Source: Rhynchopus sp. YZ270_cl-10 | Lineage: Eukaryota | Length of the DNA stretch: 64,000 nt | Direction: 5' to 3' | Assembly: GCA_964035575.1 (NCBI GenBank) | Contig: OZ037838.1 | Span: forward strand, 1,674,001-1,738,000 | Part shown: positions 1 to 64,000 of the stretch, piece after piece | Position numbering within the stretch: the first letter of the stretch is position 1 | Layout of the letters: each line of letters starts with the position of its first letter | Translations under genes and position numbers: made by a program | The notes under the pieces: model-generated | What the model was told of the DNA's origin: nothing | Databases searched by the model: none | The model's input: the letters and a program-made list of their open reading frames with translations, nothing else

Positions 1-1
1 C

Positions 2-607
2 GGCTCCTTGCAGTCTGTGTTCGCGTGTGGTGATGTTGTTGTCTCCCGTGGCGAACACGGCGTCTCCGTGTATGACGAAGACCTGACGTTGCTCCGCACT
101 CTCTCGCATCACAAAGGGTGCTGGCTCGTAGCAGTGTCTGACTGTGGTGGGTGGGTGATCACCTCCTCCACGAGGGAGGAGAAGGTAAGTCTGTGGGATG
201 TGAACACAGGTGAAGCTGTGGCATGTGTGCCTGTGGATGCGTGGTGTGTGGCACTTTCACGATCTGCCTCTGTCTTTGCTGTGGAGTGCTCTGGCAACGT
301 GCAGCTCTATGACTGGAGTGGTGCAGCTCTTCGCACTATTGATGTGGGTGGGGATGTCGAGGGCATGCAGTTCACCCCGTGTGGGAAGTACCTTGTGGTG
401 AGGGTAGAGGGTACGGATTCTGATGATGACACAGATGACGATCACAATACACCCCTGCACCAGTATGATGTGGCGACCATGTCCTGTGTGCGTGTGATAC
501 CAAATGTCCAACGGTTTGCGATATCGCCGTGTTCACGTGTGGTTGTGGTATTGGAAGAAGATGGCAACATTGCGACGAGACATCTATACCCACACAACAG
601 TGAGTGA
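2..607 (+). CDS. Ubl-WD40 family member, 3' part only (5' end lies before the window)
   Basis: Open frame with family motifs VSVYDEDLTLLR, LWDVNTGEAVACVP, QFTPCGKYL, AISPCSRV; stop TGA 605-607. Confidence 0.85.
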   Translation, partial: GSLQSVFACGDVVVSRGEHGVSVYDEDLTLLRTLSHHKGCWLVAVSDCGGWVITSSTREEKVSLWDVNTGEAVACVPVDAWCVALSRSASVFAVECSGNVQLYDWSGAALRTIDVGGDVEGMQFTPCGKYLVVRVEGTDSDDDTDDDHNTPLHQYDVATMSCVRVIPNVQRFAISPCSRVVVVLEEDGNIATRHLYPHNSE

Positions 608-787
608 TGTGTGACCAGGGGAGGGTGGTGATGAATATAACCCAGGGTACCAACAAAAACACCCAAGACCCTCAAAACACTCCCAAAAGCTCTCTTTTTA
701 GCCTTGTTGCACATATTCTCTCTTCTTGTCATTGCGAAGTGACACCACACTAACCATCACATCAAACAAAACAGACCCCTTAACAAC

Positions 788-1947
788 ATGATGGATGTGA
801 CCTTTGTGCTGGAAGAGTCAGGTGTGACTGCGACAGTGGAGGTGCCGTGCGAGGCGGACGCTGCAGCGGCAAAGGAGGTTGCGTGCACGGCGCTTGCTGT
901 CTCGCCTGCGTCTGTCGAGATGCGCATCGGCACGCAGGTGCTGGAGGGGACGTGCCGTCTGCAGGACACTGCGTTTGATTCAGGGATGCAGGTTGTGCTT
1001 GCCTGTCCTCGCTTTGCCGACATCAAGTGTCCTGCTGAGTACCGTACATGGCAGAGCTTATCCCACTTCTCGTTGTCTCCTTGTGGAACGCTCTGCCTCT
1101 ATTTGCACTTTAAAGGTTTCAATCTCAGTGTCGGTTCCAGTTTTGGTGCCATCGGCTTTGACACAGAAACCTTCGAGACTACCTTCAAGTTTGAAACCGA
1201 ACTTGGTGGGCTAGGTCCAGCTGCCATCTCACGGTGCAAGACACACTGCTACATGGCGTTTAAGCATTATCTTGCCAAGGTTGCGCTTCCGGGTGGGGAG
1301 GTGGTCCGCAAAGTCGACGGCCTCTCGACGTCGGTGTTTGCGTGTGGCGATGTTGTTGTCTCGCAAGGCACAGACTGCGTCTCTGTGTATGACGAAGACC
1401 TGACGTTGCTCCGCTCTCTCTCACACGAAGGATACAGGAAGGTGGCAGTGTCGGGCTGTGGTGGTGGGTGATCACCTCCTCCTTCACGGAGCAAAACGCA
1501 CGTCTGTGGGATGTGAACACAGGTGAAGCTGTGGCATGTGTGCCTGCGGATGGGAGTCATGTGGCGCTTTCACGGTGTGCCTCTGTCTTTGCTGTGGAGT
1601 GCTCTGGCAACGTGCAACTCTACGACTGGAGTGGTGCGGCTCTTGGCAGCTTCGATAAAGGGCAGTTTCGCGTCTCTTGCATGCGCTTCACTCCGTGTGG
1701 GAAGTACGTCGTTGTTGCGTTTGTGAGCGGTAGGTATGACGGTTCTGAAGAGCACACCCGTATGACACACCAGTATGATGTGGCGACCATGTCCTGTGTG
1801 CATGTGATACCAAATGCCTACGAAGCATTTGTGATATCGACGTGTTCACATGTGGTTTTATTAGAGTCAGGAGAAAGTGACGACCTTGTGTCACAGCATC
1901 TGTACCCCTACTTGAGTGATGTTTCGGATGAAAACAGAGAAGAGTAG
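788..1947 (+). pseudogene. Ubl-WD40 family member, frameshifted
   Basis: ORFs 788-1471 and 1468-1947 join; tgtggtggtgggtgatc at ~1457-1473 lacks one G relative to tgtggtgggtgggtgatc in other copies (could be a sequencing error). Confidence 0.75.
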
Positions 1948-2379
1948 CCCTGATGAGCACAACAGCGTGCAGCTCTATGATTGTAGCAGTGCGGCTCTTT
2001 GCAGCTTTGATGAAGCATGGGCACGTCTGGATGCGTATCCTCCTCCTCTCACCCGTACTTCAGGACGCGCGTTTTGGGGGTTTTCGGGACTTTTGGGGTT
2101 TGAAATATTTAATGGATGGATGGAAGAAAATGCCGATGGACTGAGCGATCAACAAACAACCAATCAATAAAGAAGGGGGTATTTCATTTTGATATACCGG
2201 TATTGAGGATAACGACCACACCACCCTTTACCTCTCTTTTTCGCTTTTGCTTTGTTCAAACCCTCGTTTGTTCTGTGCTGGTGGAATCGAGAACAACGAA
2301 ACCATCACAAACACACAAAACAAAACAACCCACACCTCATCTCCTCCCAACAGAGGTGGAACAAGAAGAAGACAAAACA

Positions 2380-3531
2380 ATGGATGTGACCCTTGTGCTG
2401 GAAGAGTCAGGCGTGACTGCGACAGTGGAGGTGCCGTGCGAGGCGGACGTTGCAGCGGCAAAGGAGGTTGCGTGCACGGCGCTTGCTGTCTCGCCTGCGT
2501 CTGTCGAGATGCGCATCGGCACGCAGGTGCTGGAGGGGACGTGCCGTCTGCAGGACACTGCGTTTGATGCAGGGGTGCAGGTTGTGCTTGCCCGCCGCTT
2601 TGCCGACATCAAGTGTCCTGCTAAACACAGTGTGCCGGAAGACTTGTGTAACTTCTCGTTGTCTCCTTGTGGAACGCTCTGTCTCTATTTCCACTTGAAA
2701 TATTTTTCCAATCCCGATGGTGGTATCGGTAGTACCGGCGTCGGCTTTTACACAGAAACCTTCGAGACTGCCTTCAAGTTTGAAATCGAATTCGGTGGGC
2801 TTGGTCCAGCTGCCATCTCACGGTGCAAGACACACTGCTACATGGCGTTCAGGCGTTGTCTTGCCAAGGTTGCGCTTCCGGGTGGGGAGGTGGTCCGCAA
2901 GGTCGAAGGCAACTCTACGTGGGTGTTTGCGTGTGGTGGTGTTGTTGTCTCCCAAGGTGAAGACGGCGTCTCTGTGTATGACGAAGACCTGACGTTGCTC
3001 CGCTTTCTCTCACACACAGGGTGCAACGAGGGGTATGGAAACGGCATGGCAGTGTCTGACTGTGGTGGGTGGGTGATCACCTCCTCCAACACTGAGCAGA
3101 ACGTACGTCTGTGGGATGTGAACACGGGTGAAGCTGTGGCATGTGTTCCTGCAGATGGGAGACACGTGGCCTATTCACGGTGTGCCTCTGTCTTTGCTGT
3201 GGAGTGCTCTGACAAAGTGCAGCTCTATGACTGGAGTGGTGCGGCTCTTCGCAGTGTTGATGTGGATGGGGATGTCGGGGATATGCAGTTCACCCCGTGT
3301 GGGAAGTACCTTGTGGTTAGGGTAGAGGGTACAGAATCGGAATACGATTCTGATGATGACACAGAGGACAATTACAATACACCCCTGCACCAGTATGATG
3401 TGGCGACCATGTCCTGTGTGCGTGTGATACCACATGCCCGACGGTTTGTGATAGCACCGTGTTCACGTGTGGTTTTGTTTGAGTCAGGAGATAGTTACGA
3501 CCTTGTGTCACAGCATTTGTACCCCTACTGA
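2380..3531 (+). CDS. Ubl-WD40 family protein
   Basis: ATG 2380 starts the shared MDVT..LEESGVTATVEVP domain; all 7 repeat motifs present. Confidence 0.9.
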   Translation: MDVTLVLEESGVTATVEVPCEADVAAAKEVACTALAVSPASVEMRIGTQVLEGTCRLQDTAFDAGVQVVLARRFADIKCPAKHSVPEDLCNFSLSPCGTLCLYFHLKYFSNPDGGIGSTGVGFYTETFETAFKFEIEFGGLGPAAISRCKTHCYMAFRRCLAKVALPGGEVVRKVEGNSTWVFACGGVVVSQGEDGVSVYDEDLTLLRFLSHTGCNEGYGNGMAVSDCGGWVITSSNTEQNVRLWDVNTGEAVACVPADGRHVAYSRCASVFAVECSDKVQLYDWSGAALRSVDVDGDVGDMQFTPCGKYLVVRVEGTESEYDSDDDTEDNYNTPLHQYDVATMSCVRVIPHARRFVIAPCSRVVLFESGDSYDLVSQHLYPY

Positions 3532-4150
3532 GCGATGCAGTGCACCCTGTGTGGGAAGTACCTCCTCGCTGTCGCTGAGTACTGCGGTGTGTTGCTATCG
3601 TGCGTTGCATCAGTATTTGCGTTGCACCCTCTACCTACTGGCCTGTGAGGGAATTCATTTTGAGACATTTTGAGTCATTTTTAGTAAACACGTAGTATTT
3701 GACAAAATGCTCGAGACCCTCGTTCAGGCAAACACAACCATATCGTAAATCAAGTCGAAGAAGAAAAAAATGGTGGAAGCGAACAACCTTTACTTTCCCC
3801 CCCGTTTATAGTCTTTTGAGCAACAAGCAAAGAGGAACAAGTCTCTCGAGCATTTTCACGATAACGACCACACCACCCTTTTACTTCTCTTTTTCACTTT
3901 TGCTTTGTTAAGACCCTCTTCTGTTGGTGGAAACTACAGACACAACGAAAACATCACAACACACATAACAACGCACATCTCATCTCCTTCTACCCACATT
4001 GAGTTGCAGCCACAACCACAACCTACCACACCCTCTCTAGCCCACCCTGTTTTGCACCTTTTCGCCCTTTTCCAGAAAAAGATAAAGCAACAAAAAAGCA
4101 GCACCAAAACACGAGACCACTGACCTTTGTTTTGCTCCACTTCTATACCT

Positions 4151-4371
4151 GGTACCTTGTGGTGGGGGTAGAGGGTACGGAATCTGATGATGACACAGAT
4201 GACGATCCCAAGAAACCCCTGCACCAGTATGATGTGGCGACCATGTCCTGTGTGCGTGTGTTACCGCAATGCACAGATGCATTTGCGATATCACCGTGTT
4301 CACGTGTTGTGGTACTCGAAGAAGATGGCAAAATTATAACAAGACATTTGTACCTACACAACAGTGTGTGA
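4151..4371 (+). pseudogene. 3'-terminal relic of a Ubl-WD40 gene
   Basis: YLVVGVEGTESDDDTDDDPKKPLHQYDVATMSCVRV...RHLYLHNSV closely matches the end of the copy at 2-607; no 5' part. Confidence 0.8.
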
Positions 4372-4562
4372 CCAGGGGAGGGGAGGGTGGGTGGTGATGA
4401 ATATAACCCAAGTGCTAACAAAACAACCCAAGACTTTCAAAAACCCCCAAAAGCTTTCTTCTCTCTAACGCTGTTGCAGGAACATGTATTCTCCCTTCTT
4501 ATTTGTCATTGCGAAGTGACACCACCAACCCTCACATCAAACACAACAGACCCCTTAACAAT

Positions 4563-5714
4563 ATGATGGATGTGACCTTTGTGCTGGAAGAGTCAGGCGT
4601 GACTGCGACAGTGGAGGTGCCGTGCGAGGCGGACGTTGCAGCGGCAAAGGAGGTTGCGTGCACGGCGCTTGCTGTCTCGCCTGCGTCTGTCGAGATGCGC
4701 ATCGGCACGCAGGTGCTGGAGGGGACGTGCCGTCTGCAGGACACTGCGTTTGATGCAGGGGTGCAGGTTGTGCTTGCCTGCCGCTTTGCCGACATCAAGT
4801 GTCCTGCTGAGTACAGTGTAGAGGCTCCAACTGGTGGGCAGGGGATTAATGTATATCTTTTATCGCTGTCTCCTTGTGGAGCACTCTGCCTCTTTGCACA
4901 GACGGGGGGATATGTCACCGGCCTCGATACAAAAATCTTCAAGACTGCCTTCAACTTCAAAGTAGACATTGAGGTGTACGGTGCACCCGCCATCTCACGA
5001 TGCAATACACGCTGCTACCTGGCGTGTGGGGATTGCCTTCTCGAGGTCGCACCTCCGGGTGGGGAGGTGCTCCGCAAAGTCGACGGCCCTTCGTACGAAG
5101 TGGTCGCGTGTGGTGGTGTTGTTGTCTCCCAAGGCGAAGGAAGCGTCTCTGTGTATGACGAAGACTTGACGTTGCTCCGCTCTCTCAGACACAAGGGGTG
5201 CACCGAGTGGGGCGGGAGCGTGGCAGTGTCTGACTGTGGTGGGTGGGCCATCTCTTCCTCCTTCAGTGAGAAGAATGCACGTCTGTGGGATGTGAACACA
5301 GGTGAAGCTGTGGCATGTGTGCCTGTGTCAAGGTGCGCTGTAGCTCTTTCAAGCTCTGCCTCTGTCTTTGCTGTAAGGATCAATGTGGGTCGTATGGCCG
5401 CGACACCGAGTGTGCAGCTCTACGACTGGAGTGGTGCGTCCCTTCAGAACGTCACTATCTCTGGCGATGTACGTGACCTGCGATTCACCCCGTGTGGGAA
5501 GTACCTTGTGGTCCGTGTACGAAAGCGTACCGACGATGGCGAACTACATGCAGAGCTGCAACAGTATGATGTGGCGACTATGTCCTGTGTGCATGTGATA
5601 CCGGACGTCACCGGTTACTCATTTGCGATATCACCGTGTTCGCGTGTGGTTATGTTTCTATCATCCGACAACACCACCATTGTGACAAGACATCTGCACC
5701 CCCACAACGTGTGA
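4563..5714 (+). CDS. Ubl-WD40 family protein
   Basis: Intact ORF from MMDVTFVLEESG; family motifs. Confidence 0.9.
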   Translation: MMDVTFVLEESGVTATVEVPCEADVAAAKEVACTALAVSPASVEMRIGTQVLEGTCRLQDTAFDAGVQVVLACRFADIKCPAEYSVEAPTGGQGINVYLLSLSPCGALCLFAQTGGYVTGLDTKIFKTAFNFKVDIEVYGAPAISRCNTRCYLACGDCLLEVAPPGGEVLRKVDGPSYEVVACGGVVVSQGEGSVSVYDEDLTLLRSLRHKGCTEWGGSVAVSDCGGWAISSSFSEKNARLWDVNTGEAVACVPVSRCAVALSSSASVFAVRINVGRMAATPSVQLYDWSGASLQNVTISGDVRDLRFTPCGKYLVVRVRKRTDDGELHAELQQYDVATMSCVHVIPDVTGYSFAISPCSRVVMFLSSDNTTIVTRHLHPHNV

Positions 5715-6074
5715 TGTTCATGCTTTGGCGGCAGAAGCCTGCGTCTTGCCACCACACACCTATCCAGTGATGGCAGATCTGCATCCACGAGCAAGACACC
5801 GCAGACCACCTTGTCGCAGCCGAACACCACATCGCCTCCCGCCAGGCCGCCCTCGTCGCCCTCCACACAGAGATGTGCGCCATGGTGAGACCTATTCATG
5901 TGCTCACTGCCGTTCATTTTTGTCCTGTACCCCAGAACTTTTACCCCAACCCAAAACAACGACCCCCATCCCTCGCCCCCTCTTTCCACGTGTCCACCCT
6001 CTCAGCTCCTTCAACTGTCCACCCAACAGAATAATATTATTAAATTGCAGCATACCAACACAGCTCTTGAAACA

Positions 6075-8366
6075 ATGATGGATGTGACCTTTGTGCTGGA
6101 AGAGTCAGGCGTGACTGCGACAGTGGAGGTGCCGTGCGAGGCGGACGTTGCAGCGGCAAAGGAGGTTGCGTGCACGGCGCTTGCTGTCTCGCCTGCGTCT
6201 GTCGAGATGCGCATCGGCACGCAGGTGCTGGAGGGGACGTGCCGTCTGCAGGACACTGCGTTTGATGCAGGGGTGCAGGTTGTGCTTGCCCGCCCTCGCT
6301 TGGCCGACATCAAGTGTCCTGCTCAGTACAGTACCAAGGGGGGTGCAGAACACTTGTCACTCTCGCGTTGTGGAACGCTCTGCATTTATAGAGAGTGGAG
6401 TGGGCATGTTGGCGGTTTCGACACAGAAACCTTCGACACTGTCTTCTCGTTCAAAGTGCACACTACCGACTACGGGGAAACTATCACGGCTCCACCTGCC
6501 ATCTCGCAGTGCAAGACACGCTGCTACCTGGCGTGTGGGGATGACTTACGCATGGTTGCGCTTCCGGGTGGGGAGGTGCTCCGCAAAGTTGACGACTACT
6601 CGCATTCAGTCTTCGCTTGTGGTGGTGTTGTTGCCTCGAAGGGCAAAGACGGCGTCTCTGTGTATGACGAAGACCTGACGTTGCTCCGCTTCCTCCCGCA
6701 CGAGTGTATGACGCTCCGGTGTATGAATATACGGGTTTACGGGTTTGCGGGTTTGCACGTAGAGCGCTGGCTCGGGCACATGGCACTGTCTGACTGTGGT
6801 GGATGGGTGATCACCTCCTCCCTCAGTGAGAACAACGTCCGTCTGTGGGATGTGAACACAGGTGTTGCTGTTGCATGTGTGCCTATCGAAGGTAGTTGCT
6901 ATGCAGTGGCGCTTTCTTCGTCTGCCGCTGTCTTTGCTGTGGGGGTGAACAACCTCTATGATTGGAGTGGTGCGGCTCTTCGTAGTGTTGATGTGGATAG
7001 TGGTGCCTTGGGCATGCAGTTCACCCCGTGTGGGAAGTACCTTGTGGTCAAGGTATTTGCGGATGATGATGTTGAACACGATGATGGTGATGGTGATTAC
7101 GATGTCCAACTGCACCAGTATGATGTGGCGACCATGTCCTGTGTGCGTGTGTTACCACCACAAAGCCGTGGGTCATTTGCGATATCGCCGTGTTCACGTG
7201 TTGTTGTGGTTATGCAACCAGATGGCGTCATTGTTACAAAACATCTGTACCCACACAACGTTGATGAGGAGGACTTCTGGAAGAAGGACTCTGTCGTGGC
7301 ACGCGACATGCTCCTTCATGAGCACGGCATCGATGTTGCTTCTCCACTGCCTGCCTGCTCCTATCCGTCAAGCACATTTGAGTACCATCTTGAACACATC
7401 CTCAAAAACGACAACCCAGACCAGCTTGACCTGCTCCTCCGCAGCAAGCTGGACGGGAGTACAGGGCTGACTCTGCAGCGTGCAGTGCAATGCGCAGCAC
7501 ACCGCTGCGTCGATGTGATGCTCGATGGGTTTGAACGTTCTCCAGACGATACTGCTCATGCATTGCGTAGCTCCGCATCGCACTGTTGGGGCCACGAGGA
7601 CACACCAGGGAAGGTTCTCTGCGTGCTTCGTATTTTAAGACACTGCAGGGAGCAGGGTGTGGTGGTGGATCAGCCCCAGATACTGCAGGACACATTCAAG
7701 GGCCTGATATCGAGCAGCGCAGCACACCCGAAGCTCTGCCAACTTCTCATGCGCATGGGTGCGGCAGTCACCCTCGATGTCATTCTCTCTGCACACGACG
7801 TGCATTTATCGTTTCTTCAGTCCTGCGACATCTCTCCAGACATTCTCCTTACAGGCCCCAGCAGGGGTCCTGCTGGATGGGCGACACTCAGAAACCTTGA
7901 CGTTGTGCGAAGCCTTCATGCCTCATGGTGCAAACGTGTTGACCCCGATGGTGACGAAGATGCGCAGTGGTACAGAACGATGTCGCATGTTGCGCTCAGT
8001 GGTCGCTGTGCTGATGAACGTATCGTGAAACGCATCTTTGACCTTGCGGTGCAGCTTAACGCACGACGGTGTCGTGCGCTTCCGGCTGACCATGCACAGC
8101 ACAGCCCCTCTGTGATCGGTGCAAGCCGTGTGAACAGTGTCTTCTGTGGCAACAGCGAAGGGCCGCTATGCGAGTCGCCCTGCGACCCAGGTTGCCGCTG
8201 CATCACCTGTTTGGATGAGGAGAGGTATACTGGGAGAAGGTTCTGTCTGGGTGGTGGTGGTGGTGGTGGTTGGCGCAAGGCACCTGCAGTGGTCCGTGCA
8301 CAGCGCAAGGCACGCATAGCACAGCAAATGAGCAGAGCTGCCCAGAGGTGCAGAAGGCAGCGGTAG
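6075..8366 (+). CDS. Ubl-WD40 family protein with ~370-aa C-terminal extension (degenerate ankyrin-like helices, Cys-rich tail)
   Basis: Family ORF runs past the usual HLYPHN end (~7260) into LQRAVQCAAHRCVDVML / AAHPKLCQLLMRMGA and CESPCDPGCRCITC. Confidence 0.8.
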   Translation: MMDVTFVLEESGVTATVEVPCEADVAAAKEVACTALAVSPASVEMRIGTQVLEGTCRLQDTAFDAGVQVVLARPRLADIKCPAQYSTKGGAEHLSLSRCGTLCIYREWSGHVGGFDTETFDTVFSFKVHTTDYGETITAPPAISQCKTRCYLACGDDLRMVALPGGEVLRKVDDYSHSVFACGGVVASKGKDGVSVYDEDLTLLRFLPHECMTLRCMNIRVYGFAGLHVERWLGHMALSDCGGWVITSSLSENNVRLWDVNTGVAVACVPIEGSCYAVALSSSAAVFAVGVNNLYDWSGAALRSVDVDSGALGMQFTPCGKYLVVKVFADDDVEHDDGDGDYDVQLHQYDVATMSCVRVLPPQSRGSFAISPCSRVVVVMQPDGVIVTKHLYPHNVDEEDFWKKDSVVARDMLLHEHGIDVASPLPACSYPSSTFEYHLEHILKNDNPDQLDLLLRSKLDGSTGLTLQRAVQCAAHRCVDVMLDGFERSPDDTAHALRSSASHCWGHEDTPGKVLCVLRILRHCREQGVVVDQPQILQDTFKGLISSSAAHPKLCQLLMRMGAAVTLDVILSAHDVHLSFLQSCDISPDILLTGPSRGPAGWATLRNLDVVRSLHASWCKRVDPDGDEDAQWYRTMSHVALSGRCADERIVKRIFDLAVQLNARRCRALPADHAQHSPSVIGASRVNSVFCGNSEGPLCESPCDPGCRCITCLDEERYTGRRFCLGGGGGGGWRKAPAVVRAQRKARIAQQMSRAAQRCRRQR

Positions 8367-9844
8367 AGTGCCTCCCACAGGCAGACAGAAGGTGTTGCAA
8401 TATATATATTTTTGTCCTTTGTCCCCATTTTTAGATTCAGCAAAGTGTGTAAGTCACGATCACTTTCGCACGTTGCGCACAATGCCAACGCACGCTCTAT
8501 CCTGCCCACACCTTGTTCAGTTGACAGCATATGCGAGACACACATTGTTGTGTTCTGCAGCATCCTGTTGACTTTGCCTTGGTGTCTGCCGGCTCCCTCT
8601 TGCTAACCTGAGCCGCAGGATAGAAACGTTGCGTTCTTCATTGTGCCTTCTCTTGTTTCAAAGTGGATGTGCACATGCATGTGCCAGTTTTTGTTCTTCA
8701 TTTTTAGCGATGTTGTTGTGTGGTAGCCTTTCCTCTCCTCAGCAAGTTTTGTTTTTATTATGACAAATTTGTGTTGGGAAATGATTCAAGTATCTGAGAC
8801 TTTTTGTTTATTCCCCTGCCCTTTTATTGGTGGTCCTGGGCTGGACCTTAAATTGCATCCGGGGGTCCGTTCCTCCAGAAACTCTATGAAGGTGTTGACC
8901 GCTCGAACCGATGTCTCCTACCTGAGAGATTACAAAACAGGAGGCGAGGAGGGGTATGCGGGGCGTTTTTGTGCCTTCAGGGTCTTTTTGTTTTTCAGCA
9001 ACCCTGCCTCTCCTATATCACCAGTGCATAGCCTTTGTCTTTCTGTTGGGGTATGCGGGACTTCCCCTAGTCCTCAGGGTCTAAACGCCCCTGCCCTCTT
9101 TTATGCTAGTTCACCCTGGCAGGGTATATAAATGCTGGGTCAGGCTGGCCCCCCCTATGCTATGATGGGTGCTCGCACCCGGAGCATAAATGGCCAGCGG
9201 TCAGGCCAGAGTCGCTCTACGGAGTCTCTCTGCCACGCCTTTGGGTTACGGTGTGCTGCCTGTAAGGACGTCCATGTATATCCCTAAGAGAAAGGGTGAG
9301 GCCCAACTGTCGGTACAGCATGGGGCGCCAAGAGAGAGATGTTGTGACCCCCCCGCCCACCCCTTTTTGTGTTTTTGGGTTTCTGCTCTCTTGTGTAGAC
9401 TATCGTGCATCAAGCGTTGGGTGCAGCGAACTGCAGTACCTGTAAGCTCACAACTCTTCAACGGAAGGTGGGCCGCCGGCTGTCGAGCGGTTGTGAACCG
9501 CCCTCGTTCTCTTACGGTACGGGCCAGTCATTAGGTTTCCTTTTTACATCTTCTGTTGTTGGCCGCAGGGTACTTGTGCTTTCATCCGGATGGCTGGCAT
9601 CGTACGTGGGTCAGTCGGAGGTGCCTGCATTAATAACTTCACTTTATTGTGCACTCAACTCATTTCTGTACTTCAGGAAAAGGATTTCTTCCTTTTTGAC
9701 ATTTCTGGGCAGTTTGGGTGTTTTCAAATTGCTTGCTTTGTCAGAGTTTGTTGAAACACGTATTTAACCCACCAACCTTCTTATTTGTCGTTGCGAAGTG
9801 ACACCACCAACCATCACATCAAACACAACAGACCCCTTAACAAT

Positions 9845-10972
9845 ATGATGGATGTGACCTTTGTGCTGGAAGAGTCAGGCGTGACTGCGACAGTGGAGGT
9901 GCCGTGCGAGGCGGACGTTGCAGCGGCAAAGGAGGTTGCGTGCACGGCGCTTGCGGTCTCGCCTGCGTCTGTCGAGATGCGCATCGGCACGCAGGTGCTG
10001 GAGGGGACGTGCCGTCTGCAGGACACTGCGTTTGATGCAGGGGTGCAGGTTGTGCTTGCCCGCCGCTTTGCCGACATCAAATGTCCTGCTGAGTATAGTG
10101 CACAGCGGAGTGTGAAGCACTTGTCGCTGTCGCGTTGTGGAACGCTCTGCGTCTTTGTACAGAAGAATGAGGTGTATGTCGGCTTCGACACAGAAACCTT
10201 CGACACTGTCTTCGAGTTCAAAGTGGACGGTGCTAAGCAAACCCTGCCTGCCATCTCGCAGTGCAAGACACGCTGCTACCTGGCGTATGGGGATGACTTA
10301 CGCATGGTTGCGCTTCCGGGTGGGGAGGTGATCCGCAAGGTCGACGGCCCCTCGTACTCAGTGTTTGCGTGTGGCAGTGTTGTTCTCTCCCAGGGCATAG
10401 GCGTCTCTGTGTATGACGAAGACCTGACGTTGCTCCGCTCTCTCTCGCACCAGTGCTGGGGCGTACAGAAAGTGGCTCTTTCGCATTGTGGTGGGTGGCT
10501 GCTCGCCTCCGCCCATCCCGAGAGGCAGGCCCGTCTGTGGGATGTGAACACAGGTGAAGCTGTGGCATGTGTGCCGACGGAGGGGTTGAGTGGAGTGGCG
10601 CTTTCACGGTCTGCCTCTGTCTTTGCTGTGGGGGAGAAGGACGGTGTGCACCTCTTTGATTGGAGTGGTGCGGCTCTTGGCATTATTGATGTGGATGGGT
10701 GGGATATCGAGGACACACACATGCAGTTCACTCCGTGTGGGAAGTACCTTGTAGTCAAGGTGCAGGAATATTATGACGATGAACGAGATGATGAAGGTAG
10801 TGTAGAACTGCACCAGTACGATGTGGCGACGATGTCCCGTGTGCGCGTGATTGTTGACCTTCACGCCAAGTGTTTGTCATTTGCGATATCACCGTGTTCG
10901 CGTGTGGCTGTGTTTGTGTCCTCAAGCAACACCATTGTGACGAAACCTCTGTACCCACACAACACTGAGTGA
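9845..10972 (+). CDS. Ubl-WD40 family protein
   Basis: Intact ORF, family motifs. Confidence 0.9.
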   Translation: MMDVTFVLEESGVTATVEVPCEADVAAAKEVACTALAVSPASVEMRIGTQVLEGTCRLQDTAFDAGVQVVLARRFADIKCPAEYSAQRSVKHLSLSRCGTLCVFVQKNEVYVGFDTETFDTVFEFKVDGAKQTLPAISQCKTRCYLAYGDDLRMVALPGGEVIRKVDGPSYSVFACGSVVLSQGIGVSVYDEDLTLLRSLSHQCWGVQKVALSHCGGWLLASAHPERQARLWDVNTGEAVACVPTEGLSGVALSRSASVFAVGEKDGVHLFDWSGAALGIIDVDGWDIEDTHMQFTPCGKYLVVKVQEYYDDERDDEGSVELHQYDVATMSRVRVIVDLHAKCLSFAISPCSRVAVFVSSSNTIVTKPLYPHNTE

Positions 10973-11195
10973 TGTTTTCCCTTCCTTTTTCTATTTTCTC
11001 TTCTGAGGCGGGTTGGAGTAGAGCCACATTTTACCGAGAGGTCGAGGTGCGTGCGTTTCACTACAACCTGTCCTTTTTTGTCTAACTTATTTTTATTGTT
11101 TGCGGGGGGGAAACATATAAAGGAAAAGTAGGAGTGCGGTCAATTTTTCTGTGAAAATTTTACCCGAGACATCACACCAACCCGACCCCAAAACA

Positions 11196-11255
11196 ATGGA
11201 TGTGACCTTTGTGCTGGAAGAGTCAGGCGTGACTGCGACAGTGGAGGTGCCGTGA
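11196..11255 (+). pseudogene. 5' relic of a Ubl-WD40 gene (19 codons)
   Basis: MDVTFVLEESGVTATVEVP* joined directly to the family's 3' intergenic repeat (gtgagg..attcattttgaga). Confidence 0.85.
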
Positions 11256-11676
11256 GGATTCATTTTGAGAATAACGACCACACCACGCTTTACTTCTCTT
11301 TTTCACTTTTTTTTTGCTTTGTTAAAACCCTCTTCTGTTGGTGGAAACGACAGACACAACGAAAACATCACAACACACATCACAACACACATAACAACGC
11401 ACATCTCATCTCCTTCTACCCACATTGAGTTGCAGCCACAACCACAACCTACCACACCCTCTCTAGTCCACCCTGTTTTGCACCTTTTCGCCCTTTTCCA
11501 GAAAAAAGAAAAAAGAAAACAAAAAAGCAGCACCAAAACACGAGACCACTGACCTTTATTTTCCTCCACCTCCACCACACCTCTGCACCTTCCGCTCCCC
11601 TCCTTTGCAAGTACACACAGGACACAGCATTGTCGCTTGACTCCTTCACTACACAGTGAGACACAACACAACAACC

Positions 11677-13074
11677 ATGGACGTGACCATTCAAAGCTTC
11701 GATAAGAAGGACCACGTCATCGAGGTGGGTGTGGACGATACTGTGACGGAACTGCGTCGCAACGTGGCGTCTGCAGTGGGGTTGCACGAAAACCGCTTTA
11801 ACATGAGTCTTGCAGGAGACGTTGTGGGAGAAGGAGCCGAAATCGCACAGCTGAGCACCGGGGACACCATTGTGCTGACGAAGAAAACGAAGAAGCGCGA
11901 AGCCACGGAAGCACTCCGTGCATTGGGGGAGACGGACCTGACTGCAGAAAGGGTATCGAGCGTGCAGGACCCTCTCGTGGCGTGTTTGCTTCTACAGGCG
12001 GAGGTGACGACAGCGATTCCTGACAGCTTCTTACACAAACACCCACACCTCTCCAATGCATCTAGACAGATTAGACAGATTAACGCCCTGCGTACGACCC
12101 ATCCAATCACTGCACTCGACTTATCTGCACTAGACTACGTTGCGTCGATTGGGGACAACTTTCTGTGCACCTCCAACGCGTTGGTGGAAGTAGACCTCTC
12201 TGGGCCAAGCGGCGTCACGCACATCGGCTCCCACTTTCTGAGGTCCTCCTGGGCACTGAAGTCCGTGGACCTCTCGGGGTTTACAAACGTCGTGTCGATT
12301 GGGGATTTTTTTATGTCTGCCTGTACAGCCCTGAAGTGCGTCGACCTGTCTGCGTTCGGCAGCGTCACACACATTGGGAACTGCTTTCTTGGGAGTCTGC
12401 CGTCGCAAACCTGTGGGAGGTTCCCACACCCCAAGGAGTGTTGCGTGTCTCTGACGGATGTGGACCTCTCAGAGCTGCGCAATGTGACGGAGGTGGGCGA
12501 CTTCTTCTTGGCGAGGTGCCTGTCTCTACCGATGCTAGACCTGTCCCCGCTCAATCTGCGCACCATCGGGGCAGGCTTTCTTGAGGAGTGCACTGCGCTG
12601 CGTGCTTTGGATCTTGATGGGCTGCGCAACGTGACGGAGGTGGGGCAGGGCTTCCTCGATATGTGCTCGGCGTTGACTGTCATCGATCTGAGCGCAATAA
12701 ACTGCAACGCAGACTTCGGGGACAGATTTCTCACGAACTGCACGTCGTTGACCTCCTTGGATGCCTCTGCTCTAAGAGGGGTAGCGTGCTTCGGTGACTT
12801 CTTCCTCCATCACTGCGTCTCGCTCACCACGCTAGACCTCTCTGGCGTGCACCAGGCCGTGGATGACAATCCACGCAACCCGCCGCTGTACGGCTGCGAT
12901 GCTTTGACCACAATCCACCTCGGGACGGAGGAAGACGTTCAGTTCAGTCCGATCGGATTCAGACGTTCCGGTGCGTCGCTCGTCCGCGTGTCGGATGAGG
13001 AGGTTGCTTCAGAGACACCAGAGGTGGTGCAGACGAACTCCCGTTCCAAGTGCTCAACGTGTGTGTTGCAATGA
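11677..13074 (+). CDS. Ubiquitin-like domain + BspA/TpLRR-like leucine-rich repeat protein with C-terminal CaaX motif
   Basis: N-term MDVTIQSFDKKDHVIEVGVDDTVTELRRNVA...GDTIVL (beta-grasp pattern); ~10 repeats of ~24 aa LxxvDLSxxxxVxxIGxxFLxxC; ends CSTCVLQ*. Confidence 0.85.
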   Translation: MDVTIQSFDKKDHVIEVGVDDTVTELRRNVASAVGLHENRFNMSLAGDVVGEGAEIAQLSTGDTIVLTKKTKKREATEALRALGETDLTAERVSSVQDPLVACLLLQAEVTTAIPDSFLHKHPHLSNASRQIRQINALRTTHPITALDLSALDYVASIGDNFLCTSNALVEVDLSGPSGVTHIGSHFLRSSWALKSVDLSGFTNVVSIGDFFMSACTALKCVDLSAFGSVTHIGNCFLGSLPSQTCGRFPHPKECCVSLTDVDLSELRNVTEVGDFFLARCLSLPMLDLSPLNLRTIGAGFLEECTALRALDLDGLRNVTEVGQGFLDMCSALTVIDLSAINCNADFGDRFLTNCTSLTSLDASALRGVACFGDFFLHHCVSLTTLDLSGVHQAVDDNPRNPPLYGCDALTTIHLGTEEDVQFSPIGFRRSGASLVRVSDEEVASETPEVVQTNSRSKCSTCVLQ

Positions 13075-14699
13075 ATAATAGGTGGTTGTGGTGGTGTTTA
13101 GCTTTCTCTTCTAACCTGAAGGCTTAAAAATGTGTCCAGAGAATTTTTTAAATGAGATCTTTTGTTTTGTTGGAATCGTGTTGTTGGTTTTGTACAATCT
13201 TCACGTTTCCCTGCATCATTTTCCCCTCTTACCATGATAACAGTGAAGTGCCCACATTTCTTTAAGGGTGACTAGGCTTAGGGTCATCTGATGACAAACG
13301 TTTTCTTTTGATTGCACCAGGCTTCATGCTTCTTGGTAATCCTTTAATCTCCCTCAGTTCCCTCCTTCTCTAGTGGCTGTATGATGGGCAATTATTACGA
13401 TACAGCCTCTACCCTTTGTTTTCTGTTCACTCGCCTTGTGTCTGCGCTTCAGGTAAAGGGTTTTCGTGTATTGAGAACTACCATCTACTAGGAACCATTC
13501 TGGACAGAAATATTCTGCGACGGAACAAAAAAACTGGGACACTTCGGGGGGTTTTTTGGGGTGTCCTAGTTTTATTCCGTCCCAGAAAAGTTCCTGGACT
13601 GTAGAACAACGTTTTTTGTTTTGTTTGCTGTGTGACTGAGTGCGGGGATGCGTTCAAAAACTTAACTCTTCCCCCCCAAACCCCCTTTCATCTCTAGTTT
13701 TCTTTATCCAAAACGTCGAGTGGACGTAATAATTTTTGCTTAGTTGGTGCTTTCGGAAGTCGGTCAACGACCTGTCAGCGACGTGTCACGACCTGTCGGC
13801 GACCTGTCAATATCAGGGGGTGTGTGTAGAGAGTCCCTGTGTCAGCGACCTGTCAATATCGACCCCTCCCGGAGCACCATTATTTTTATGCATTGCGTTC
13901 CCCCTTATCCCCACACACCGAATCCACCCAATCCCTTCTCTGCTGCGAGTATTCCCTTACCTCTCTTAGCCCTCTCTCCCCGTTTGTTTGTCAAGGTGCC
14001 TGGTCGACCACCCTTTTTTGGCATCTTTTCTTGTTGACAGTTTGTTTCAAAGATGACTAAGCATGAGAGGCTTAGGGTCATCTTTAGAGATTTGTTCTTT
14101 TGTCTTCTTTTAATTCTAGGGTCCCTCTTTTTCAAAAACACTCCAGAAAACCGCATTCTCTCCTCGACAGACATACCAGATTATAGTTGTGTGGGTGAAG
14201 AGGTCTGTCATATGTGCTTAGCTTCATGATTTCATCCTACCTGATTTTTTCTGGAAATTTGATGGAGTTTAGTGTCAAATTAGGTATTTAAACACCCACC
14301 AAATTTCAGGCAAAATCAGGTGGTCATCAAATAAGTCATTTCCCCCAGCTTTTTTTTTTGCTTCTTTGACTTCTCAGAATTTCTCCAACACAACTAAGTA
14401 CTGATGTGCTGTCGTCCCTTTCCCCCAGTGTTTTCAACCCTACACATAGTTTAGTGCCTTACCCATATGGCTTTGCATTGTTCATGGTGTGGGTGTATGC
14501 ACCCCTGTGTACATCAGGACAGCACAAAACGGTTTTTTGAGAGAACTAAGTTAAAAAGCAGCTCCGATCTCTCAATGCTATGTGCACATCTGCCTTTGAA
14601 TACTTTTTTAAAAACAAAAACACAAAAAAAAAGCTTCTAAATAAACAGCAACCATTCGCTCCCTTTACAAACCCCCCCCTTCCCCCTAGGCATAGTGTG

Positions 14700-14886
14700 C
14701 AGACGAACATTTTTGGTTCGTCGACGAACAAAATGTTCGTCGGTTTTGTTCGTCGATGTTCGTCGACGAACATCGACGAACAGGTCCCTGCCACAAGGGC
14801 AACCCACGACGAACAACGACGAACATCGACGAACAAAAAATTTTTTTCCCCCCACGACGAACATCGACGAACATTTTGTTCGTCTG
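14700..14886. repeat. Short element built of direct and inverted GACGAAC units with terminal inverted ends
   Basis: cagacgaaca...tgttcgtctg termini; many (tc)gacgaac(a) units inside. Confidence 0.55.
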
Positions 14887-14910
14887 GGGCAGCGACTCCC
14901 GTATAAAATT

Positions 14911-15705
14911 TTCGTACTAAAACCTCTCACGGTATTTCTGGCCATTTCCAAGCCACCTCTGGTCGGAAAACCCCAGAAATGGGTCAGAAACACCCTGTGA
15001 CCCGAAAATTCATGCTAAGGGCGACTCAGAATATGCTAAAATGCAAAAAAATAGTGAAAAAGTGGCTTTTTGACGGTTTTGGCCATGTTGGGCAAAATGG
15101 CCATTTTTGGTGAAAAAAATGTGTCATTATGGAGCCTGTCTGACAACCTTTTTGAAAAAAGTGTGTTTTTCAAGACGATTTTCTGGCGTGTTTTTGCGGT
15201 GTTTGGGTGGGTTTCTGGTGGATATATGGAACTATCTGGGTTCCCGGAGTGCTTTTTCGGGGGTTTTCACCCATTTGTGGGCCCCCATATTGGTCCAGAC
15301 TGTGGGACAAACGGTTTCGTGCACCTAGTATAGGACTATCATAGGACGTTTTTTACCACAAAAACACCAAAAAACGGCCAAAAAAAAGTGCTTAAAGTGT
15401 CCAAAACAGGTCGGAATGGACGCACAGGACCTCCCTGGGGCAGTTTGGTGCCCAAGCAGCTGTCATGATGTCGAAATTTTGCTGTTTTTTTTGATTTTTT
15501 TCACCAAAAATGGCCATTTTGCCCAACATGGCCAAAACCGTCAAAAAGCCACTTTTTCACTATTTTTTTGCATTTTAGCATATTCTGAGTCGCCCTTAGC
15601 ATGAATTTTCGGGTCACAGGGTGTTTCTGACCCATTTCTGGGGGGTTTTCCGACCAGAGGTGGCTTGGAAATGGCCAGAAATACCGTGAGAGGTTTTAGT
15701 ACGAA
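14911..15705. mobile_element. Non-autonomous foldback/MITE-like element with ~210-bp terminal inverted repeats
   Basis: 14911-15120 (ttcgtactaaaacctctcacgg...ggtgaaaaaaat) is the near-exact reverse complement of ~15494-15705. Confidence 0.8.
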
Positions 15706-15905
15706 TGGCCCCCGGCTATAAAGCAGTGGAGTCGCTGGCCCTACCCCCCTTCCCCCTCTGTCGCTATCTCAACAAAGAAGCGCACCTACCTCTCAACTTA
15801 CAAAGTACTACAATGAAATACAATACAAACAAACTTTCAAACCCCCCTTCCCCCTCTGACATACTTTCCACCACACTGCAGACCCCCTCCTCCCTCCCCC
15901 TGACC

Positions 15906-18479
15906 ATGACAAGGATACATGCCGCCGTCACCTTAGCACTGCTATGCAGTTCACATGCCCTGCAACCTGATGTCATCAAGGCGAGTGGGCAACGAACCTC
16001 GGAGGCCATTCTTCGCGACCTGAACCAAGGGGTCAAGCTTGTGAACGAGCTGCACACCCTTGCTGCTGCAGGGAAGTTCCACGACGCTAAGGGCGAGACA
16101 AAGGGCTTTCCCGACCTGCACAGGGCGATTGAAGTCGAGATTGAAAAGGTCTACAACAGCGAGATCGGGAGCGGTGGGGTGTACTCAGGGTACTATGCTG
16201 AGGAGCGGGGGGTCATGAACGGGGTGCTGGTTCCGAACAACCGTTACCACGTCTGGGTGGGCCACCCGCCAAGCAGTCCGGAGCTTTCATGCACGAACCC
16301 GAAGGTGCGCTCGACCTGCCACACACCTCCCGGCACAGCGAAGGGGTACCTGGAGACCTGGGAGATGCTGGAGGACAGTGACCACTACGAGAAGTCCGGC
16401 CTCTTCCAAAACACCTCATACGACCCGCGCATGCACGAATGGTACCACCCGCAGCAGGAGGCCCTGCACATCACAAAGCCTTACGTATTCAAGCCGGACT
16501 CGTACTCCTCCAGCATCGGGATCACGCTCTCCCGTGGTGTGCACAAAGATGGAAAGCCGATTGGGGTTGTGGCAGTGGACGTCGACCTGAGCTCCCTTGA
16601 TATGATCATTGGGTATGTTTCAAAGGCTTTTTCATGAAATACCCCATTATTCGTTGTTTGTTGTCTGTTGTTTGTTGATTGCATCCATCCGGGGGTGTCC
16701 GAGGGGGGGGCACATTCTAGTGTCCACTTCCCGACCCACTGCATGTAAACAGACAGAACCGAACAATGTGTGCTGTGGGAGGTGCATCAGGTCTCAAGGG
16801 TACTGCTTCTTTTTTGCCGCTTTTTTACCTTGCCACATTGATGATGAACACTTGGGGGAGTGCTCGAAACTAAACAACGTTTCCTGAAGGGGGACACAGG
16901 GTATTTCCTAAATCGGGGTCCCAAAATCTCAAAATCCGGAATCGGGTGCAAAAAAAGCGCGCTGAGCAACGTTAGGGTTTTTTGTGCAGAAAACTGAGTT
17001 ATGGTGCATTTCCGAGCCAATCCCGGCTTGTGGTGGGGTCACTTTGAAAAAATGGCAAAAAAATTGGCAACTTAAATTTTTCGTTAATATTCTGTAGAAG
17101 AGAAATAGAAGAGAAATAAAACACCAGAGGGCATGCCCAGGTAGACGAGAGTGCCTTCAAAATACAACAAACATGAGGGGGTAGATCATCCCCCGAACAA
17201 AAAAAACACACTGCAAAAACACACTGCACACGGATAGGACACATGCGTTTGTGAAGCGGTCTCGCGCTTCGCGATACCACAGCCAATTCGCGTACGTCTG
17301 GTACATACGAAACTAATGAAAAATACATGAGACACAAAACACTCGTCAAACTTACTAAATTCTTCACATCAATGTAAAAGACAGCTTAACTCTCCTTGCC
17401 TATATCGATTCATCTTGATTCGGGCAAAAGCGACAACAGCTTCGTGAAACATTCGTGGAGATCCTATTGAACAGGCAGCATCCCGTTCAACTATCTTCCG
17501 CAGTGCGATCAACAGCTTCGCGCTTAGGCTGACTGAGTGCCTCAAATAAGGTTCTGAGAGAGTGCGGCATCGGCGTCGCGCACTGCTGTCATTCTGTGCG
17601 ACATTTTCCGAGAGGGCTTCTTCCTCGGGGCCGCTTACATCGCTCACTGAGTTTGTGAATGCAACGCTCTCTCAAGAGATCTTCAAGCCTTGAATGTGTT
17701 GGCTGGTCTGGTCGCTTGGTTGGGTCACTTTAAAGGGGAAATATGGCGGTTTGGTCAGAATATGATCGAATTTGGTATTTTTTTTGGAATTACTTCGTGG
17801 AGTAACAGTTTCTTTCAATAATCTTATGTATTATGAACTTCTTCTTCTTCTTCTTCTTCTTCTCAGACCCTTGCGCCCTGGAGCCGGCTCCGAGGTTGTG
17901 CTGTGCGACCCTTCTGACGCTAAGGTCATTGTCTCGACCTTCACTGCATCGCGCCAGGTGCGTTGGACAGTATGTGCATACCACCCCACTCCAGAAAGCT
18001 TTTGTATATACACACTCATACCCCACACACCCCACAGCACAAGAAGGTCAGCTGCTTCGACCAGCCGTTCCTTCCCATCTTTGGCCACATTGTGAACACC
18101 GTAGGCAACCTGCACAGAGCGCAGGGCGGTGCAGTTATGTTGCATACAAACGAACAATCGAAGCTGCTCAGGTGGAACTCCATCTACTCCATGCCGGTAT
18201 GCAAACACAACCAAAGAAAAACTGCCTCGAACCAGCATCAATTCATAATATGGCAGCAAACAAACCTTTTTTCCCACTGTTACGTAGTCCTTCGGCAAAG
18301 AGTATCGATCCGACTTCCAACGAACCCCACAAATAATAAAACAGGTGCACGTTGGGGACGGGCAGACGTGGCTTCTCGTCCTAACAGACGACTCCGAGAA
18401 CAGAAGCGAGTCTGCAGGCAGCCTTGCAGTGTCAACTTTGTTGATTGCGTTCTCCGCACTTCTCTGTACATTGCTTTGA
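15906..18479 (+). CDS. Secreted double-Cache (dCache-like) domain protein with predicted GPI-anchor signal; 4 exons 15906-16612, 17867-17957, 18038-18196, 18345-18479 (363 aa)
   Basis: Signal peptide MTRIHAAVTLALLCSSHA; YDPRMHEWY...KPY...ITLSRGVHKDGKPIGVVAVDVDL Cache motif; three GT-AG introns with consistent phases give an open frame ending QTWLLVL...LAVSTLLIAFSALLCTLL*. Confidence 0.8.
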
Positions 18480-19570
18480 GCTTTGAGCGCAAAAAAGTAA
18501 ATGGGCCGATGGATGTGACTGAAGTGTCTGCGCTCTGACCGCCAATAAAAACAACGAAATAAATCTCTGATATTGAAGGCACATCGGACTCTAAAAAACA
18601 ACAAAAAATGTTGCAAAAAAAAATTATGAAACTGGCCATGTTTGCCTTCAACTCAGTCTTCGAGAAACATTTTTTTTTTTTACAAATTTTAAAATAATAA
18701 AGTGCAGAACTTGACTTTACTCTGTGATAGACTATCCCAAATTGATTGAGAGAAATAAGACGTTCTTTTCTGTGAAGACACCTACCAGGAAAGAGAACCT
18801 TTTGGGGAGAACTGAGTATGGGGTAAAGAAGAGCTTTTTTAAGGTAAACCCCCTTCACAGCTATTGTTTACATATTTTATTTTCGGAAATATTGTCCCTC
18901 TGCACAAATCCTACAGCGACGTTGGAAATATGGGTTCTATATTTTCGGCTACTTTACAGCCAATTTTGCATGTACCGGGTAACATTATAATATTTGGCAC
19001 AGAAATATTAGAATGTACACAAATCGTGGGTAAAATCCGAAATAGAAATATTATAATTTTTTCGGCCAAAAAAAAATTTTTTTTGACCATGTCGCAGAGT
19101 GAAAAATAGACCGAAATTTTCGATTTTGGTGTTGCAAAATTTTTCGAAAATCCTGAAAAGTGCCCAAAAACACGTGAAAACACATGTATAGGCACCCCAG
19201 CATTGCCCAGGCTTGGTGAAAATTTTTCCTGCATGGGGGCCCTCCGGGCCCCCAGGACCCATTGCGACCCGATTGGTTCACGTTACTGAAAAAATTGTTC
19301 CCTAAGACACACACGTGGTTAACATACCCCTGAAAAACACCCTACATCCACATAACGATCAACGTCCCAAAGTGACAAAGTGTTCCAGCTACCCCCATCC
19401 CCCACGTCGGTAAATATCATCATATAAATGAATCTGAACCCCTCTCCTTCCAGCACACCAACATACACATTTTGACACACAAGAACTGTACCATAACAGG
19501 GGTTTTTTGACACACAGAATACGAGCGGATTTGTGCGTCGGGACAATATTACCGAAAATGAAAATATGAA

Positions 19571-19716
19571 TTTTCTGGAAATATAGCACCATATTTCCTT
19601 CGGTACCCCCAATGCTGCTTCGGTCGACGATTTCCCTCGCCTTCGGCTCGGGAAATCGTATCCCTCAGCAGCATTGGGGGTACCTCAGGAAATATGAGTA
19701 CTATATTTCTAGAAAA
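19571..19716. repeat. ~145-bp imperfect palindrome (hairpin)
   Basis: ggtacccccaatgctgct / agcagcattgggggtacc and acgatttccc / gggaaatcgt arms around gcc-ttc-ggc. Confidence 0.8.
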
Positions 19717-19759
19717 AATATACTATTTATGTAAATAGTATTCGTGCATGTAAATAATA

Positions 19760-20871
19760 CATCAGTCTAAATGGGAGCCAATTACCCCCCCCTAGCCAAT
19801 TACCCCCCCCCCTTATATTACCCCCTTTTTCCAAAATCCGGAAACCCAAGATTTTTCAGTGCCAATTACCCCCCCCCCCTTTAGGTGGTCCCACGTAGAA
19901 GGAAATCCTTAAGGATTTGCTGTGGACACACGTGTGACCCCACCGTGGAGAGCAATCGGCTCGCGCAATCAAAAGAAAGCAGAGAAAAGGGGAAAGAAAA
20001 AGGAAAAAAGTTGCGTACCGTGCGCCTGCGGCGCACGGTAGCCAACCTTTGTTTGTACTTATGTATATACCACCAAATTTTGACCATGTTTTCCGGTGTT
20101 TTCCGGTGTTGGCCGGTGAAGTCACGGTATTGGGTACTGGGTACTGGGTACACTCGCTTCATCATTGTACTAGCCCAGGGAGGGTTCCCGGCTACCGGCA
20201 AGGTCTCTTCCAATCCGTACCCCAGTTTCCTAGTGGGCTTCTCTGGCTAGGGCTCCAGTAGGTCCCTCCACACATGTAATGTGCCTGCCTTCAGCACCCA
20301 GGGTAGCATTCCCAGCACCTTTTACCCTCAGGCAGACCTTCATAGAGTTTCAGGAGGAGTGCCACAAAGGGTCCCCGGATACAATTTAAGGTCCAGCCCA
20401 GGACGAGAGGGGCTCACAGCAGAGAATAAGCCCAGTCCCTGGTCCCGGTCCGGTCCTGGTATATCCTGGTCCTGGTCCTGGCCCAGGTGCCGGTCCCGGG
20501 TCCCAGACCCGGGTCCCAGATGGTACCGGGTACCTGGGTACCCAGGTATACGCAAACCCGCAAATACGGTACACAGGTACACAGGTACACAGGTACACAG
20601 GTACACAGGTACACAGGTACACAGGTACACAGGTACACAGGTACACAGGTACACAGGTACACAGGTACACAGGTACACAGGTACACAGGTACACAGGTAC
20701 ACAGGTACACAGGTACACAGGTACACAGGTACACAGGTACACAGGTACACAGGTAGGTGTCTATTACCCCCCCCCCTTGGGTGTCTATTACCCCCCCCCC
20801 TTATATTACCCCCAAAACCCGAATATGACCCTCAAGGGGGGGGGGGTAATTGGCTCCCATTTAGACTGATG
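19760..20871. mobile_element. Non-autonomous TIR element (Tc1/mariner-like TA target duplication)
   Basis: TIR catcagtctaaatgggagccaattacccccc at both ends, flanked by TA at 19758-59 and 20872-73; no transposase ORF seen. Confidence 0.8.
20568..20755. repeat. (GGTACACA)n microsatellite, ~23 units
   Basis: Perfect 8-bp tandem array. Confidence 0.95.
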
Positions 20872-21835
20872 TAAATAATTTAAATGTAAATAGAACATGT
20901 AAATAATTATTACTCATGTATTGTTTACATTTTCCACACCTCCCCTGTAGAGTAACCGAAGGTGAAGTGAGGTATAGTATTGAAATTGATGTGGGTGAAG
21001 GGTCAATTTTACAAACTCGGATTTTGTGAAACTTTTTGGCCGAAAATGGGCCCCACCTAGTGACCGGGCTCATATTTTCCAAAATTTAAGTGGTCAAAAA
21101 ATTGTCCAATTTTCAACATCGACCCCACCACTTTCTGGACAGATTCCGGAAATGCCAAAAAATTGTGTTTTGGGTCACGAATCCGCACCCCGTCACCAAA
21201 AACCGGCAAAAAAAAAGGGGGTGGAAATAAATAATTCGAATGTAAATAGTAATTGGATGTAAATAATAGCTGTGAATAATTATATGTAAACAATACCTGT
21301 ATGTAAACAATAGCTGGGAGGGAGGTTTAGAAAGTTTTTTTGTAGTAAAAAAAAAACTTCACCAAAAAAGTGCGCAAAGAAACAGCTTTTTTTATGGAAT
21401 GAATGCTATTCAATCATATACTTTCAACTCTGTGAACTGAAAAAGTATATGAATCTAACTATTCAATAGAGCTGCTGCGTTATCCGCAAGGCAGTGGGCA
21501 AAATAAAGAGGAAATGACTTTGGATAAGGAATAGGGTGGGAACAGTATTGTTCTGTGTTGAGTACAAAAAGAAGCAACAAAAAAGAAGAAAACAAGAAAG
21601 CTGCTTGGGGAGAGCCTCATGCTTAGCATGAAATGTAACCCCACCTCCCCCTCCTCCCTTTTCTTTGTCTTTGGCTAAAAAGAAAGTGCATGTGTTGACC
21701 CTCTCAAATACTTTTAATTCTGTGAACTGAAAGTCTCTGAATCTAATCTTTGGGTCAGACGAATGGGTTGGTTGGAGGTGCTTTACCGGTATTTGATTTT
21801 CCAGAAATTGCATAACACAAGAGTTTTTTTAAACC

Positions 21836-22827
21836 ATGCCGACCACAGTGGAAGCTGGCAGCTACGGGGCAGTGGACTTCAGCACCCACGTTGTGCTGCA
21901 GTCGAACGACCAGAAGCCCGTGGAGTACGTCGTGAGCAGGGACGCTGTGAAGATGTCGGGTCTGATGAAGGACATGCTTGAGGACCAGGACGGGGACGAC
22001 CAGCAGACTGTCATCCCAATCCCGAACGTGAACGGCCGCACCCTGAAGTACGTGCTTGAGTACTGCGAGCAGCACCACAACAACCGCGCGGAGCCTATTG
22101 ACAAGCCTCTGCGTGGGAAGATCGAGGAGGTTATTAGCACCTGGGACAGACAGTTCCTTTTGACGGACCTGATCAAGGGCGGAGACGAGAAGCAGCACGA
22201 GCTCCTCATCGACGTGATAATGGCAGCCAACTTCCTCAACATCAAAGACCTGCTCGACCTCACCTGTGCCTCTGTCGCCTCCATGATCAAGGGAAAGAAC
22301 CCCGAACAGATCCGCGCACTCTTCAACATCGAAAACGACTTCACACCCGAAGAAGAGGAGAAGATCCGCGAAGAAAACAGGTATACCTATTCACCCCCTT
22401 AAGACCTCTTATTATTATCGTGTTTTGAAAATAAAAAAGGCCAGGATAATTATGGACCTGGATTTTGACCCATTTTTCTGGTTCATATTTACACACTGGT
22501 GTGGAAAGGGGGGGTGTGATAAAGTGCTATAAAGTGCTCTTTTGGGGGTCTGGAGTTTATCCGCAAAGCCATAACCCCCAAAAGTGCGATAAAGTCATAC
22601 TCATAAAGTGCGATTTTGGGGTCGTTTCAGCCTACACCAAACACGGTATTATTCATACTGTGGGTGTTATAACGTTATCGACAAACGTTATAACACCTAC
22701 AGTACGATTATTATGTTCTGTTTTTTCTTTTACAAAAAAGTGGAGACGACGCGGGTGGAAAAAACTCCATGTTTCGATTGGAAATTATTATCTTAATCAC
22801 TTTTACAGGTGGTGCGAGGAGTCATAG
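21836..22827 (+). CDS. SKP1: S-phase kinase-associated protein 1 (SCF adaptor); exons 21836-22380 and 22809-22827
   Basis: IPIPNVNGRTLKYVLEYCEQH, IMAANFLNIKDLLDLTCASVASMIKGKNPEQIRALFNIENDFTPEEEEKIREEN; GT-AG intron 22381-22808 restores the canonical C-terminus ENRWCEES*. Confidence 0.95.
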
Positions 22828-24224
22828 AAATGGAAAACGGAGGGGGGGAGGGAGGGAGGCAGGGAATCCGGGTTTTTAGGGGATTGTGTGAAACAGAGAA
22901 AACAACTGCAGAGAATTCTACCCCAAACCAGTAGTATAAAAAAAAAACCCCCAAAATCCAATCCGCGAGCGTAGATGTTGTATCTTGTTTTGTGGGAGAA
23001 AAACCCCTCCTTTTTTGTTATTTTTTAGCCTAGCCAAATATACACAACACGCTGCAGCTGTCTTGGACCCCCATATTTTTACCTGAAGATCAGTGCCTGC
23101 GTCCCAAGAGGCGTTTTGCACTATCAACTTTTTTTAGACAACCTTTTAACCCTCTTTTTCTCGTATTCATCCTTCCCACATGATGGAATAAACAGCCATT
23201 TTTTTTTTTGAGTGCATAACCATGCGTGGTAGTCTGCAAGACTCAAGACCCAATATTTGACTTATTGATGACTTTTCAAAGTCAAGAACAGGATATGTTT
23301 TGACTTCTTTTCTTTGACTTTTTCCTGATGTCTGAAAGTTGAGAAAAAGTCAAGAAAACACAGTATTATCCAATGTCTGGCAGAGCCTGTTTAGGGCATT
23401 GTTGTGGCTACTTAGAGAAGGTGACTAGGGCCGCGGTTCATCTTCGCAACTTTTTTTTTTGAAAAACATATTTTTTTTTAGATAGAAACAGAGAGTTCCA
23501 CTGATGCACTTTGCATTAGGAGCAGTGACGCTCATTGAAAATGAGGTCTTTTTGTTAATGATGGTTTCTAATTATTATGGTAAGTTTTGATGTATCGAAG
23601 CATATATGATGTTTCCTGTGTTGTGGAGGACTCAGTTCAGAGAGACTTTTATTTCATATGTAAAGGAAGGGCCGCATGGTTGGGTGAGTGTCCACCCCTC
23701 CGGTACAGCCGGTCATGTACCTAGGTACACTGTTCACGAGAGGGCTTTGTATTTCAACTCTTTTATATTAATGCTGAGAAGCAGATGTTGCGAAGGAAAG
23801 CGCTCTTTTCTAAGAACGGCATAAGCGATAGTATCGTTTGTATGTATGGGGTCGGGGGGGACAAAGAAACCCCCTTGGCCGTATCCGCGAAAATGAAAAC
23901 ATCCTTTGTTACCCCTGTGAAAAACAAAACAAAAACAAAAACACAAAAGACAAACAAAAAAGTATAAAGTACAATAAAAGCATAACAAAAGCAAAAGCTA
24001 GATACTATCCGAAGCATTTTTTATAAAGAATTGTTGGAATAGTGTAGTTGCCACCTGTGCAAGCTCCACTGTGTTTCGTTGCGTTGTCATTGTCTGTTGC
24101 AGACAAGACAGAAGAAAGACTCCAGCTCCCATCGGCGTTTGTTTCTCAGGAGTTTGTGTTGTTCTGCTTTTGTGGAAGTGACACCACCAACCATCACATC
24201 AAACACAACAGACCCCTTAACAAT

Positions 24225-25313
24225 ATGATGGATGTGACCTTTGTGCTGGAAGAGTCAGGCGTGACTGCGACAGTGGAGGTGCCGTGCGAGGCGGACGTTG
24301 CAGCGGCAAAGGAGGTTGCGTGCACGGCGCTTGCTGTCTCGCCTGCGTCTGTCGAGATGCGCATCGGCACGCAGGTGCTGGAGGGGACGTGCCGTCTGCA
24401 GGACACTGCGTTTGGTGCAGGGGTGCAGGTTGTGCTTGCCCGCCCTCGCTTTGCCGACATCAAGTGTCCTGCTGAGTACACTGTACCACCGCATACGGAA
24501 CACTTGTCGCTGTCACGTTGTGGAACACTTTGCGTCCACAGAAAGAGTGGGTACGTTGGCGGCTTCGACACAGAAACCTTCGACACTGTCTTCTCATTTG
24601 AAGTGGAATTCAAAGTCTGCGGTCGGCTTGCCATCTCGCAGTGCAAGACACGCTGCTACCTGGCGTGTTGGCGGGACGGTCTTCTCGAGGTTGCACTTCC
24701 GGGTGGGGAGATGCTCCGCAAAGTCGACGGCCCTTCGTACGACGTGTTCGCGTGTGGCGGTGTTGTTGTCTCCCAAGGCGAAGACGGGGTCTCTGTGTAT
24801 GACGAAGACCTGACGTTGCTCCGCACTCTCTCACACGAAGGGTGCACCCAGTGGAGCGGGAGGGTAGCAGTATCGGAATGTGGTGGGTGGGTGATCACCT
24901 CCTCCTCCGGGAAGGAGAAGAACGCACGTCTGTGGGATGTGAACACAGGTGAAGCTGTGGCATGTGTGCCTGTGGCGGGGTGGTATGGAGTGGCGCTTTC
25001 ACGGTGTGCCTCTATCTTTGCTGTGGAGGGGAAAAACACCGTGCACCTCTATGACTGGAGTGGTGCGGCTCTTCGCAGTGTTGATGTGGATGGGGATGTC
25101 AGGGGCATGCAGTTCACCGCGTGTGGGAATTACCTTATGGTAAAGACTAGACATGTTCTGCAGCAGTGTGATGTGGCGACCATGTCCCGTGCGCATGTGA
25201 TATCGCAAAGCACGGGTGGGTCATTTGCGATATCGCCGTGTTCACGTGTTATTGTGGTTACGCAACCAGATAGCGTCATTGCGACGAGACATCTGTACCC
25301 ATACAATGAGTGA
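24225..25313 (+). CDS. Ubl-WD40 family protein
   Basis: Intact ORF, family motifs. Confidence 0.9.
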   Translation: MMDVTFVLEESGVTATVEVPCEADVAAAKEVACTALAVSPASVEMRIGTQVLEGTCRLQDTAFGAGVQVVLARPRFADIKCPAEYTVPPHTEHLSLSRCGTLCVHRKSGYVGGFDTETFDTVFSFEVEFKVCGRLAISQCKTRCYLACWRDGLLEVALPGGEMLRKVDGPSYDVFACGGVVVSQGEDGVSVYDEDLTLLRTLSHEGCTQWSGRVAVSECGGWVITSSSGKEKNARLWDVNTGEAVACVPVAGWYGVALSRCASIFAVEGKNTVHLYDWSGAALRSVDVDGDVRGMQFTACGNYLMVKTRHVLQQCDVATMSRAHVISQSTGGSFAISPCSRVIVVTQPDSVIATRHLYPYNE

Positions 25314-25953
25314 TGTGTGACCAGGGGAGGGGAGGGAGGGTGGTGATGAATATACCCCAGGGTACCAGCAAAACAACCCAAGACCCTCAAAACACCCCCA
25401 AGAAACCCCTTTTAGCTTTCCCCCCGAATGCGAAGAAGAATGCAAAGAAACCTCTTCGCACGCCGTCTATGTCTAGGGGGATCAGCCGCGGGTCCACCCA
25501 CGGTGTTCTGGTCACGCACCAAAGGGTACACTGCCAGGGCAAGGCATTGTGTCTCGAGTCACTTCTTTTTTGCACTTTCTCTTCTTTTCGACTGAGCTGG
25601 ACGTTATGCACAGATGCTGCAACTTTTCCAAACCTCAAAATATATGCGATGCTCTCGTGTGGGTGACAGATCGCGATGCTTAGCGTCAAAGATTTGCTTG
25701 ATTCGTTTTATATTACTAGTACACCGATTGTGCAAAAGATATACAGGTTCAAACTGCATTCATGTTCGTTGCTATTGTTTTGTGTCGACACCCTCATGAG
25801 ACCATTCAGACCCTCACTGTCCGTTCATATTATTCTCTACCTCAGAAATTACACGCCTCTCAAAACAGCGACCCCCATCCCTTGTCCCCTCTTTCCACGT
25901 GTCCACCCAACAGAACATTAAATTTGCAACACACCAACACAGCTCTTGAAACA

Positions 25954-27048
25954 ATGATGGATGTGACCTTTGTGCTGGAAGAGTCAGGCGTGACTGCGAC
26001 AGTGGAGGTGCCGTGCGAGGCGGACGTTGCAGCGGCAAAGGAGGTTGCGTGCACGGCGCTTGCTGTCTCGCCTGCGTCTGTCAAGATGCGCATCGGCACG
26101 CAGGTGCTGGAGGGGACGTGCCGTCTGCAGGACACTGCGTTTGATGCAGGGGTGCAGGTTGTGCTTGCCCGCCGCTTTGCCGACATCAAGTGTCCTGCTG
26201 AGTACAGTAACAGAGGGAACTTCTGTCAGTTGTCACTCTCGCGTTGTGGGTCGCTGTGTGTCTCTTGCGTGCGTGAGCATGTTCGTGGCTTCAACACAGA
26301 GACCTTCGAGACTGACTTCGAAATCACAACGAGCCAAAATGTGGTTGGTCCGCCTGCCATCTCGCAGTGCAAGACACGCTGCTACCTGGCGTATTGGGAT
26401 TACCTTCTCGAGGTTGCGCTTCCGGGTGGGGAGGTGCTCCGCAAAGTCGACGGCACCTCGCAGTCAGTGTTCGCGTCTGGTGGTGTTGTTGTCTCGCAGG
26501 GCACAGACGGCGTCTCTGTGTATGATGAAGACCTGACGTTTCTCCGCACTCTCTCACACAAAGGGTGCACTGGCATTGCAGTGTCTGACTGTGGTGGGTG
26601 GGTGATCACCTCCTCCAGGAAGGAGAAGAACGTGCGTCTGTGGGATGTGAACACAGGTGAAGCTGTGGCATGTGTGCCTGTGGATGGGTGCTGTGTTGCG
26701 CTTTCACGATCTGCCTCTGTCTTTGCTGTGGTGTGCTCTGACGAAGTGCAGCTCTATGACTGGAGTGGTGCGGCTCTTGGCAGCTTTGAAGAGGAGCAGT
26801 ATGCAATCGTTGGCATGCTGTTCACTCCGTGTGGGAAGTACCTTGTGGCTGAGTTTGAGGTTGAGGATGATTCTTATTTAGGCTACAATGCTGAACTGCG
26901 GCAGTATGATGTGGCGACCATGTCCTGTGTGCGTGTGATACAAGACGTATGCGGATTTTCGTTTGCGATATCGCCGTGTTCACGTGTGGTCATATGTGAA
27001 TCAACAGAAGATGAAACGCTTATCACAAGACATCTGTACCCCTACTGA
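25954..27048 (+). CDS. Ubl-WD40 family protein
   Basis: Intact ORF; close paralog of 29105-30199. Confidence 0.9.
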   Translation: MMDVTFVLEESGVTATVEVPCEADVAAAKEVACTALAVSPASVKMRIGTQVLEGTCRLQDTAFDAGVQVVLARRFADIKCPAEYSNRGNFCQLSLSRCGSLCVSCVREHVRGFNTETFETDFEITTSQNVVGPPAISQCKTRCYLAYWDYLLEVALPGGEVLRKVDGTSQSVFASGGVVVSQGTDGVSVYDEDLTFLRTLSHKGCTGIAVSDCGGWVITSSRKEKNVRLWDVNTGEAVACVPVDGCCVALSRSASVFAVVCSDEVQLYDWSGAALGSFEEEQYAIVGMLFTPCGKYLVAEFEVEDDSYLGYNAELRQYDVATMSCVRVIQDVCGFSFAISPCSRVVICESTEDETLITRHLYPY

Positions 27049-27344
27049 GCGATGCAGTCCACCCTGTGTGGGAAGTACCTCGTCGCTGTCGCTGAGTACT
27101 GCGGGGTGTTGCTATCGTGCGTTGCATCAGTATTTGCGTTGCACCCTCGACCTACTAGCCTGTGAGGGAATTCATTTTGAGATATTTTGAGGATAACGAC
27201 CACACCACCCTTTACCTCTCTTTTTCACTTTTGCTTTGTTAAAACCCTCTTCTGTTGGTGGAAACGACAGACGCAATGGAGCCATCACAAACACACAAAA
27301 CAAAACAACCCACACCTCATCACTCAGCATAAGAAGGCAAAACA

Positions 27345-28480
27345 ATGGATGTGACCTTTGTGCTGGAAGAGTCAGGCGTGACTGCGACAGTGGAGGTGCC
27401 GTGCGAGGCGGACGTTGCAGCGGCAAAGGAGGTTGCGTGCACGGCGCTTTCTGTCTCGCCTGCGTCTGTCGAGATGCGCATCGGCATGCAGGTGCTGGAG
27501 GGGACGTGCCGTCTGCAGGACACTGCGTTTGATGCAGGGGTGCAGGTTGTGCTTGCCCGCCGCTTTGCCGACATCAAGTGTCCTGCTGAGTACACTGTAC
27601 CACAGGATACGGGAGATTTGTCGTTGTCGTGTTGTGAAACGCTCTGCATCTATAGTACGCACGGGAGTGGGCTTGTTGAAGGCTTCGACACAGAAACTTT
27701 CGACACTGTCTTCTCATTTGATGTGGACAATGATGTGTACGGTCCGCCTGCCATCTCGCAGTGCAAGACACGCTGCTACCTGGCGTGTATGGAAGGCCTT
27801 CTCGAAGTTGCGCTTCCGGGTGGGGAGGTGGTCCGAAAAGTCGAGGACCACTCGGACTCGGTGTCTGCGGGTGGCGGTGTTGTTGTCTCGAAGGACACAG
27901 ACGCAGTCTGTGTGTATGACGAAGACCTGACGTTGCTCCGCTGTCTCTCGCACGAAGGGTGTGAGCACATGGTAGTTTCTGACTGTGGTGGGTCGGTGAT
28001 CACCTCCTCCAACCACGAGAAGAAGGCACGTCTGTGGGATGTGAACACAGGTGAAGCTGTTGCATGTGTGCCTACGGGTGGCGGTACGAAGGAGTGGCGC
28101 TTTCACGATCTGCCTCTGTCTTTGCTGTGGCAGGCCCTGCGACCGTGCACCTCTATGACTGGAGTGGTGCGACTCTTCACAGTGTTGCTGAGGATGGGGA
28201 TGTCTTAGGCATGCAGTTCACCACGTGTGGGAAGTACCTTGTGGTGGGGATACGTGTTGCGGAATCTGATATTGATGAGACAGAATGGCCTGGTTACGAA
28301 GTTCACCTGCACCAGTATGATGTGGCGACCATGTCCTGTGTGCGTGTGATGCCGCAAAGCTCATGCCCCTACTCCGTCTCCTTTGCGATATCGCCGTGTT
28401 CACGTGTTGTTGTGGTTACGCAACCAGATGGCGTCATTGCGACAAGACAGCTGCACCACACACCAGTGAGTGATGTGTGA
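27345..28480 (+). pseudogene. Ubl-WD40 family member, frameshifted
   Basis: Frame changes in the variable loop after ACVP (~28073-28092); ORFs 27345-28208 and 28064-28480 together give a full copy. Confidence 0.75.
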
Positions 28481-29104
28481 CCAGGCAGGGAAGGTGATGA
28501 ATATACCCCAGGGACCCAGCAAAACAACCCAAGACCCTCAAAACACCCCCAAGAAACCCCTTTTAGCTTTCCCCCCGAATGCGAAGAAGAATGCAAAGAA
28601 ACCTCTTCGCATGCCGTCTATGTCTAGGGGGATCAGCCGCGGGTCCACCCACGGTGTTCTGGTCACGCACCAAAGGGTACACTGCCAGGGCAAGGCATTG
28701 TGTCTCGAGTCACTTCTTTTTTGCACTTTCTCTTCTTTTCTCCGGAGCTGGACAGACGCTGCAACTTGCCAAACCTCAAACCTCACACGCTGCCTATGCG
28801 GTGCTCTCGTGTGAGTGACAGATCGCGATGCTTATCGTCAAATCTTTGCGTGATTCGTTTTGTATTACTAGTATAACAATTGTGCAAAAGATGTGCAGGT
28901 TCAAACTGCATTCATGTTTGTTGCTATTGTTTTGTGTCGACACCCTCATGAGACCACTCAGACCCTCGCTGTCCGTTCATATTATTCTCTACCTCAGAAA
29001 TTACACCTCACTCAAAACAGCCACCCCCATCCCTCGTCCCCTCTTTCCACGTGTCCACCCTACAGAACATTAATTTGCAGCACACCAACACAGCTCTTGA
29101 AACA

Positions 29105-30199
29105 ATGATGGATGTGACCTTTGTGCTGGAAGAGTCAGGCGTGACTGCGACAGTGGAGGTGCCGTGCGAGGCGGACGTTGCAGCGGCAAAGGAGGTTGCG
29201 TGCACGGCGCTTGCTGTCTCGCCTGCGTCTGTCGAGATGCGCATCGGCACGCAGGTGCTGGAGGGGACGTGCCGTCTGCAGGACACTGCGTTTGATGCAG
29301 GGGTGCAGGTTGTGCTTGCCCGCTGCTGTGCCGACATCAAGTGTCCTGCTGAGTACAGTAACAGAGGGGACATCTGTCAGTTGTCACTCTCGCGTTGTGG
29401 GTCGCTGTGTGTCTCTTGCGTGCGTGAGCATGTTCGTGGCTTCAACACAGAAACCTTCGAGACTGACTTCGAATTCACAATGCACGCAAATGTGGTTGCT
29501 CCGGCTGCCATCTCGCAGTGCAAGACACGCTGCTACCTGGCGTTTTGGGATTGCCTTCTCGAGGTTGCACTTCCGGGTGGGGAGGTGCTCCGCAATGTTG
29601 ACGGCTCCTTGCAGTCAGTTTTCGCGTGTGGTGGTGTTGTTGTCTCGCAAGGCAAAGACGGCGTCTCTGTGTATGACGAAGACCTGACGTTGCTCCGCAC
29701 TCTCTTGCATGAGGGGTGCAAAGACATGGCAGTGTCTGACTGTGGTGGGTGGGTGATCACCTCTTCCAGGAAGGAGAAGAACGCACGTCTGTGGGATGTG
29801 AACACAGGTGAAGCTGTGGCATGTGTGCCTGCGGATGCGAGACACGTGGCGCTTTCACGATGTGCCTCTGTCTTTGCTGTGGTGTGCCCTGACAAAGTGC
29901 AGCTCTATGACTGGAGTGGTGCGGCTCTTCGCAGCTTTGAAGAGGAGCAGTATGCAATCGTTGGCATGCTGTTCACTCCGTGTGGGAAGTACCTTGTGGC
30001 TGAGTTTGAGGATGAGGATGATTCTATTTCAGCCTATCATGCTGAACTGCGGCAGTATGATGTGGCGACCATGTCCTGTGTGCGTGTGATACAAGACGTA
30101 TGCGGCTGTTCATTTGCGATATCGCCGTGTTCACGTGTGGTCATATGTGAATCAACACAATGCGAAACCCTTATCACAAGACATCTGTACCCCTACTGA
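29105..30199 (+). CDS. Ubl-WD40 family protein
   Basis: Intact ORF, family motifs. Confidence 0.9.
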   Translation: MMDVTFVLEESGVTATVEVPCEADVAAAKEVACTALAVSPASVEMRIGTQVLEGTCRLQDTAFDAGVQVVLARCCADIKCPAEYSNRGDICQLSLSRCGSLCVSCVREHVRGFNTETFETDFEFTMHANVVAPAAISQCKTRCYLAFWDCLLEVALPGGEVLRNVDGSLQSVFACGGVVVSQGKDGVSVYDEDLTLLRTLLHEGCKDMAVSDCGGWVITSSRKEKNARLWDVNTGEAVACVPADARHVALSRCASVFAVVCPDKVQLYDWSGAALRSFEEEQYAIVGMLFTPCGKYLVAEFEDEDDSISAYHAELRQYDVATMSCVRVIQDVCGCSFAISPCSRVVICESTQCETLITRHLYPY

Positions 30200-30601
30200 G
30201 TGATGCAGTCCACTCTGTGTGGGAAGTACCTCCTCTTTTTTACCCCACTAACCCTGCTATCCTCTCCAGGCAGGTATTTCTTTGATTGCAATGCTAAAAG
30301 GAAATTGAGCTACGCACTTCCTTTTTTCTATTCTGGGGCGGGTTGGAGTAGGGCCCCACTTCACCGAGAGGTCGACAGGTGTGTGCGTTTCACCACAACC
30401 TCTCCCTTTTGTCTTTATTGTTTTTATTGTTTCATCGTTTGCGGGGGTAGGGAAACAACAAAAAGGAAAAGTGGGAGTGTTTCAATTCGCAATAATTACC
30501 TTTTAAAGCGCTGATTTATTTAAATTTCCCCACCCATCCACCCATCCACCTAGACACCTAGCCACAGACAAAACAAAAAAAAAAAAACAAGATCAAAAAC
30601 A

Positions 30602-33235
30602 ATGGCCTCCCTTGCCACAAAAGAGAAGCTTCTCGATGCTGGGCACAGTCTCTTCTCTTTGCTTCCCACCGACAAATCTGCGGCCACTGAGTTTGTCCGC
30701 AGCGGCAAGCTTGCGCTGGATGTTGCCAAGGTCGCCGCTTCTTTACAGACCTTGGGCCTGGGCGCTCTGCACCACACAGAATATGGTGATACCTTTGTGC
30801 ACAACATCTTTTCTGGGTTCAGGTCTGTCAAGGACAGATACAAAGACGACGTTGCGCGCGATGTGCTCAAGGTTGTCATGGAGTTTGAAGCATCTGCCAC
30901 CTCCTCCTCCTCCTCCACGCATTCGGCTGTACTCCTCTTGAAGAACTCAGACGGCCGCACCCCCCTCTTTGTTGCAGCAGGCAATGCAGATGTGTCTCTC
31001 GAAACTATTGAACTGCTATTAGAATACCAACCGCTTGCAGTCTCGGTTCGCGACAACAATATCCGTCTGGATACAAAGCTTTCGACCGTCTCAGAGACCC
31101 ACGCTGGGTTATACCCTATTCACGCTGCGCTAAAGAGAAGCCAGAATAAGGAGATACCTGCAGATCCTATCGTCGATCTGCTTCTCCTTTCCCATCCCGA
31201 TCCGGAATGCGCTGTGGTACGCCGGGTGGACGACGATGCAGGGTACCGTGCGGCGCGTCCACCGAGGGATGTGTTTCGGTGCACTCTCTTTCAGTCCTTA
31301 TTTTGCCTCGATGAAACCGATAAATGGCGGTACGGAACGGAGGGGCCACTGGAGCGCTTTCTTGAGAGGGTGTCAGCGCTGTACAACGTAGGGTTGGTGA
31401 GGAGTGAAGGCGAAATGCGCTGCATCATAAGAGAAAAGGTGGCAGAGGAGTACAAGGCGTCGAGAATTCCGTTTAAATGGTTCCGCAGCTTTGCTGAAGT
31501 GCAGATTCCTGAGTTTGAGCCAAAAATGAGTGTCGGTGAGAAGGGCGGAGGTGCCCAGCTTTTGAGTTGGCCAGACCTGACGTGTCTTGAGGATTCTGAG
31601 GTAGCGCGTTGTGTTGGGCCGACCGCGATGCACGCTTTGCTGTCTCACATTCCTTCGGAGAGTGTGCACAATCTACGCGATATTGTGGCGAAGCTGCTCA
31701 AATTTGAGGAATTTGAGCAAAATCTTGTTGTAAAAGATGCGGCTGGACAGCTTCCATTGGACATTCTTGCGGACCGTGCAGAAGACCTTGCAACATCTGA
31801 TTACAAGAAGGAGTGTCTTGCTGGTGCAGCCTCTCTCATCTTGCATCATATGCCAGAGAAATGGTTGGAAGGGATTTCTGCAGAGCAGACCAGCATTTTG
31901 AAGGGCTTGCTGCGCAAGAACGACGAAGCGATGGCAAAACTATGCTCAAGTGTTCAGGGGAGGTACAACGTGGTGAACAGACTGTGGCGTCCGAAATCTG
32001 CGTTTGGCGAGAAGTTGGAGGGGGTGTTGGCGGTGGGGGCGTTAGCGTTGGTTATCGGTGTGTTGTATGGTGGGGCGACTGTGGTGCAATACGCGGTGTC
32101 GCTGTTGGGGAGAATCGTTACCTTGGCAACATCGTCGGAATCTAGCTTTGACGCAAATATGTATTCTGGAGGTTTTTTCTTGGCTTCAGTCGGCTTCGCA
32201 GCGCTTCTCCGCTACCTATACCCCAAAGAGCGTGCCTCCCGTCACGCAGACGCACTTCGCGACACCTCAAGACAGGCTATGGTGGCTTCTCTCCCTTTCA
32301 TCAACGATCCTGCCGTTCTTTCTTATACTGATGCTGATGTATGGAAAAATACATCGGACCCTTTGTACGTCAGCTTGAGGACCAAAGAAGCTGAGCGGAA
32401 GGAACGGAAAGCGGCGCGCAAGGAGAACGGCGAGGAAGAGGAGGAAGAGGAGGAGAAGGAGAGAGAGCTGACGCTCCGTGCCGGCGCGTTAACGCCGTTT
32501 CCGGGGACGAAGGTGTTGGTGAGTCCTGTGACGCAGACGCCGTGTCTGGCATACGCGGTGTACCTGAGTGCCACGTATGAGGAGAAGAACCATGAAGGCA
32601 AATGGGTGCGCAGAAGCTCCTCTGTCGCAGACACCTTCAAGCAGGTGCCCCTGACGGTGCAGGGCGTGTTGCTGGAAGGTCGCATTTCTCTGGACGGCTG
32701 TCTCACGCACCGTGCTGACGCGGACCCCGAAACGCTAGACCCACAAGACTGGTACGTCTCAGTCACGGATACACACGAAAGCACGTACGACTGCTTCAAA
32801 TCGATTGCGTTGGCACCATGGACCAATTCGATGAGCTGTCTGCAGAGCAGCAGCTTCAAAAAAGTGTTCCCAAAGAACTCTAGGGCGCATTCTGCTCAGG
32901 TGCGTGAGTTTTGTTTGAAGCCGGAAGCACGGTGCGCGATTCTTGGGTTTGCAGAGTGGAACGGACGCTGGAATTGTCCTGAAGTAAGCCTGAAGATGTA
33001 CAAAGATGAGAAGAAGTGGGGCCGTGTATCGATTCGCACAGAGCAGAGCAAGGAGGAGGATGGGGAAACGACGACGACGTCTGACTCTACTGCAGTGGCG
33101 CAGATCCGTGCCCATTATGCAAAACTCAAGAAGTCTGCTGACCGCATGGTAGCAGCCGTCCCGTACATGGGTGCTGCAGGTGCTGCGGTTTCCCTCGGAT
33201 TCCTCGTATTGTCCTTCAAACATTCTTTTGAGTGA
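30602..33235 (+). CDS. Ankyrin-repeat membrane protein with GIDE/BAM-like (MUL1-type) domain between transmembrane segments
   Basis: Ankyrin-like GDTFVH, GRTPLFVAA, GLYPIHAAL, GPTAMHALL, GQLPLDILA; hydrophobic VLAVGALALVIGVLYGG and GGFFLASVGFAALL; LVSPVTQTPCLAY...W...QVPLTV...REFCLKPEARCAILG; C-terminal hydrophobic segment. Confidence 0.7.
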   Translation: MASLATKEKLLDAGHSLFSLLPTDKSAATEFVRSGKLALDVAKVAASLQTLGLGALHHTEYGDTFVHNIFSGFRSVKDRYKDDVARDVLKVVMEFEASATSSSSSTHSAVLLLKNSDGRTPLFVAAGNADVSLETIELLLEYQPLAVSVRDNNIRLDTKLSTVSETHAGLYPIHAALKRSQNKEIPADPIVDLLLLSHPDPECAVVRRVDDDAGYRAARPPRDVFRCTLFQSLFCLDETDKWRYGTEGPLERFLERVSALYNVGLVRSEGEMRCIIREKVAEEYKASRIPFKWFRSFAEVQIPEFEPKMSVGEKGGGAQLLSWPDLTCLEDSEVARCVGPTAMHALLSHIPSESVHNLRDIVAKLLKFEEFEQNLVVKDAAGQLPLDILADRAEDLATSDYKKECLAGAASLILHHMPEKWLEGISAEQTSILKGLLRKNDEAMAKLCSSVQGRYNVVNRLWRPKSAFGEKLEGVLAVGALALVIGVLYGGATVVQYAVSLLGRIVTLATSSESSFDANMYSGGFFLASVGFAALLRYLYPKERASRHADALRDTSRQAMVASLPFINDPAVLSYTDADVWKNTSDPLYVSLRTKEAERKERKAARKENGEEEEEEEEKERELTLRAGALTPFPGTKVLVSPVTQTPCLAYAVYLSATYEEKNHEGKWVRRSSSVADTFKQVPLTVQGVLLEGRISLDGCLTHRADADPETLDPQDWYVSVTDTHESTYDCFKSIALAPWTNSMSCLQSSSFKKVFPKNSRAHSAQVREFCLKPEARCAILGFAEWNGRWNCPEVSLKMYKDEKKWGRVSIRTEQSKEEDGETTTTSDSTAVAQIRAHYAKLKKSADRMVAAVPYMGAAGAAVSLGFLVLSFKHSFE

Positions 33236-33418
33236 AGATTTTTAGTTTTTAGTAGGCTGTGTTGCCCACAAGAAATGTGAAGGGGGGGGTGTGTAACACC
33301 TCAAGAAAAAATATGTGGTTTTAAACTTTTTGTAGCTTGGTGTTTTGTATTGGGTAATCCAAAGAGTGCGAGAGTAGTTTACGTTTTGTCTTTTTTTTTA
33401 CGGATGGTTTTTCCTGTT

Positions 33419-33702
33419 TAAAGGGGGGTGGGGGATAAAACAATTATCCCCCGTTTTTTCTCCCCCATTTTATTTTTATTTTATCCCCCACTACAGTTAT
33501 CCCCCATTTCCCACACCGCGTTTTTGGTGTGGATTTTCCTTGGGGATGGGGATATTCAGGTGGGAAAAGAGAGAGATATATTTTTTTTATCCCCCACTAC
33601 AACTATCCCCCATTTTTTGAGAAGAAAAAACTGGCGATATTTTTTATTTTATCCGCCATTCTACAGTTATCCCCCACTACAATTATCCCTCCCCCCCCTT
33701 TA
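33419..33702. mobile_element. Small MITE-like element with TTATCCCC internal repeats
   Basis: Imperfect TIR taaagggggg(t)gggggataa / ttatccctcccccccttta; repeated ttatcccc(c)actaca units. Confidence 0.55.
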
Positions 33703-35286
33703 GGTCCTAACAGGAAACTGGAGAGTAGCTTTTTGGGTGGGTATGGGTGACCGTATGTATGGGTAGGGGTTTTCAAAAGGAAAATGCCCCAGATTCGTTT
33801 TTTTGGTTTTTGTTTTGTTTTTTTTTGAAGATAATGTGTAATGGTGTTCGACACCCCAAAGCGGAAATCCGGTGTACGACTGCGTCCACAGTGGCGTTTT
33901 TGCACTTCCAACTTTCATTTAGGGTGTGACCGAGAGGTACGTTCATCGCTGAAAACAAACAATTTTTTTTCAACTTCTATTTCCTACACTGTCACGAGAG
34001 GGCTTTGTGTTTCAGCCATTTTTTTTAAAAACTGCAAACTCTCTTTTGTGACAGTGCGTACAACTAAAATATTGTCTTCCTTTTTTTCGTTTCTTGTTTT
34101 CCTGTGTGAGTGAAGATAGCTATTGACACCGTAGTATCTTTCTTTTTTGACTAAAAGCGCGAGAACACTTTATTTCACCAACTTTTTTATCCCCCCTTTT
34201 TTTTGTGCCAGTGTCTAGCCTTCTGGTCCCAACAATACAGAGTTTACTTGAGTCATGGTTCTCAGCGTGCGTGCATTGTGTGCTGCAATAATCACTTAAC
34301 ATATGAGGAATGGAAAAGAGGTGCGTGTGGGAAAAATAAAGCTGTTGAATATTTCATTCTATCCAACCTTCCCCAACACGTTCCTTTCAAATTTTTGTTT
34401 CCCCCAAAATGATTCATTTCAATATGGGAGGGCCGTCTGTTAGCTAATATGGTTCCGGATATCAGGAAATTTCCGGAAATTTAAATTTAGCTAACAACCG
34501 TGGAGAGTGTATTCCCATTTATTTCATTCTTGTTAAGTGTGCCGCCTTATAGCACACAACTAAGTCACGCAGCAGCCTGGAATAGCCACAGATTAAGTAA
34601 CCCCTCAGCTCGAGTGTTCCCATTTTCCTCCCACAGCCCCGTTCTCCTTTTTATTGTTTTCTTTCTTTTCTCTCTTTTTTTCTCTTCAGTTTTAATAGGG
34701 TTTTCTCCAGGAATCGCTATTTTTATTGGGGGTATCGTCAAAAAAGGTCAAAAAAATAATTCCGCGCTCCGCGCGAAAAAGTATTGCCTCTTCATCGTTA
34801 AAGATGTATATGCACAAGAGGCACATTCATCTTACAAGTTTGCTTTTGTACTTGAGTATGCAATACGTCTGTTGGAAAATTAAAGACGCGCTCTTCGGTT
34901 GCCATGTCTTACCGTTTTCCCCCTTCCTTTTGTGCTCATCCTCTCCCCCGTACTTCAGGACGCGGTTTTTTTGGGGCTTTTGGGGTTTGTATATAATACC
35001 CCGTCTTTTGTTTAGTTGGTACGCTACCCACGTCTTACGCACTATTATTTTATTTGGCCGTTAAAAAAAAGGGAGAAAGGGGTCGTAGCACGTTTCAGCT
35101 GCTCTTTGTTTTCGATGCAGCCTCATCTAATACTACCACACACAACGTGATTTTCCGAAACCAAACCGAACCCCCCCCCCCTCCACCCTCTCCTTCTTCC
35201 ACAAGCCACATCTCTCCACCCCACCCCTCTACCTCAGGCGACATATCCACACCACCTTTTCCCCGCATTTCCTTTCTTTTTCCCTT

Positions 35287-36015
35287 ATGGCATCCCTCGA
35301 CCCACCCCGCCCATGCGAGCACTGTTCAGCCCCGGCACAGCTGCAGTGTGGGTACTGTGAGGACTTGCAGTTTTGCGAGAGGGCTGAGTGCTTCGAAGCG
35401 CTTCACCCACGCACACGCAACTGGGAGATGCACCGAGCCTCCTCGACAGCCTACGGCACTGCACGCTGCTCGGACCTTGCCATTGTAGACCCGAAGCACT
35501 CTTCCCTCTACCTCCAGGCTGAGGTGGCGACGGTGACTGCCATCGGCGGCTCGCTTCTCTCAGGGTACACGACGCTCACTGCGCTAGATCTCTCCGCGTT
35601 CAATAGCGTCTCCGAGATCGGAAACTGCTTCCTCCAAGGATGCGGCGCGCTTAAAACCCTGAACCTCTCTGGGTTGACCCGAGCCACCTCTATCGGGGAC
35701 CATTTTCTTGAAGAATGCAGGTCGCTGACGGAACTCAATCTGGCAGGTCTTAGTAGGGTGACATCCGTGGGGCATAGGTTTCTTGCAGAGTGCACCGCGT
35801 TGCGAATGATAGACCTTTCTGCGTTGAGCGGTGTCACCAATATAGGCGACGATTTTTTGCATGGCTGCACCTCGCTCCGCAGTGTCGACATCTCTGGGCT
35901 CAGTGCAGTGGAGGAAATGGGGCCTGGCTGCCTAGGGTACTGCGAAGAGCTTAAGTCGCTGGAAGGGCAGGACCGCTGTAGTCATGTGGTGGTTGCGAGG
36001 CTGCCGGCTGTCTGA
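35287..36015 (+). CDS. B-box-type zinc finger + BspA/TpLRR-like leucine-rich repeat protein
   Basis: CEHC...CGYC...FCERAECFEALH...MH zinc-finger spacing; ~6 repeats LxxLDLSxxxxVxxIGxxFLxxC. Confidence 0.8.
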   Translation: MASLDPPRPCEHCSAPAQLQCGYCEDLQFCERAECFEALHPRTRNWEMHRASSTAYGTARCSDLAIVDPKHSSLYLQAEVATVTAIGGSLLSGYTTLTALDLSAFNSVSEIGNCFLQGCGALKTLNLSGLTRATSIGDHFLEECRSLTELNLAGLSRVTSVGHRFLAECTALRMIDLSALSGVTNIGDDFLHGCTSLRSVDISGLSAVEEMGPGCLGYCEELKSLEGQDRCSHVVVARLPAV

Positions 36016-36602
36016 GAGAGGTCAGTAGACTATCAAATAGAAAGAGAGGGATTTTTTTGTGGAAGCTGTGCAAATGCAAACAACTGTCGAGACCAAATGG
36101 AACGGAATATTTTTTTAAAAGCAAACATAGCTGGGGATAAGAGGGGAGCCATCGTATCCTCAATAAGCTATTGCCATTTACATCATTTCTTGCTTGTCCA
36201 TAAGTATTTTGCGCTTTCTTCCCGCAAACAACCCTCTAGAGAGACTCTACAGGGCTGCATGGTCCCCAGAGGTTAAGTATTCCAGTGCAAGGTATGGAGG
36301 AATACATAGTGTGTCCTTTTCCCTTTTGTACAAATGGCCTCGTTTCCAGTGTTACCAATGTGCCTCTGTTGTGTGGCCGCATCATACATTCTCAATAATT
36401 TTTGTTCTCTCCCAACAAGGGTGCCAAGATTCGTGGTTCTGTTGTTACTATTTTTGCACCATAATCGATTCGACAAAACAAAGGTCCTTTAAGGATTGCA
36501 ATTTACTTTCCTTACTCTCCTCGAGGTAGGTCAAGAGTGTCTTCTACCCAAGATGCCACATCACAGTACATTAAACACAGAGGAATACGGATAAATAAAA
36601 CA

Positions 36603-37754
36603 ATGGATGTGACCTTTGTGCTGGAAGAGTCAGGCGTGACTGCGACAGTGGAGGTGCCGTGCGAGGCGGACGTTGCAGCGGCAAAGGAGGTTGCGTGCAC
36701 GGCGCTTGCTGTCTCGCCTGCGTCTGTCGAGATGCGCATCGGCACGCAGGTGCTGGAGGGGACGTGCCGTCTGCAGGACACTGCGTTTGGTGCAGGGGTG
36801 CAGGTTGTGCTTGCCCGCCGCTTTGCCAACATCAAGTGTCCTGCTAAACACACTGCTGTACCAACGTGGGTGAGACACTTATCGCTGTCGCGTTGTGGAA
36901 CGCTGTGTGTCTTTTGCGATGATGGCAACGATGTTGGTGGCTTTGACACCGAAACCTTTGTCAATGTCTTCGAGTTCACAATAGGCAATGGTATGTTGCG
37001 TGTGCCTGCCATCTCTCCGTGCAAGACACGCTGCTACCTGGCGTGTGAGGAGGAAGGCCTTCTCGAGGTTGCGCTTCCGGGTGGGGAGGTGCTCCGTGAA
37101 GTCGACGGCCCCTTCTCCTCAGTGTTCGCGCGTGGTGGTGTTGTGGCCTCGCAGGGCACAGACGGCGTCTCTGTGTATGATGAAGACCTGACGTTGCTCC
37201 GCTCTCTCTCGCATGAGGGGTGCAAGGACATGGCAGTGTCGGACTGTGGTGGGTGGGTGATCACCTCTTCCGACAAGGAGAACAAGGCACGTCTGTGGGA
37301 TGTGAACAGAGGTGAAGCTGTGGCATGTGTGCCTGCGGATGGGAGGGGGGTGGCGCTTTCACGCTCTGCCTCTGTCTTTGCTGTGGTGGAGAAAATCCCC
37401 GCGCCGCTCTATCCTGAATGGTGTGGGGTGGCAGTGAAAGTGCAGCTGTACGACTGGAGTGGTGCGTCTCTTGGCAGCTTTGATGATTGTCCGTGCGATA
37501 GGGATGCACAGGTCCTTGGAATGCAATTCACCCCGGATGGGAAGTACCTTCTGGTCGATTTCTACGTGACACATGCCAATGGATCAGAACAGTTGGTGCT
37601 TAAGCAGTATGATGTGGCGACCAAGGCCTGTGTACTTGCGATCCCGGACGTCGAGTGTGCGTCGTTTGCGATATCGCCATGTTCGCGTGTGGTTATATTT
37701 GGCGATGTCAAATCCATTGTGACGAGGTATATCTACCCATACAACAGTGAGTGA
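36603..37754 (+). CDS. Ubl-WD40 family protein (KHTAVPT subfamily)
   Basis: Intact ORF, family motifs. Confidence 0.9.
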   Translation: MDVTFVLEESGVTATVEVPCEADVAAAKEVACTALAVSPASVEMRIGTQVLEGTCRLQDTAFGAGVQVVLARRFANIKCPAKHTAVPTWVRHLSLSRCGTLCVFCDDGNDVGGFDTETFVNVFEFTIGNGMLRVPAISPCKTRCYLACEEEGLLEVALPGGEVLREVDGPFSSVFARGGVVASQGTDGVSVYDEDLTLLRSLSHEGCKDMAVSDCGGWVITSSDKENKARLWDVNRGEAVACVPADGRGVALSRSASVFAVVEKIPAPLYPEWCGVAVKVQLYDWSGASLGSFDDCPCDRDAQVLGMQFTPDGKYLLVDFYVTHANGSEQLVLKQYDVATKACVLAIPDVECASFAISPCSRVVIFGDVKSIVTRYIYPYNSE

Positions 37755-39413
37755 TGTTTTGCTTTGTAAAGACCCCCCGATTTTCGTGGTAAATGGGGAG
37801 GCGCTTCCGTTAAACGGCAACCCACAAGAGTAGAACAACAACCAAACTTTTGAGAAACAGACGCCAATGAGACCTAGAGTCTCTCTTCTTACTTGTGTGC
37901 TACAGACAAACATGACAACGCTAACCACGACTGCCACGGCAGAGCGGGGTCCCAAACGGTTCACTGGGGGGGATCCACATAGATACAGAAAACAAAAAAT
38001 ACGAAAGCAAGGAAGAAAACCAGTAAAAAAAAAAAAAATAAAAAAGACCACCCCTTTGCTTTGCGACGTTGCCCTGTGGGGCGGCTTCATGGGGAGGGAA
38101 TGAGACTACAACAATGTGTGCTTTTTTGTATCTTAACGTGCTCGTGTTTTTTGTGTAGGTTGTTCACTGTGCATGTACCCAAAGAAAATTAAATCTACAA
38201 ATAAGCAAATCTCTTCAATGAGTGTGCACGTGAACTTCATTTTGTTTTTGTGTTTTGAAAGACAGACTTTTATTGCAGCACGTTGCTGCTACCCATCCCT
38301 TCCATCTCAGACTCTTGGGTGAAGACTAACAATAAGACAAGGTCTTTTTGGGATTGTCTGTTTTGTTGAGGAATGGGAACTACAACCCAACCAGGCGGTT
38401 GCATGAGTGAGGAGAAGGTGCGCCGCCGGCTGACGAGCGGTTGTGTACCGCCTCGTTCTGTCGTAGGTGCACATTTCTCTGTTTTTCTTTTTTCAGACAC
38501 AAAAAAGCCCCAAAATTGTGCGCAGAACCAATCTCTCTGACATAGTGAGCGTCGACACTGCAACAAACAAAACGACCCCCATCCCTCGTCCCCTCTTTCC
38601 ACGTGTCCACCTTTGCTTTGCGACTATGACGAACGACGCTATTCGCTCATGGTAGCTCATTCGTGCTGTCGTGTGTGCAATTATTGTTTGTCTTTTGTAT
38701 AGGATAGTGAAGGTAAGGTCGGACAGGCTTACCTGGCACACAGGGCTACTCCCGTGAAGGAGGAGACAAGACAGTCGTCTGACCCTGATGTGTTGCTGTG
38801 TACTTTAACTCTAACCTTTTCACAGCTGAAGGAGGCCAGTTTGTTCACAACGCTTTCACTATTGTTTCTTCGAGGTGGGGGATGTTGTTTTTGCTAACAA
38901 AATAACGACCCACAGGCCTCGTCGCCTTAATGGATTTTATTTGGACCCACGTAACAAATACGGTCAGAAATACGACCGCTGTCAAGGGTTTTTTAGCAAG
39001 GGAAAACAAAACGGGAAACAAACGGTTTTTGAAGATTTGGAGTCCGCAATGTTAAAGTGTGGACCTTAGTTAAATGTTTTATGTTCCTCCCCCTAGCCTA
39101 GGCTAGGCGGGTGTGCTTTTTGTATCTAAACGTGCTCGTGTTTTTGTGTAGGTTGTTCACTGTGCACGTACCCAAAGAAAATCAAAAAAACAATAAATAC
39201 CAACCAGGCGGTTGGATGAGTTCAACTGACAGTCAATTTTGCCACCAATCTCTCTGACATAGTGAGTGTCGACACTGCAACAAACAAAACGACCCCCATC
39301 CCTCGTCCCCTCTTTCCACGTGTCCACCTCCTCGAGGTAGGTCAAGAGTGTCTTCTACCCAAGATGCCACATCACAGTACATTAAACACAGAGGAATACG
39401 GATAAATAAAACA

Positions 39414-40572
39414 ATGGATGTGACCTTTGTGCTGGAAGAGTCAGGCGTGACTGCGACAGTGGAGGTGCCGTGCGAGGCGGACGTTGCAGCGGCAAAGGAG
39501 GTTGCGTGCACGGCGCTTGCTGTCTCGCCTGCGTCTGTCGAGATGCGCATCGGCACGCAGGTGCTGGAGGGGACGTGCCGTCTGCAGGACACTGCGTTTG
39601 GTGCAGGGGTGCAGGTTGTGCTTGCCCGCCGCTTTGCCGACATCAAGTGTCCTGCTAAACACACTGCTGTACCAACGTGGGTGAGACACTTATCGCTGTC
39701 GCGTTGTGGAACGCTCTGTGTCTTTTGCGCTGATGGCAACCATGTTGGTGGCTTTGACACCGAAACCTTTGTCAATGTCTTCGAGTTCACAATAGGCAAT
39801 GGTATGTTGCGTGTGCCTGCCATCTCTCCGTGCAAGACACGCTGCTACCTGGCGTGTGAGGAGGAAGGCCTTCTCGAGGTTGCGCTTCCGGGTGGGGAGG
39901 TGCTCCGCGAAGTCGACGGCCCCTTCTCCTCAGTGTTCGCGTGTGGTGGTGTTGTGGCCTCGCAGGGCACAGACGGCGTCTCTGTGTATGACGAAGACCT
40001 GACGTTGCTCCGCACTCTCTCGCATGAGGGGTGCAAGGACATGGCAGTGTCGGACTGTGGTGGGTGGGTGATCACCTCTTCCGACAAGGAGAACAAGGAG
40101 AAGAACGCACGTCTGTGGGTTGTGAACACAGGTGAAGCTGTGGCATGTGTGCCTGCGGCTGGGAGGAGTGTGGCGCTTTCACGATCTGCCTCTGTCTTTG
40201 CTGTGGTGGAGGAAAGCGCCGTGCAGCTCTTTGATTGGAGTGGGGTGGGGAGTGAAAGTGCAGCTGTACGACTGGAGTGGTGCGTCTCTTGGCAGCTTTG
40301 GTGATAGTCCGGACGATATGTCTGCATGCGTCCTTGGAATGCAATTCACCCAGGATGGGAAGTACCTTCTGGTCGATTTGTACATGACCGATGTTACTGA
40401 ATTAGAACATACGGTGCTGAAGCAGTATGATGTGGCGACCAAGGCCTGTGTACTTGCGATCCCGGACGTCGAGTGTGCGTCGTTTGCGATATCGCCATGT
40501 TCGCGTGTGGTTATATTTTGCGCTGTCAAATCCATTGTGACGAGGTATATCTACCCATACAACAGTGAGTGA
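39414..40572 (+). pseudogene. Ubl-WD40 family member (KHTAVPT subfamily), frameshifted
   Basis: Extra G at ~40242-40250 (tggagtggggtggggagtg vs tggactgggtggggagtg in paralogs); could be a homopolymer error. Confidence 0.7.
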
Positions 40573-41112
40573 TGTTTTGCTTTGTAAAGACCACCCCTTT
40601 GCTTTGCGACGTTGCCCTGTGGTGCGGCTTCATGGGGAGGGAATGAGACTACAACAATGTGTGCTTTTTTGTATCTTAACGTGCTCGTGTTTTTTGTGTA
40701 GGTTGTTCACTGTGCATGTACCCAAAGAAAATTAAATCTACAAATAAGCAAATCTCTTCAATGAGTGTGCACGTGAACTTCATTTTGTTTTTGTGTTTTG
40801 AAAGACAGACTTTTATTGCAGCACGTTGCTGCTACCCATCCCTTCCATCTCAGACTCTTGGGTGAAGACTAACAATAAGACAAGGTCTTTTTGGGATTGT
40901 CTGTTTTGTTGAGGAATGGGAACTACAACCCAACCAGGCGGTTGCATGAGTGAGGAGAAGGTGCGCCGCCGGCTGACGAGCGGTTGTGTACCGCCTCGTT
41001 CTGTCGTAGGTGCACATTTCTCTGTTTGGGAAGGCTCGTTTTTCCATTTAATGTTACAAAGTAACAATAAAACCACTTTTTCGGCGACCGGGAACCCCCC
41101 CCCCCCCCCCTA

Positions 41113-41655
41113 GGGCTATGCTGCACGCGCACGGCCGTACGTACGCGTACGCCGCACGTACGCCGTGCGCACTTTTTGAAAATTTGCGGCGCACGCGTGC
41201 GCACGGCAGTGCGCACGGCCCTTATTCAACGTAGGAAGCCTAGCTCCTATACGTTGCCCTTTGTTGTACTGTACCAGCCCCTATGCGCAGGGGGTTATCC
41301 CGGATTACAGCGCACTTCGAGAAAGGCGGAGAAACGCGTCTCACCCTCCTCTGATCGACGTCATGCGTCGGTTGCCGCCGCAGGCGGAGTGCAACAGGTG
41401 CCCCAACGGGCCAAAGTCTCGGGGGTTTTGCCGGATATTTTTTCATCCTTCACAATAAGTACTGCCGTGCATACTGCCGTGCATACTGCCGTGCATACTG
41501 CCGTGCATACTGCCGTGCATACTGCCGTGCATACTGCCGTGCATACTGCCGTGCATACTGCCGTGCGCACGCCGTGCGCCGTGCGCAGTGCGCACGGTGC
41601 GCCGTGCGCACTTTCTCAGAATTTGCTGCGCACGCGTGCGCGTGCAGCATAGCCC
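41113..41655. mobile_element. MITE with TA target duplication and internal 12-bp tandem repeat
   Basis: TIR gggctatgctgcacgcgcacg, TA at 41111-12 and 41656-57; (actgccgtgcat)x~9 at 41461-41566. Confidence 0.8.
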
Positions 41656-41657
41656 TA

Positions 41658-42847
41658 GGGGGTCCGACTCCTAATAGACTTGTGTATAAAATTTCGTACC
41701 AAAAACTCATTATTAAACTTCTGGTCATCTCCAAGGCAACTGCGGGTGAAAAACACCCTCAGAGTGGGTCACAGGGGGCCTGTGGGTCGAAAAACGACCC
41801 AGAAGCCACCCCAGAATACAAAAAAATGGAAAAAAATAGTGAAAAAACGGCTTTTTTCACGTTTTGGCCACTTTGGGCAAAATAGCGATTTTTCAAGAAA
41901 AAAACCAAAAAACGGCATATTTTTTGACATCACAAAGCCTCCTTTGGCACAAATATACCCCAAAAGTGGCCTGTGAGTCCATTCCAACCTGTTTTGGACA
42001 TATTTGACACTTTTGGAAGTGTTTTTTTGGTGTTTTTAGGTCAAAAAAATGCCCGTGACATCCCCGTGACATCCCCGTGACACTTTGCACACCCCCTGTT
42101 ACGGTCATAATTTTTTCGTTTTTTTGCCTGAAACCCCCAAAATACCCCTCCCGGACCCCACATAGTCCCGAATATCCATCACACACCCACTCAGAGTGAG
42201 TAGAAGCACCCCAAAAAAAATATTTTTAAAAGCCCTTCAAATTCAACATGGATGCTGCCGAAACTGAAGTACAATTTTAGGGCTTTTAAAAATATTTTTT
42301 TTGGGGTGCTTCTACTCACTCTGAGTGGGTGTGTGATGGACATTCGGGACTATGTGGGGTCCGGGAGGGGTATTTTGGGGGTTTCAGGCAAAAAAACGAA
42401 AAAATTATGACCGTAACAGGGGGTGTGCAAAGTGTCACAGGCATGTCACAGGCATTTTTTTGACGTTTTTTTGACCTAAAAACACCAAAAAAACACTTCC
42501 AAAAGTGTCAAATATGTCCAAAACAGGTTGGAATGGACTCACAGGCCACTTTTGGGGTATATTTGTGCCAAAGGAGGCTTTATGATGTCAAAAAATATGC
42601 CGTTTTTTGGTTTTTTTTCCTGAAAAATCGCTATTTTGCCCAAAGTGGCCAAAACGTGAAAAAAGCCGTTTTTTCACTATTTTTTTCCATTTTTTTGTAT
42701 TCTGGGGTGGCTTCTGGGTCGTTTTTCGACCCACAGGCCCCCTGTGACCCACTCTGAGGGTGGTTTTCACCCGCAGTTGCCTTGGAGATGACCAGAAGTT
42801 TAATAATGAGTTTTTGGTACGGTCATTTTACTCACAGTCGGACCCCC
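41658..42847. mobile_element. Foldback element: short outer TIR enclosing a ~1.13-kb near-perfect palindrome
   Basis: gggggtccgact / agtcggaccccc flanked by TA; arms 41695-42236 and 42279-42821 are reverse complements around a 42-bp loop. Confidence 0.85.
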
Positions 42848-43038
42848 TATACCCCCCCCCCCCCCCCTTTGTTACACGGAAAAACTGTTTTTCCGAATTG
42901 GCATTTATTGTTACAGTGGGCATACACCGGGTGATGATGAAATTTTTAGCCGGCATTTGCATTTCCGGAATCCGTCCGGCCAGTGGTGGGGTCAATTTGA
43001 CGAAATGGACAAGTTCTCGTTTTTGGTCAATTTCCGCG

Positions 43039-43467
43039 CAGTACAGTACAGTACAGTACAGTACAGTACAGTACAGTACAGTACAGTACAGTACAGTACA
43101 GTACAGTACAGTACAGTACAGTACAGTACAGTACAGTACAGTACAGTACAGTACAGTACAGTACAGTACAGTACAGTACAGTACAGTACAGTACAGTACA
43201 GTACAGTACAGTACAGTACAGTACAGTACAGTACAGTACAGTACAGTACAGTACAGTACAGTACAGTACAGTACAGTACAGTACAGTACAGTACAGTACA
43301 GTACAGTACAGTACAGTACAGTACAGTACAGTACAGTACAGTACAGTACAGTACAGTACAGTACAGTACAGTACAGTACAGTACAGTACAGTACAGTACA
43401 GTACAGTACAGTACAGTACAGTACAGTACAGTACAGTACAGTACAGTACAGTACAGTACAGTACAGT
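43039..43467. repeat. (CAGTA)n microsatellite, ~85 units
   Basis: Perfect 5-bp tandem array. Confidence 0.95.
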
Positions 43468-46390
43468 GCTGTTTGGCCTGTCGACGTAATAAATACGAAG
43501 ACAGGGGGGCGGTGCCAACAATTTTCCAATGATGTAACGTTTTATCTGATTGATTTATCGTTTGATATACCTTGTGTGTGCTACTTCATGCACACCCAAG
43601 CAAGGTATTTTGAACGGTACTTTCAAGCGATGCTTCGTTATGTCATTGGGGGTACCTGGGTGGTGACACCTGTCAAAAATTTTCACTAGTCATCACCTGC
43701 ACGCGGGTGTCACAAACACCCAAACTGGGAAAGCCTTCAAGGCGGTAATGGATTATATAGTTGCTATTACAGCAACTTGACCGAGGAATCCTCCCACGGC
43801 TCGACTTTTACACAAGAGCGCTTTTGCATCGCGTACTTCGATCGCGGTGCTTCTCTTAGCGGGTACACGAAGCTGTACGAAGTTGTGCACAGGTGGCATC
43901 GCATCCTGACCCACTTCGTCGAGAGCATGAACTTCCAGAAGCACATGTCTTCCATTGCCACTCAGAGAACTACGTCGAGAGTTCCGCAGATTCGAAGAGT
44001 GGTGCAAGCAGAAATACCAGGTATCTCAGAGATATGCAGCTTCTTGTGGCAGCGGGCATCTTTGGGGGGGACAGCCCCCATTTTGCTGTTGAAACAACCA
44101 AACTCGCAGTCCATTTTTTTCACTCACGTATTTTCCCCTCGCCGTTTATTTTTTTCGCGCGAAAATCAGGGCGTTCGCCCCGGGGCGAAAAATATTTTTT
44201 TTCGTTAAAAAAATCTGTTCCTGAAAAAATGACATTTTATTTCGCCCCAGGGCTTCGCCCCACCGGGGCGAAACCCTGTATAAATAAATAAATAAATAAA
44301 AAAAAAAGGGGGGGGGGGGGGGGGGAAAAAGAGAGAGAGATTTCTCCCCACCACCCTGTCGACCCCCCCGGAGGGGGGGTCGCAGAGGGGGTGTCCACTG
44401 TACTCAAAATCATCCGCAAACCCGCCTGCCGTGAGAGGAAGTTTTCCCAGCACTCCCGCTCGCTCCTCAATCCTGCAGTCTGCTGAAGGTGTACCGTACC
44501 CCCTGTTATAGAAGGTGTCACTGCTCGTGTCAACTCTATCTTCAATGGCAGAGAGTTGAAAATAATCAAAATAAGGATGAAGTCTCATATGACAGATGCC
44601 TCTCTCTTGTACATCTGCTTGATTAAACAACACAAAGAGACCCTCAGTGAGGGGGGATTGATGAAATTCTCCATCGTTTTGCTGGTTTTAGTATCAGGAA
44701 AGTTCAGCTGTAATATCACTTGTGCTGGGGAAGGGATCACGCGCAAATCGCAAATTTTTTTTGACCATTCAGTACCAGGGATTCACCCCACGAACTAACT
44801 TCTCTCCGGCGGGAAAATTTTTTTGACCTATTTTAAGCACTAGTAAAAAAACGAAAATTTCGGGGGTTTTGGCATTTCGCCACGATCAGGAAAAAACGAT
44901 GGCGATAGCGAACGCCCTGGCGAAAATGCCTTTTTTGGCACATTTCAACCAATCCAAACCCGTGGTGACCTCTCTCAGTCAAATTTGTGGTCATTTTCTC
45001 CTTGTGACAGAATTTCCCCTTGCAGAATACCCTTGCAATTTGGGCAAGTTGCATTTTGCAACCGAAAATGCAACAGATTCAGGTAGAGGGGTGTTTGAAA
45101 AAAAAATGAGTTTAGTGAGGCCGCCAGCGTGCCACCGTGGACATGGAGGAGTACGTGATAGAATGTGCGACAGCAAACAGGAGACTGGGGGGAGTATGTG
45201 CGAGTGTCGGAAGCTGTGGACCATGCGTCAACACATGCTCACGCACAGAATCATTCTGATACATGCAATGAAGTTGGCAGGAGATGCCACCAGGGGTCAG
45301 TCGGGTGTAGCCCCGTAATAATACCCTGTAAATAACCCCGTCCCAAAATCTCTCCGTCCCTCATTCGTGTGGTTTTCCTTCTAGTTTGTTTGGTATGATC
45401 TTGATAACAATAAAAATATAACTGGTACTCATGATAACCCCATTTTGCGTACTTGGTATTTTTTATATCAGGAGCACCAATATCAGTGTTTTCGTTGAAC
45501 GCAGCCAAATAGGGGTAAAAATCTGTTTGGCGCAAGGTGAAATAGGATTCAAGGGGAAATACTGTTATACAAGATCTGAACGTTGGCTTTCTGTTTGTCT
45601 AGTTTCTTAATACACTACGTGTTAGGAAACAAAAAACATACACCGTCTAGCAGCTCTCCGTGGTTCCCCCCGTGGTTCTCCCGCGGGTTGTCTGTACCCC
45701 CTGCATCACACCAGGAATATAATCCCTTATTACGGAGCTTGATCTTGCACCTTACGTTCCCTAAACTTACGAAAAATATAAATGGCGCCGCAGGCGGGAA
45801 AAAAATAGGGTACGGTGTAAAAATGCTGGTTTACACCACACAGTCACTCAACAAACCCTTTTTTGCGGAGCAAAAAAGAAAAATGGCGCCGCAGGCAAAA
45901 AAAAATTAAGGGGTACGGTACCTCTTCGAGCGCAGCGAGCAGAAAATTTTTGTTACCACAGGGAAAAAGTCACTTTTTTCCCGCCATTGTTACAACAAAA
46001 AAATTTTTTCCTCGGATTTCGATCGGGACCCCCCCCCCCAACCTTAGGCAGAAAAACACTTTTTCCCTCCATTGTTACAAAAAAAAAGTTTTTTCCCGGA
46101 TTTTGGCCTGACCCACCCCCCCCCCCCCCCTTTTTATTGTTACTTTGTAACATTAAATGGAAAAACGAGCCTTCCCTTTTTCTTTTTCAGACACAAGAAA
46201 GCCCCAAAATTGTGCGCAGAACCAATCTCTCTGACATAGTGAGTGTCGACACTGCAACAAACAAAACGACCCCCAGCCCTCGTCCCCTCTTTCCACGTGT
46301 CCACCTCCTCGAGGTAGGTCAAGAGTGTCTTCTACCCAAGATGCCACATCACAGTACATTAAACACAGAGGAATACGGATAAATAAAACA

Positions 46391-47531
46391 ATGGATGTGA
46401 CCTTTGTGCTGGAAGAGTCAGGCGTGACTGCGACAGTGGAGGTGCCGTGCGAGGCGGACGCTGCAGCGGCAAAGGAGGTTGCGTGCACGGTGCTTGCTGT
46501 CTCGCCTGCGTCTGTCGAGATGCGCATCGGCACGCAGGTGCTGGAGGGGACGTGCCGTCTGCAGGACACTGCGTTTGATGCAGGGGTGCAGGTTGTGCTT
46601 GCCCGCCGCTTTGCCGACATCAAGTGTCCTGCTAAACACACTGCTGTACCAACGTGGGTGGGACACTTATCGCTGTCGCGTTGTGGAACGCTCTGTGTCT
46701 TTTGCGCTGATGGCAACCATGTTGGTGGCTTTGACACCGAAACCTTTGTCAATGTCTTCGAGTTCACAATAGGCAATGGTATGTTGCGTGTGCCTGCCAT
46801 CTCTCCGTGCAAGACACGCTGCTACCTGGCGTGTGAGGAGGAAGGCCTTCTCGAGGTTGCGCTTCCGGGTGGGGAGGTGCTCCGCGAAGTCGACGGCCCC
46901 TTCTCCTTAGTGTTCGCGCGTGGTGGTGTTGTGGCCTCGCAGGGCAGAGACGGCGTCTCTGTGTATGATGAAGACCTGACGTTGCTCCGCACTCTCTCGC
47001 ATGAGGGGTGCAAGGACATGGCAGTGTGGTGGGTGGGTGATCACCTCCTCCGTCAGTGAGAAGAACGCACGTCTGTGGGATGTGAACACAGGTGAAGCTG
47101 TGGCATGTGTGCCTGCGCATGGGGGTGCAGTGGCGATTTCACGGTCTGCCGCTGTCTTTGCTGTGGTGGAGAATATCGCCCTGCAGGCCTATGATTGGAC
47201 TGGGTGGGGAGTGAAAGTGCAGCTGTACGACTGGAGTGGTGCGTCTCTTGGCAGCTTTGGTGATAGTCCGTGCGATAGGGATGCACAGGTCCTTGGAATG
47301 CAATTCACCCCGGATGGGAAGTACCTTCTGGTCGATTTATACATGACAGATTTTACTGGATCAGAACATTTGGTGCTGAAGCAGTATGATGTGGCGACCA
47401 AGGCCTGTGTACTTGCGATCCCGGACGTCGAGTGTGCGTCGTTTGCGATATCGCCATGTTCGCGTGTGGTTATATTTGGCGATGTCAAATCCATTGTGAC
47501 GAGGTATATCTACCCATACAACAGTGAGTGA
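46391..47531 (+). pseudogene. Ubl-WD40 family member (KHTAVPT subfamily), frameshifted
   Basis: 8-nt deletion at ~47027 (gcagtgtggtggg vs gcagtgtcggactgtggtggg) between TGT microhomologies. Confidence 0.8.
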
Positions 47532-49421
47532 TGTTTTGCTTTGTAAAGACCACCCCTTTGCTTTGCGACGTTGCCCTGTGGGGCGGCTTCATGGGGAGGG
47601 AATGAGTGTCATCTTTTCTTCGTTAGAGGTCAATTTGAAAAAAGCTTTTTTTTTCCTGGGTTTTTCTGGAGGACGTCCCGACGCGCAGACGACACGTTTG
47701 TTTTCGCTTACTCTTTTTGCACCAAAATCGATTGAACAAGATAAAACAATAAGCTCGCGTTTCTTTTATTGTACAGATTTTTATTCTCCGCCCCAAATCA
47801 AAAAGCTTTGTGCGAAACGTTTCTCCATGTATTGCACGGGAAACAATATGACAAACAGGTGCAGGGTGGTTCCGTGCTTATATTAAAGCCTGTCACCTTG
47901 TGTGTCTCCCAAAAGCCAAAAAGCGTTGTGTGTTAAGTTTTGAAGGAAGGAAAAATAAAATGGACAAAACAAAGGTCCTTCAAGGATTACAATTTACATC
48001 CCTTACTCTTCATATTTTAGCGAGCTACTCGTTTCCGTTGCTTCGTTCACCACCCATTCCAGAGTGCAATTCTTTAAATTAACAAAATACTTATATTAAT
48101 GCGTCACAAACCGCAACAGCAGAAGAGAGATGGTTTGGTTTGAGGAGAATCAAAGGAACAAAGAACCTAAGAACCAACCAGGCGGTTGGACGAGCTTCGA
48201 GGACCCTACAATCTCACAAACTGTTCGTTTGCAGTGTTTTTGTTGCACTGCAACAATGTGTGCTTTTTTGTATCTTAACGTGCTCGTGTTTTTTGTGTAG
48301 GTTGTTCACTGTGCATGTACCCAAATAATGTCAAATCTACAGCAAATCTCTTCAATGAGTGTGCACGTGAACTTCATTTTGTTTTTGTGTTTTGAAAGAC
48401 ATACTTTTATTGCAGCACGTTGCTGCTACCCATCCCTTCCATCTCAGACTCTTGGGTGAAGACTAACAATAAGACAAGGTCTTTTTGGGATTGTCTGTTT
48501 TGTTGAGGAATGGGAACTAACAACCAACCAGGCGGTTGCATGAGTGAGGATAAGGTGCGTCGCCGGCTGACGAGCGGTTGTGTACCGCCCTCGTTCTGTC
48601 GTAGGTGCACATTTCTCTGTTTTTCTTTTTTCAGACACATAAAAGCCCCAAAATTGTGTGCAGAACCAATCTCTCTGACATAGTGAGTGTCGACACTGCA
48701 ACAAACAAAACGACCCCCATCCCTCGTCCCCTCTTTCCACGTGTCCACCTTTGCTTTGCGACTATGACGAACGACGCTATTCGCTCATGGTAGTTCATTC
48801 GTGCTGTTGTGTGTGCAATTATTGTTTGTCTTTTGTATAGGATAGTGAAGGTAAGGTCGGACAGGCTTACCTGGCACACAGGGCTGCTCCCGTGAAGGAG
48901 GAGACAAGACAGTTGTCTGACCCTGATGTGTTGCTGTGTACTTTAACTCTAACCTTTTCACAGCTGAAGGAGGCCAGTTTGTTCACAACGCTTTCACTAT
49001 TGTTTCTTCGAGGTGGGGGATGTTGCTTTTGCTAACAAAATAACGACCCACAGGCCTCGTCGCCTTAATGGATTTTATTTGGAAACACGTAACAAATGCG
49101 GTCAGAAATAGAACCGCTTTCAAGGGTTTTTTAGCAAGGGAAAAAAAGGGAAACAACGGGTTTTTGAAGATTTGGAGTCCGCAATGGTAAAGGGTGGACC
49201 TTAGTTAAATGTTTTATATGCCTCCCCCTAGGCTAGGCGGGTGTGCTTTTTGTATCTAAACGTGCTCGTGTTTTTGTGCAGGTTGTTCACTGCAACAAAC
49301 AAAACGACCCTCGTCCCCTCTTTCCACGTGTCCACCTCCTCGAGGGAGGTCAAGAGTGTCTTCTACCCAAGATGCCACATCACAGTACATTAAACACAGA
49401 GGAATACGGATAAATATAACA

Positions 49422-50567
49422 ATGGATGTGACCTTTGTGCTGGAAGAGTCAGGCGTGACTGCGACAGTGGAGGTGCCGTGCGAGGCGGACGTTGCAGCGG
49501 CAAAGGAGGTTGCGTGCACGGCGCTTGCTGTCTCGCCTGCGTCTGTCGAGATGCGCATCGGCACGCAGGTGCTGGAGGGGACGTGCCGTCTGCAGGACAC
49601 TGCGTTTGATTCAGGGGTGCAGGTTGTGCTTGCCCGCCGCTTTGCCAACATCAAGTGTCCTGCTAAACACACTGCTGTACCAACGCGGGTGGGACACTTA
49701 TCGCTGTCGCGTTGTGGAACGCTCTGTGTCTTTTGCGAACATGACCAGCATGTTGGTGGCTTTGACACCGAAACCTTTGTCAATGTCTTCGAGTTCACAA
49801 TGGGTAATGTTCGGTTGCGTGTGCCTGCCATCTCTCCGTGCAAGACACGCTGCTACCTGGCGTGTGTGGATCACCTTCTCGAGGTTGCGCTTCCGGGTGG
49901 GGAGGTGCTCCGCGAAGTCGACGGCCCCTTCTCCTCAGTGTTCGCGCGTGGTGGTGTTGTGGCCTCGCAGGGCACAGACGGCGTCTCTGTGTATGACGAA
50001 GACCTGACGTTGCTCCGCTCTCTCTCGCATGAGGGGTGCACAGACATGGCAGTGTCTGACTGTGGTGGGTGGGTGATCACCTCCTGCGTCAGTGAGAAGA
50101 AGGCACGTCTGTGGGATGTGAACACAGGTGAAGCTGTGGCATGTGTGCCTGTGGATGGGAGGCGAGTGGCGATTTCACGGTCTGCCTCTGTCTTTGCTGT
50201 GGTGGAGAATATCGCCCTGCCGCACTATGATTGGACTGGGTGGGGAGTGAAAGTGCAGCTGTACGACTGGAGTGGTGCGTCTCTTGGCAGCTTTGATGAT
50301 TGTCCGGGCGATGGGGATGTATTCGTCCTTGGAATGCAATTCACCCCGGATGGGAAGTACCTTCTGGTCGATTTATACATGACACATGTCAATGGATCAG
50401 AACATTTGGTGCTGAAGCAGTATGATGTGGCAACCAAGGCCTGTGTACTTGCGATCCCGGACGTCGAGTGTGAGTCGTTTGCGATATCGCCATGTTCGCG
50501 TGTGGTTATATTTGGCGATGTCAAATCCATTGTGACGAGGTATATCTACCCATACAACAGTGAGTGA
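49422..50567 (+). CDS. Ubl-WD40 family protein (KHTAVPT subfamily)
   Basis: Intact ORF, family motifs. Confidence 0.9.
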   Translation: MDVTFVLEESGVTATVEVPCEADVAAAKEVACTALAVSPASVEMRIGTQVLEGTCRLQDTAFDSGVQVVLARRFANIKCPAKHTAVPTRVGHLSLSRCGTLCVFCEHDQHVGGFDTETFVNVFEFTMGNVRLRVPAISPCKTRCYLACVDHLLEVALPGGEVLREVDGPFSSVFARGGVVASQGTDGVSVYDEDLTLLRSLSHEGCTDMAVSDCGGWVITSCVSEKKARLWDVNTGEAVACVPVDGRRVAISRSASVFAVVENIALPHYDWTGWGVKVQLYDWSGASLGSFDDCPGDGDVFVLGMQFTPDGKYLLVDLYMTHVNGSEHLVLKQYDVATKACVLAIPDVECESFAISPCSRVVIFGDVKSIVTRYIYPYNSE

Positions 50568-51099
50568 TGTTTTGCTTTGTAAAGACCACCCCTTTGCTTT
50601 GCGACGTTGCCCTGTGGGGCGGCTTCATGGGGAGGGAATGAGTGTCATCTTTTCTTCGTTAGAGGTCAATTTGAAAAAAGCTTTTTTTTTCCTGTGAGGA
50701 GAAAACCAAAACGGAAATGAAGCTTGCGAAATGAGAGTGGAGGTTTTTTCGTAATGTTTTATTCTCCCCATTACCACCACTTCGCAGAAAAAACCCATTT
50801 TTCGTTCGCGAGTTTGTTTTGCGTCTTCCGCAATTTACAAACTTTTTTTCCCACCCACCCTCCAACAAAAAAGTTTTATCAAAGTTTCAAAAAGAAATAA
50901 GAAGGAACGTGTGCTGAATGACTATCCGAGACACCACCCCTGGATCAGACATCCTTGTTATGAGTACCTGGGAGCCCTCTTGAGGGTGAGGCACCACCCT
51001 TGGATCTGTTATCTGGGTTATGAGTACCTTGGGTCTGTTATTACTGGCATGAGTACACCTTCGGTTTTTTCTCTCTCTCCCCATTTTTACTCTCGCATA

Positions 51100-51500
51100 T
51101 TCTGTGCTTGCGGAGCCCTCTTGATGGGTGATGCAGACCAACCTTGGTTTGGTTTTTCCTTGGCATGAGCACAGGGTATGGTACGCTTGCGGAACCCTCT
51201 TGATGGGCGATGCAGACCAACCTTGGTTTGGTTTTTCCTTGGCATGAGTGTACATTGTGAGTCTTTTATGCTTTTTCGTTTCCCCCCTCATACTGGTTTT
51301 TTTTTTACATATTTTTCTCCCTCTTCTTTCTTTTTACTCTCACATATTCTGTGCTTGCGGAGCCCTCTTGATGGGTGATGCAGACCAACCTTGGCTTGGT
51401 TTTTCCTTGGCATGAGCACAGGGTATGGTACGCTTGCGGAACCCTCTTGATGGGCGATGCAAACCAACCTTGGTTTGGTTTTTTCCTTGGCATGAGTGTA
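51100..51500. repeat. Four copies of an ~60-80-bp unit
   Basis: cttgcgga(g/a)ccctcttgatggg(t/c)gatgcagaccaaccttggtttggtttttccttggcatgag as two dimers. Confidence 0.75.
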
Positions 51501-53876
51501 CACATTGAGTCTTTTTAAGGTACTTTTCTTCAAAAATTAATAAATAAAAATCCTGTGTGACTCCCGGTATCACTTGTGATACAGTTTTCATGGATCGACA
51601 TGAAAAGGGAGCACGCAGGTGGTTCCGTGCTGGTCTTTCCACAGAACCGACACGTAGGGCGTGTCTCCCAAACAACAAAAAAGTAAATGAATAAAAAAGG
51701 TTGAAAGCAAAAAGGAAGAACAAAACAATGTGGTTTACAAAGGGGACTATAAAATGGGTTTTTCTGGGGGACGTCCCGACGCGCAGACGACACGTTTTTT
51801 TTTCGCTTACTCATTTTGCACCAAAATCGATTGAACAAGATAAAACAATAAGCTCGCGTTTCTTTTATTGTACAGATTTTTATTCTCCGCCCCGTACCCG
51901 AAACGTAAACACCACTTTGAATCAGAACAAATATTTTCCTCTCCTTTTTTCTTCCACACGCGCTGGTTTTTGTGTTCACTAATTTTTATCAAAAAGCTTT
52001 GTGCGAAACGTTTCTCCATGTATTGCACGGGAATCAATATGACAAACAGGTGCAGGGTGGTTCCGTGCTTATATTAAAGCCTGTCACCTTGTGTGTCTCC
52101 CAAAAGCCAAAAAGCGTTGTGTGTTAAGTTTTGAAGGAAGGAAAAATAAAATGGACAAAACAAAGGTCCTTCAAGGATTACAATTTACATCCCTTACTCT
52201 TCATATTTTAGCGAGCTACTCGTTTCCGTTGCTTCGTTCACCACCCATTCCAGAGTGCAATTCTTTCAATTAACAAAGTACTTATATTACTGCGTCACAA
52301 ACCGCAACAGCAGAAGAGAGATGGTTTGGTGTGAGGAGAATCAAAGGAACAAAGAACCTAAGAACCAACCAGGCGGTTGGACGAGCTTCGAGGACCCTAC
52401 AATCTCACAAACTGTTCGTTTGCAGTGTTTTTGTTGCACCACAATGTGTGCTTTTTTGTATATTAACGTGCTCGTGTTTTTTGTGTAGGTTGTTCACTGT
52501 GCATGTACCCAAATAATGTCAAATCTACAGCAAATCTCTTCAATGAGTGTGCACGTGAACTTCATTTTATTTTTGTGTTTTGAAAGACATACTTTTATTG
52601 CAGCACGTTGCTGCTACCCATCCCTTCCATCTCAGACTCTTGGGTGAAGACTAACAATAAGACAAGGTCTTTTTGGGATTGTCTGTTTTGTTGAGGATGG
52701 TAACTACAACCCAACCAGGCGGTTGCATGAGTGAGGAGAAGGTGCGCCGCCGGCTGACGAGCGGTTGTGTACCGCCCTCGTTCTGTCGGGTAGGTCTACT
52801 TATGTTTCCTTTTACATCTTCTGTTGTTGGTAGTAGCGTACTTGTCTTTCATCCAGCTGGCATGGTACGTGGGTCAGCGGGAGGTACTGCACCAATAGCT
52901 GCACTTTGTTTTCCTTGCAGGATTTGTGTTGTTTTTGTTTTGTCTTTTGCCGCAGAGCATGACCTCTCCCACCCTATCACTGTGCGGGGCAATATGTGAA
53001 TTACGTTCCCTGTCGTAGGTGCACATTTCTCTGTTTTTCTTTTTTCAGACACAAAAAAGCCCCAAAATTGTGTGCAGAACCAATCTCTCTGACATAGTGA
53101 GTGTCGACACTGCAACAAACAAAACGACCCCCATCCCTCGTCCCCTCTTTCCACGTGTCCACCTTTGCTTTGCGACTATGACGAACGACGCTATTCGCTC
53201 ATGGTAGCTCATTCGTGCTGTCGTGTGTGCAATTATTGTTTGTCTTTTGTATAGGATAGTGAAGGTAAGGTCGGACAGGCTTACCTGGCACACAGGGCTA
53301 CTCCCGTGAAGGAGGAGACAAGACAGTCGTCTGACCCTGATGTGTTGCTGTGTACTTTAACTCTAACCTTTTCACAGCTGAAGGAGGCCAGTTTGTTCAC
53401 AACGCTTTCACTATTGTTTCTTCGAGGTGGGGGATGTTGCTTTTGCTAACAAAATAACGACCCACAGGCCTCGTCGCCTTAATGGATTTTATTTGGACCC
53501 ACGTAACAAGTGCGGTCACGGGAAACAACGGATTTTTAAAGATTTGGAGTTCACAATGTTAAAGGGTGGACCTTAGTTAAATGTTTTCTATGCCTCCCCC
53601 TAGCCTAGGCTAGGCGGGTGTGCTTTTTGTATCTAAACGTGCTCGTGTTTTTGTGTAAAATACCAACCAGGCGGTTGGATGAGTTCAACTGACAGTCAAT
53701 TTTGCCACCAATCTCTCTGACATAGTGAGTGTCGACACTGCAACAAACAAAACGACCCCCATCCCTCGTCCCCTCTTTCCACGTGTCCACCTCCTCGAGG
53801 GAGGTCAAGAGTGTCTTCTACCCAAGATGCCACATCACAGTACATTAAACACAGAGGAATACGGATAAATAAAACA

Positions 53877-55019
53877 ATGGATGTGACCTTTGTGCTGGAA
53901 GAGTCAGGCGTGACTGCGACAGTGGAGGTGCCGTGCGAGGCGGACGTTGCAGCGGCAAAGGAGGTTGCGTGCACGGCGCTTGCTGTCTCGCCTGCGTCTG
54001 TCGAGATGCGCATCGGCACGCAGGTGCTGGAGGGGACGTGCCGTCTGCAGGACACTGCGTTTGGTGCAGGGGTGCAGGTTGTGCTTGCCCGTCGCTTTGC
54101 CAGCATCAAGTGTCCTGCTGAGTTCAGTCTGCCGTTGCGTCACTTGCGTAAATTATGTAACTTCTCGTTGTCCCCTTGTGGAACGCTCTGCCTCTATTAC
54201 TACTCGGAGTCTGCCGGTTGCAATATTTCCGTAGTCGGCTTTGACACAGAAACCTTCGTGACTGCCTTCAAGTTTGGAGTCGCATTTGGTGCGCTTGGTC
54301 CGCCTGCCATCTCACGGTGCAAGACACGCTGCTACCTGGCGTGTCAGGATTGGCTTCTCGAGGTTGCACTTCCGGGTGGGGAGGTGCTCCGCAAAGTCGA
54401 AAGCCTCTCGACGCGAGTGTTTGCGTGTGGTGGTGTTGTTGTCTCGGAGAGCCACAAGAGCGTCTCTGTGTATGACGAAGACCTGACGTTGCTCCGCTCT
54501 CTCTCGCAGAAATTGTGTTTTGGAGTTGCAGTATCTGACTGTGGTGGGTGGGTGATCACCTCCTCCTGGGAGGAGAAGAACGCACGTCTGTGGGATGTGA
54601 ACACAGGTGAAGCTGTGGCATGTGTGCCTGCGGATGGGGGTGCAGTGGCGATTTCACGGTCTGTCTCTGTCTTTGCTGCGGTGTGCTACGGCAAAGCGCA
54701 GCTGTATGACTGGAGTGGTGCGGCTCTTGGCTGCTTTGTAAATGGGCAGTTGGAGTCTCGCGTCTTTGCCGTGCAGTTCACTCCGTGTGGGAAGTACGTC
54801 GTTGTTGGGTTTGTGAGTGGTGACTTTGAAGTGTGTTCTGAAGAGTGCACCCTACACCAGTATGATGTGGCGACCATGTCCTGTGTGCGTGTGATACGAA
54901 CTGCCGACGAAGCGTTTGCGATATCGCCGTGTTCACGTGTGATTTTGTTTGACTCAGGAGACAGTGACGACCTTGTGTCACAGCATCTGTACCCGCACTT
55001 TTTGAGGGATGTTTCGTAA
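53877..55019 (+). CDS. Ubl-WD40 family protein
   Basis: Intact ORF, family motifs. Confidence 0.9.
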   Translation: MDVTFVLEESGVTATVEVPCEADVAAAKEVACTALAVSPASVEMRIGTQVLEGTCRLQDTAFGAGVQVVLARRFASIKCPAEFSLPLRHLRKLCNFSLSPCGTLCLYYYSESAGCNISVVGFDTETFVTAFKFGVAFGALGPPAISRCKTRCYLACQDWLLEVALPGGEVLRKVESLSTRVFACGGVVVSESHKSVSVYDEDLTLLRSLSQKLCFGVAVSDCGGWVITSSWEEKNARLWDVNTGEAVACVPADGGAVAISRSVSVFAAVCYGKAQLYDWSGAALGCFVNGQLESRVFAVQFTPCGKYVVVGFVSGDFEVCSEECTLHQYDVATMSCVRVIRTADEAFAISPCSRVILFDSGDSDDLVSQHLYPHFLRDVS

Positions 55020-55827
55020 ACAGACAAGAAAATTTAACACCGTGCTCCTATTTTTCCTTTTTTTGTTCCCCAACCCCTGAGAACAATTAAGCAATAAAAC
55101 AATAAAAGCCCGAGTCACTTACTTCGCACAAGGAGTTGCTCCCTTGTGTTCCAATTATACCCGTTTCGTTGACTGACGAGCGGTTGGGGGAGTAGGACAT
55201 CGCAACGTAGACCGCGAAATGGAAGTAAGCTGGGGGGTGGGCGTGGCGTGAATATATTCTATTGCGACACGTGATTTTTCCAAGTTTTCAATAAAACAGT
55301 ACATATTGGGGTCTCCCCATATATGGGGAGACCCCAATCCGAGACCCCATATATGGAAATATTGGGGGCCCAAATATCAGCCCCCTATGGGCGTTTTTCA
55401 TCAAATATGGGGGATTTCCTAGAGGAATATGGGGGATATATGGGGGATTTGTATTGTATTTCACAAGAGTAACTTTGTAAGTCGACCAAGAGGATATTCC
55501 CCATATTTCCCCATATTGGGAAAATGGGGGAAATAGTCCCCCATATCTCCCCCATATTTTAGGGCCTCCCAGTATGGCCAGAATCATCTATTAAATGATT
55601 TGGGGCATTTTGGGGTTTTACCAGATAGTGTGTCCTGTTCCCTTTTTGTACAAATGGCCTCGTTTCCAGTGGTACCAATGTGCCTCTGTTGTGTGGCCGC
55701 AGCATACATGCTTAACCCTTTCAGCTCATTCAACTGTCCGCCCAGTGGAACAGTACATTGCATTACACCAACACTTGAAACAATGAAACCATCTGAATAA
55801 GATAAAACAATAGGGAAAATGACTATA

Positions 55828-57746
55828 ACACCCACGTTACTAATACCCATTTACGATAATACCCACTGGGTATTATCGTAAACTTTTTGGGTATTATCGT
55901 AAAGTTTTTGGGTATTATCGTAAACTTTTTGGGTATTACCCAGGTACCCAGGTACGATGTGATTTAGCTGGCTACTCGCGCAAGGTATCAGAGGCGCTCG
56001 CACGCTGGTGAATGTGCAGACAAGGTATGGTTTCATCGACCCCAGAGAAAATACAATTTTCACTAAATATATGGGGGGGGGGGGGGGGGGGGGTTTTTTT
56101 ACACAACTTTTTGCATCCCTGTCTTACATCCTCAAATTCAGGGTAACCATTTTTCTTGACAATTAACAATTAATCTTTCTCCAAGCGACATAACTTAATT
56201 ACACCCACATTTACACTCATCACAGGATCGCGAAATCTGAACTGCATCAGCGATTGCGCTTCTCCGTCTCCGACATTCTACACCTCAACATACGAAGACC
56301 TGGGTGGGAACATTTAGTCAGTCACTGCTATAGCCATTAACCCAGGGAGCATAGCTAGTGCAAGAAATTCGACTTTGGCAACCTTCCGGAAAGTCTGTCC
56401 TCTGCTCGCGGAGGACTAGACACAAGAAAATATTGCGTTCCCCCAGAAAACCAGTGCACATTTCACACTCCTTGTGGGTGGTCTTGTTGCCTTTTCGTCA
56501 TAGTAATTTTGGCCCAGGCATGTTCTTGAAGCATGACAATTTAGTGTGTATGGGGCAGGGTGTTGTTTTGTTCTGAATTCTCTTTGTTATAACATCTAAG
56601 TCAATCGCGGGTGGTGGTTTGTGTAGCGTGAGGCACTCTTTTTGGCAAACTTCCTGCGGCTGCTAAAGTGTTATTTCTTCGGATTTAACAACGTACAGCG
56701 TAACATAGTGGTTTCGCCTGGTCGACACAACCTTTGATAGATATGGGATAACCAACCCCCTTCGACCCCTTGTGGGTTCACTGAACAAGCCCTAGTGGTA
56801 GTTAAACGCGATTGACATTTACATTCCTAGAGATGAAAGAACAAGACAACACTTCTGTACCCGCGCAGCAAAATTGTGGAAAACTTTGCACCCCAAACAC
56901 CCTCAACAACGCCCGCCAAAAGGCGCCCCTTGTTGCTGGGAGTTGGTTCTCATGATACCTGCACAGCGGGCATTCCTCTGAGTCCAACGCATGTTTGGCC
57001 TGTCTGCGGCGTTGTACTTCAGGTGCACGAAGACAGGGTCTGGTGGTAAATTTTGCGTAGTACTGCGACGTGGTACTGCGTGGGTCTGGGAACATGGGTA
57101 CCTGGGTACAGGATATTGGTTGTGTAAGACATCTTCCACCATGCATTGAGGAGGGTAAGACAGTGTTCGCAGTTTCTACCTGATAGCATTACAACATTTA
57201 ACTTCTCCACGGGGGTCTTGGGCCGTTCACTCGGTTCTACCTTGACTACCGGAAGATATTCTTGAGGCCTTTTTGGTCTCTAGAATATCCGGTCTTCCCG
57301 AACGGAGGCACACTTTGTGTGTTACTACGACCTGGCAATTTCCAGCAGTAGGTTAAGTAATCTTTCTTGTAAATTGTTGGATCATTATCTCCTCAGTGCA
57401 TGAATGCCCCATGTGACTGGACACTTTTGTGTTTGTCATGTGGAGCTGTGGTTGCTCTTTCACGACTTTTTTCCTGTTCCTGGGTACCTGGGTACCTGGG
57501 TACCTGGGCACCTGGGTACCTGGGTACCTGGGTACCTGGGTACCTGGGTGCCTGGGTGCCTGGGTACTACCCAACCTGGGTAATACCCAAAAAGTTTACG
57601 ATAATACCCAAAAAGTTTACGATAATACCCAAAACTAATACCCAAAAAGTTTACGATAATACCCAAAAAGTTTACGATAATACCCAAAAAGTTTACGATA
57701 ATACCCAGTGGGTATTATCGTAAATGGGTATTAGTAACGTGGGTGT
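55828..57746. mobile_element. Non-autonomous TIR element with subterminal ~21-bp repeats and (GGGTACCT)n array
   Basis: acacccacgttactaatacccatttacgataatacccactgggtattatcgtaaac inverted at both ends, flanked by TA; gggtattatcgtaaacttttt repeats; (gggtacct)n at 57479-57567. Confidence 0.8.
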
Positions 57747-58071
57747 TATGATAATTACCCCAAAACAATAAGCTCGCGTTTCTTTTATCGAACAGATTTT
57801 ATTCTCCGCCCCGTACCCAAAACGTAAACACCACTTTGAATCCCTAGTTTCGAGTGCGAAAACGTTTCTCCATGTATTGCACGGGAAACAATATGACAAT
57901 CAGGTGCAGGGTAATTCCGTTCATATCATAGAACCTGGCACCTTGTGTGTCCCCCAAAAACCAAAAGCGTTGGTGTGTAGTTTTGAAGGAATGAAAAATA
58001 AAAACACACACACAAAACAGCCCACACCTCATCTCCTCCCAACAGAGGTGGAACAAGAAGAAGACAAAACA

Positions 58072-59215
58072 ATGGATGTGACCTTTGTGCTGGAAGAGTC
58101 AGGCGTGACTGCGACAGTGGAGGTGCCGTGCGAGGCGAACGTTGCAGCGGCAAAGGAGGTTGCGTGCACGGCGCTTGCTGTCGCCTGCGTCTGTCGAGAT
58201 GCGCATCGGCACGCAGGTGCTGGAGGGGACGTGCCGTCTGCAGGACACTGCGTTTGGTGCAGGGGTGCAGGTTGTGCTTTCCCGTCGCTTTGCTGACATC
58301 AAGTGTCCTGCTGAGTACTGTGTGCCGGATAGCTTGTCTTACTTCTCGTTGTCTCCTTGTGGAACGCTCTGTGTCTATTTCCACTCGGGGGATTCCAATG
58401 CCGATAACTTCACTGCCGTCGTCGGCTTTGACACAGAATCCTTCGAGACTGCCTTCAAGTTTGAAGTCGAATTTTGGGTGCGTGGTCCGCCTGCCATCTC
58501 ACGGTGCAAGACACACTGCTACATGGCGTTCAGGCGTTGTCTTGCCAAGGTTGCGCTTCCGGGTGGGGAGGTGGTCCGCAAAGTCGACGGCCTCTCGACG
58601 TGGGTGTTTGCGTGTGGTGGTGTTGTTGTCTCCCAAAGCAAAGACGGGGTCTCTGTGTATGACGAAGACCTGACGTTGCTCCGCACTCTCTCGCACGAAG
58701 GCTGCAGGGAGGTGGCAGTGTCTGACTGTGGTGGGTGGGTGATCACCTCCTCCAACACTGAGCAGAACGCACGTCTGTGGGATGTGAACACGGGTGAAGC
58801 TGTGGCATGTGTGCCTGCGGATGGGAGGCGAGTGGCGCTTTCACGGTCTGCCTCTGTCTTTGCTGTGGATTGCTCTGACAAAGTGCATCTCTATGACTGG
58901 AGTGGTGCGGCTCTTGGCAGCTTCGATAAAGGGCAGTTTCGCATCACCTACATGCGCTTCACTCCATGTGGGACGTACGTCGTTGTTGGGTTTGTGAGTG
59001 GTGACTTTGCGTGGGATTCTGAAGAGTGCACCCTGCACCAGTATGATGTGGCGACCATGTCCTGTGTGCGTGTGATACCAAATGCCTACGAAGCCTTTGC
59101 GATATCGCCATGTTCACGTGTCGTTTTGTTTGAGTCAGGAGAAAGTGACGACCTTGTGTCACAGCATCTGTACCCCTACTTGAGTGATGTTTCGGATGTA
59201 AACAGAGAAGAGTAG
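58072..59215 (+). pseudogene. Ubl-WD40 family member, frameshifted in the Ubl domain
   Basis: 2-nt deletion at ~58181 (gctgtcgcctgcg vs gctgtctcgcctgcg in other copies). Confidence 0.8.
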
Positions 59216-59538
59216 CCCTGATGAGCACAACAGCGTGCAGCTCTATGATTGTAGCAGTGCGGCTCTTAGCAGCTTTTAGTAAGCATGGGCATGTCAGTGT
59301 GTTGCTATCGTGCGTTGCATCAGTATTTGCGTTGCACCCTCGACCTACTAGCCTGTGAGGGAATTCATTTTGAGACATTTTGAGGATAACGACCACACCA
59401 CCCTTTACTTCTCTTTTTCGCTTTTGCTTTGTTAAAACCCTCTTCTGTTGGTAGAAACTACAGACACAACGAACCACAACAAAACAACCCACACCTCATC
59501 TCCTCCCAACAGAGGTGGAACAAGAAGAAGACAAAACA

Positions 59539-60633
59539 ATGGATGTGACCTTTGTGCTGGAAGAGTCAGGCGTGACTGCGACAGTGGAGGTGCCGTGCGA
59601 GGCGGACGTTGCAGCGGCAAAGGAGGTTGCGTGCACGGCGCTTGCTGTCTCGCCTGCGTCTGTCGAGATGCGCATCGGCACGCAGGTGCTGGAGGGGACG
59701 TGCCGTCTGCAGGACACTGCGTTTCGTGCAGGGGTGCAGGTTGTGCTTGCTCGCCGCTTTGCCGACATCAAGTGTCCTACTGAGTACAACGTGCAGGAGG
59801 GAGTGAAGCACTTGTCGCTGTCGCGTTGTGGAACGCTCTGTCTCTCTTGTGATGAAAAGCATACTATTGGTGGCTTCGACACAGAAACCTTCGACACTAC
59901 CTTCGCTTTTAGTGTAAGTCAGCTTCGTTTCTGCGCTTCCCCTGCTATCTCGCAGTGCAAGACACGCTGCTACCTGGCGTGTGGGGAGGACTTCCGTGTG
60001 CTTGCGCTTCCGGGTGGGGAGGTGCTCCGCAAAGTCGACGGCTCCTCGCACTCAGTGTTCGCGTGTGGCGGTGTTGTTGTCTCCCGAGGCACAGACGGCG
60101 TCTCTGTGTATGACGAAGACCTGACGTTGCTCCGCTCTCTCTCGCATGAACGGTGCAGCGAGGTAGCAGTGTCGGACTGTGGTGGGTGGGTGATCGCCTC
60201 ATCCTTACTTGAAGAGAAGAAGGCACGTCTATGGGATGTGAACACAGGTGAAGCTGTGGCATGTGTGCCCGTGGCAGGGGGCAATGTGGCGCTTTCACGG
60301 TCTGCCTCTGTCTTTGCTGTAGAGGGCTCTGACAAAGTGCACCTCTATGATTGGAGTGGTGTGGCTATGGGCAGCTTTGCACAGGACTCAGGCACTTACT
60401 TCTGCGGCATGCAGTTCACCCCGTGTGGGAAGTGCCTTGTGATTAACAGTCTGGATGTTGCACAGGGCGGTGCCTGGTCCCTGCTTCAGTATGATCTGTC
60501 GAGCATGTCCTGCGTACGTGAGATACCGAACACCAAAGGTTCGCCCTTTGCGATATCGCCATGTTCGCGTGTGGTTGTGTTTGAAAACCAGTCTGGCAAC
60601 ACTATACTAACAAGACACCTGCACCCCTACTAG
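59539..60633 (+). CDS. Ubl-WD40 family protein
   Basis: Intact ORF, family motifs. Confidence 0.9.
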   Translation: MDVTFVLEESGVTATVEVPCEADVAAAKEVACTALAVSPASVEMRIGTQVLEGTCRLQDTAFRAGVQVVLARRFADIKCPTEYNVQEGVKHLSLSRCGTLCLSCDEKHTIGGFDTETFDTTFAFSVSQLRFCASPAISQCKTRCYLACGEDFRVLALPGGEVLRKVDGSSHSVFACGGVVVSRGTDGVSVYDEDLTLLRSLSHERCSEVAVSDCGGWVIASSLLEEKKARLWDVNTGEAVACVPVAGGNVALSRSASVFAVEGSDKVHLYDWSGVAMGSFAQDSGTYFCGMQFTPCGKCLVINSLDVAQGGAWSLLQYDLSSMSCVREIPNTKGSPFAISPCSRVVVFENQSGNTILTRHLHPY

Positions 60634-61041
60634 GGTCTGAGGTGCGTCCCTCTTTCTTGCCTAATAGCTTCTTCATTTGCGCAAAGGCGAAATGTCAAAG
60701 ATGAAACATCATCAAGGAGCTTTCCTCCCCTAAACACCCTGGTGCGATCGTGCGATGAATGTTAAGTTTCTATTTTTATTACTTTTCCATGAGGATCCAA
60801 TCTGTTAAACGGAAACACAAACCGGGTGACAATCGGTTGTATACCTTCCCCGTTCACACAGTACGGGCAGGTCATGAGGTTTCTTTTCGCATCTCCTGTG
60901 TGGTTGCCGCAGGGTATCTTCAAATTGCTTGCTTTGTCAGAGTTTGTTGAAAAACGTATTTAACCCACCAACCTTCTTATTTGTCATTGCAAAAGTGACA
61001 CCACCAACCATCACATCAAACACAACAGACCCTTTAACAAT

Positions 61042-62136
61042 ATGATGGATGTGACCTTTGTGCTGGAAGAGTCAGGCATGACTGCGACAGTGGAGGTGCC
61101 GTGCGAGGCGGACGTTGCAGCGGCAAAGGAGGTTGCGTGCACGGCGCTTGCTGTCTCGCCTGCGTCTGTCGAGATGCGCATCGGCACGCAGGTGCTGGAG
61201 GGGACGTGCCGTCTGCAGGACACTGCGTTTGATGCAGGGGTGCAGGTTGTGCTTGCCCGCCGCTTTGCCGACATCAAGTGTCCTGCTCAGTACAGTATGC
61301 ACGGACACTTATGTAACTTCTCGTTGTCTCCTTGTGGGGAGCTCTGTATCTATTTCTACGTGACGGACGATATCAGTATTGCCTGCAGCGGCTTTGACAC
61401 AGAAACCTTCGAGACTGCCTTCAGGTTTGACGTCGGGTTTTGTGTGCGTGGTCCGCCTGCCATCTCACGGTGCAAGGCATACTGCTACATGCCGGGTCTT
61501 GCCAAGGTTGCGCTTCCGGGTGGGGAGGTGATCCACAAGGTCGACGATGTTTCATTGTCTGTGTTTGCGTGTGGCGGTGTTGTTGTGTCACAGGAACACA
61601 ACGGTGTCTCTGTGTATGACGAAGACCTGACGTTACTCCGCTTTCTCTCGCACGAAGGATGCAGGAAGGTGGCAGTATCTGGCTGTGGTGGGTGGGTGAT
61701 CACCACCTCGTGGGGGGAACCGAACGCACGTCTGTGGGATGTGAACACAGGTGAAGCTGTGGCATGTGTGCCTGCGGATGGGAGTCATGTGGCGCTTTCA
61801 CGGTCTGCCTCTGTCTTTGCTGTGGATTGCTCTGACGAAGTGCAGCTCTATGACTGGAGTGGTGCGGCTCTTGGCTGTTTAAACGAGGATAAGGCTAGCG
61901 TCTGTGGCGTGCAGTTCACTCCATGTGGGAAGTACGTGGTTGTTGGGTTTGAGAGTTGTGATCACGATGATGGACGGAAATATAGTTTACATCAGTTTGA
62001 TGTGGCAACCCAGTCCTGTGTGCGGGTGATATTGGACAGCCACGATGCGTTTGTGATATCGCCGTGTTCACGTGTGGTTGTGTTTGAGTCATCAGATAGT
62101 ACCACTCTTGTGTCACAGCATCTGTACCCCGACTGA
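61042..62136 (+). CDS. Ubl-WD40 family protein
   Basis: Intact ORF, family motifs. Confidence 0.9.
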   Translation: MMDVTFVLEESGMTATVEVPCEADVAAAKEVACTALAVSPASVEMRIGTQVLEGTCRLQDTAFDAGVQVVLARRFADIKCPAQYSMHGHLCNFSLSPCGELCIYFYVTDDISIACSGFDTETFETAFRFDVGFCVRGPPAISRCKAYCYMPGLAKVALPGGEVIHKVDDVSLSVFACGGVVVSQEHNGVSVYDEDLTLLRFLSHEGCRKVAVSGCGGWVITTSWGEPNARLWDVNTGEAVACVPADGSHVALSRSASVFAVDCSDEVQLYDWSGAALGCLNEDKASVCGVQFTPCGKYVVVGFESCDHDDGRKYSLHQFDVATQSCVRVILDSHDAFVISPCSRVVVFESSDSTTLVSQHLYPD

Positions 62137-62446
62137 GCGATGCAGTCCACCCTGTGTGGGAAGTACCTCCTCGTTGTCGCGAGTACTGCGGTGTGTTGCT
62201 ATCGTGCGTTGCATCAGTATTTGCGTTGCACCCTCGACCTACTAGCCTGTGAGGGAATTCATTTTGAGACATTTTGAGAATAACGACCACACCACCCTTT
62301 ACCTCTCTTTTTCACTTTTGCTTTGTTAAAACCCTCTTCTGTTGGTGGAAACTACAGACACAACGAAACCGTCACAAACACACAAAACAAAACAACCCAC
62401 ACCTCATCTCCTCCCAACAGAGGTGGAACAAGAAGAAGACAAAACA

Positions 62447-63610
62447 ATGGATGTGACCTTTGTGCTGGAAGAGTCAGGCGTGACTGCGACAGTGGAGGTG
62501 CCGTGCGAGGCGGACGTTGCAGCGGCAAAGGAGGTTGCGTGCACGGCGCTTGCTGTCTCGCCTGCGTCTGTCGAGATGCGCATCGGCACGCAGGTGCTGG
62601 AGGGGACGTGCCGTCTGCAGGACACTGCGTTTGATGCAGGGGTGCAGGTTGTGCTTGCCCGCCGCTTTGCCGACATCAAGTGTCCTGCTAAGCTCAGTCT
62701 GCCGCCTGGCTTGTCTCTCTTCTCGTTGTCTCCTTGTGGATCGCTCTGTCTCTATTTGTACTTTAATGGTTTCAATCTCGGTGGAGGTTCCAGTTTTGGT
62801 GGCGTCGGCGTTGATACAGAAGCCTTCGAGACTGCCTTCGAGTTTGAAATCGAATTCGGTGGGCTTGGTCCAGCTGCCATCTCACGATGCAAGACACACT
62901 GCTACATGGCGTTCAGGCGTTGTCTTGCCAAGGTTGCGCTTCCGGGTGGGGAGGTGGTCCGCAAAGTCGACGGCCTCTCGACGTGGGTGTTCGCGTGTGG
63001 CGGTGTTCTTATCTCCCAAGGCAAAGGCGGCGTCTCTGTGTATGACGAAGACCTGACGTTTCTCCTCACTCTCTCACACAAGGGGTGCAACGAGGGGAGC
63101 GACGTGGCACTGTCTGACTGTGGTGGGTGGGTGATCACCTCTTCCGGGAAGGAGAAGAACGCGCGTCTGTGGGATGTGAACACAGGTGAAGCTGTGGCAT
63201 GTGTGCCTGCGGATGGGAGGCGAGTGGCGCTTTCACGGTCTGCCTCTGTCTTTGCTGTGGAGTGCTCTCAGAAAGTGCAGCTCTATGACTGGAGTGGTGC
63301 GGCTCTTGGCAGCTTTGAAGAGGAGCTGTCTCGCGTCTTTGCCGTGCAGTTCACTCCGTGTGGGAAGTACGTCGTTGTTGGGTTTGTGAGTGGTGACATT
63401 GTTCTGGATGATGAGCGCGCCCTACACCAGTATGATGTGGCAACCATGTCCTGTGTGCGTGTGATACCAAATGCCAAGCAAGCATTTGCGATATCGCCGT
63501 GTTCACATGTGGTTTTGTTTGAGTCAGGAGAAAGTGACGACCTTGTGTCACAGCATCTGTACCCCTACTTGAGTGATGTTTCGGATGAAAACAGAGAAGA
63601 GTTGCCCTGA
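62447..63610 (+). CDS. Ubl-WD40 family protein
   Basis: Intact ORF; close relative of 788-1947 including the downstream intergenic region. Confidence 0.9.
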   Translation: MDVTFVLEESGVTATVEVPCEADVAAAKEVACTALAVSPASVEMRIGTQVLEGTCRLQDTAFDAGVQVVLARRFADIKCPAKLSLPPGLSLFSLSPCGSLCLYLYFNGFNLGGGSSFGGVGVDTEAFETAFEFEIEFGGLGPAAISRCKTHCYMAFRRCLAKVALPGGEVVRKVDGLSTWVFACGGVLISQGKGGVSVYDEDLTFLLTLSHKGCNEGSDVALSDCGGWVITSSGKEKNARLWDVNTGEAVACVPADGRRVALSRSASVFAVECSQKVQLYDWSGAALGSFEEELSRVFAVQFTPCGKYVVVGFVSGDIVLDDERALHQYDVATMSCVRVIPNAKQAFAISPCSHVVLFESGESDDLVSQHLYPYLSDVSDENREELP

Positions 63611-64000
63611 TGAGCACAACAGCGTGCAGCTCTATGATTGTAGCAGTGCGGCTCTTTGCAGCTTTGATGAAGCATGGGCACGTCTGGATGCGTATCCTCC
63701 TCTCACTCGTACTTCAGGACGCGCGTTTTGGGGGTTTTCGGGACTTTTGGGGTTTGAAACAAATAATGGATGGAAGAAAATGCTGATGGACTGAGCGATC
63801 AACAAACAATGAATCAATAAAGATGGGGGTACTTTAGTTTGATATTTTGAGGATAACGCCCACACCACCCTTTACCCCTCTTCCACTTTTTCTTTCCGTC
63901 TGTCGGTGGAATTGACAACAACATCACAAACACACAAAACAAAACAACGCACACCTCATCTCCTCCTACCCACATCTTCTTTTCTAGACAACAGCTCTCT

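What the first reader, a model, noticed from the sequence alone, without database searches (positions are those of the whole stretch)
2..63610. Diversifying receptor array: constant ubiquitin-like domain plus WD40-like propeller with hypervariable loops
Seen: 18 full-length tandem copies plus fragments. The first ~80 codons (MDVTFVLEESG...LARRFADIKCP) are almost identical at the DNA level. The next ~290 codons alternate between fixed scaffold blocks (SLSxCGTLC, AISxCKTRCYLA, VALPGGEV, VSVYDEDLTLLR, AVSDCGGWVITSS, LWDVNTGEAVACVP, LYDWSGA, QFTPCGKYL, QYDVATMSCV, FAISPCSRV) and short segments that differ in sequence and length in nearly every copy. Knowledge: the N-terminus fits the beta-grasp pattern (b-b-a-b-b, GxxL...LxD...GxxVxL) and has no GG, so it is an integral Ubl. 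Seven SPCG-like repeats fit a 7-bladed propeller, whose loops are typical ligand surfaces. Inference: this is a constant-effector/variable-binder repertoire, analogous to expanded F-box or NLR families. It might couple recognition of foreign or rapidly changing proteins to the proteasome/p97 or an E3 through the Ubl. I do not recognise this architecture as a described family.
Basis: partly seen in the sequence, partly recalled or inferred. Interest (0 to 1): 0.9.

Follow-up and report, generated by a model that had tools for sequence, protein, structure and literature searches.

The report
Hypervariable ubiquitin-propeller gene array
A protist genome, likely a diplonemid's, carries a large array of genes that join a nearly identical ubiquitin-like domain to a seven-bladed propeller that varies mostly in the loops predicted to form one face, likely a repertoire of in-cell binding proteins that would recognise foreign or fast-changing proteins.

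Summary
The array is real. The window holds 18 gene-length copies (13 intact, 5 with one frameshift each) and 3 fragments. A search found 419 homologues; 81 of the 120 listed lie on a contig of the window's own length. Predicted folds are a ubiquitin-like domain (pLDDT 84, Z 13 to ISG15/ubiquitin) and a 7-bladed WD40 propeller. Variation sits on the top face: loop entropy 2.52 bits against 0.29 on the bottom face.

(1) The Ubl is near-identical even at silent sites (4-fold diversity 0.006 vs 0.15-0.31). Its constancy reflects homogenisation, likely by crossovers in the cassette, not shown constraint.
(2) Positive selection is strong in standard tests (2dL 261-298) but only borderline once rate variation, multi-nucleotide changes and recombination are allowed.
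(3) The Ubl lacks ubiquitin's Leu8/Ile44 patch, so a classical proteasome-shuttle role is unlikely.

The host is likely a diplonemid, since its Skp1 clusters with Rhynchopus. Best reading: a shuffled repertoire of cytosolic binders with a shared docking domain, likely for defence against intracellular microbes (about 0.5). Expression and partners are untested. The family was not found in my literature searches.

The parts
2..607 (+). 3' part of a copy, cut by the window edge
791..1947 (+). Ubl-WD40 copy, one frameshift near 1463
2380..3531 (+). intact Ubl-WD40 copy (383 aa)
4219..4371 (+). 3' fragment (last blade)
4566..5714 (+). intact copy (382 aa)
6078..8366 (+). intact copy with a 364-aa C-terminal extension (762 aa); the extension is shared with P0273, P0275, P0277 and has no Pfam match
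9848..10972 (+). intact copy (374 aa)
11196..11255 (+). 19-codon 5' fragment of the Ubl cassette
24228..25313 (+). intact copy (361 aa)
25957..27048 (+). intact copy (363 aa), used as reference: Ubl = codons 1-71 (25957-26169), propeller = codons 82-363
27345..28480 (+). copy with one frameshift near 28075-28085
29108..30199 (+). intact copy (363 aa), 93% DNA identity to 25957 in the propeller
36603..37754 (+). intact copy (383 aa); recent subfamily with 39414, 46391, 49422
39414..40572 (+). copy with one frameshift near 40247
46391..47531 (+). copy with an 8-nt deletion near 47025
49422..50567 (+). intact copy (381 aa)
53877..55019 (+). intact copy (380 aa); 5' flank of the 36603 type, propeller of the 62447 clade
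58072..59215 (+). copy with a frameshift in the Ubl near 58181
59539..60633 (+). intact copy (364 aa)
61045..62136 (+). intact copy (363 aa)
62447..63610 (+). intact copy (387 aa)
11677..13074 (+). neighbour: a different Ubl + BspA-type LRR (465 aa); possibly a parallel variable-binder family
35287..36015 (+). neighbour: B-box-like zinc finger + BspA-type LRR
21836..22827 (+). neighbour: canonical Skp1 with a predicted terminal GT-AG intron (22381-22808); lineage marker, no link to the array shown

Best explanation
These genes encode a ubiquitin-like domain joined to a seven-bladed WD40 propeller whose variation is concentrated in the loops predicted to form its top face, and they likely act as a repertoire of cytosolic binding proteins that would recognise foreign or fast-changing proteins, such as those of intracellular bacteria or viruses, and would pass them to a shared partner through the ubiquitin-like domain. 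How the repertoire is made: tandem duplication and loss (shown: a recent four-copy subfamily, 5 of 18 copies frameshifted, fragments). Recombination between copies (shown: PHI test, mosaics of 5' flank and propeller). The near-identical Ubl cassette likely serves as a crossover hub that keeps itself uniform while swapping flanks and propellers (inferred). Top loops change by point, multi-nucleotide and indel events (shown), with a likely but only moderately supported excess of amino-acid change. The downstream partner is unknown and likely not a classical Ile44-patch ubiquitin receptor (inferred from the residues).
For: Folds: Ubl pLDDT 83.9, VIA Z 13.0, rmsd 1.7 over 75 residues; propeller blocks pLDDT mostly 87-97, best Foldseek matches are 7-bladed WD40 proteins. 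Variation in 104 distinct proteins: top loops 2.52 bits (62 sites) vs bottom loops 0.29 (58 sites), p=5e-20; length varies in 14 of 14 top-loop segments vs 1 of 14 bottom segments. All 130 proteins compared have distinct top faces. All 31 sites with NEB>0.95 under M2a lie on the top half, 0 of 144 bottom codons. Three closest disjoint pairs: top-loop pN/pS 1.95, p=0.03; bottom 0.43. Whole-propeller test with rate variation and multi-hit changes: 2dL 10.6, p=0.005. The asymmetry is old: 10 distant homologues are 33-42% identical on the bottom face vs 11-23% on top. In four mid-distance homologues the Ubl (64-82%) stays more conserved than the propeller (44-48%). No signal peptide or membrane segment by crude hydropathy. 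The same d-a and b-c loops are under positive selection in Podospora non-self receptors (PMC1805685, passages). Diplonemids carry bacterial endosymbionts in cytoplasm or nucleus (bioRxiv 10.64898/2026.01.29.702485, passage).
Against: Positive selection is not secure. Site-rate variation alone gave 2dL 2-87 in neutral simulations of the standard test. With rate variation and multi-hit changes the top-face 2dL is 7.6, and 3 of 16 neutral simulations with recombination reached that. Top-loop omega 1.42 does not differ significantly from 1 (p=0.09), and over all five disjoint pairs pN/pS is 1.29 (p=0.17). Synonymous divergence is also 3-4 times higher in the top loops, which fits relaxed loops that escape homogenisation. 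Within the recent family the Ubl shows no sign of purifying selection (11 non-synonymous vs 1 synonymous difference in five pairs). Conserved bottom loops are the WD40 signature turns (recalled), so they are no proof of a partner. No ligand, partner or location has been shown.
Confidence: 0.5

Rival explanations
1. Largely neutral or selfish expansion: unequal crossing-over amplifies a tolerated gene; gene conversion keeps the Ubl and scaffold blocks uniform; the top loops, which tolerate change, drift at omega near 1; few copies matter.
For: Ubl uniform even at silent sites; silent divergence raised in the loops; strict selection tests borderline; 5 of 18 copies frameshifted plus fragments.
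Against: Purifying selection on the bottom face (omega about 0.36-0.45; pN/pS 0.52, p=0.006) shows the proteins have been kept folded; closest pairs show pN/pS about 2 in top loops; the architecture persists in homologues at 24-32% propeller identity.
Confidence: 0.22
2. Delivered effectors of the Crinkler type: the Ubl would be a translocation header and the variable propeller would bind proteins of prey or host cells.
For: CRN proteins have a constant N-terminal Ubl header with a recombination hotspot at its end (PMC5289972, passages), like the crossover pattern here.
Against: No LXLFLAK motif in strand 3; the Crinkler Pfam family is not among the 16 families hit by 15 Ubls; the C-terminal part is a non-enzymatic propeller rather than a toxin domain; no route of export is known.
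Confidence: 0.1
3. Decoys or sponges: the ubiquitin-like part and variable propeller would soak up symbiont effectors such as deubiquitinases or ligases without passing them on.
For: Ubiquitin-like fold with an altered, acidic surface (net charge -8, one Lys); high copy number.
Against: Nothing specific supports it; a decoy for ubiquitin-binding effectors would be expected to keep the Ile44 patch (inference).
Confidence: 0.08
4. Substrate adaptors for the cell's own proteins, for example in an SCF-like ligase with the neighbouring Skp1, or a derived Ytm1/Rsa4-like handle for an AAA ATPase.
For: A Skp1 gene lies inside the array; Ubl+WD40 proteins act as handles for Rea1/midasin (PMC6920918, passages).
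Against: No F-box; the Skp1 is ordinary and 91-93% identical to R. euleeides Skp1; no NLE domain hit; own substrates would not explain hundreds of different faces.
Confidence: 0.1

Closest known systems
Podospora HNWD / het-d, het-e non-self receptors (PMC1805685, passages read)
   Same: WD40 propeller with diversified d-a and b-c top-face loops; homogenisation and exchange among family members
   Different: There: about 10 genes, NACHT plus death domain, near-identical repeats exchanged within a gene. Here: hundreds of genes, one 7-blade propeller with distinct blades, no NACHT, Ubl at the N-terminus, exchange between whole genes.
Nematode and plant F-box expansions (PMC8120010, passages read; Thomas 2006 seen only as cited there)
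   Same: Tandem expansion, constant N-terminal module, variable C-terminal binder, proposed anti-pathogen role
   Different: No F-box or BTB; the N-terminal module is a Ubl; its constancy includes silent sites; no ligase link shown.
Ytm1/WDR12 and Rsa4/NLE1 (PMC6920918, passages read; propeller part and single-copy status recalled)
   Same: N-terminal Ubl followed by a WD40 propeller
   Different: Conserved ribosome-assembly factors whose Ubl binds the Rea1 MIDAS domain; NLE Pfam not hit; not among the best 60 PDB sequence hits or listed fold hits.
Crinkler (CRN) effectors (PMC5289972, passages read)
   Same: Constant Ubl header, recombination at the header, variable C-terminus
   Different: No LXLFLAK motif, no toxin or enzyme domain, no evidence of delivery.
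Rad23/Dsk2-type proteasome shuttles and UBX adaptors (binding surfaces recalled)
   Same: Integral Ubl without GG; Dsk2 and Rad23 Ubls are among the fold hits
   Different: Leu8 and Ile44 positions are Glu and Arg; no UBA domain; no UBX match.

Membership tests
Ubiquitin-like (beta-grasp) integral domain | beta-grasp fold aligned to ubiquitin over about 70 residues | tested here: met
   Z 13.0; TM 0.83; profile E about 1e-6 to single Ubls; 7 of 15 Ubls hit PF00240 at E<=1; P0271 passes the Pfam cut-off
Conjugatable ubiquitin-like modifier | C-terminal di-glycine after the last strand | tested here: not met
   alignments
WD40 seven-bladed propeller | seven four-stranded blades | tested here: met
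   Pfam WD40-type hits below cut-off
Proteasome shuttle Ubl (Rad23/Dsk2) | Leu8/Ile44-type hydrophobic patch (role recalled) | tested here: not met
   register: Ile44 = Arg45 (invariant in 120 of 120 proteins), Leu8 = Glu; by my reading none of the 15 Ubls has Ile there
Proteasome shuttle Ubl (Rad23/Dsk2) | binds proteasome receptors | not testable with these tools
   no eukaryotic receptor sequence available to fold with
Ytm1/Rsa4 (NLE domain + WD40) | NLE-type Ubl | tested here: inconclusive
   not among the families listed (25 of 30 shown in 90) or the hits shown; the lists are cut and HMMER filters drop weak hits
Ytm1/Rsa4 (NLE domain + WD40) | conserved single-copy gene with an invariant MIDAS-binding acidic residue | tested here: not met
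   hundreds of paralogues; Asp63, in the loop before the last strand where I recall that residue lying, is the most variable Ubl site
Crinkler effectors | LXLFLAK motif in strand 3 of the Ubl header | tested here: not met
   against the description in PMC5289972
Crinkler effectors | C-terminal toxin or enzyme domain | tested here: not met
   the C-terminal part is a WD40 propeller
F-box / SCF substrate receptors | F-box motif | tested here: not met
   no F-box hit; the N-terminus folds as a Ubl
F-box / SCF substrate receptors | binds Skp1 | not tested
NLR / HNWD receptors | NACHT or NB-ARC domain | tested here: not met
   361-387-aa proteins are fully accounted for by Ubl + propeller
Diversifying receptor family (works-like claim) | variation concentrated on the ligand face | tested here: met
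   face assigned from secondary structure and propeller topology, not from coordinates
Diversifying receptor family (works-like claim) | positive selection on that face | tested here: inconclusive
Diversifying receptor family (works-like claim) | expressed and ligand-binding | not testable with these tools
   no reads or binding assay available

The most novel reading that the evidence does not exclude
A germline-encoded, recombination-shuffled intracellular 'antibody-like' repertoire in a unicellular eukaryote: hundreds of WD40 paratopes, reassorted by crossovers in an identical ubiquitin-like cassette, detect proteins of endosymbiotic bacteria or viruses and route them through a non-canonical Ubl to an unknown disposal or signalling machine, alongside parallel Ubl-LRR and B-box-LRR families.
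Probability: 0.3. Interest if true: 0.9.

Novelty: new variant of a known kind. Interest (0 to 1): 0.68.

Why it matters
[quoted passage not shown] This family offers a concrete candidate with a single constant domain that can serve as bait. It would add a further solution to the constant-module/variable-binder design known from F-box and NLR families. It also shows a way to keep a constant domain uniform, by crossovers in a shared cassette. The natural set of 130+ distinct top faces on one scaffold could inform propeller-binder design.

Tried and rejected
No whole genome was held, so copy number rests on protein searches. Hits 121-419 were not shown and may include unrelated WD40 proteins.

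Expression: no RNA holder listed. Contig depths were not used as copy number. Whether the frameshift near 58181 is real or an assembly error could not be told.

No related locus was found in JGI metagenomes (153 pattern matches, 0 confirmed) or IMG/VR (57, 0 confirmed). These scans use short patterns from the recent family and are weak evidence of absence.

The ESM Atlas gave no answer. Complex prediction for Ubl-WD40 plus Skp1 was not available, so there is no verdict.

90 of 106 other ORF-length stretches were scanned (16 overlapping satellites or a family fragment left out); 0 of 90 hit Pfam at E<=0.001.

The plain M8/M2a result was not accepted at face value after neutral simulations gave similar statistics. 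Loop-to-loop correlation showed no decay with distance (rho -0.10, p=0.33), so it does not measure tract length, although correlations were low throughout (r 0.01-0.12). Fold constraint on the recent Ubl from protein variants was weak: 7 variants at 15 core sites vs 43 at 55 other sites.

Two papers asked for by DOI were not held. The search of earlier findings returned nothing. Supplements of the cited papers were not read and could list such families.
Full report
OBSERVATION. ORF reading and tblastn find 18 gene-length copies, all on the + strand, and 3 fragments. 13 copies are intact. 5 (791, 27345, 39414, 46391, 58072) have one frameshift each and no nonsense codon in the reading frame. 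One lesion is an 8-nt deletion, unlikely to be a read error; the others could be either, and laying contigs on one of them did not settle it. The first 71 codons are 98.9% identical at DNA level, the propeller part 75.2%. Copies are 1.4-14.4 kb apart, interspersed with a Ubl-LRR gene, a Cache-domain gene, Skp1, an ankyrin-like gene, a B-box-LRR gene and satellites.

FAMILY SIZE AND HOST. A protein search gave 419 hits at E<=0.001. The 120 shown have about 66-76% identity (one at 49%, plus the query itself); all but the 3 window-encoded ones are from ENA; by my count 81 of 120 lie on a 2.71-Mb contig of the same length as the window's and 32 on a 457-kb one. Hits 121-419 were not shown. A profile search of 1.84 billion representatives added divergent homologues, most of them full-length, at 24-48% propeller identity. 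Of the 28 clusters looked up other than those of Skp1 and the Ubl-LRR gene, all were ENA-only. The window's Skp1 falls in a 90% cluster with Rhynchopus euleeides EukProt proteins (91-93% identity). The host is therefore likely a diplonemid near Rhynchopus. Co-oriented genes and upstream pyrimidine tracts (no control run) fit Euglenozoa.

STRUCTURE. AlphaFold2 on a 105-row alignment gave a confident propeller (blocks mostly pLDDT 87-97) and a low-confidence N-terminus, as the alignment is invariant there. Foldseek's best matches are 7-bladed WD40 proteins such as LIS1, G-beta and WDR5 (TM about 0.65, E about 1e-15). With 14 other Ubls added the N-terminal 78 residues folded at pLDDT 83.9. They match ISG15 and ubiquitin at Z 13.0 and 12.9 and TM 0.83. 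A profile of these Ubls finds single ubiquitin-like chains at E about 1e-6, and P0271 passes the Pfam ubiquitin cut-off. There is no di-glycine. In the register, Ile44 of ubiquitin corresponds to Arg45, invariant in 120 of 120 proteins, and Leu8 to Glu. The domain has net charge -8 and one lysine. The patch that shuttle factors use (recalled) is thus absent.

WHERE THE VARIATION LIES. PMC1805685 (passages) places d-a and b-c loops on the top face. In 104 distinct proteins, mean entropy is 2.52 bits in 62 top-loop sites, 0.29 in 58 bottom-loop sites (p=5e-20) and 0.08 in the Ubl. Top-end strand halves average 1.64 against 0.50 for bottom-end halves. Length varies in 14 of 14 top segments and 1 of 14 bottom segments. 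All 130 proteins compared have different top faces. The asymmetry holds in 10 distant homologues.

WHY THE UBL IS CONSTANT. Among the 13 intact copies, 4-fold silent diversity is 0.006 in the Ubl and 0.15-0.31 across blades; dS is 0.005 against 0.20-0.77. Selection on protein cannot do this, so the cassette has been homogenised. Copies with 98-100% identical 60-nt 5' flanks can have propellers only 67-72% identical, and the reverse occurs (16 discordant pairs of 153). This points to crossovers in the shared Ubl (inference). The propeller itself recombines (PHI p=0.0005), and 10 of 29 proteins with a close N-half neighbour are unlike that neighbour in the C-half. Older constraint on the Ubl is suggested by four mid-distance homologues (Ubl 64-82% vs propeller 44-48%). 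Within the recent family it is not visible (11 non-synonymous, 1 synonymous).

SELECTION. These tests use my own codon-model code on 13 copies and 258 gap-free propeller codons. M2a vs M1a gave 2dL 269, M8 vs M7 298, and M8 vs M8a 261, with omega about 5 on 17% of sites. All 31 sites with posterior >0.95 are on the top half, 0 of 144 on the bottom; the bottom alone shows no signal (2dL 0.45). The result shrinks under controls: 118-123 with multi-nucleotide changes, 20.0 with site-rate variation, 10.6 (p=0.005) with both. Away from indels, 2dL with multi-hit is 10.8, 8.9 and 5.0 for 61, 43 and 28 codons. Neutral simulations with rate variation gave 2-87 in the test without it (18 replicates). 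For the top face with both controls 2dL is 7.6, reached by 3 of 16 neutral simulations with recombination; top-loop omega 1.42 vs 1 has p=0.09. Direct counts gave top-loop pN/pS 1.95 (p=0.03) in the three closest disjoint pairs and 1.29 (p=0.17) in all five, with bottom 0.43 and 0.52. Multi-nucleotide codon changes number 15 in 168 top-loop codons and 0 in 425 bottom codons of the closest pairs. Verdict: purifying selection on the bottom face, release of constraint on the top face, and likely but not proven positive selection.

CONTEXT. Six long proteins carry the same Ubl: a read-through of two copies; four with a shared C-terminal extension without Pfam match, including the window's 6078; and one preceded by B-box, predicted coiled-coil and a second Ubl. 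That second Ubl is 44% identical to the Ubl of the window's Ubl-LRR gene, and its zinc finger 58% identical to the window's B-box-LRR gene. The array thus sits among other modular genes with repeat-type binders. Skp1 is ordinary, with a predicted terminal intron; nothing links it to the array beyond position.

MECHANISM. Shown: architecture, one-sided variation, homogenised Ubl, recombination, turnover. Inferred: cytosolic location (crude hydropathy only), top face as ligand site, Ubl as docking handle for a shared non-canonical partner, and defence against intracellular microbes as the driver. Diplonemids host bacteria in cytoplasm or nucleus (bioRxiv 10.64898/2026.01.29.702485, passage). Confidence 0.5. 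Rivals: neutral or selfish expansion 0.22, Crinkler-like effectors 0.10, adaptors for own proteins 0.10, decoys 0.08.

COMPARISON AND NOVELTY. It works most like Podospora HNWD receptors (same loops, homogenisation; passages) and nematode F-box expansions (PMC8120010, passages), but has neither NACHT nor F-box. It shares domain order with Ytm1/Rsa4 (PMC6920918, passages; propeller part recalled) and a Ubl header with Crinklers (PMC5289972, passages), but fails their defining features where tested. Literature searches (listings and abstract starts only) showed no description of such a family. The main text of the D. papillatum genome paper has 0 occurrences of 'WD40' or 'ubiquitin' (PMC10161547, term search). 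PMC8061765 was seen as passages. Supplements were not read, and subscription journals are not covered. I rate it a new variant of a known kind, interest 0.68. It is a large and cleanly organised undescribed family, but function, expression and partners are open.

Noticed in passing
window 11677-13074 (+): Ubl (Pfam ubiquitin E 7e-4) + BspA-type LRR ending in a Cys-Val-Leu-Gln tetrapeptide that looks like a prenylation signal (motif recalled); its Ubl is 44% identical to an internal Ubl of P0276.
   Followed up: partly
window 35287-36015 (+) and P0276: B-box-like zinc finger + LRR; P0276 has two B-box-like fingers, a predicted coiled coil and a Ubl in front of a Ubl-WD40 copy, a TRIM-like arrangement, possibly a read-through.
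   Followed up: partly
window 7272-8366 (+): 364-aa C-terminal extension of copy 6078, nearly identical in P0273, P0275 and P0277 (partly deleted in the last two), no Pfam match; looks helical or ankyrin-like by eye.
   Followed up: partly
window 21836-22827 (+): Skp1 with a predicted GT-AG intron 22381-22808 before the last six codons; a second near-identical Skp1 (P0282) lies on a contig of the same length and a third (P0279) elsewhere.
   Followed up: partly
window 15705-16637 (+): ORF with a Cache/PDC sensor domain (Pfam dCache_1 E 1.5e-7).
   Followed up: no
window 30602-33235 (+): 877-aa ORF with a weak ankyrin match near its N-terminus.
   Followed up: no
window 43039-43467 and 20568-20755: Perfect satellites (5-nt unit x 86; 8-nt unit x 23.5); 41695-42839 holds a 1.1-kb inverted repeat at 95% identity, possibly a transposon remnant.
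   Followed up: no
window 40230-40260, 37400-37450, 50210-50260 (approximate): In the 36603 subfamily the long blade-5 b-c loop looks like a local duplication of the following strand that then diverged, a possible way of growing loops.
   Followed up: no
window near 58279 (runs X2 and X4): Three contigs in each run leave the Ubl cassette at its 3' end and continue into unlike sequence, hinting that the cassette is fused to other domains elsewhere.
   Followed up: no
intact copies: Cysteine-rich for predicted cytosolic proteins (13-26 Cys per copy over the reference positions), many in the bottom-face turns.
   Followed up: no
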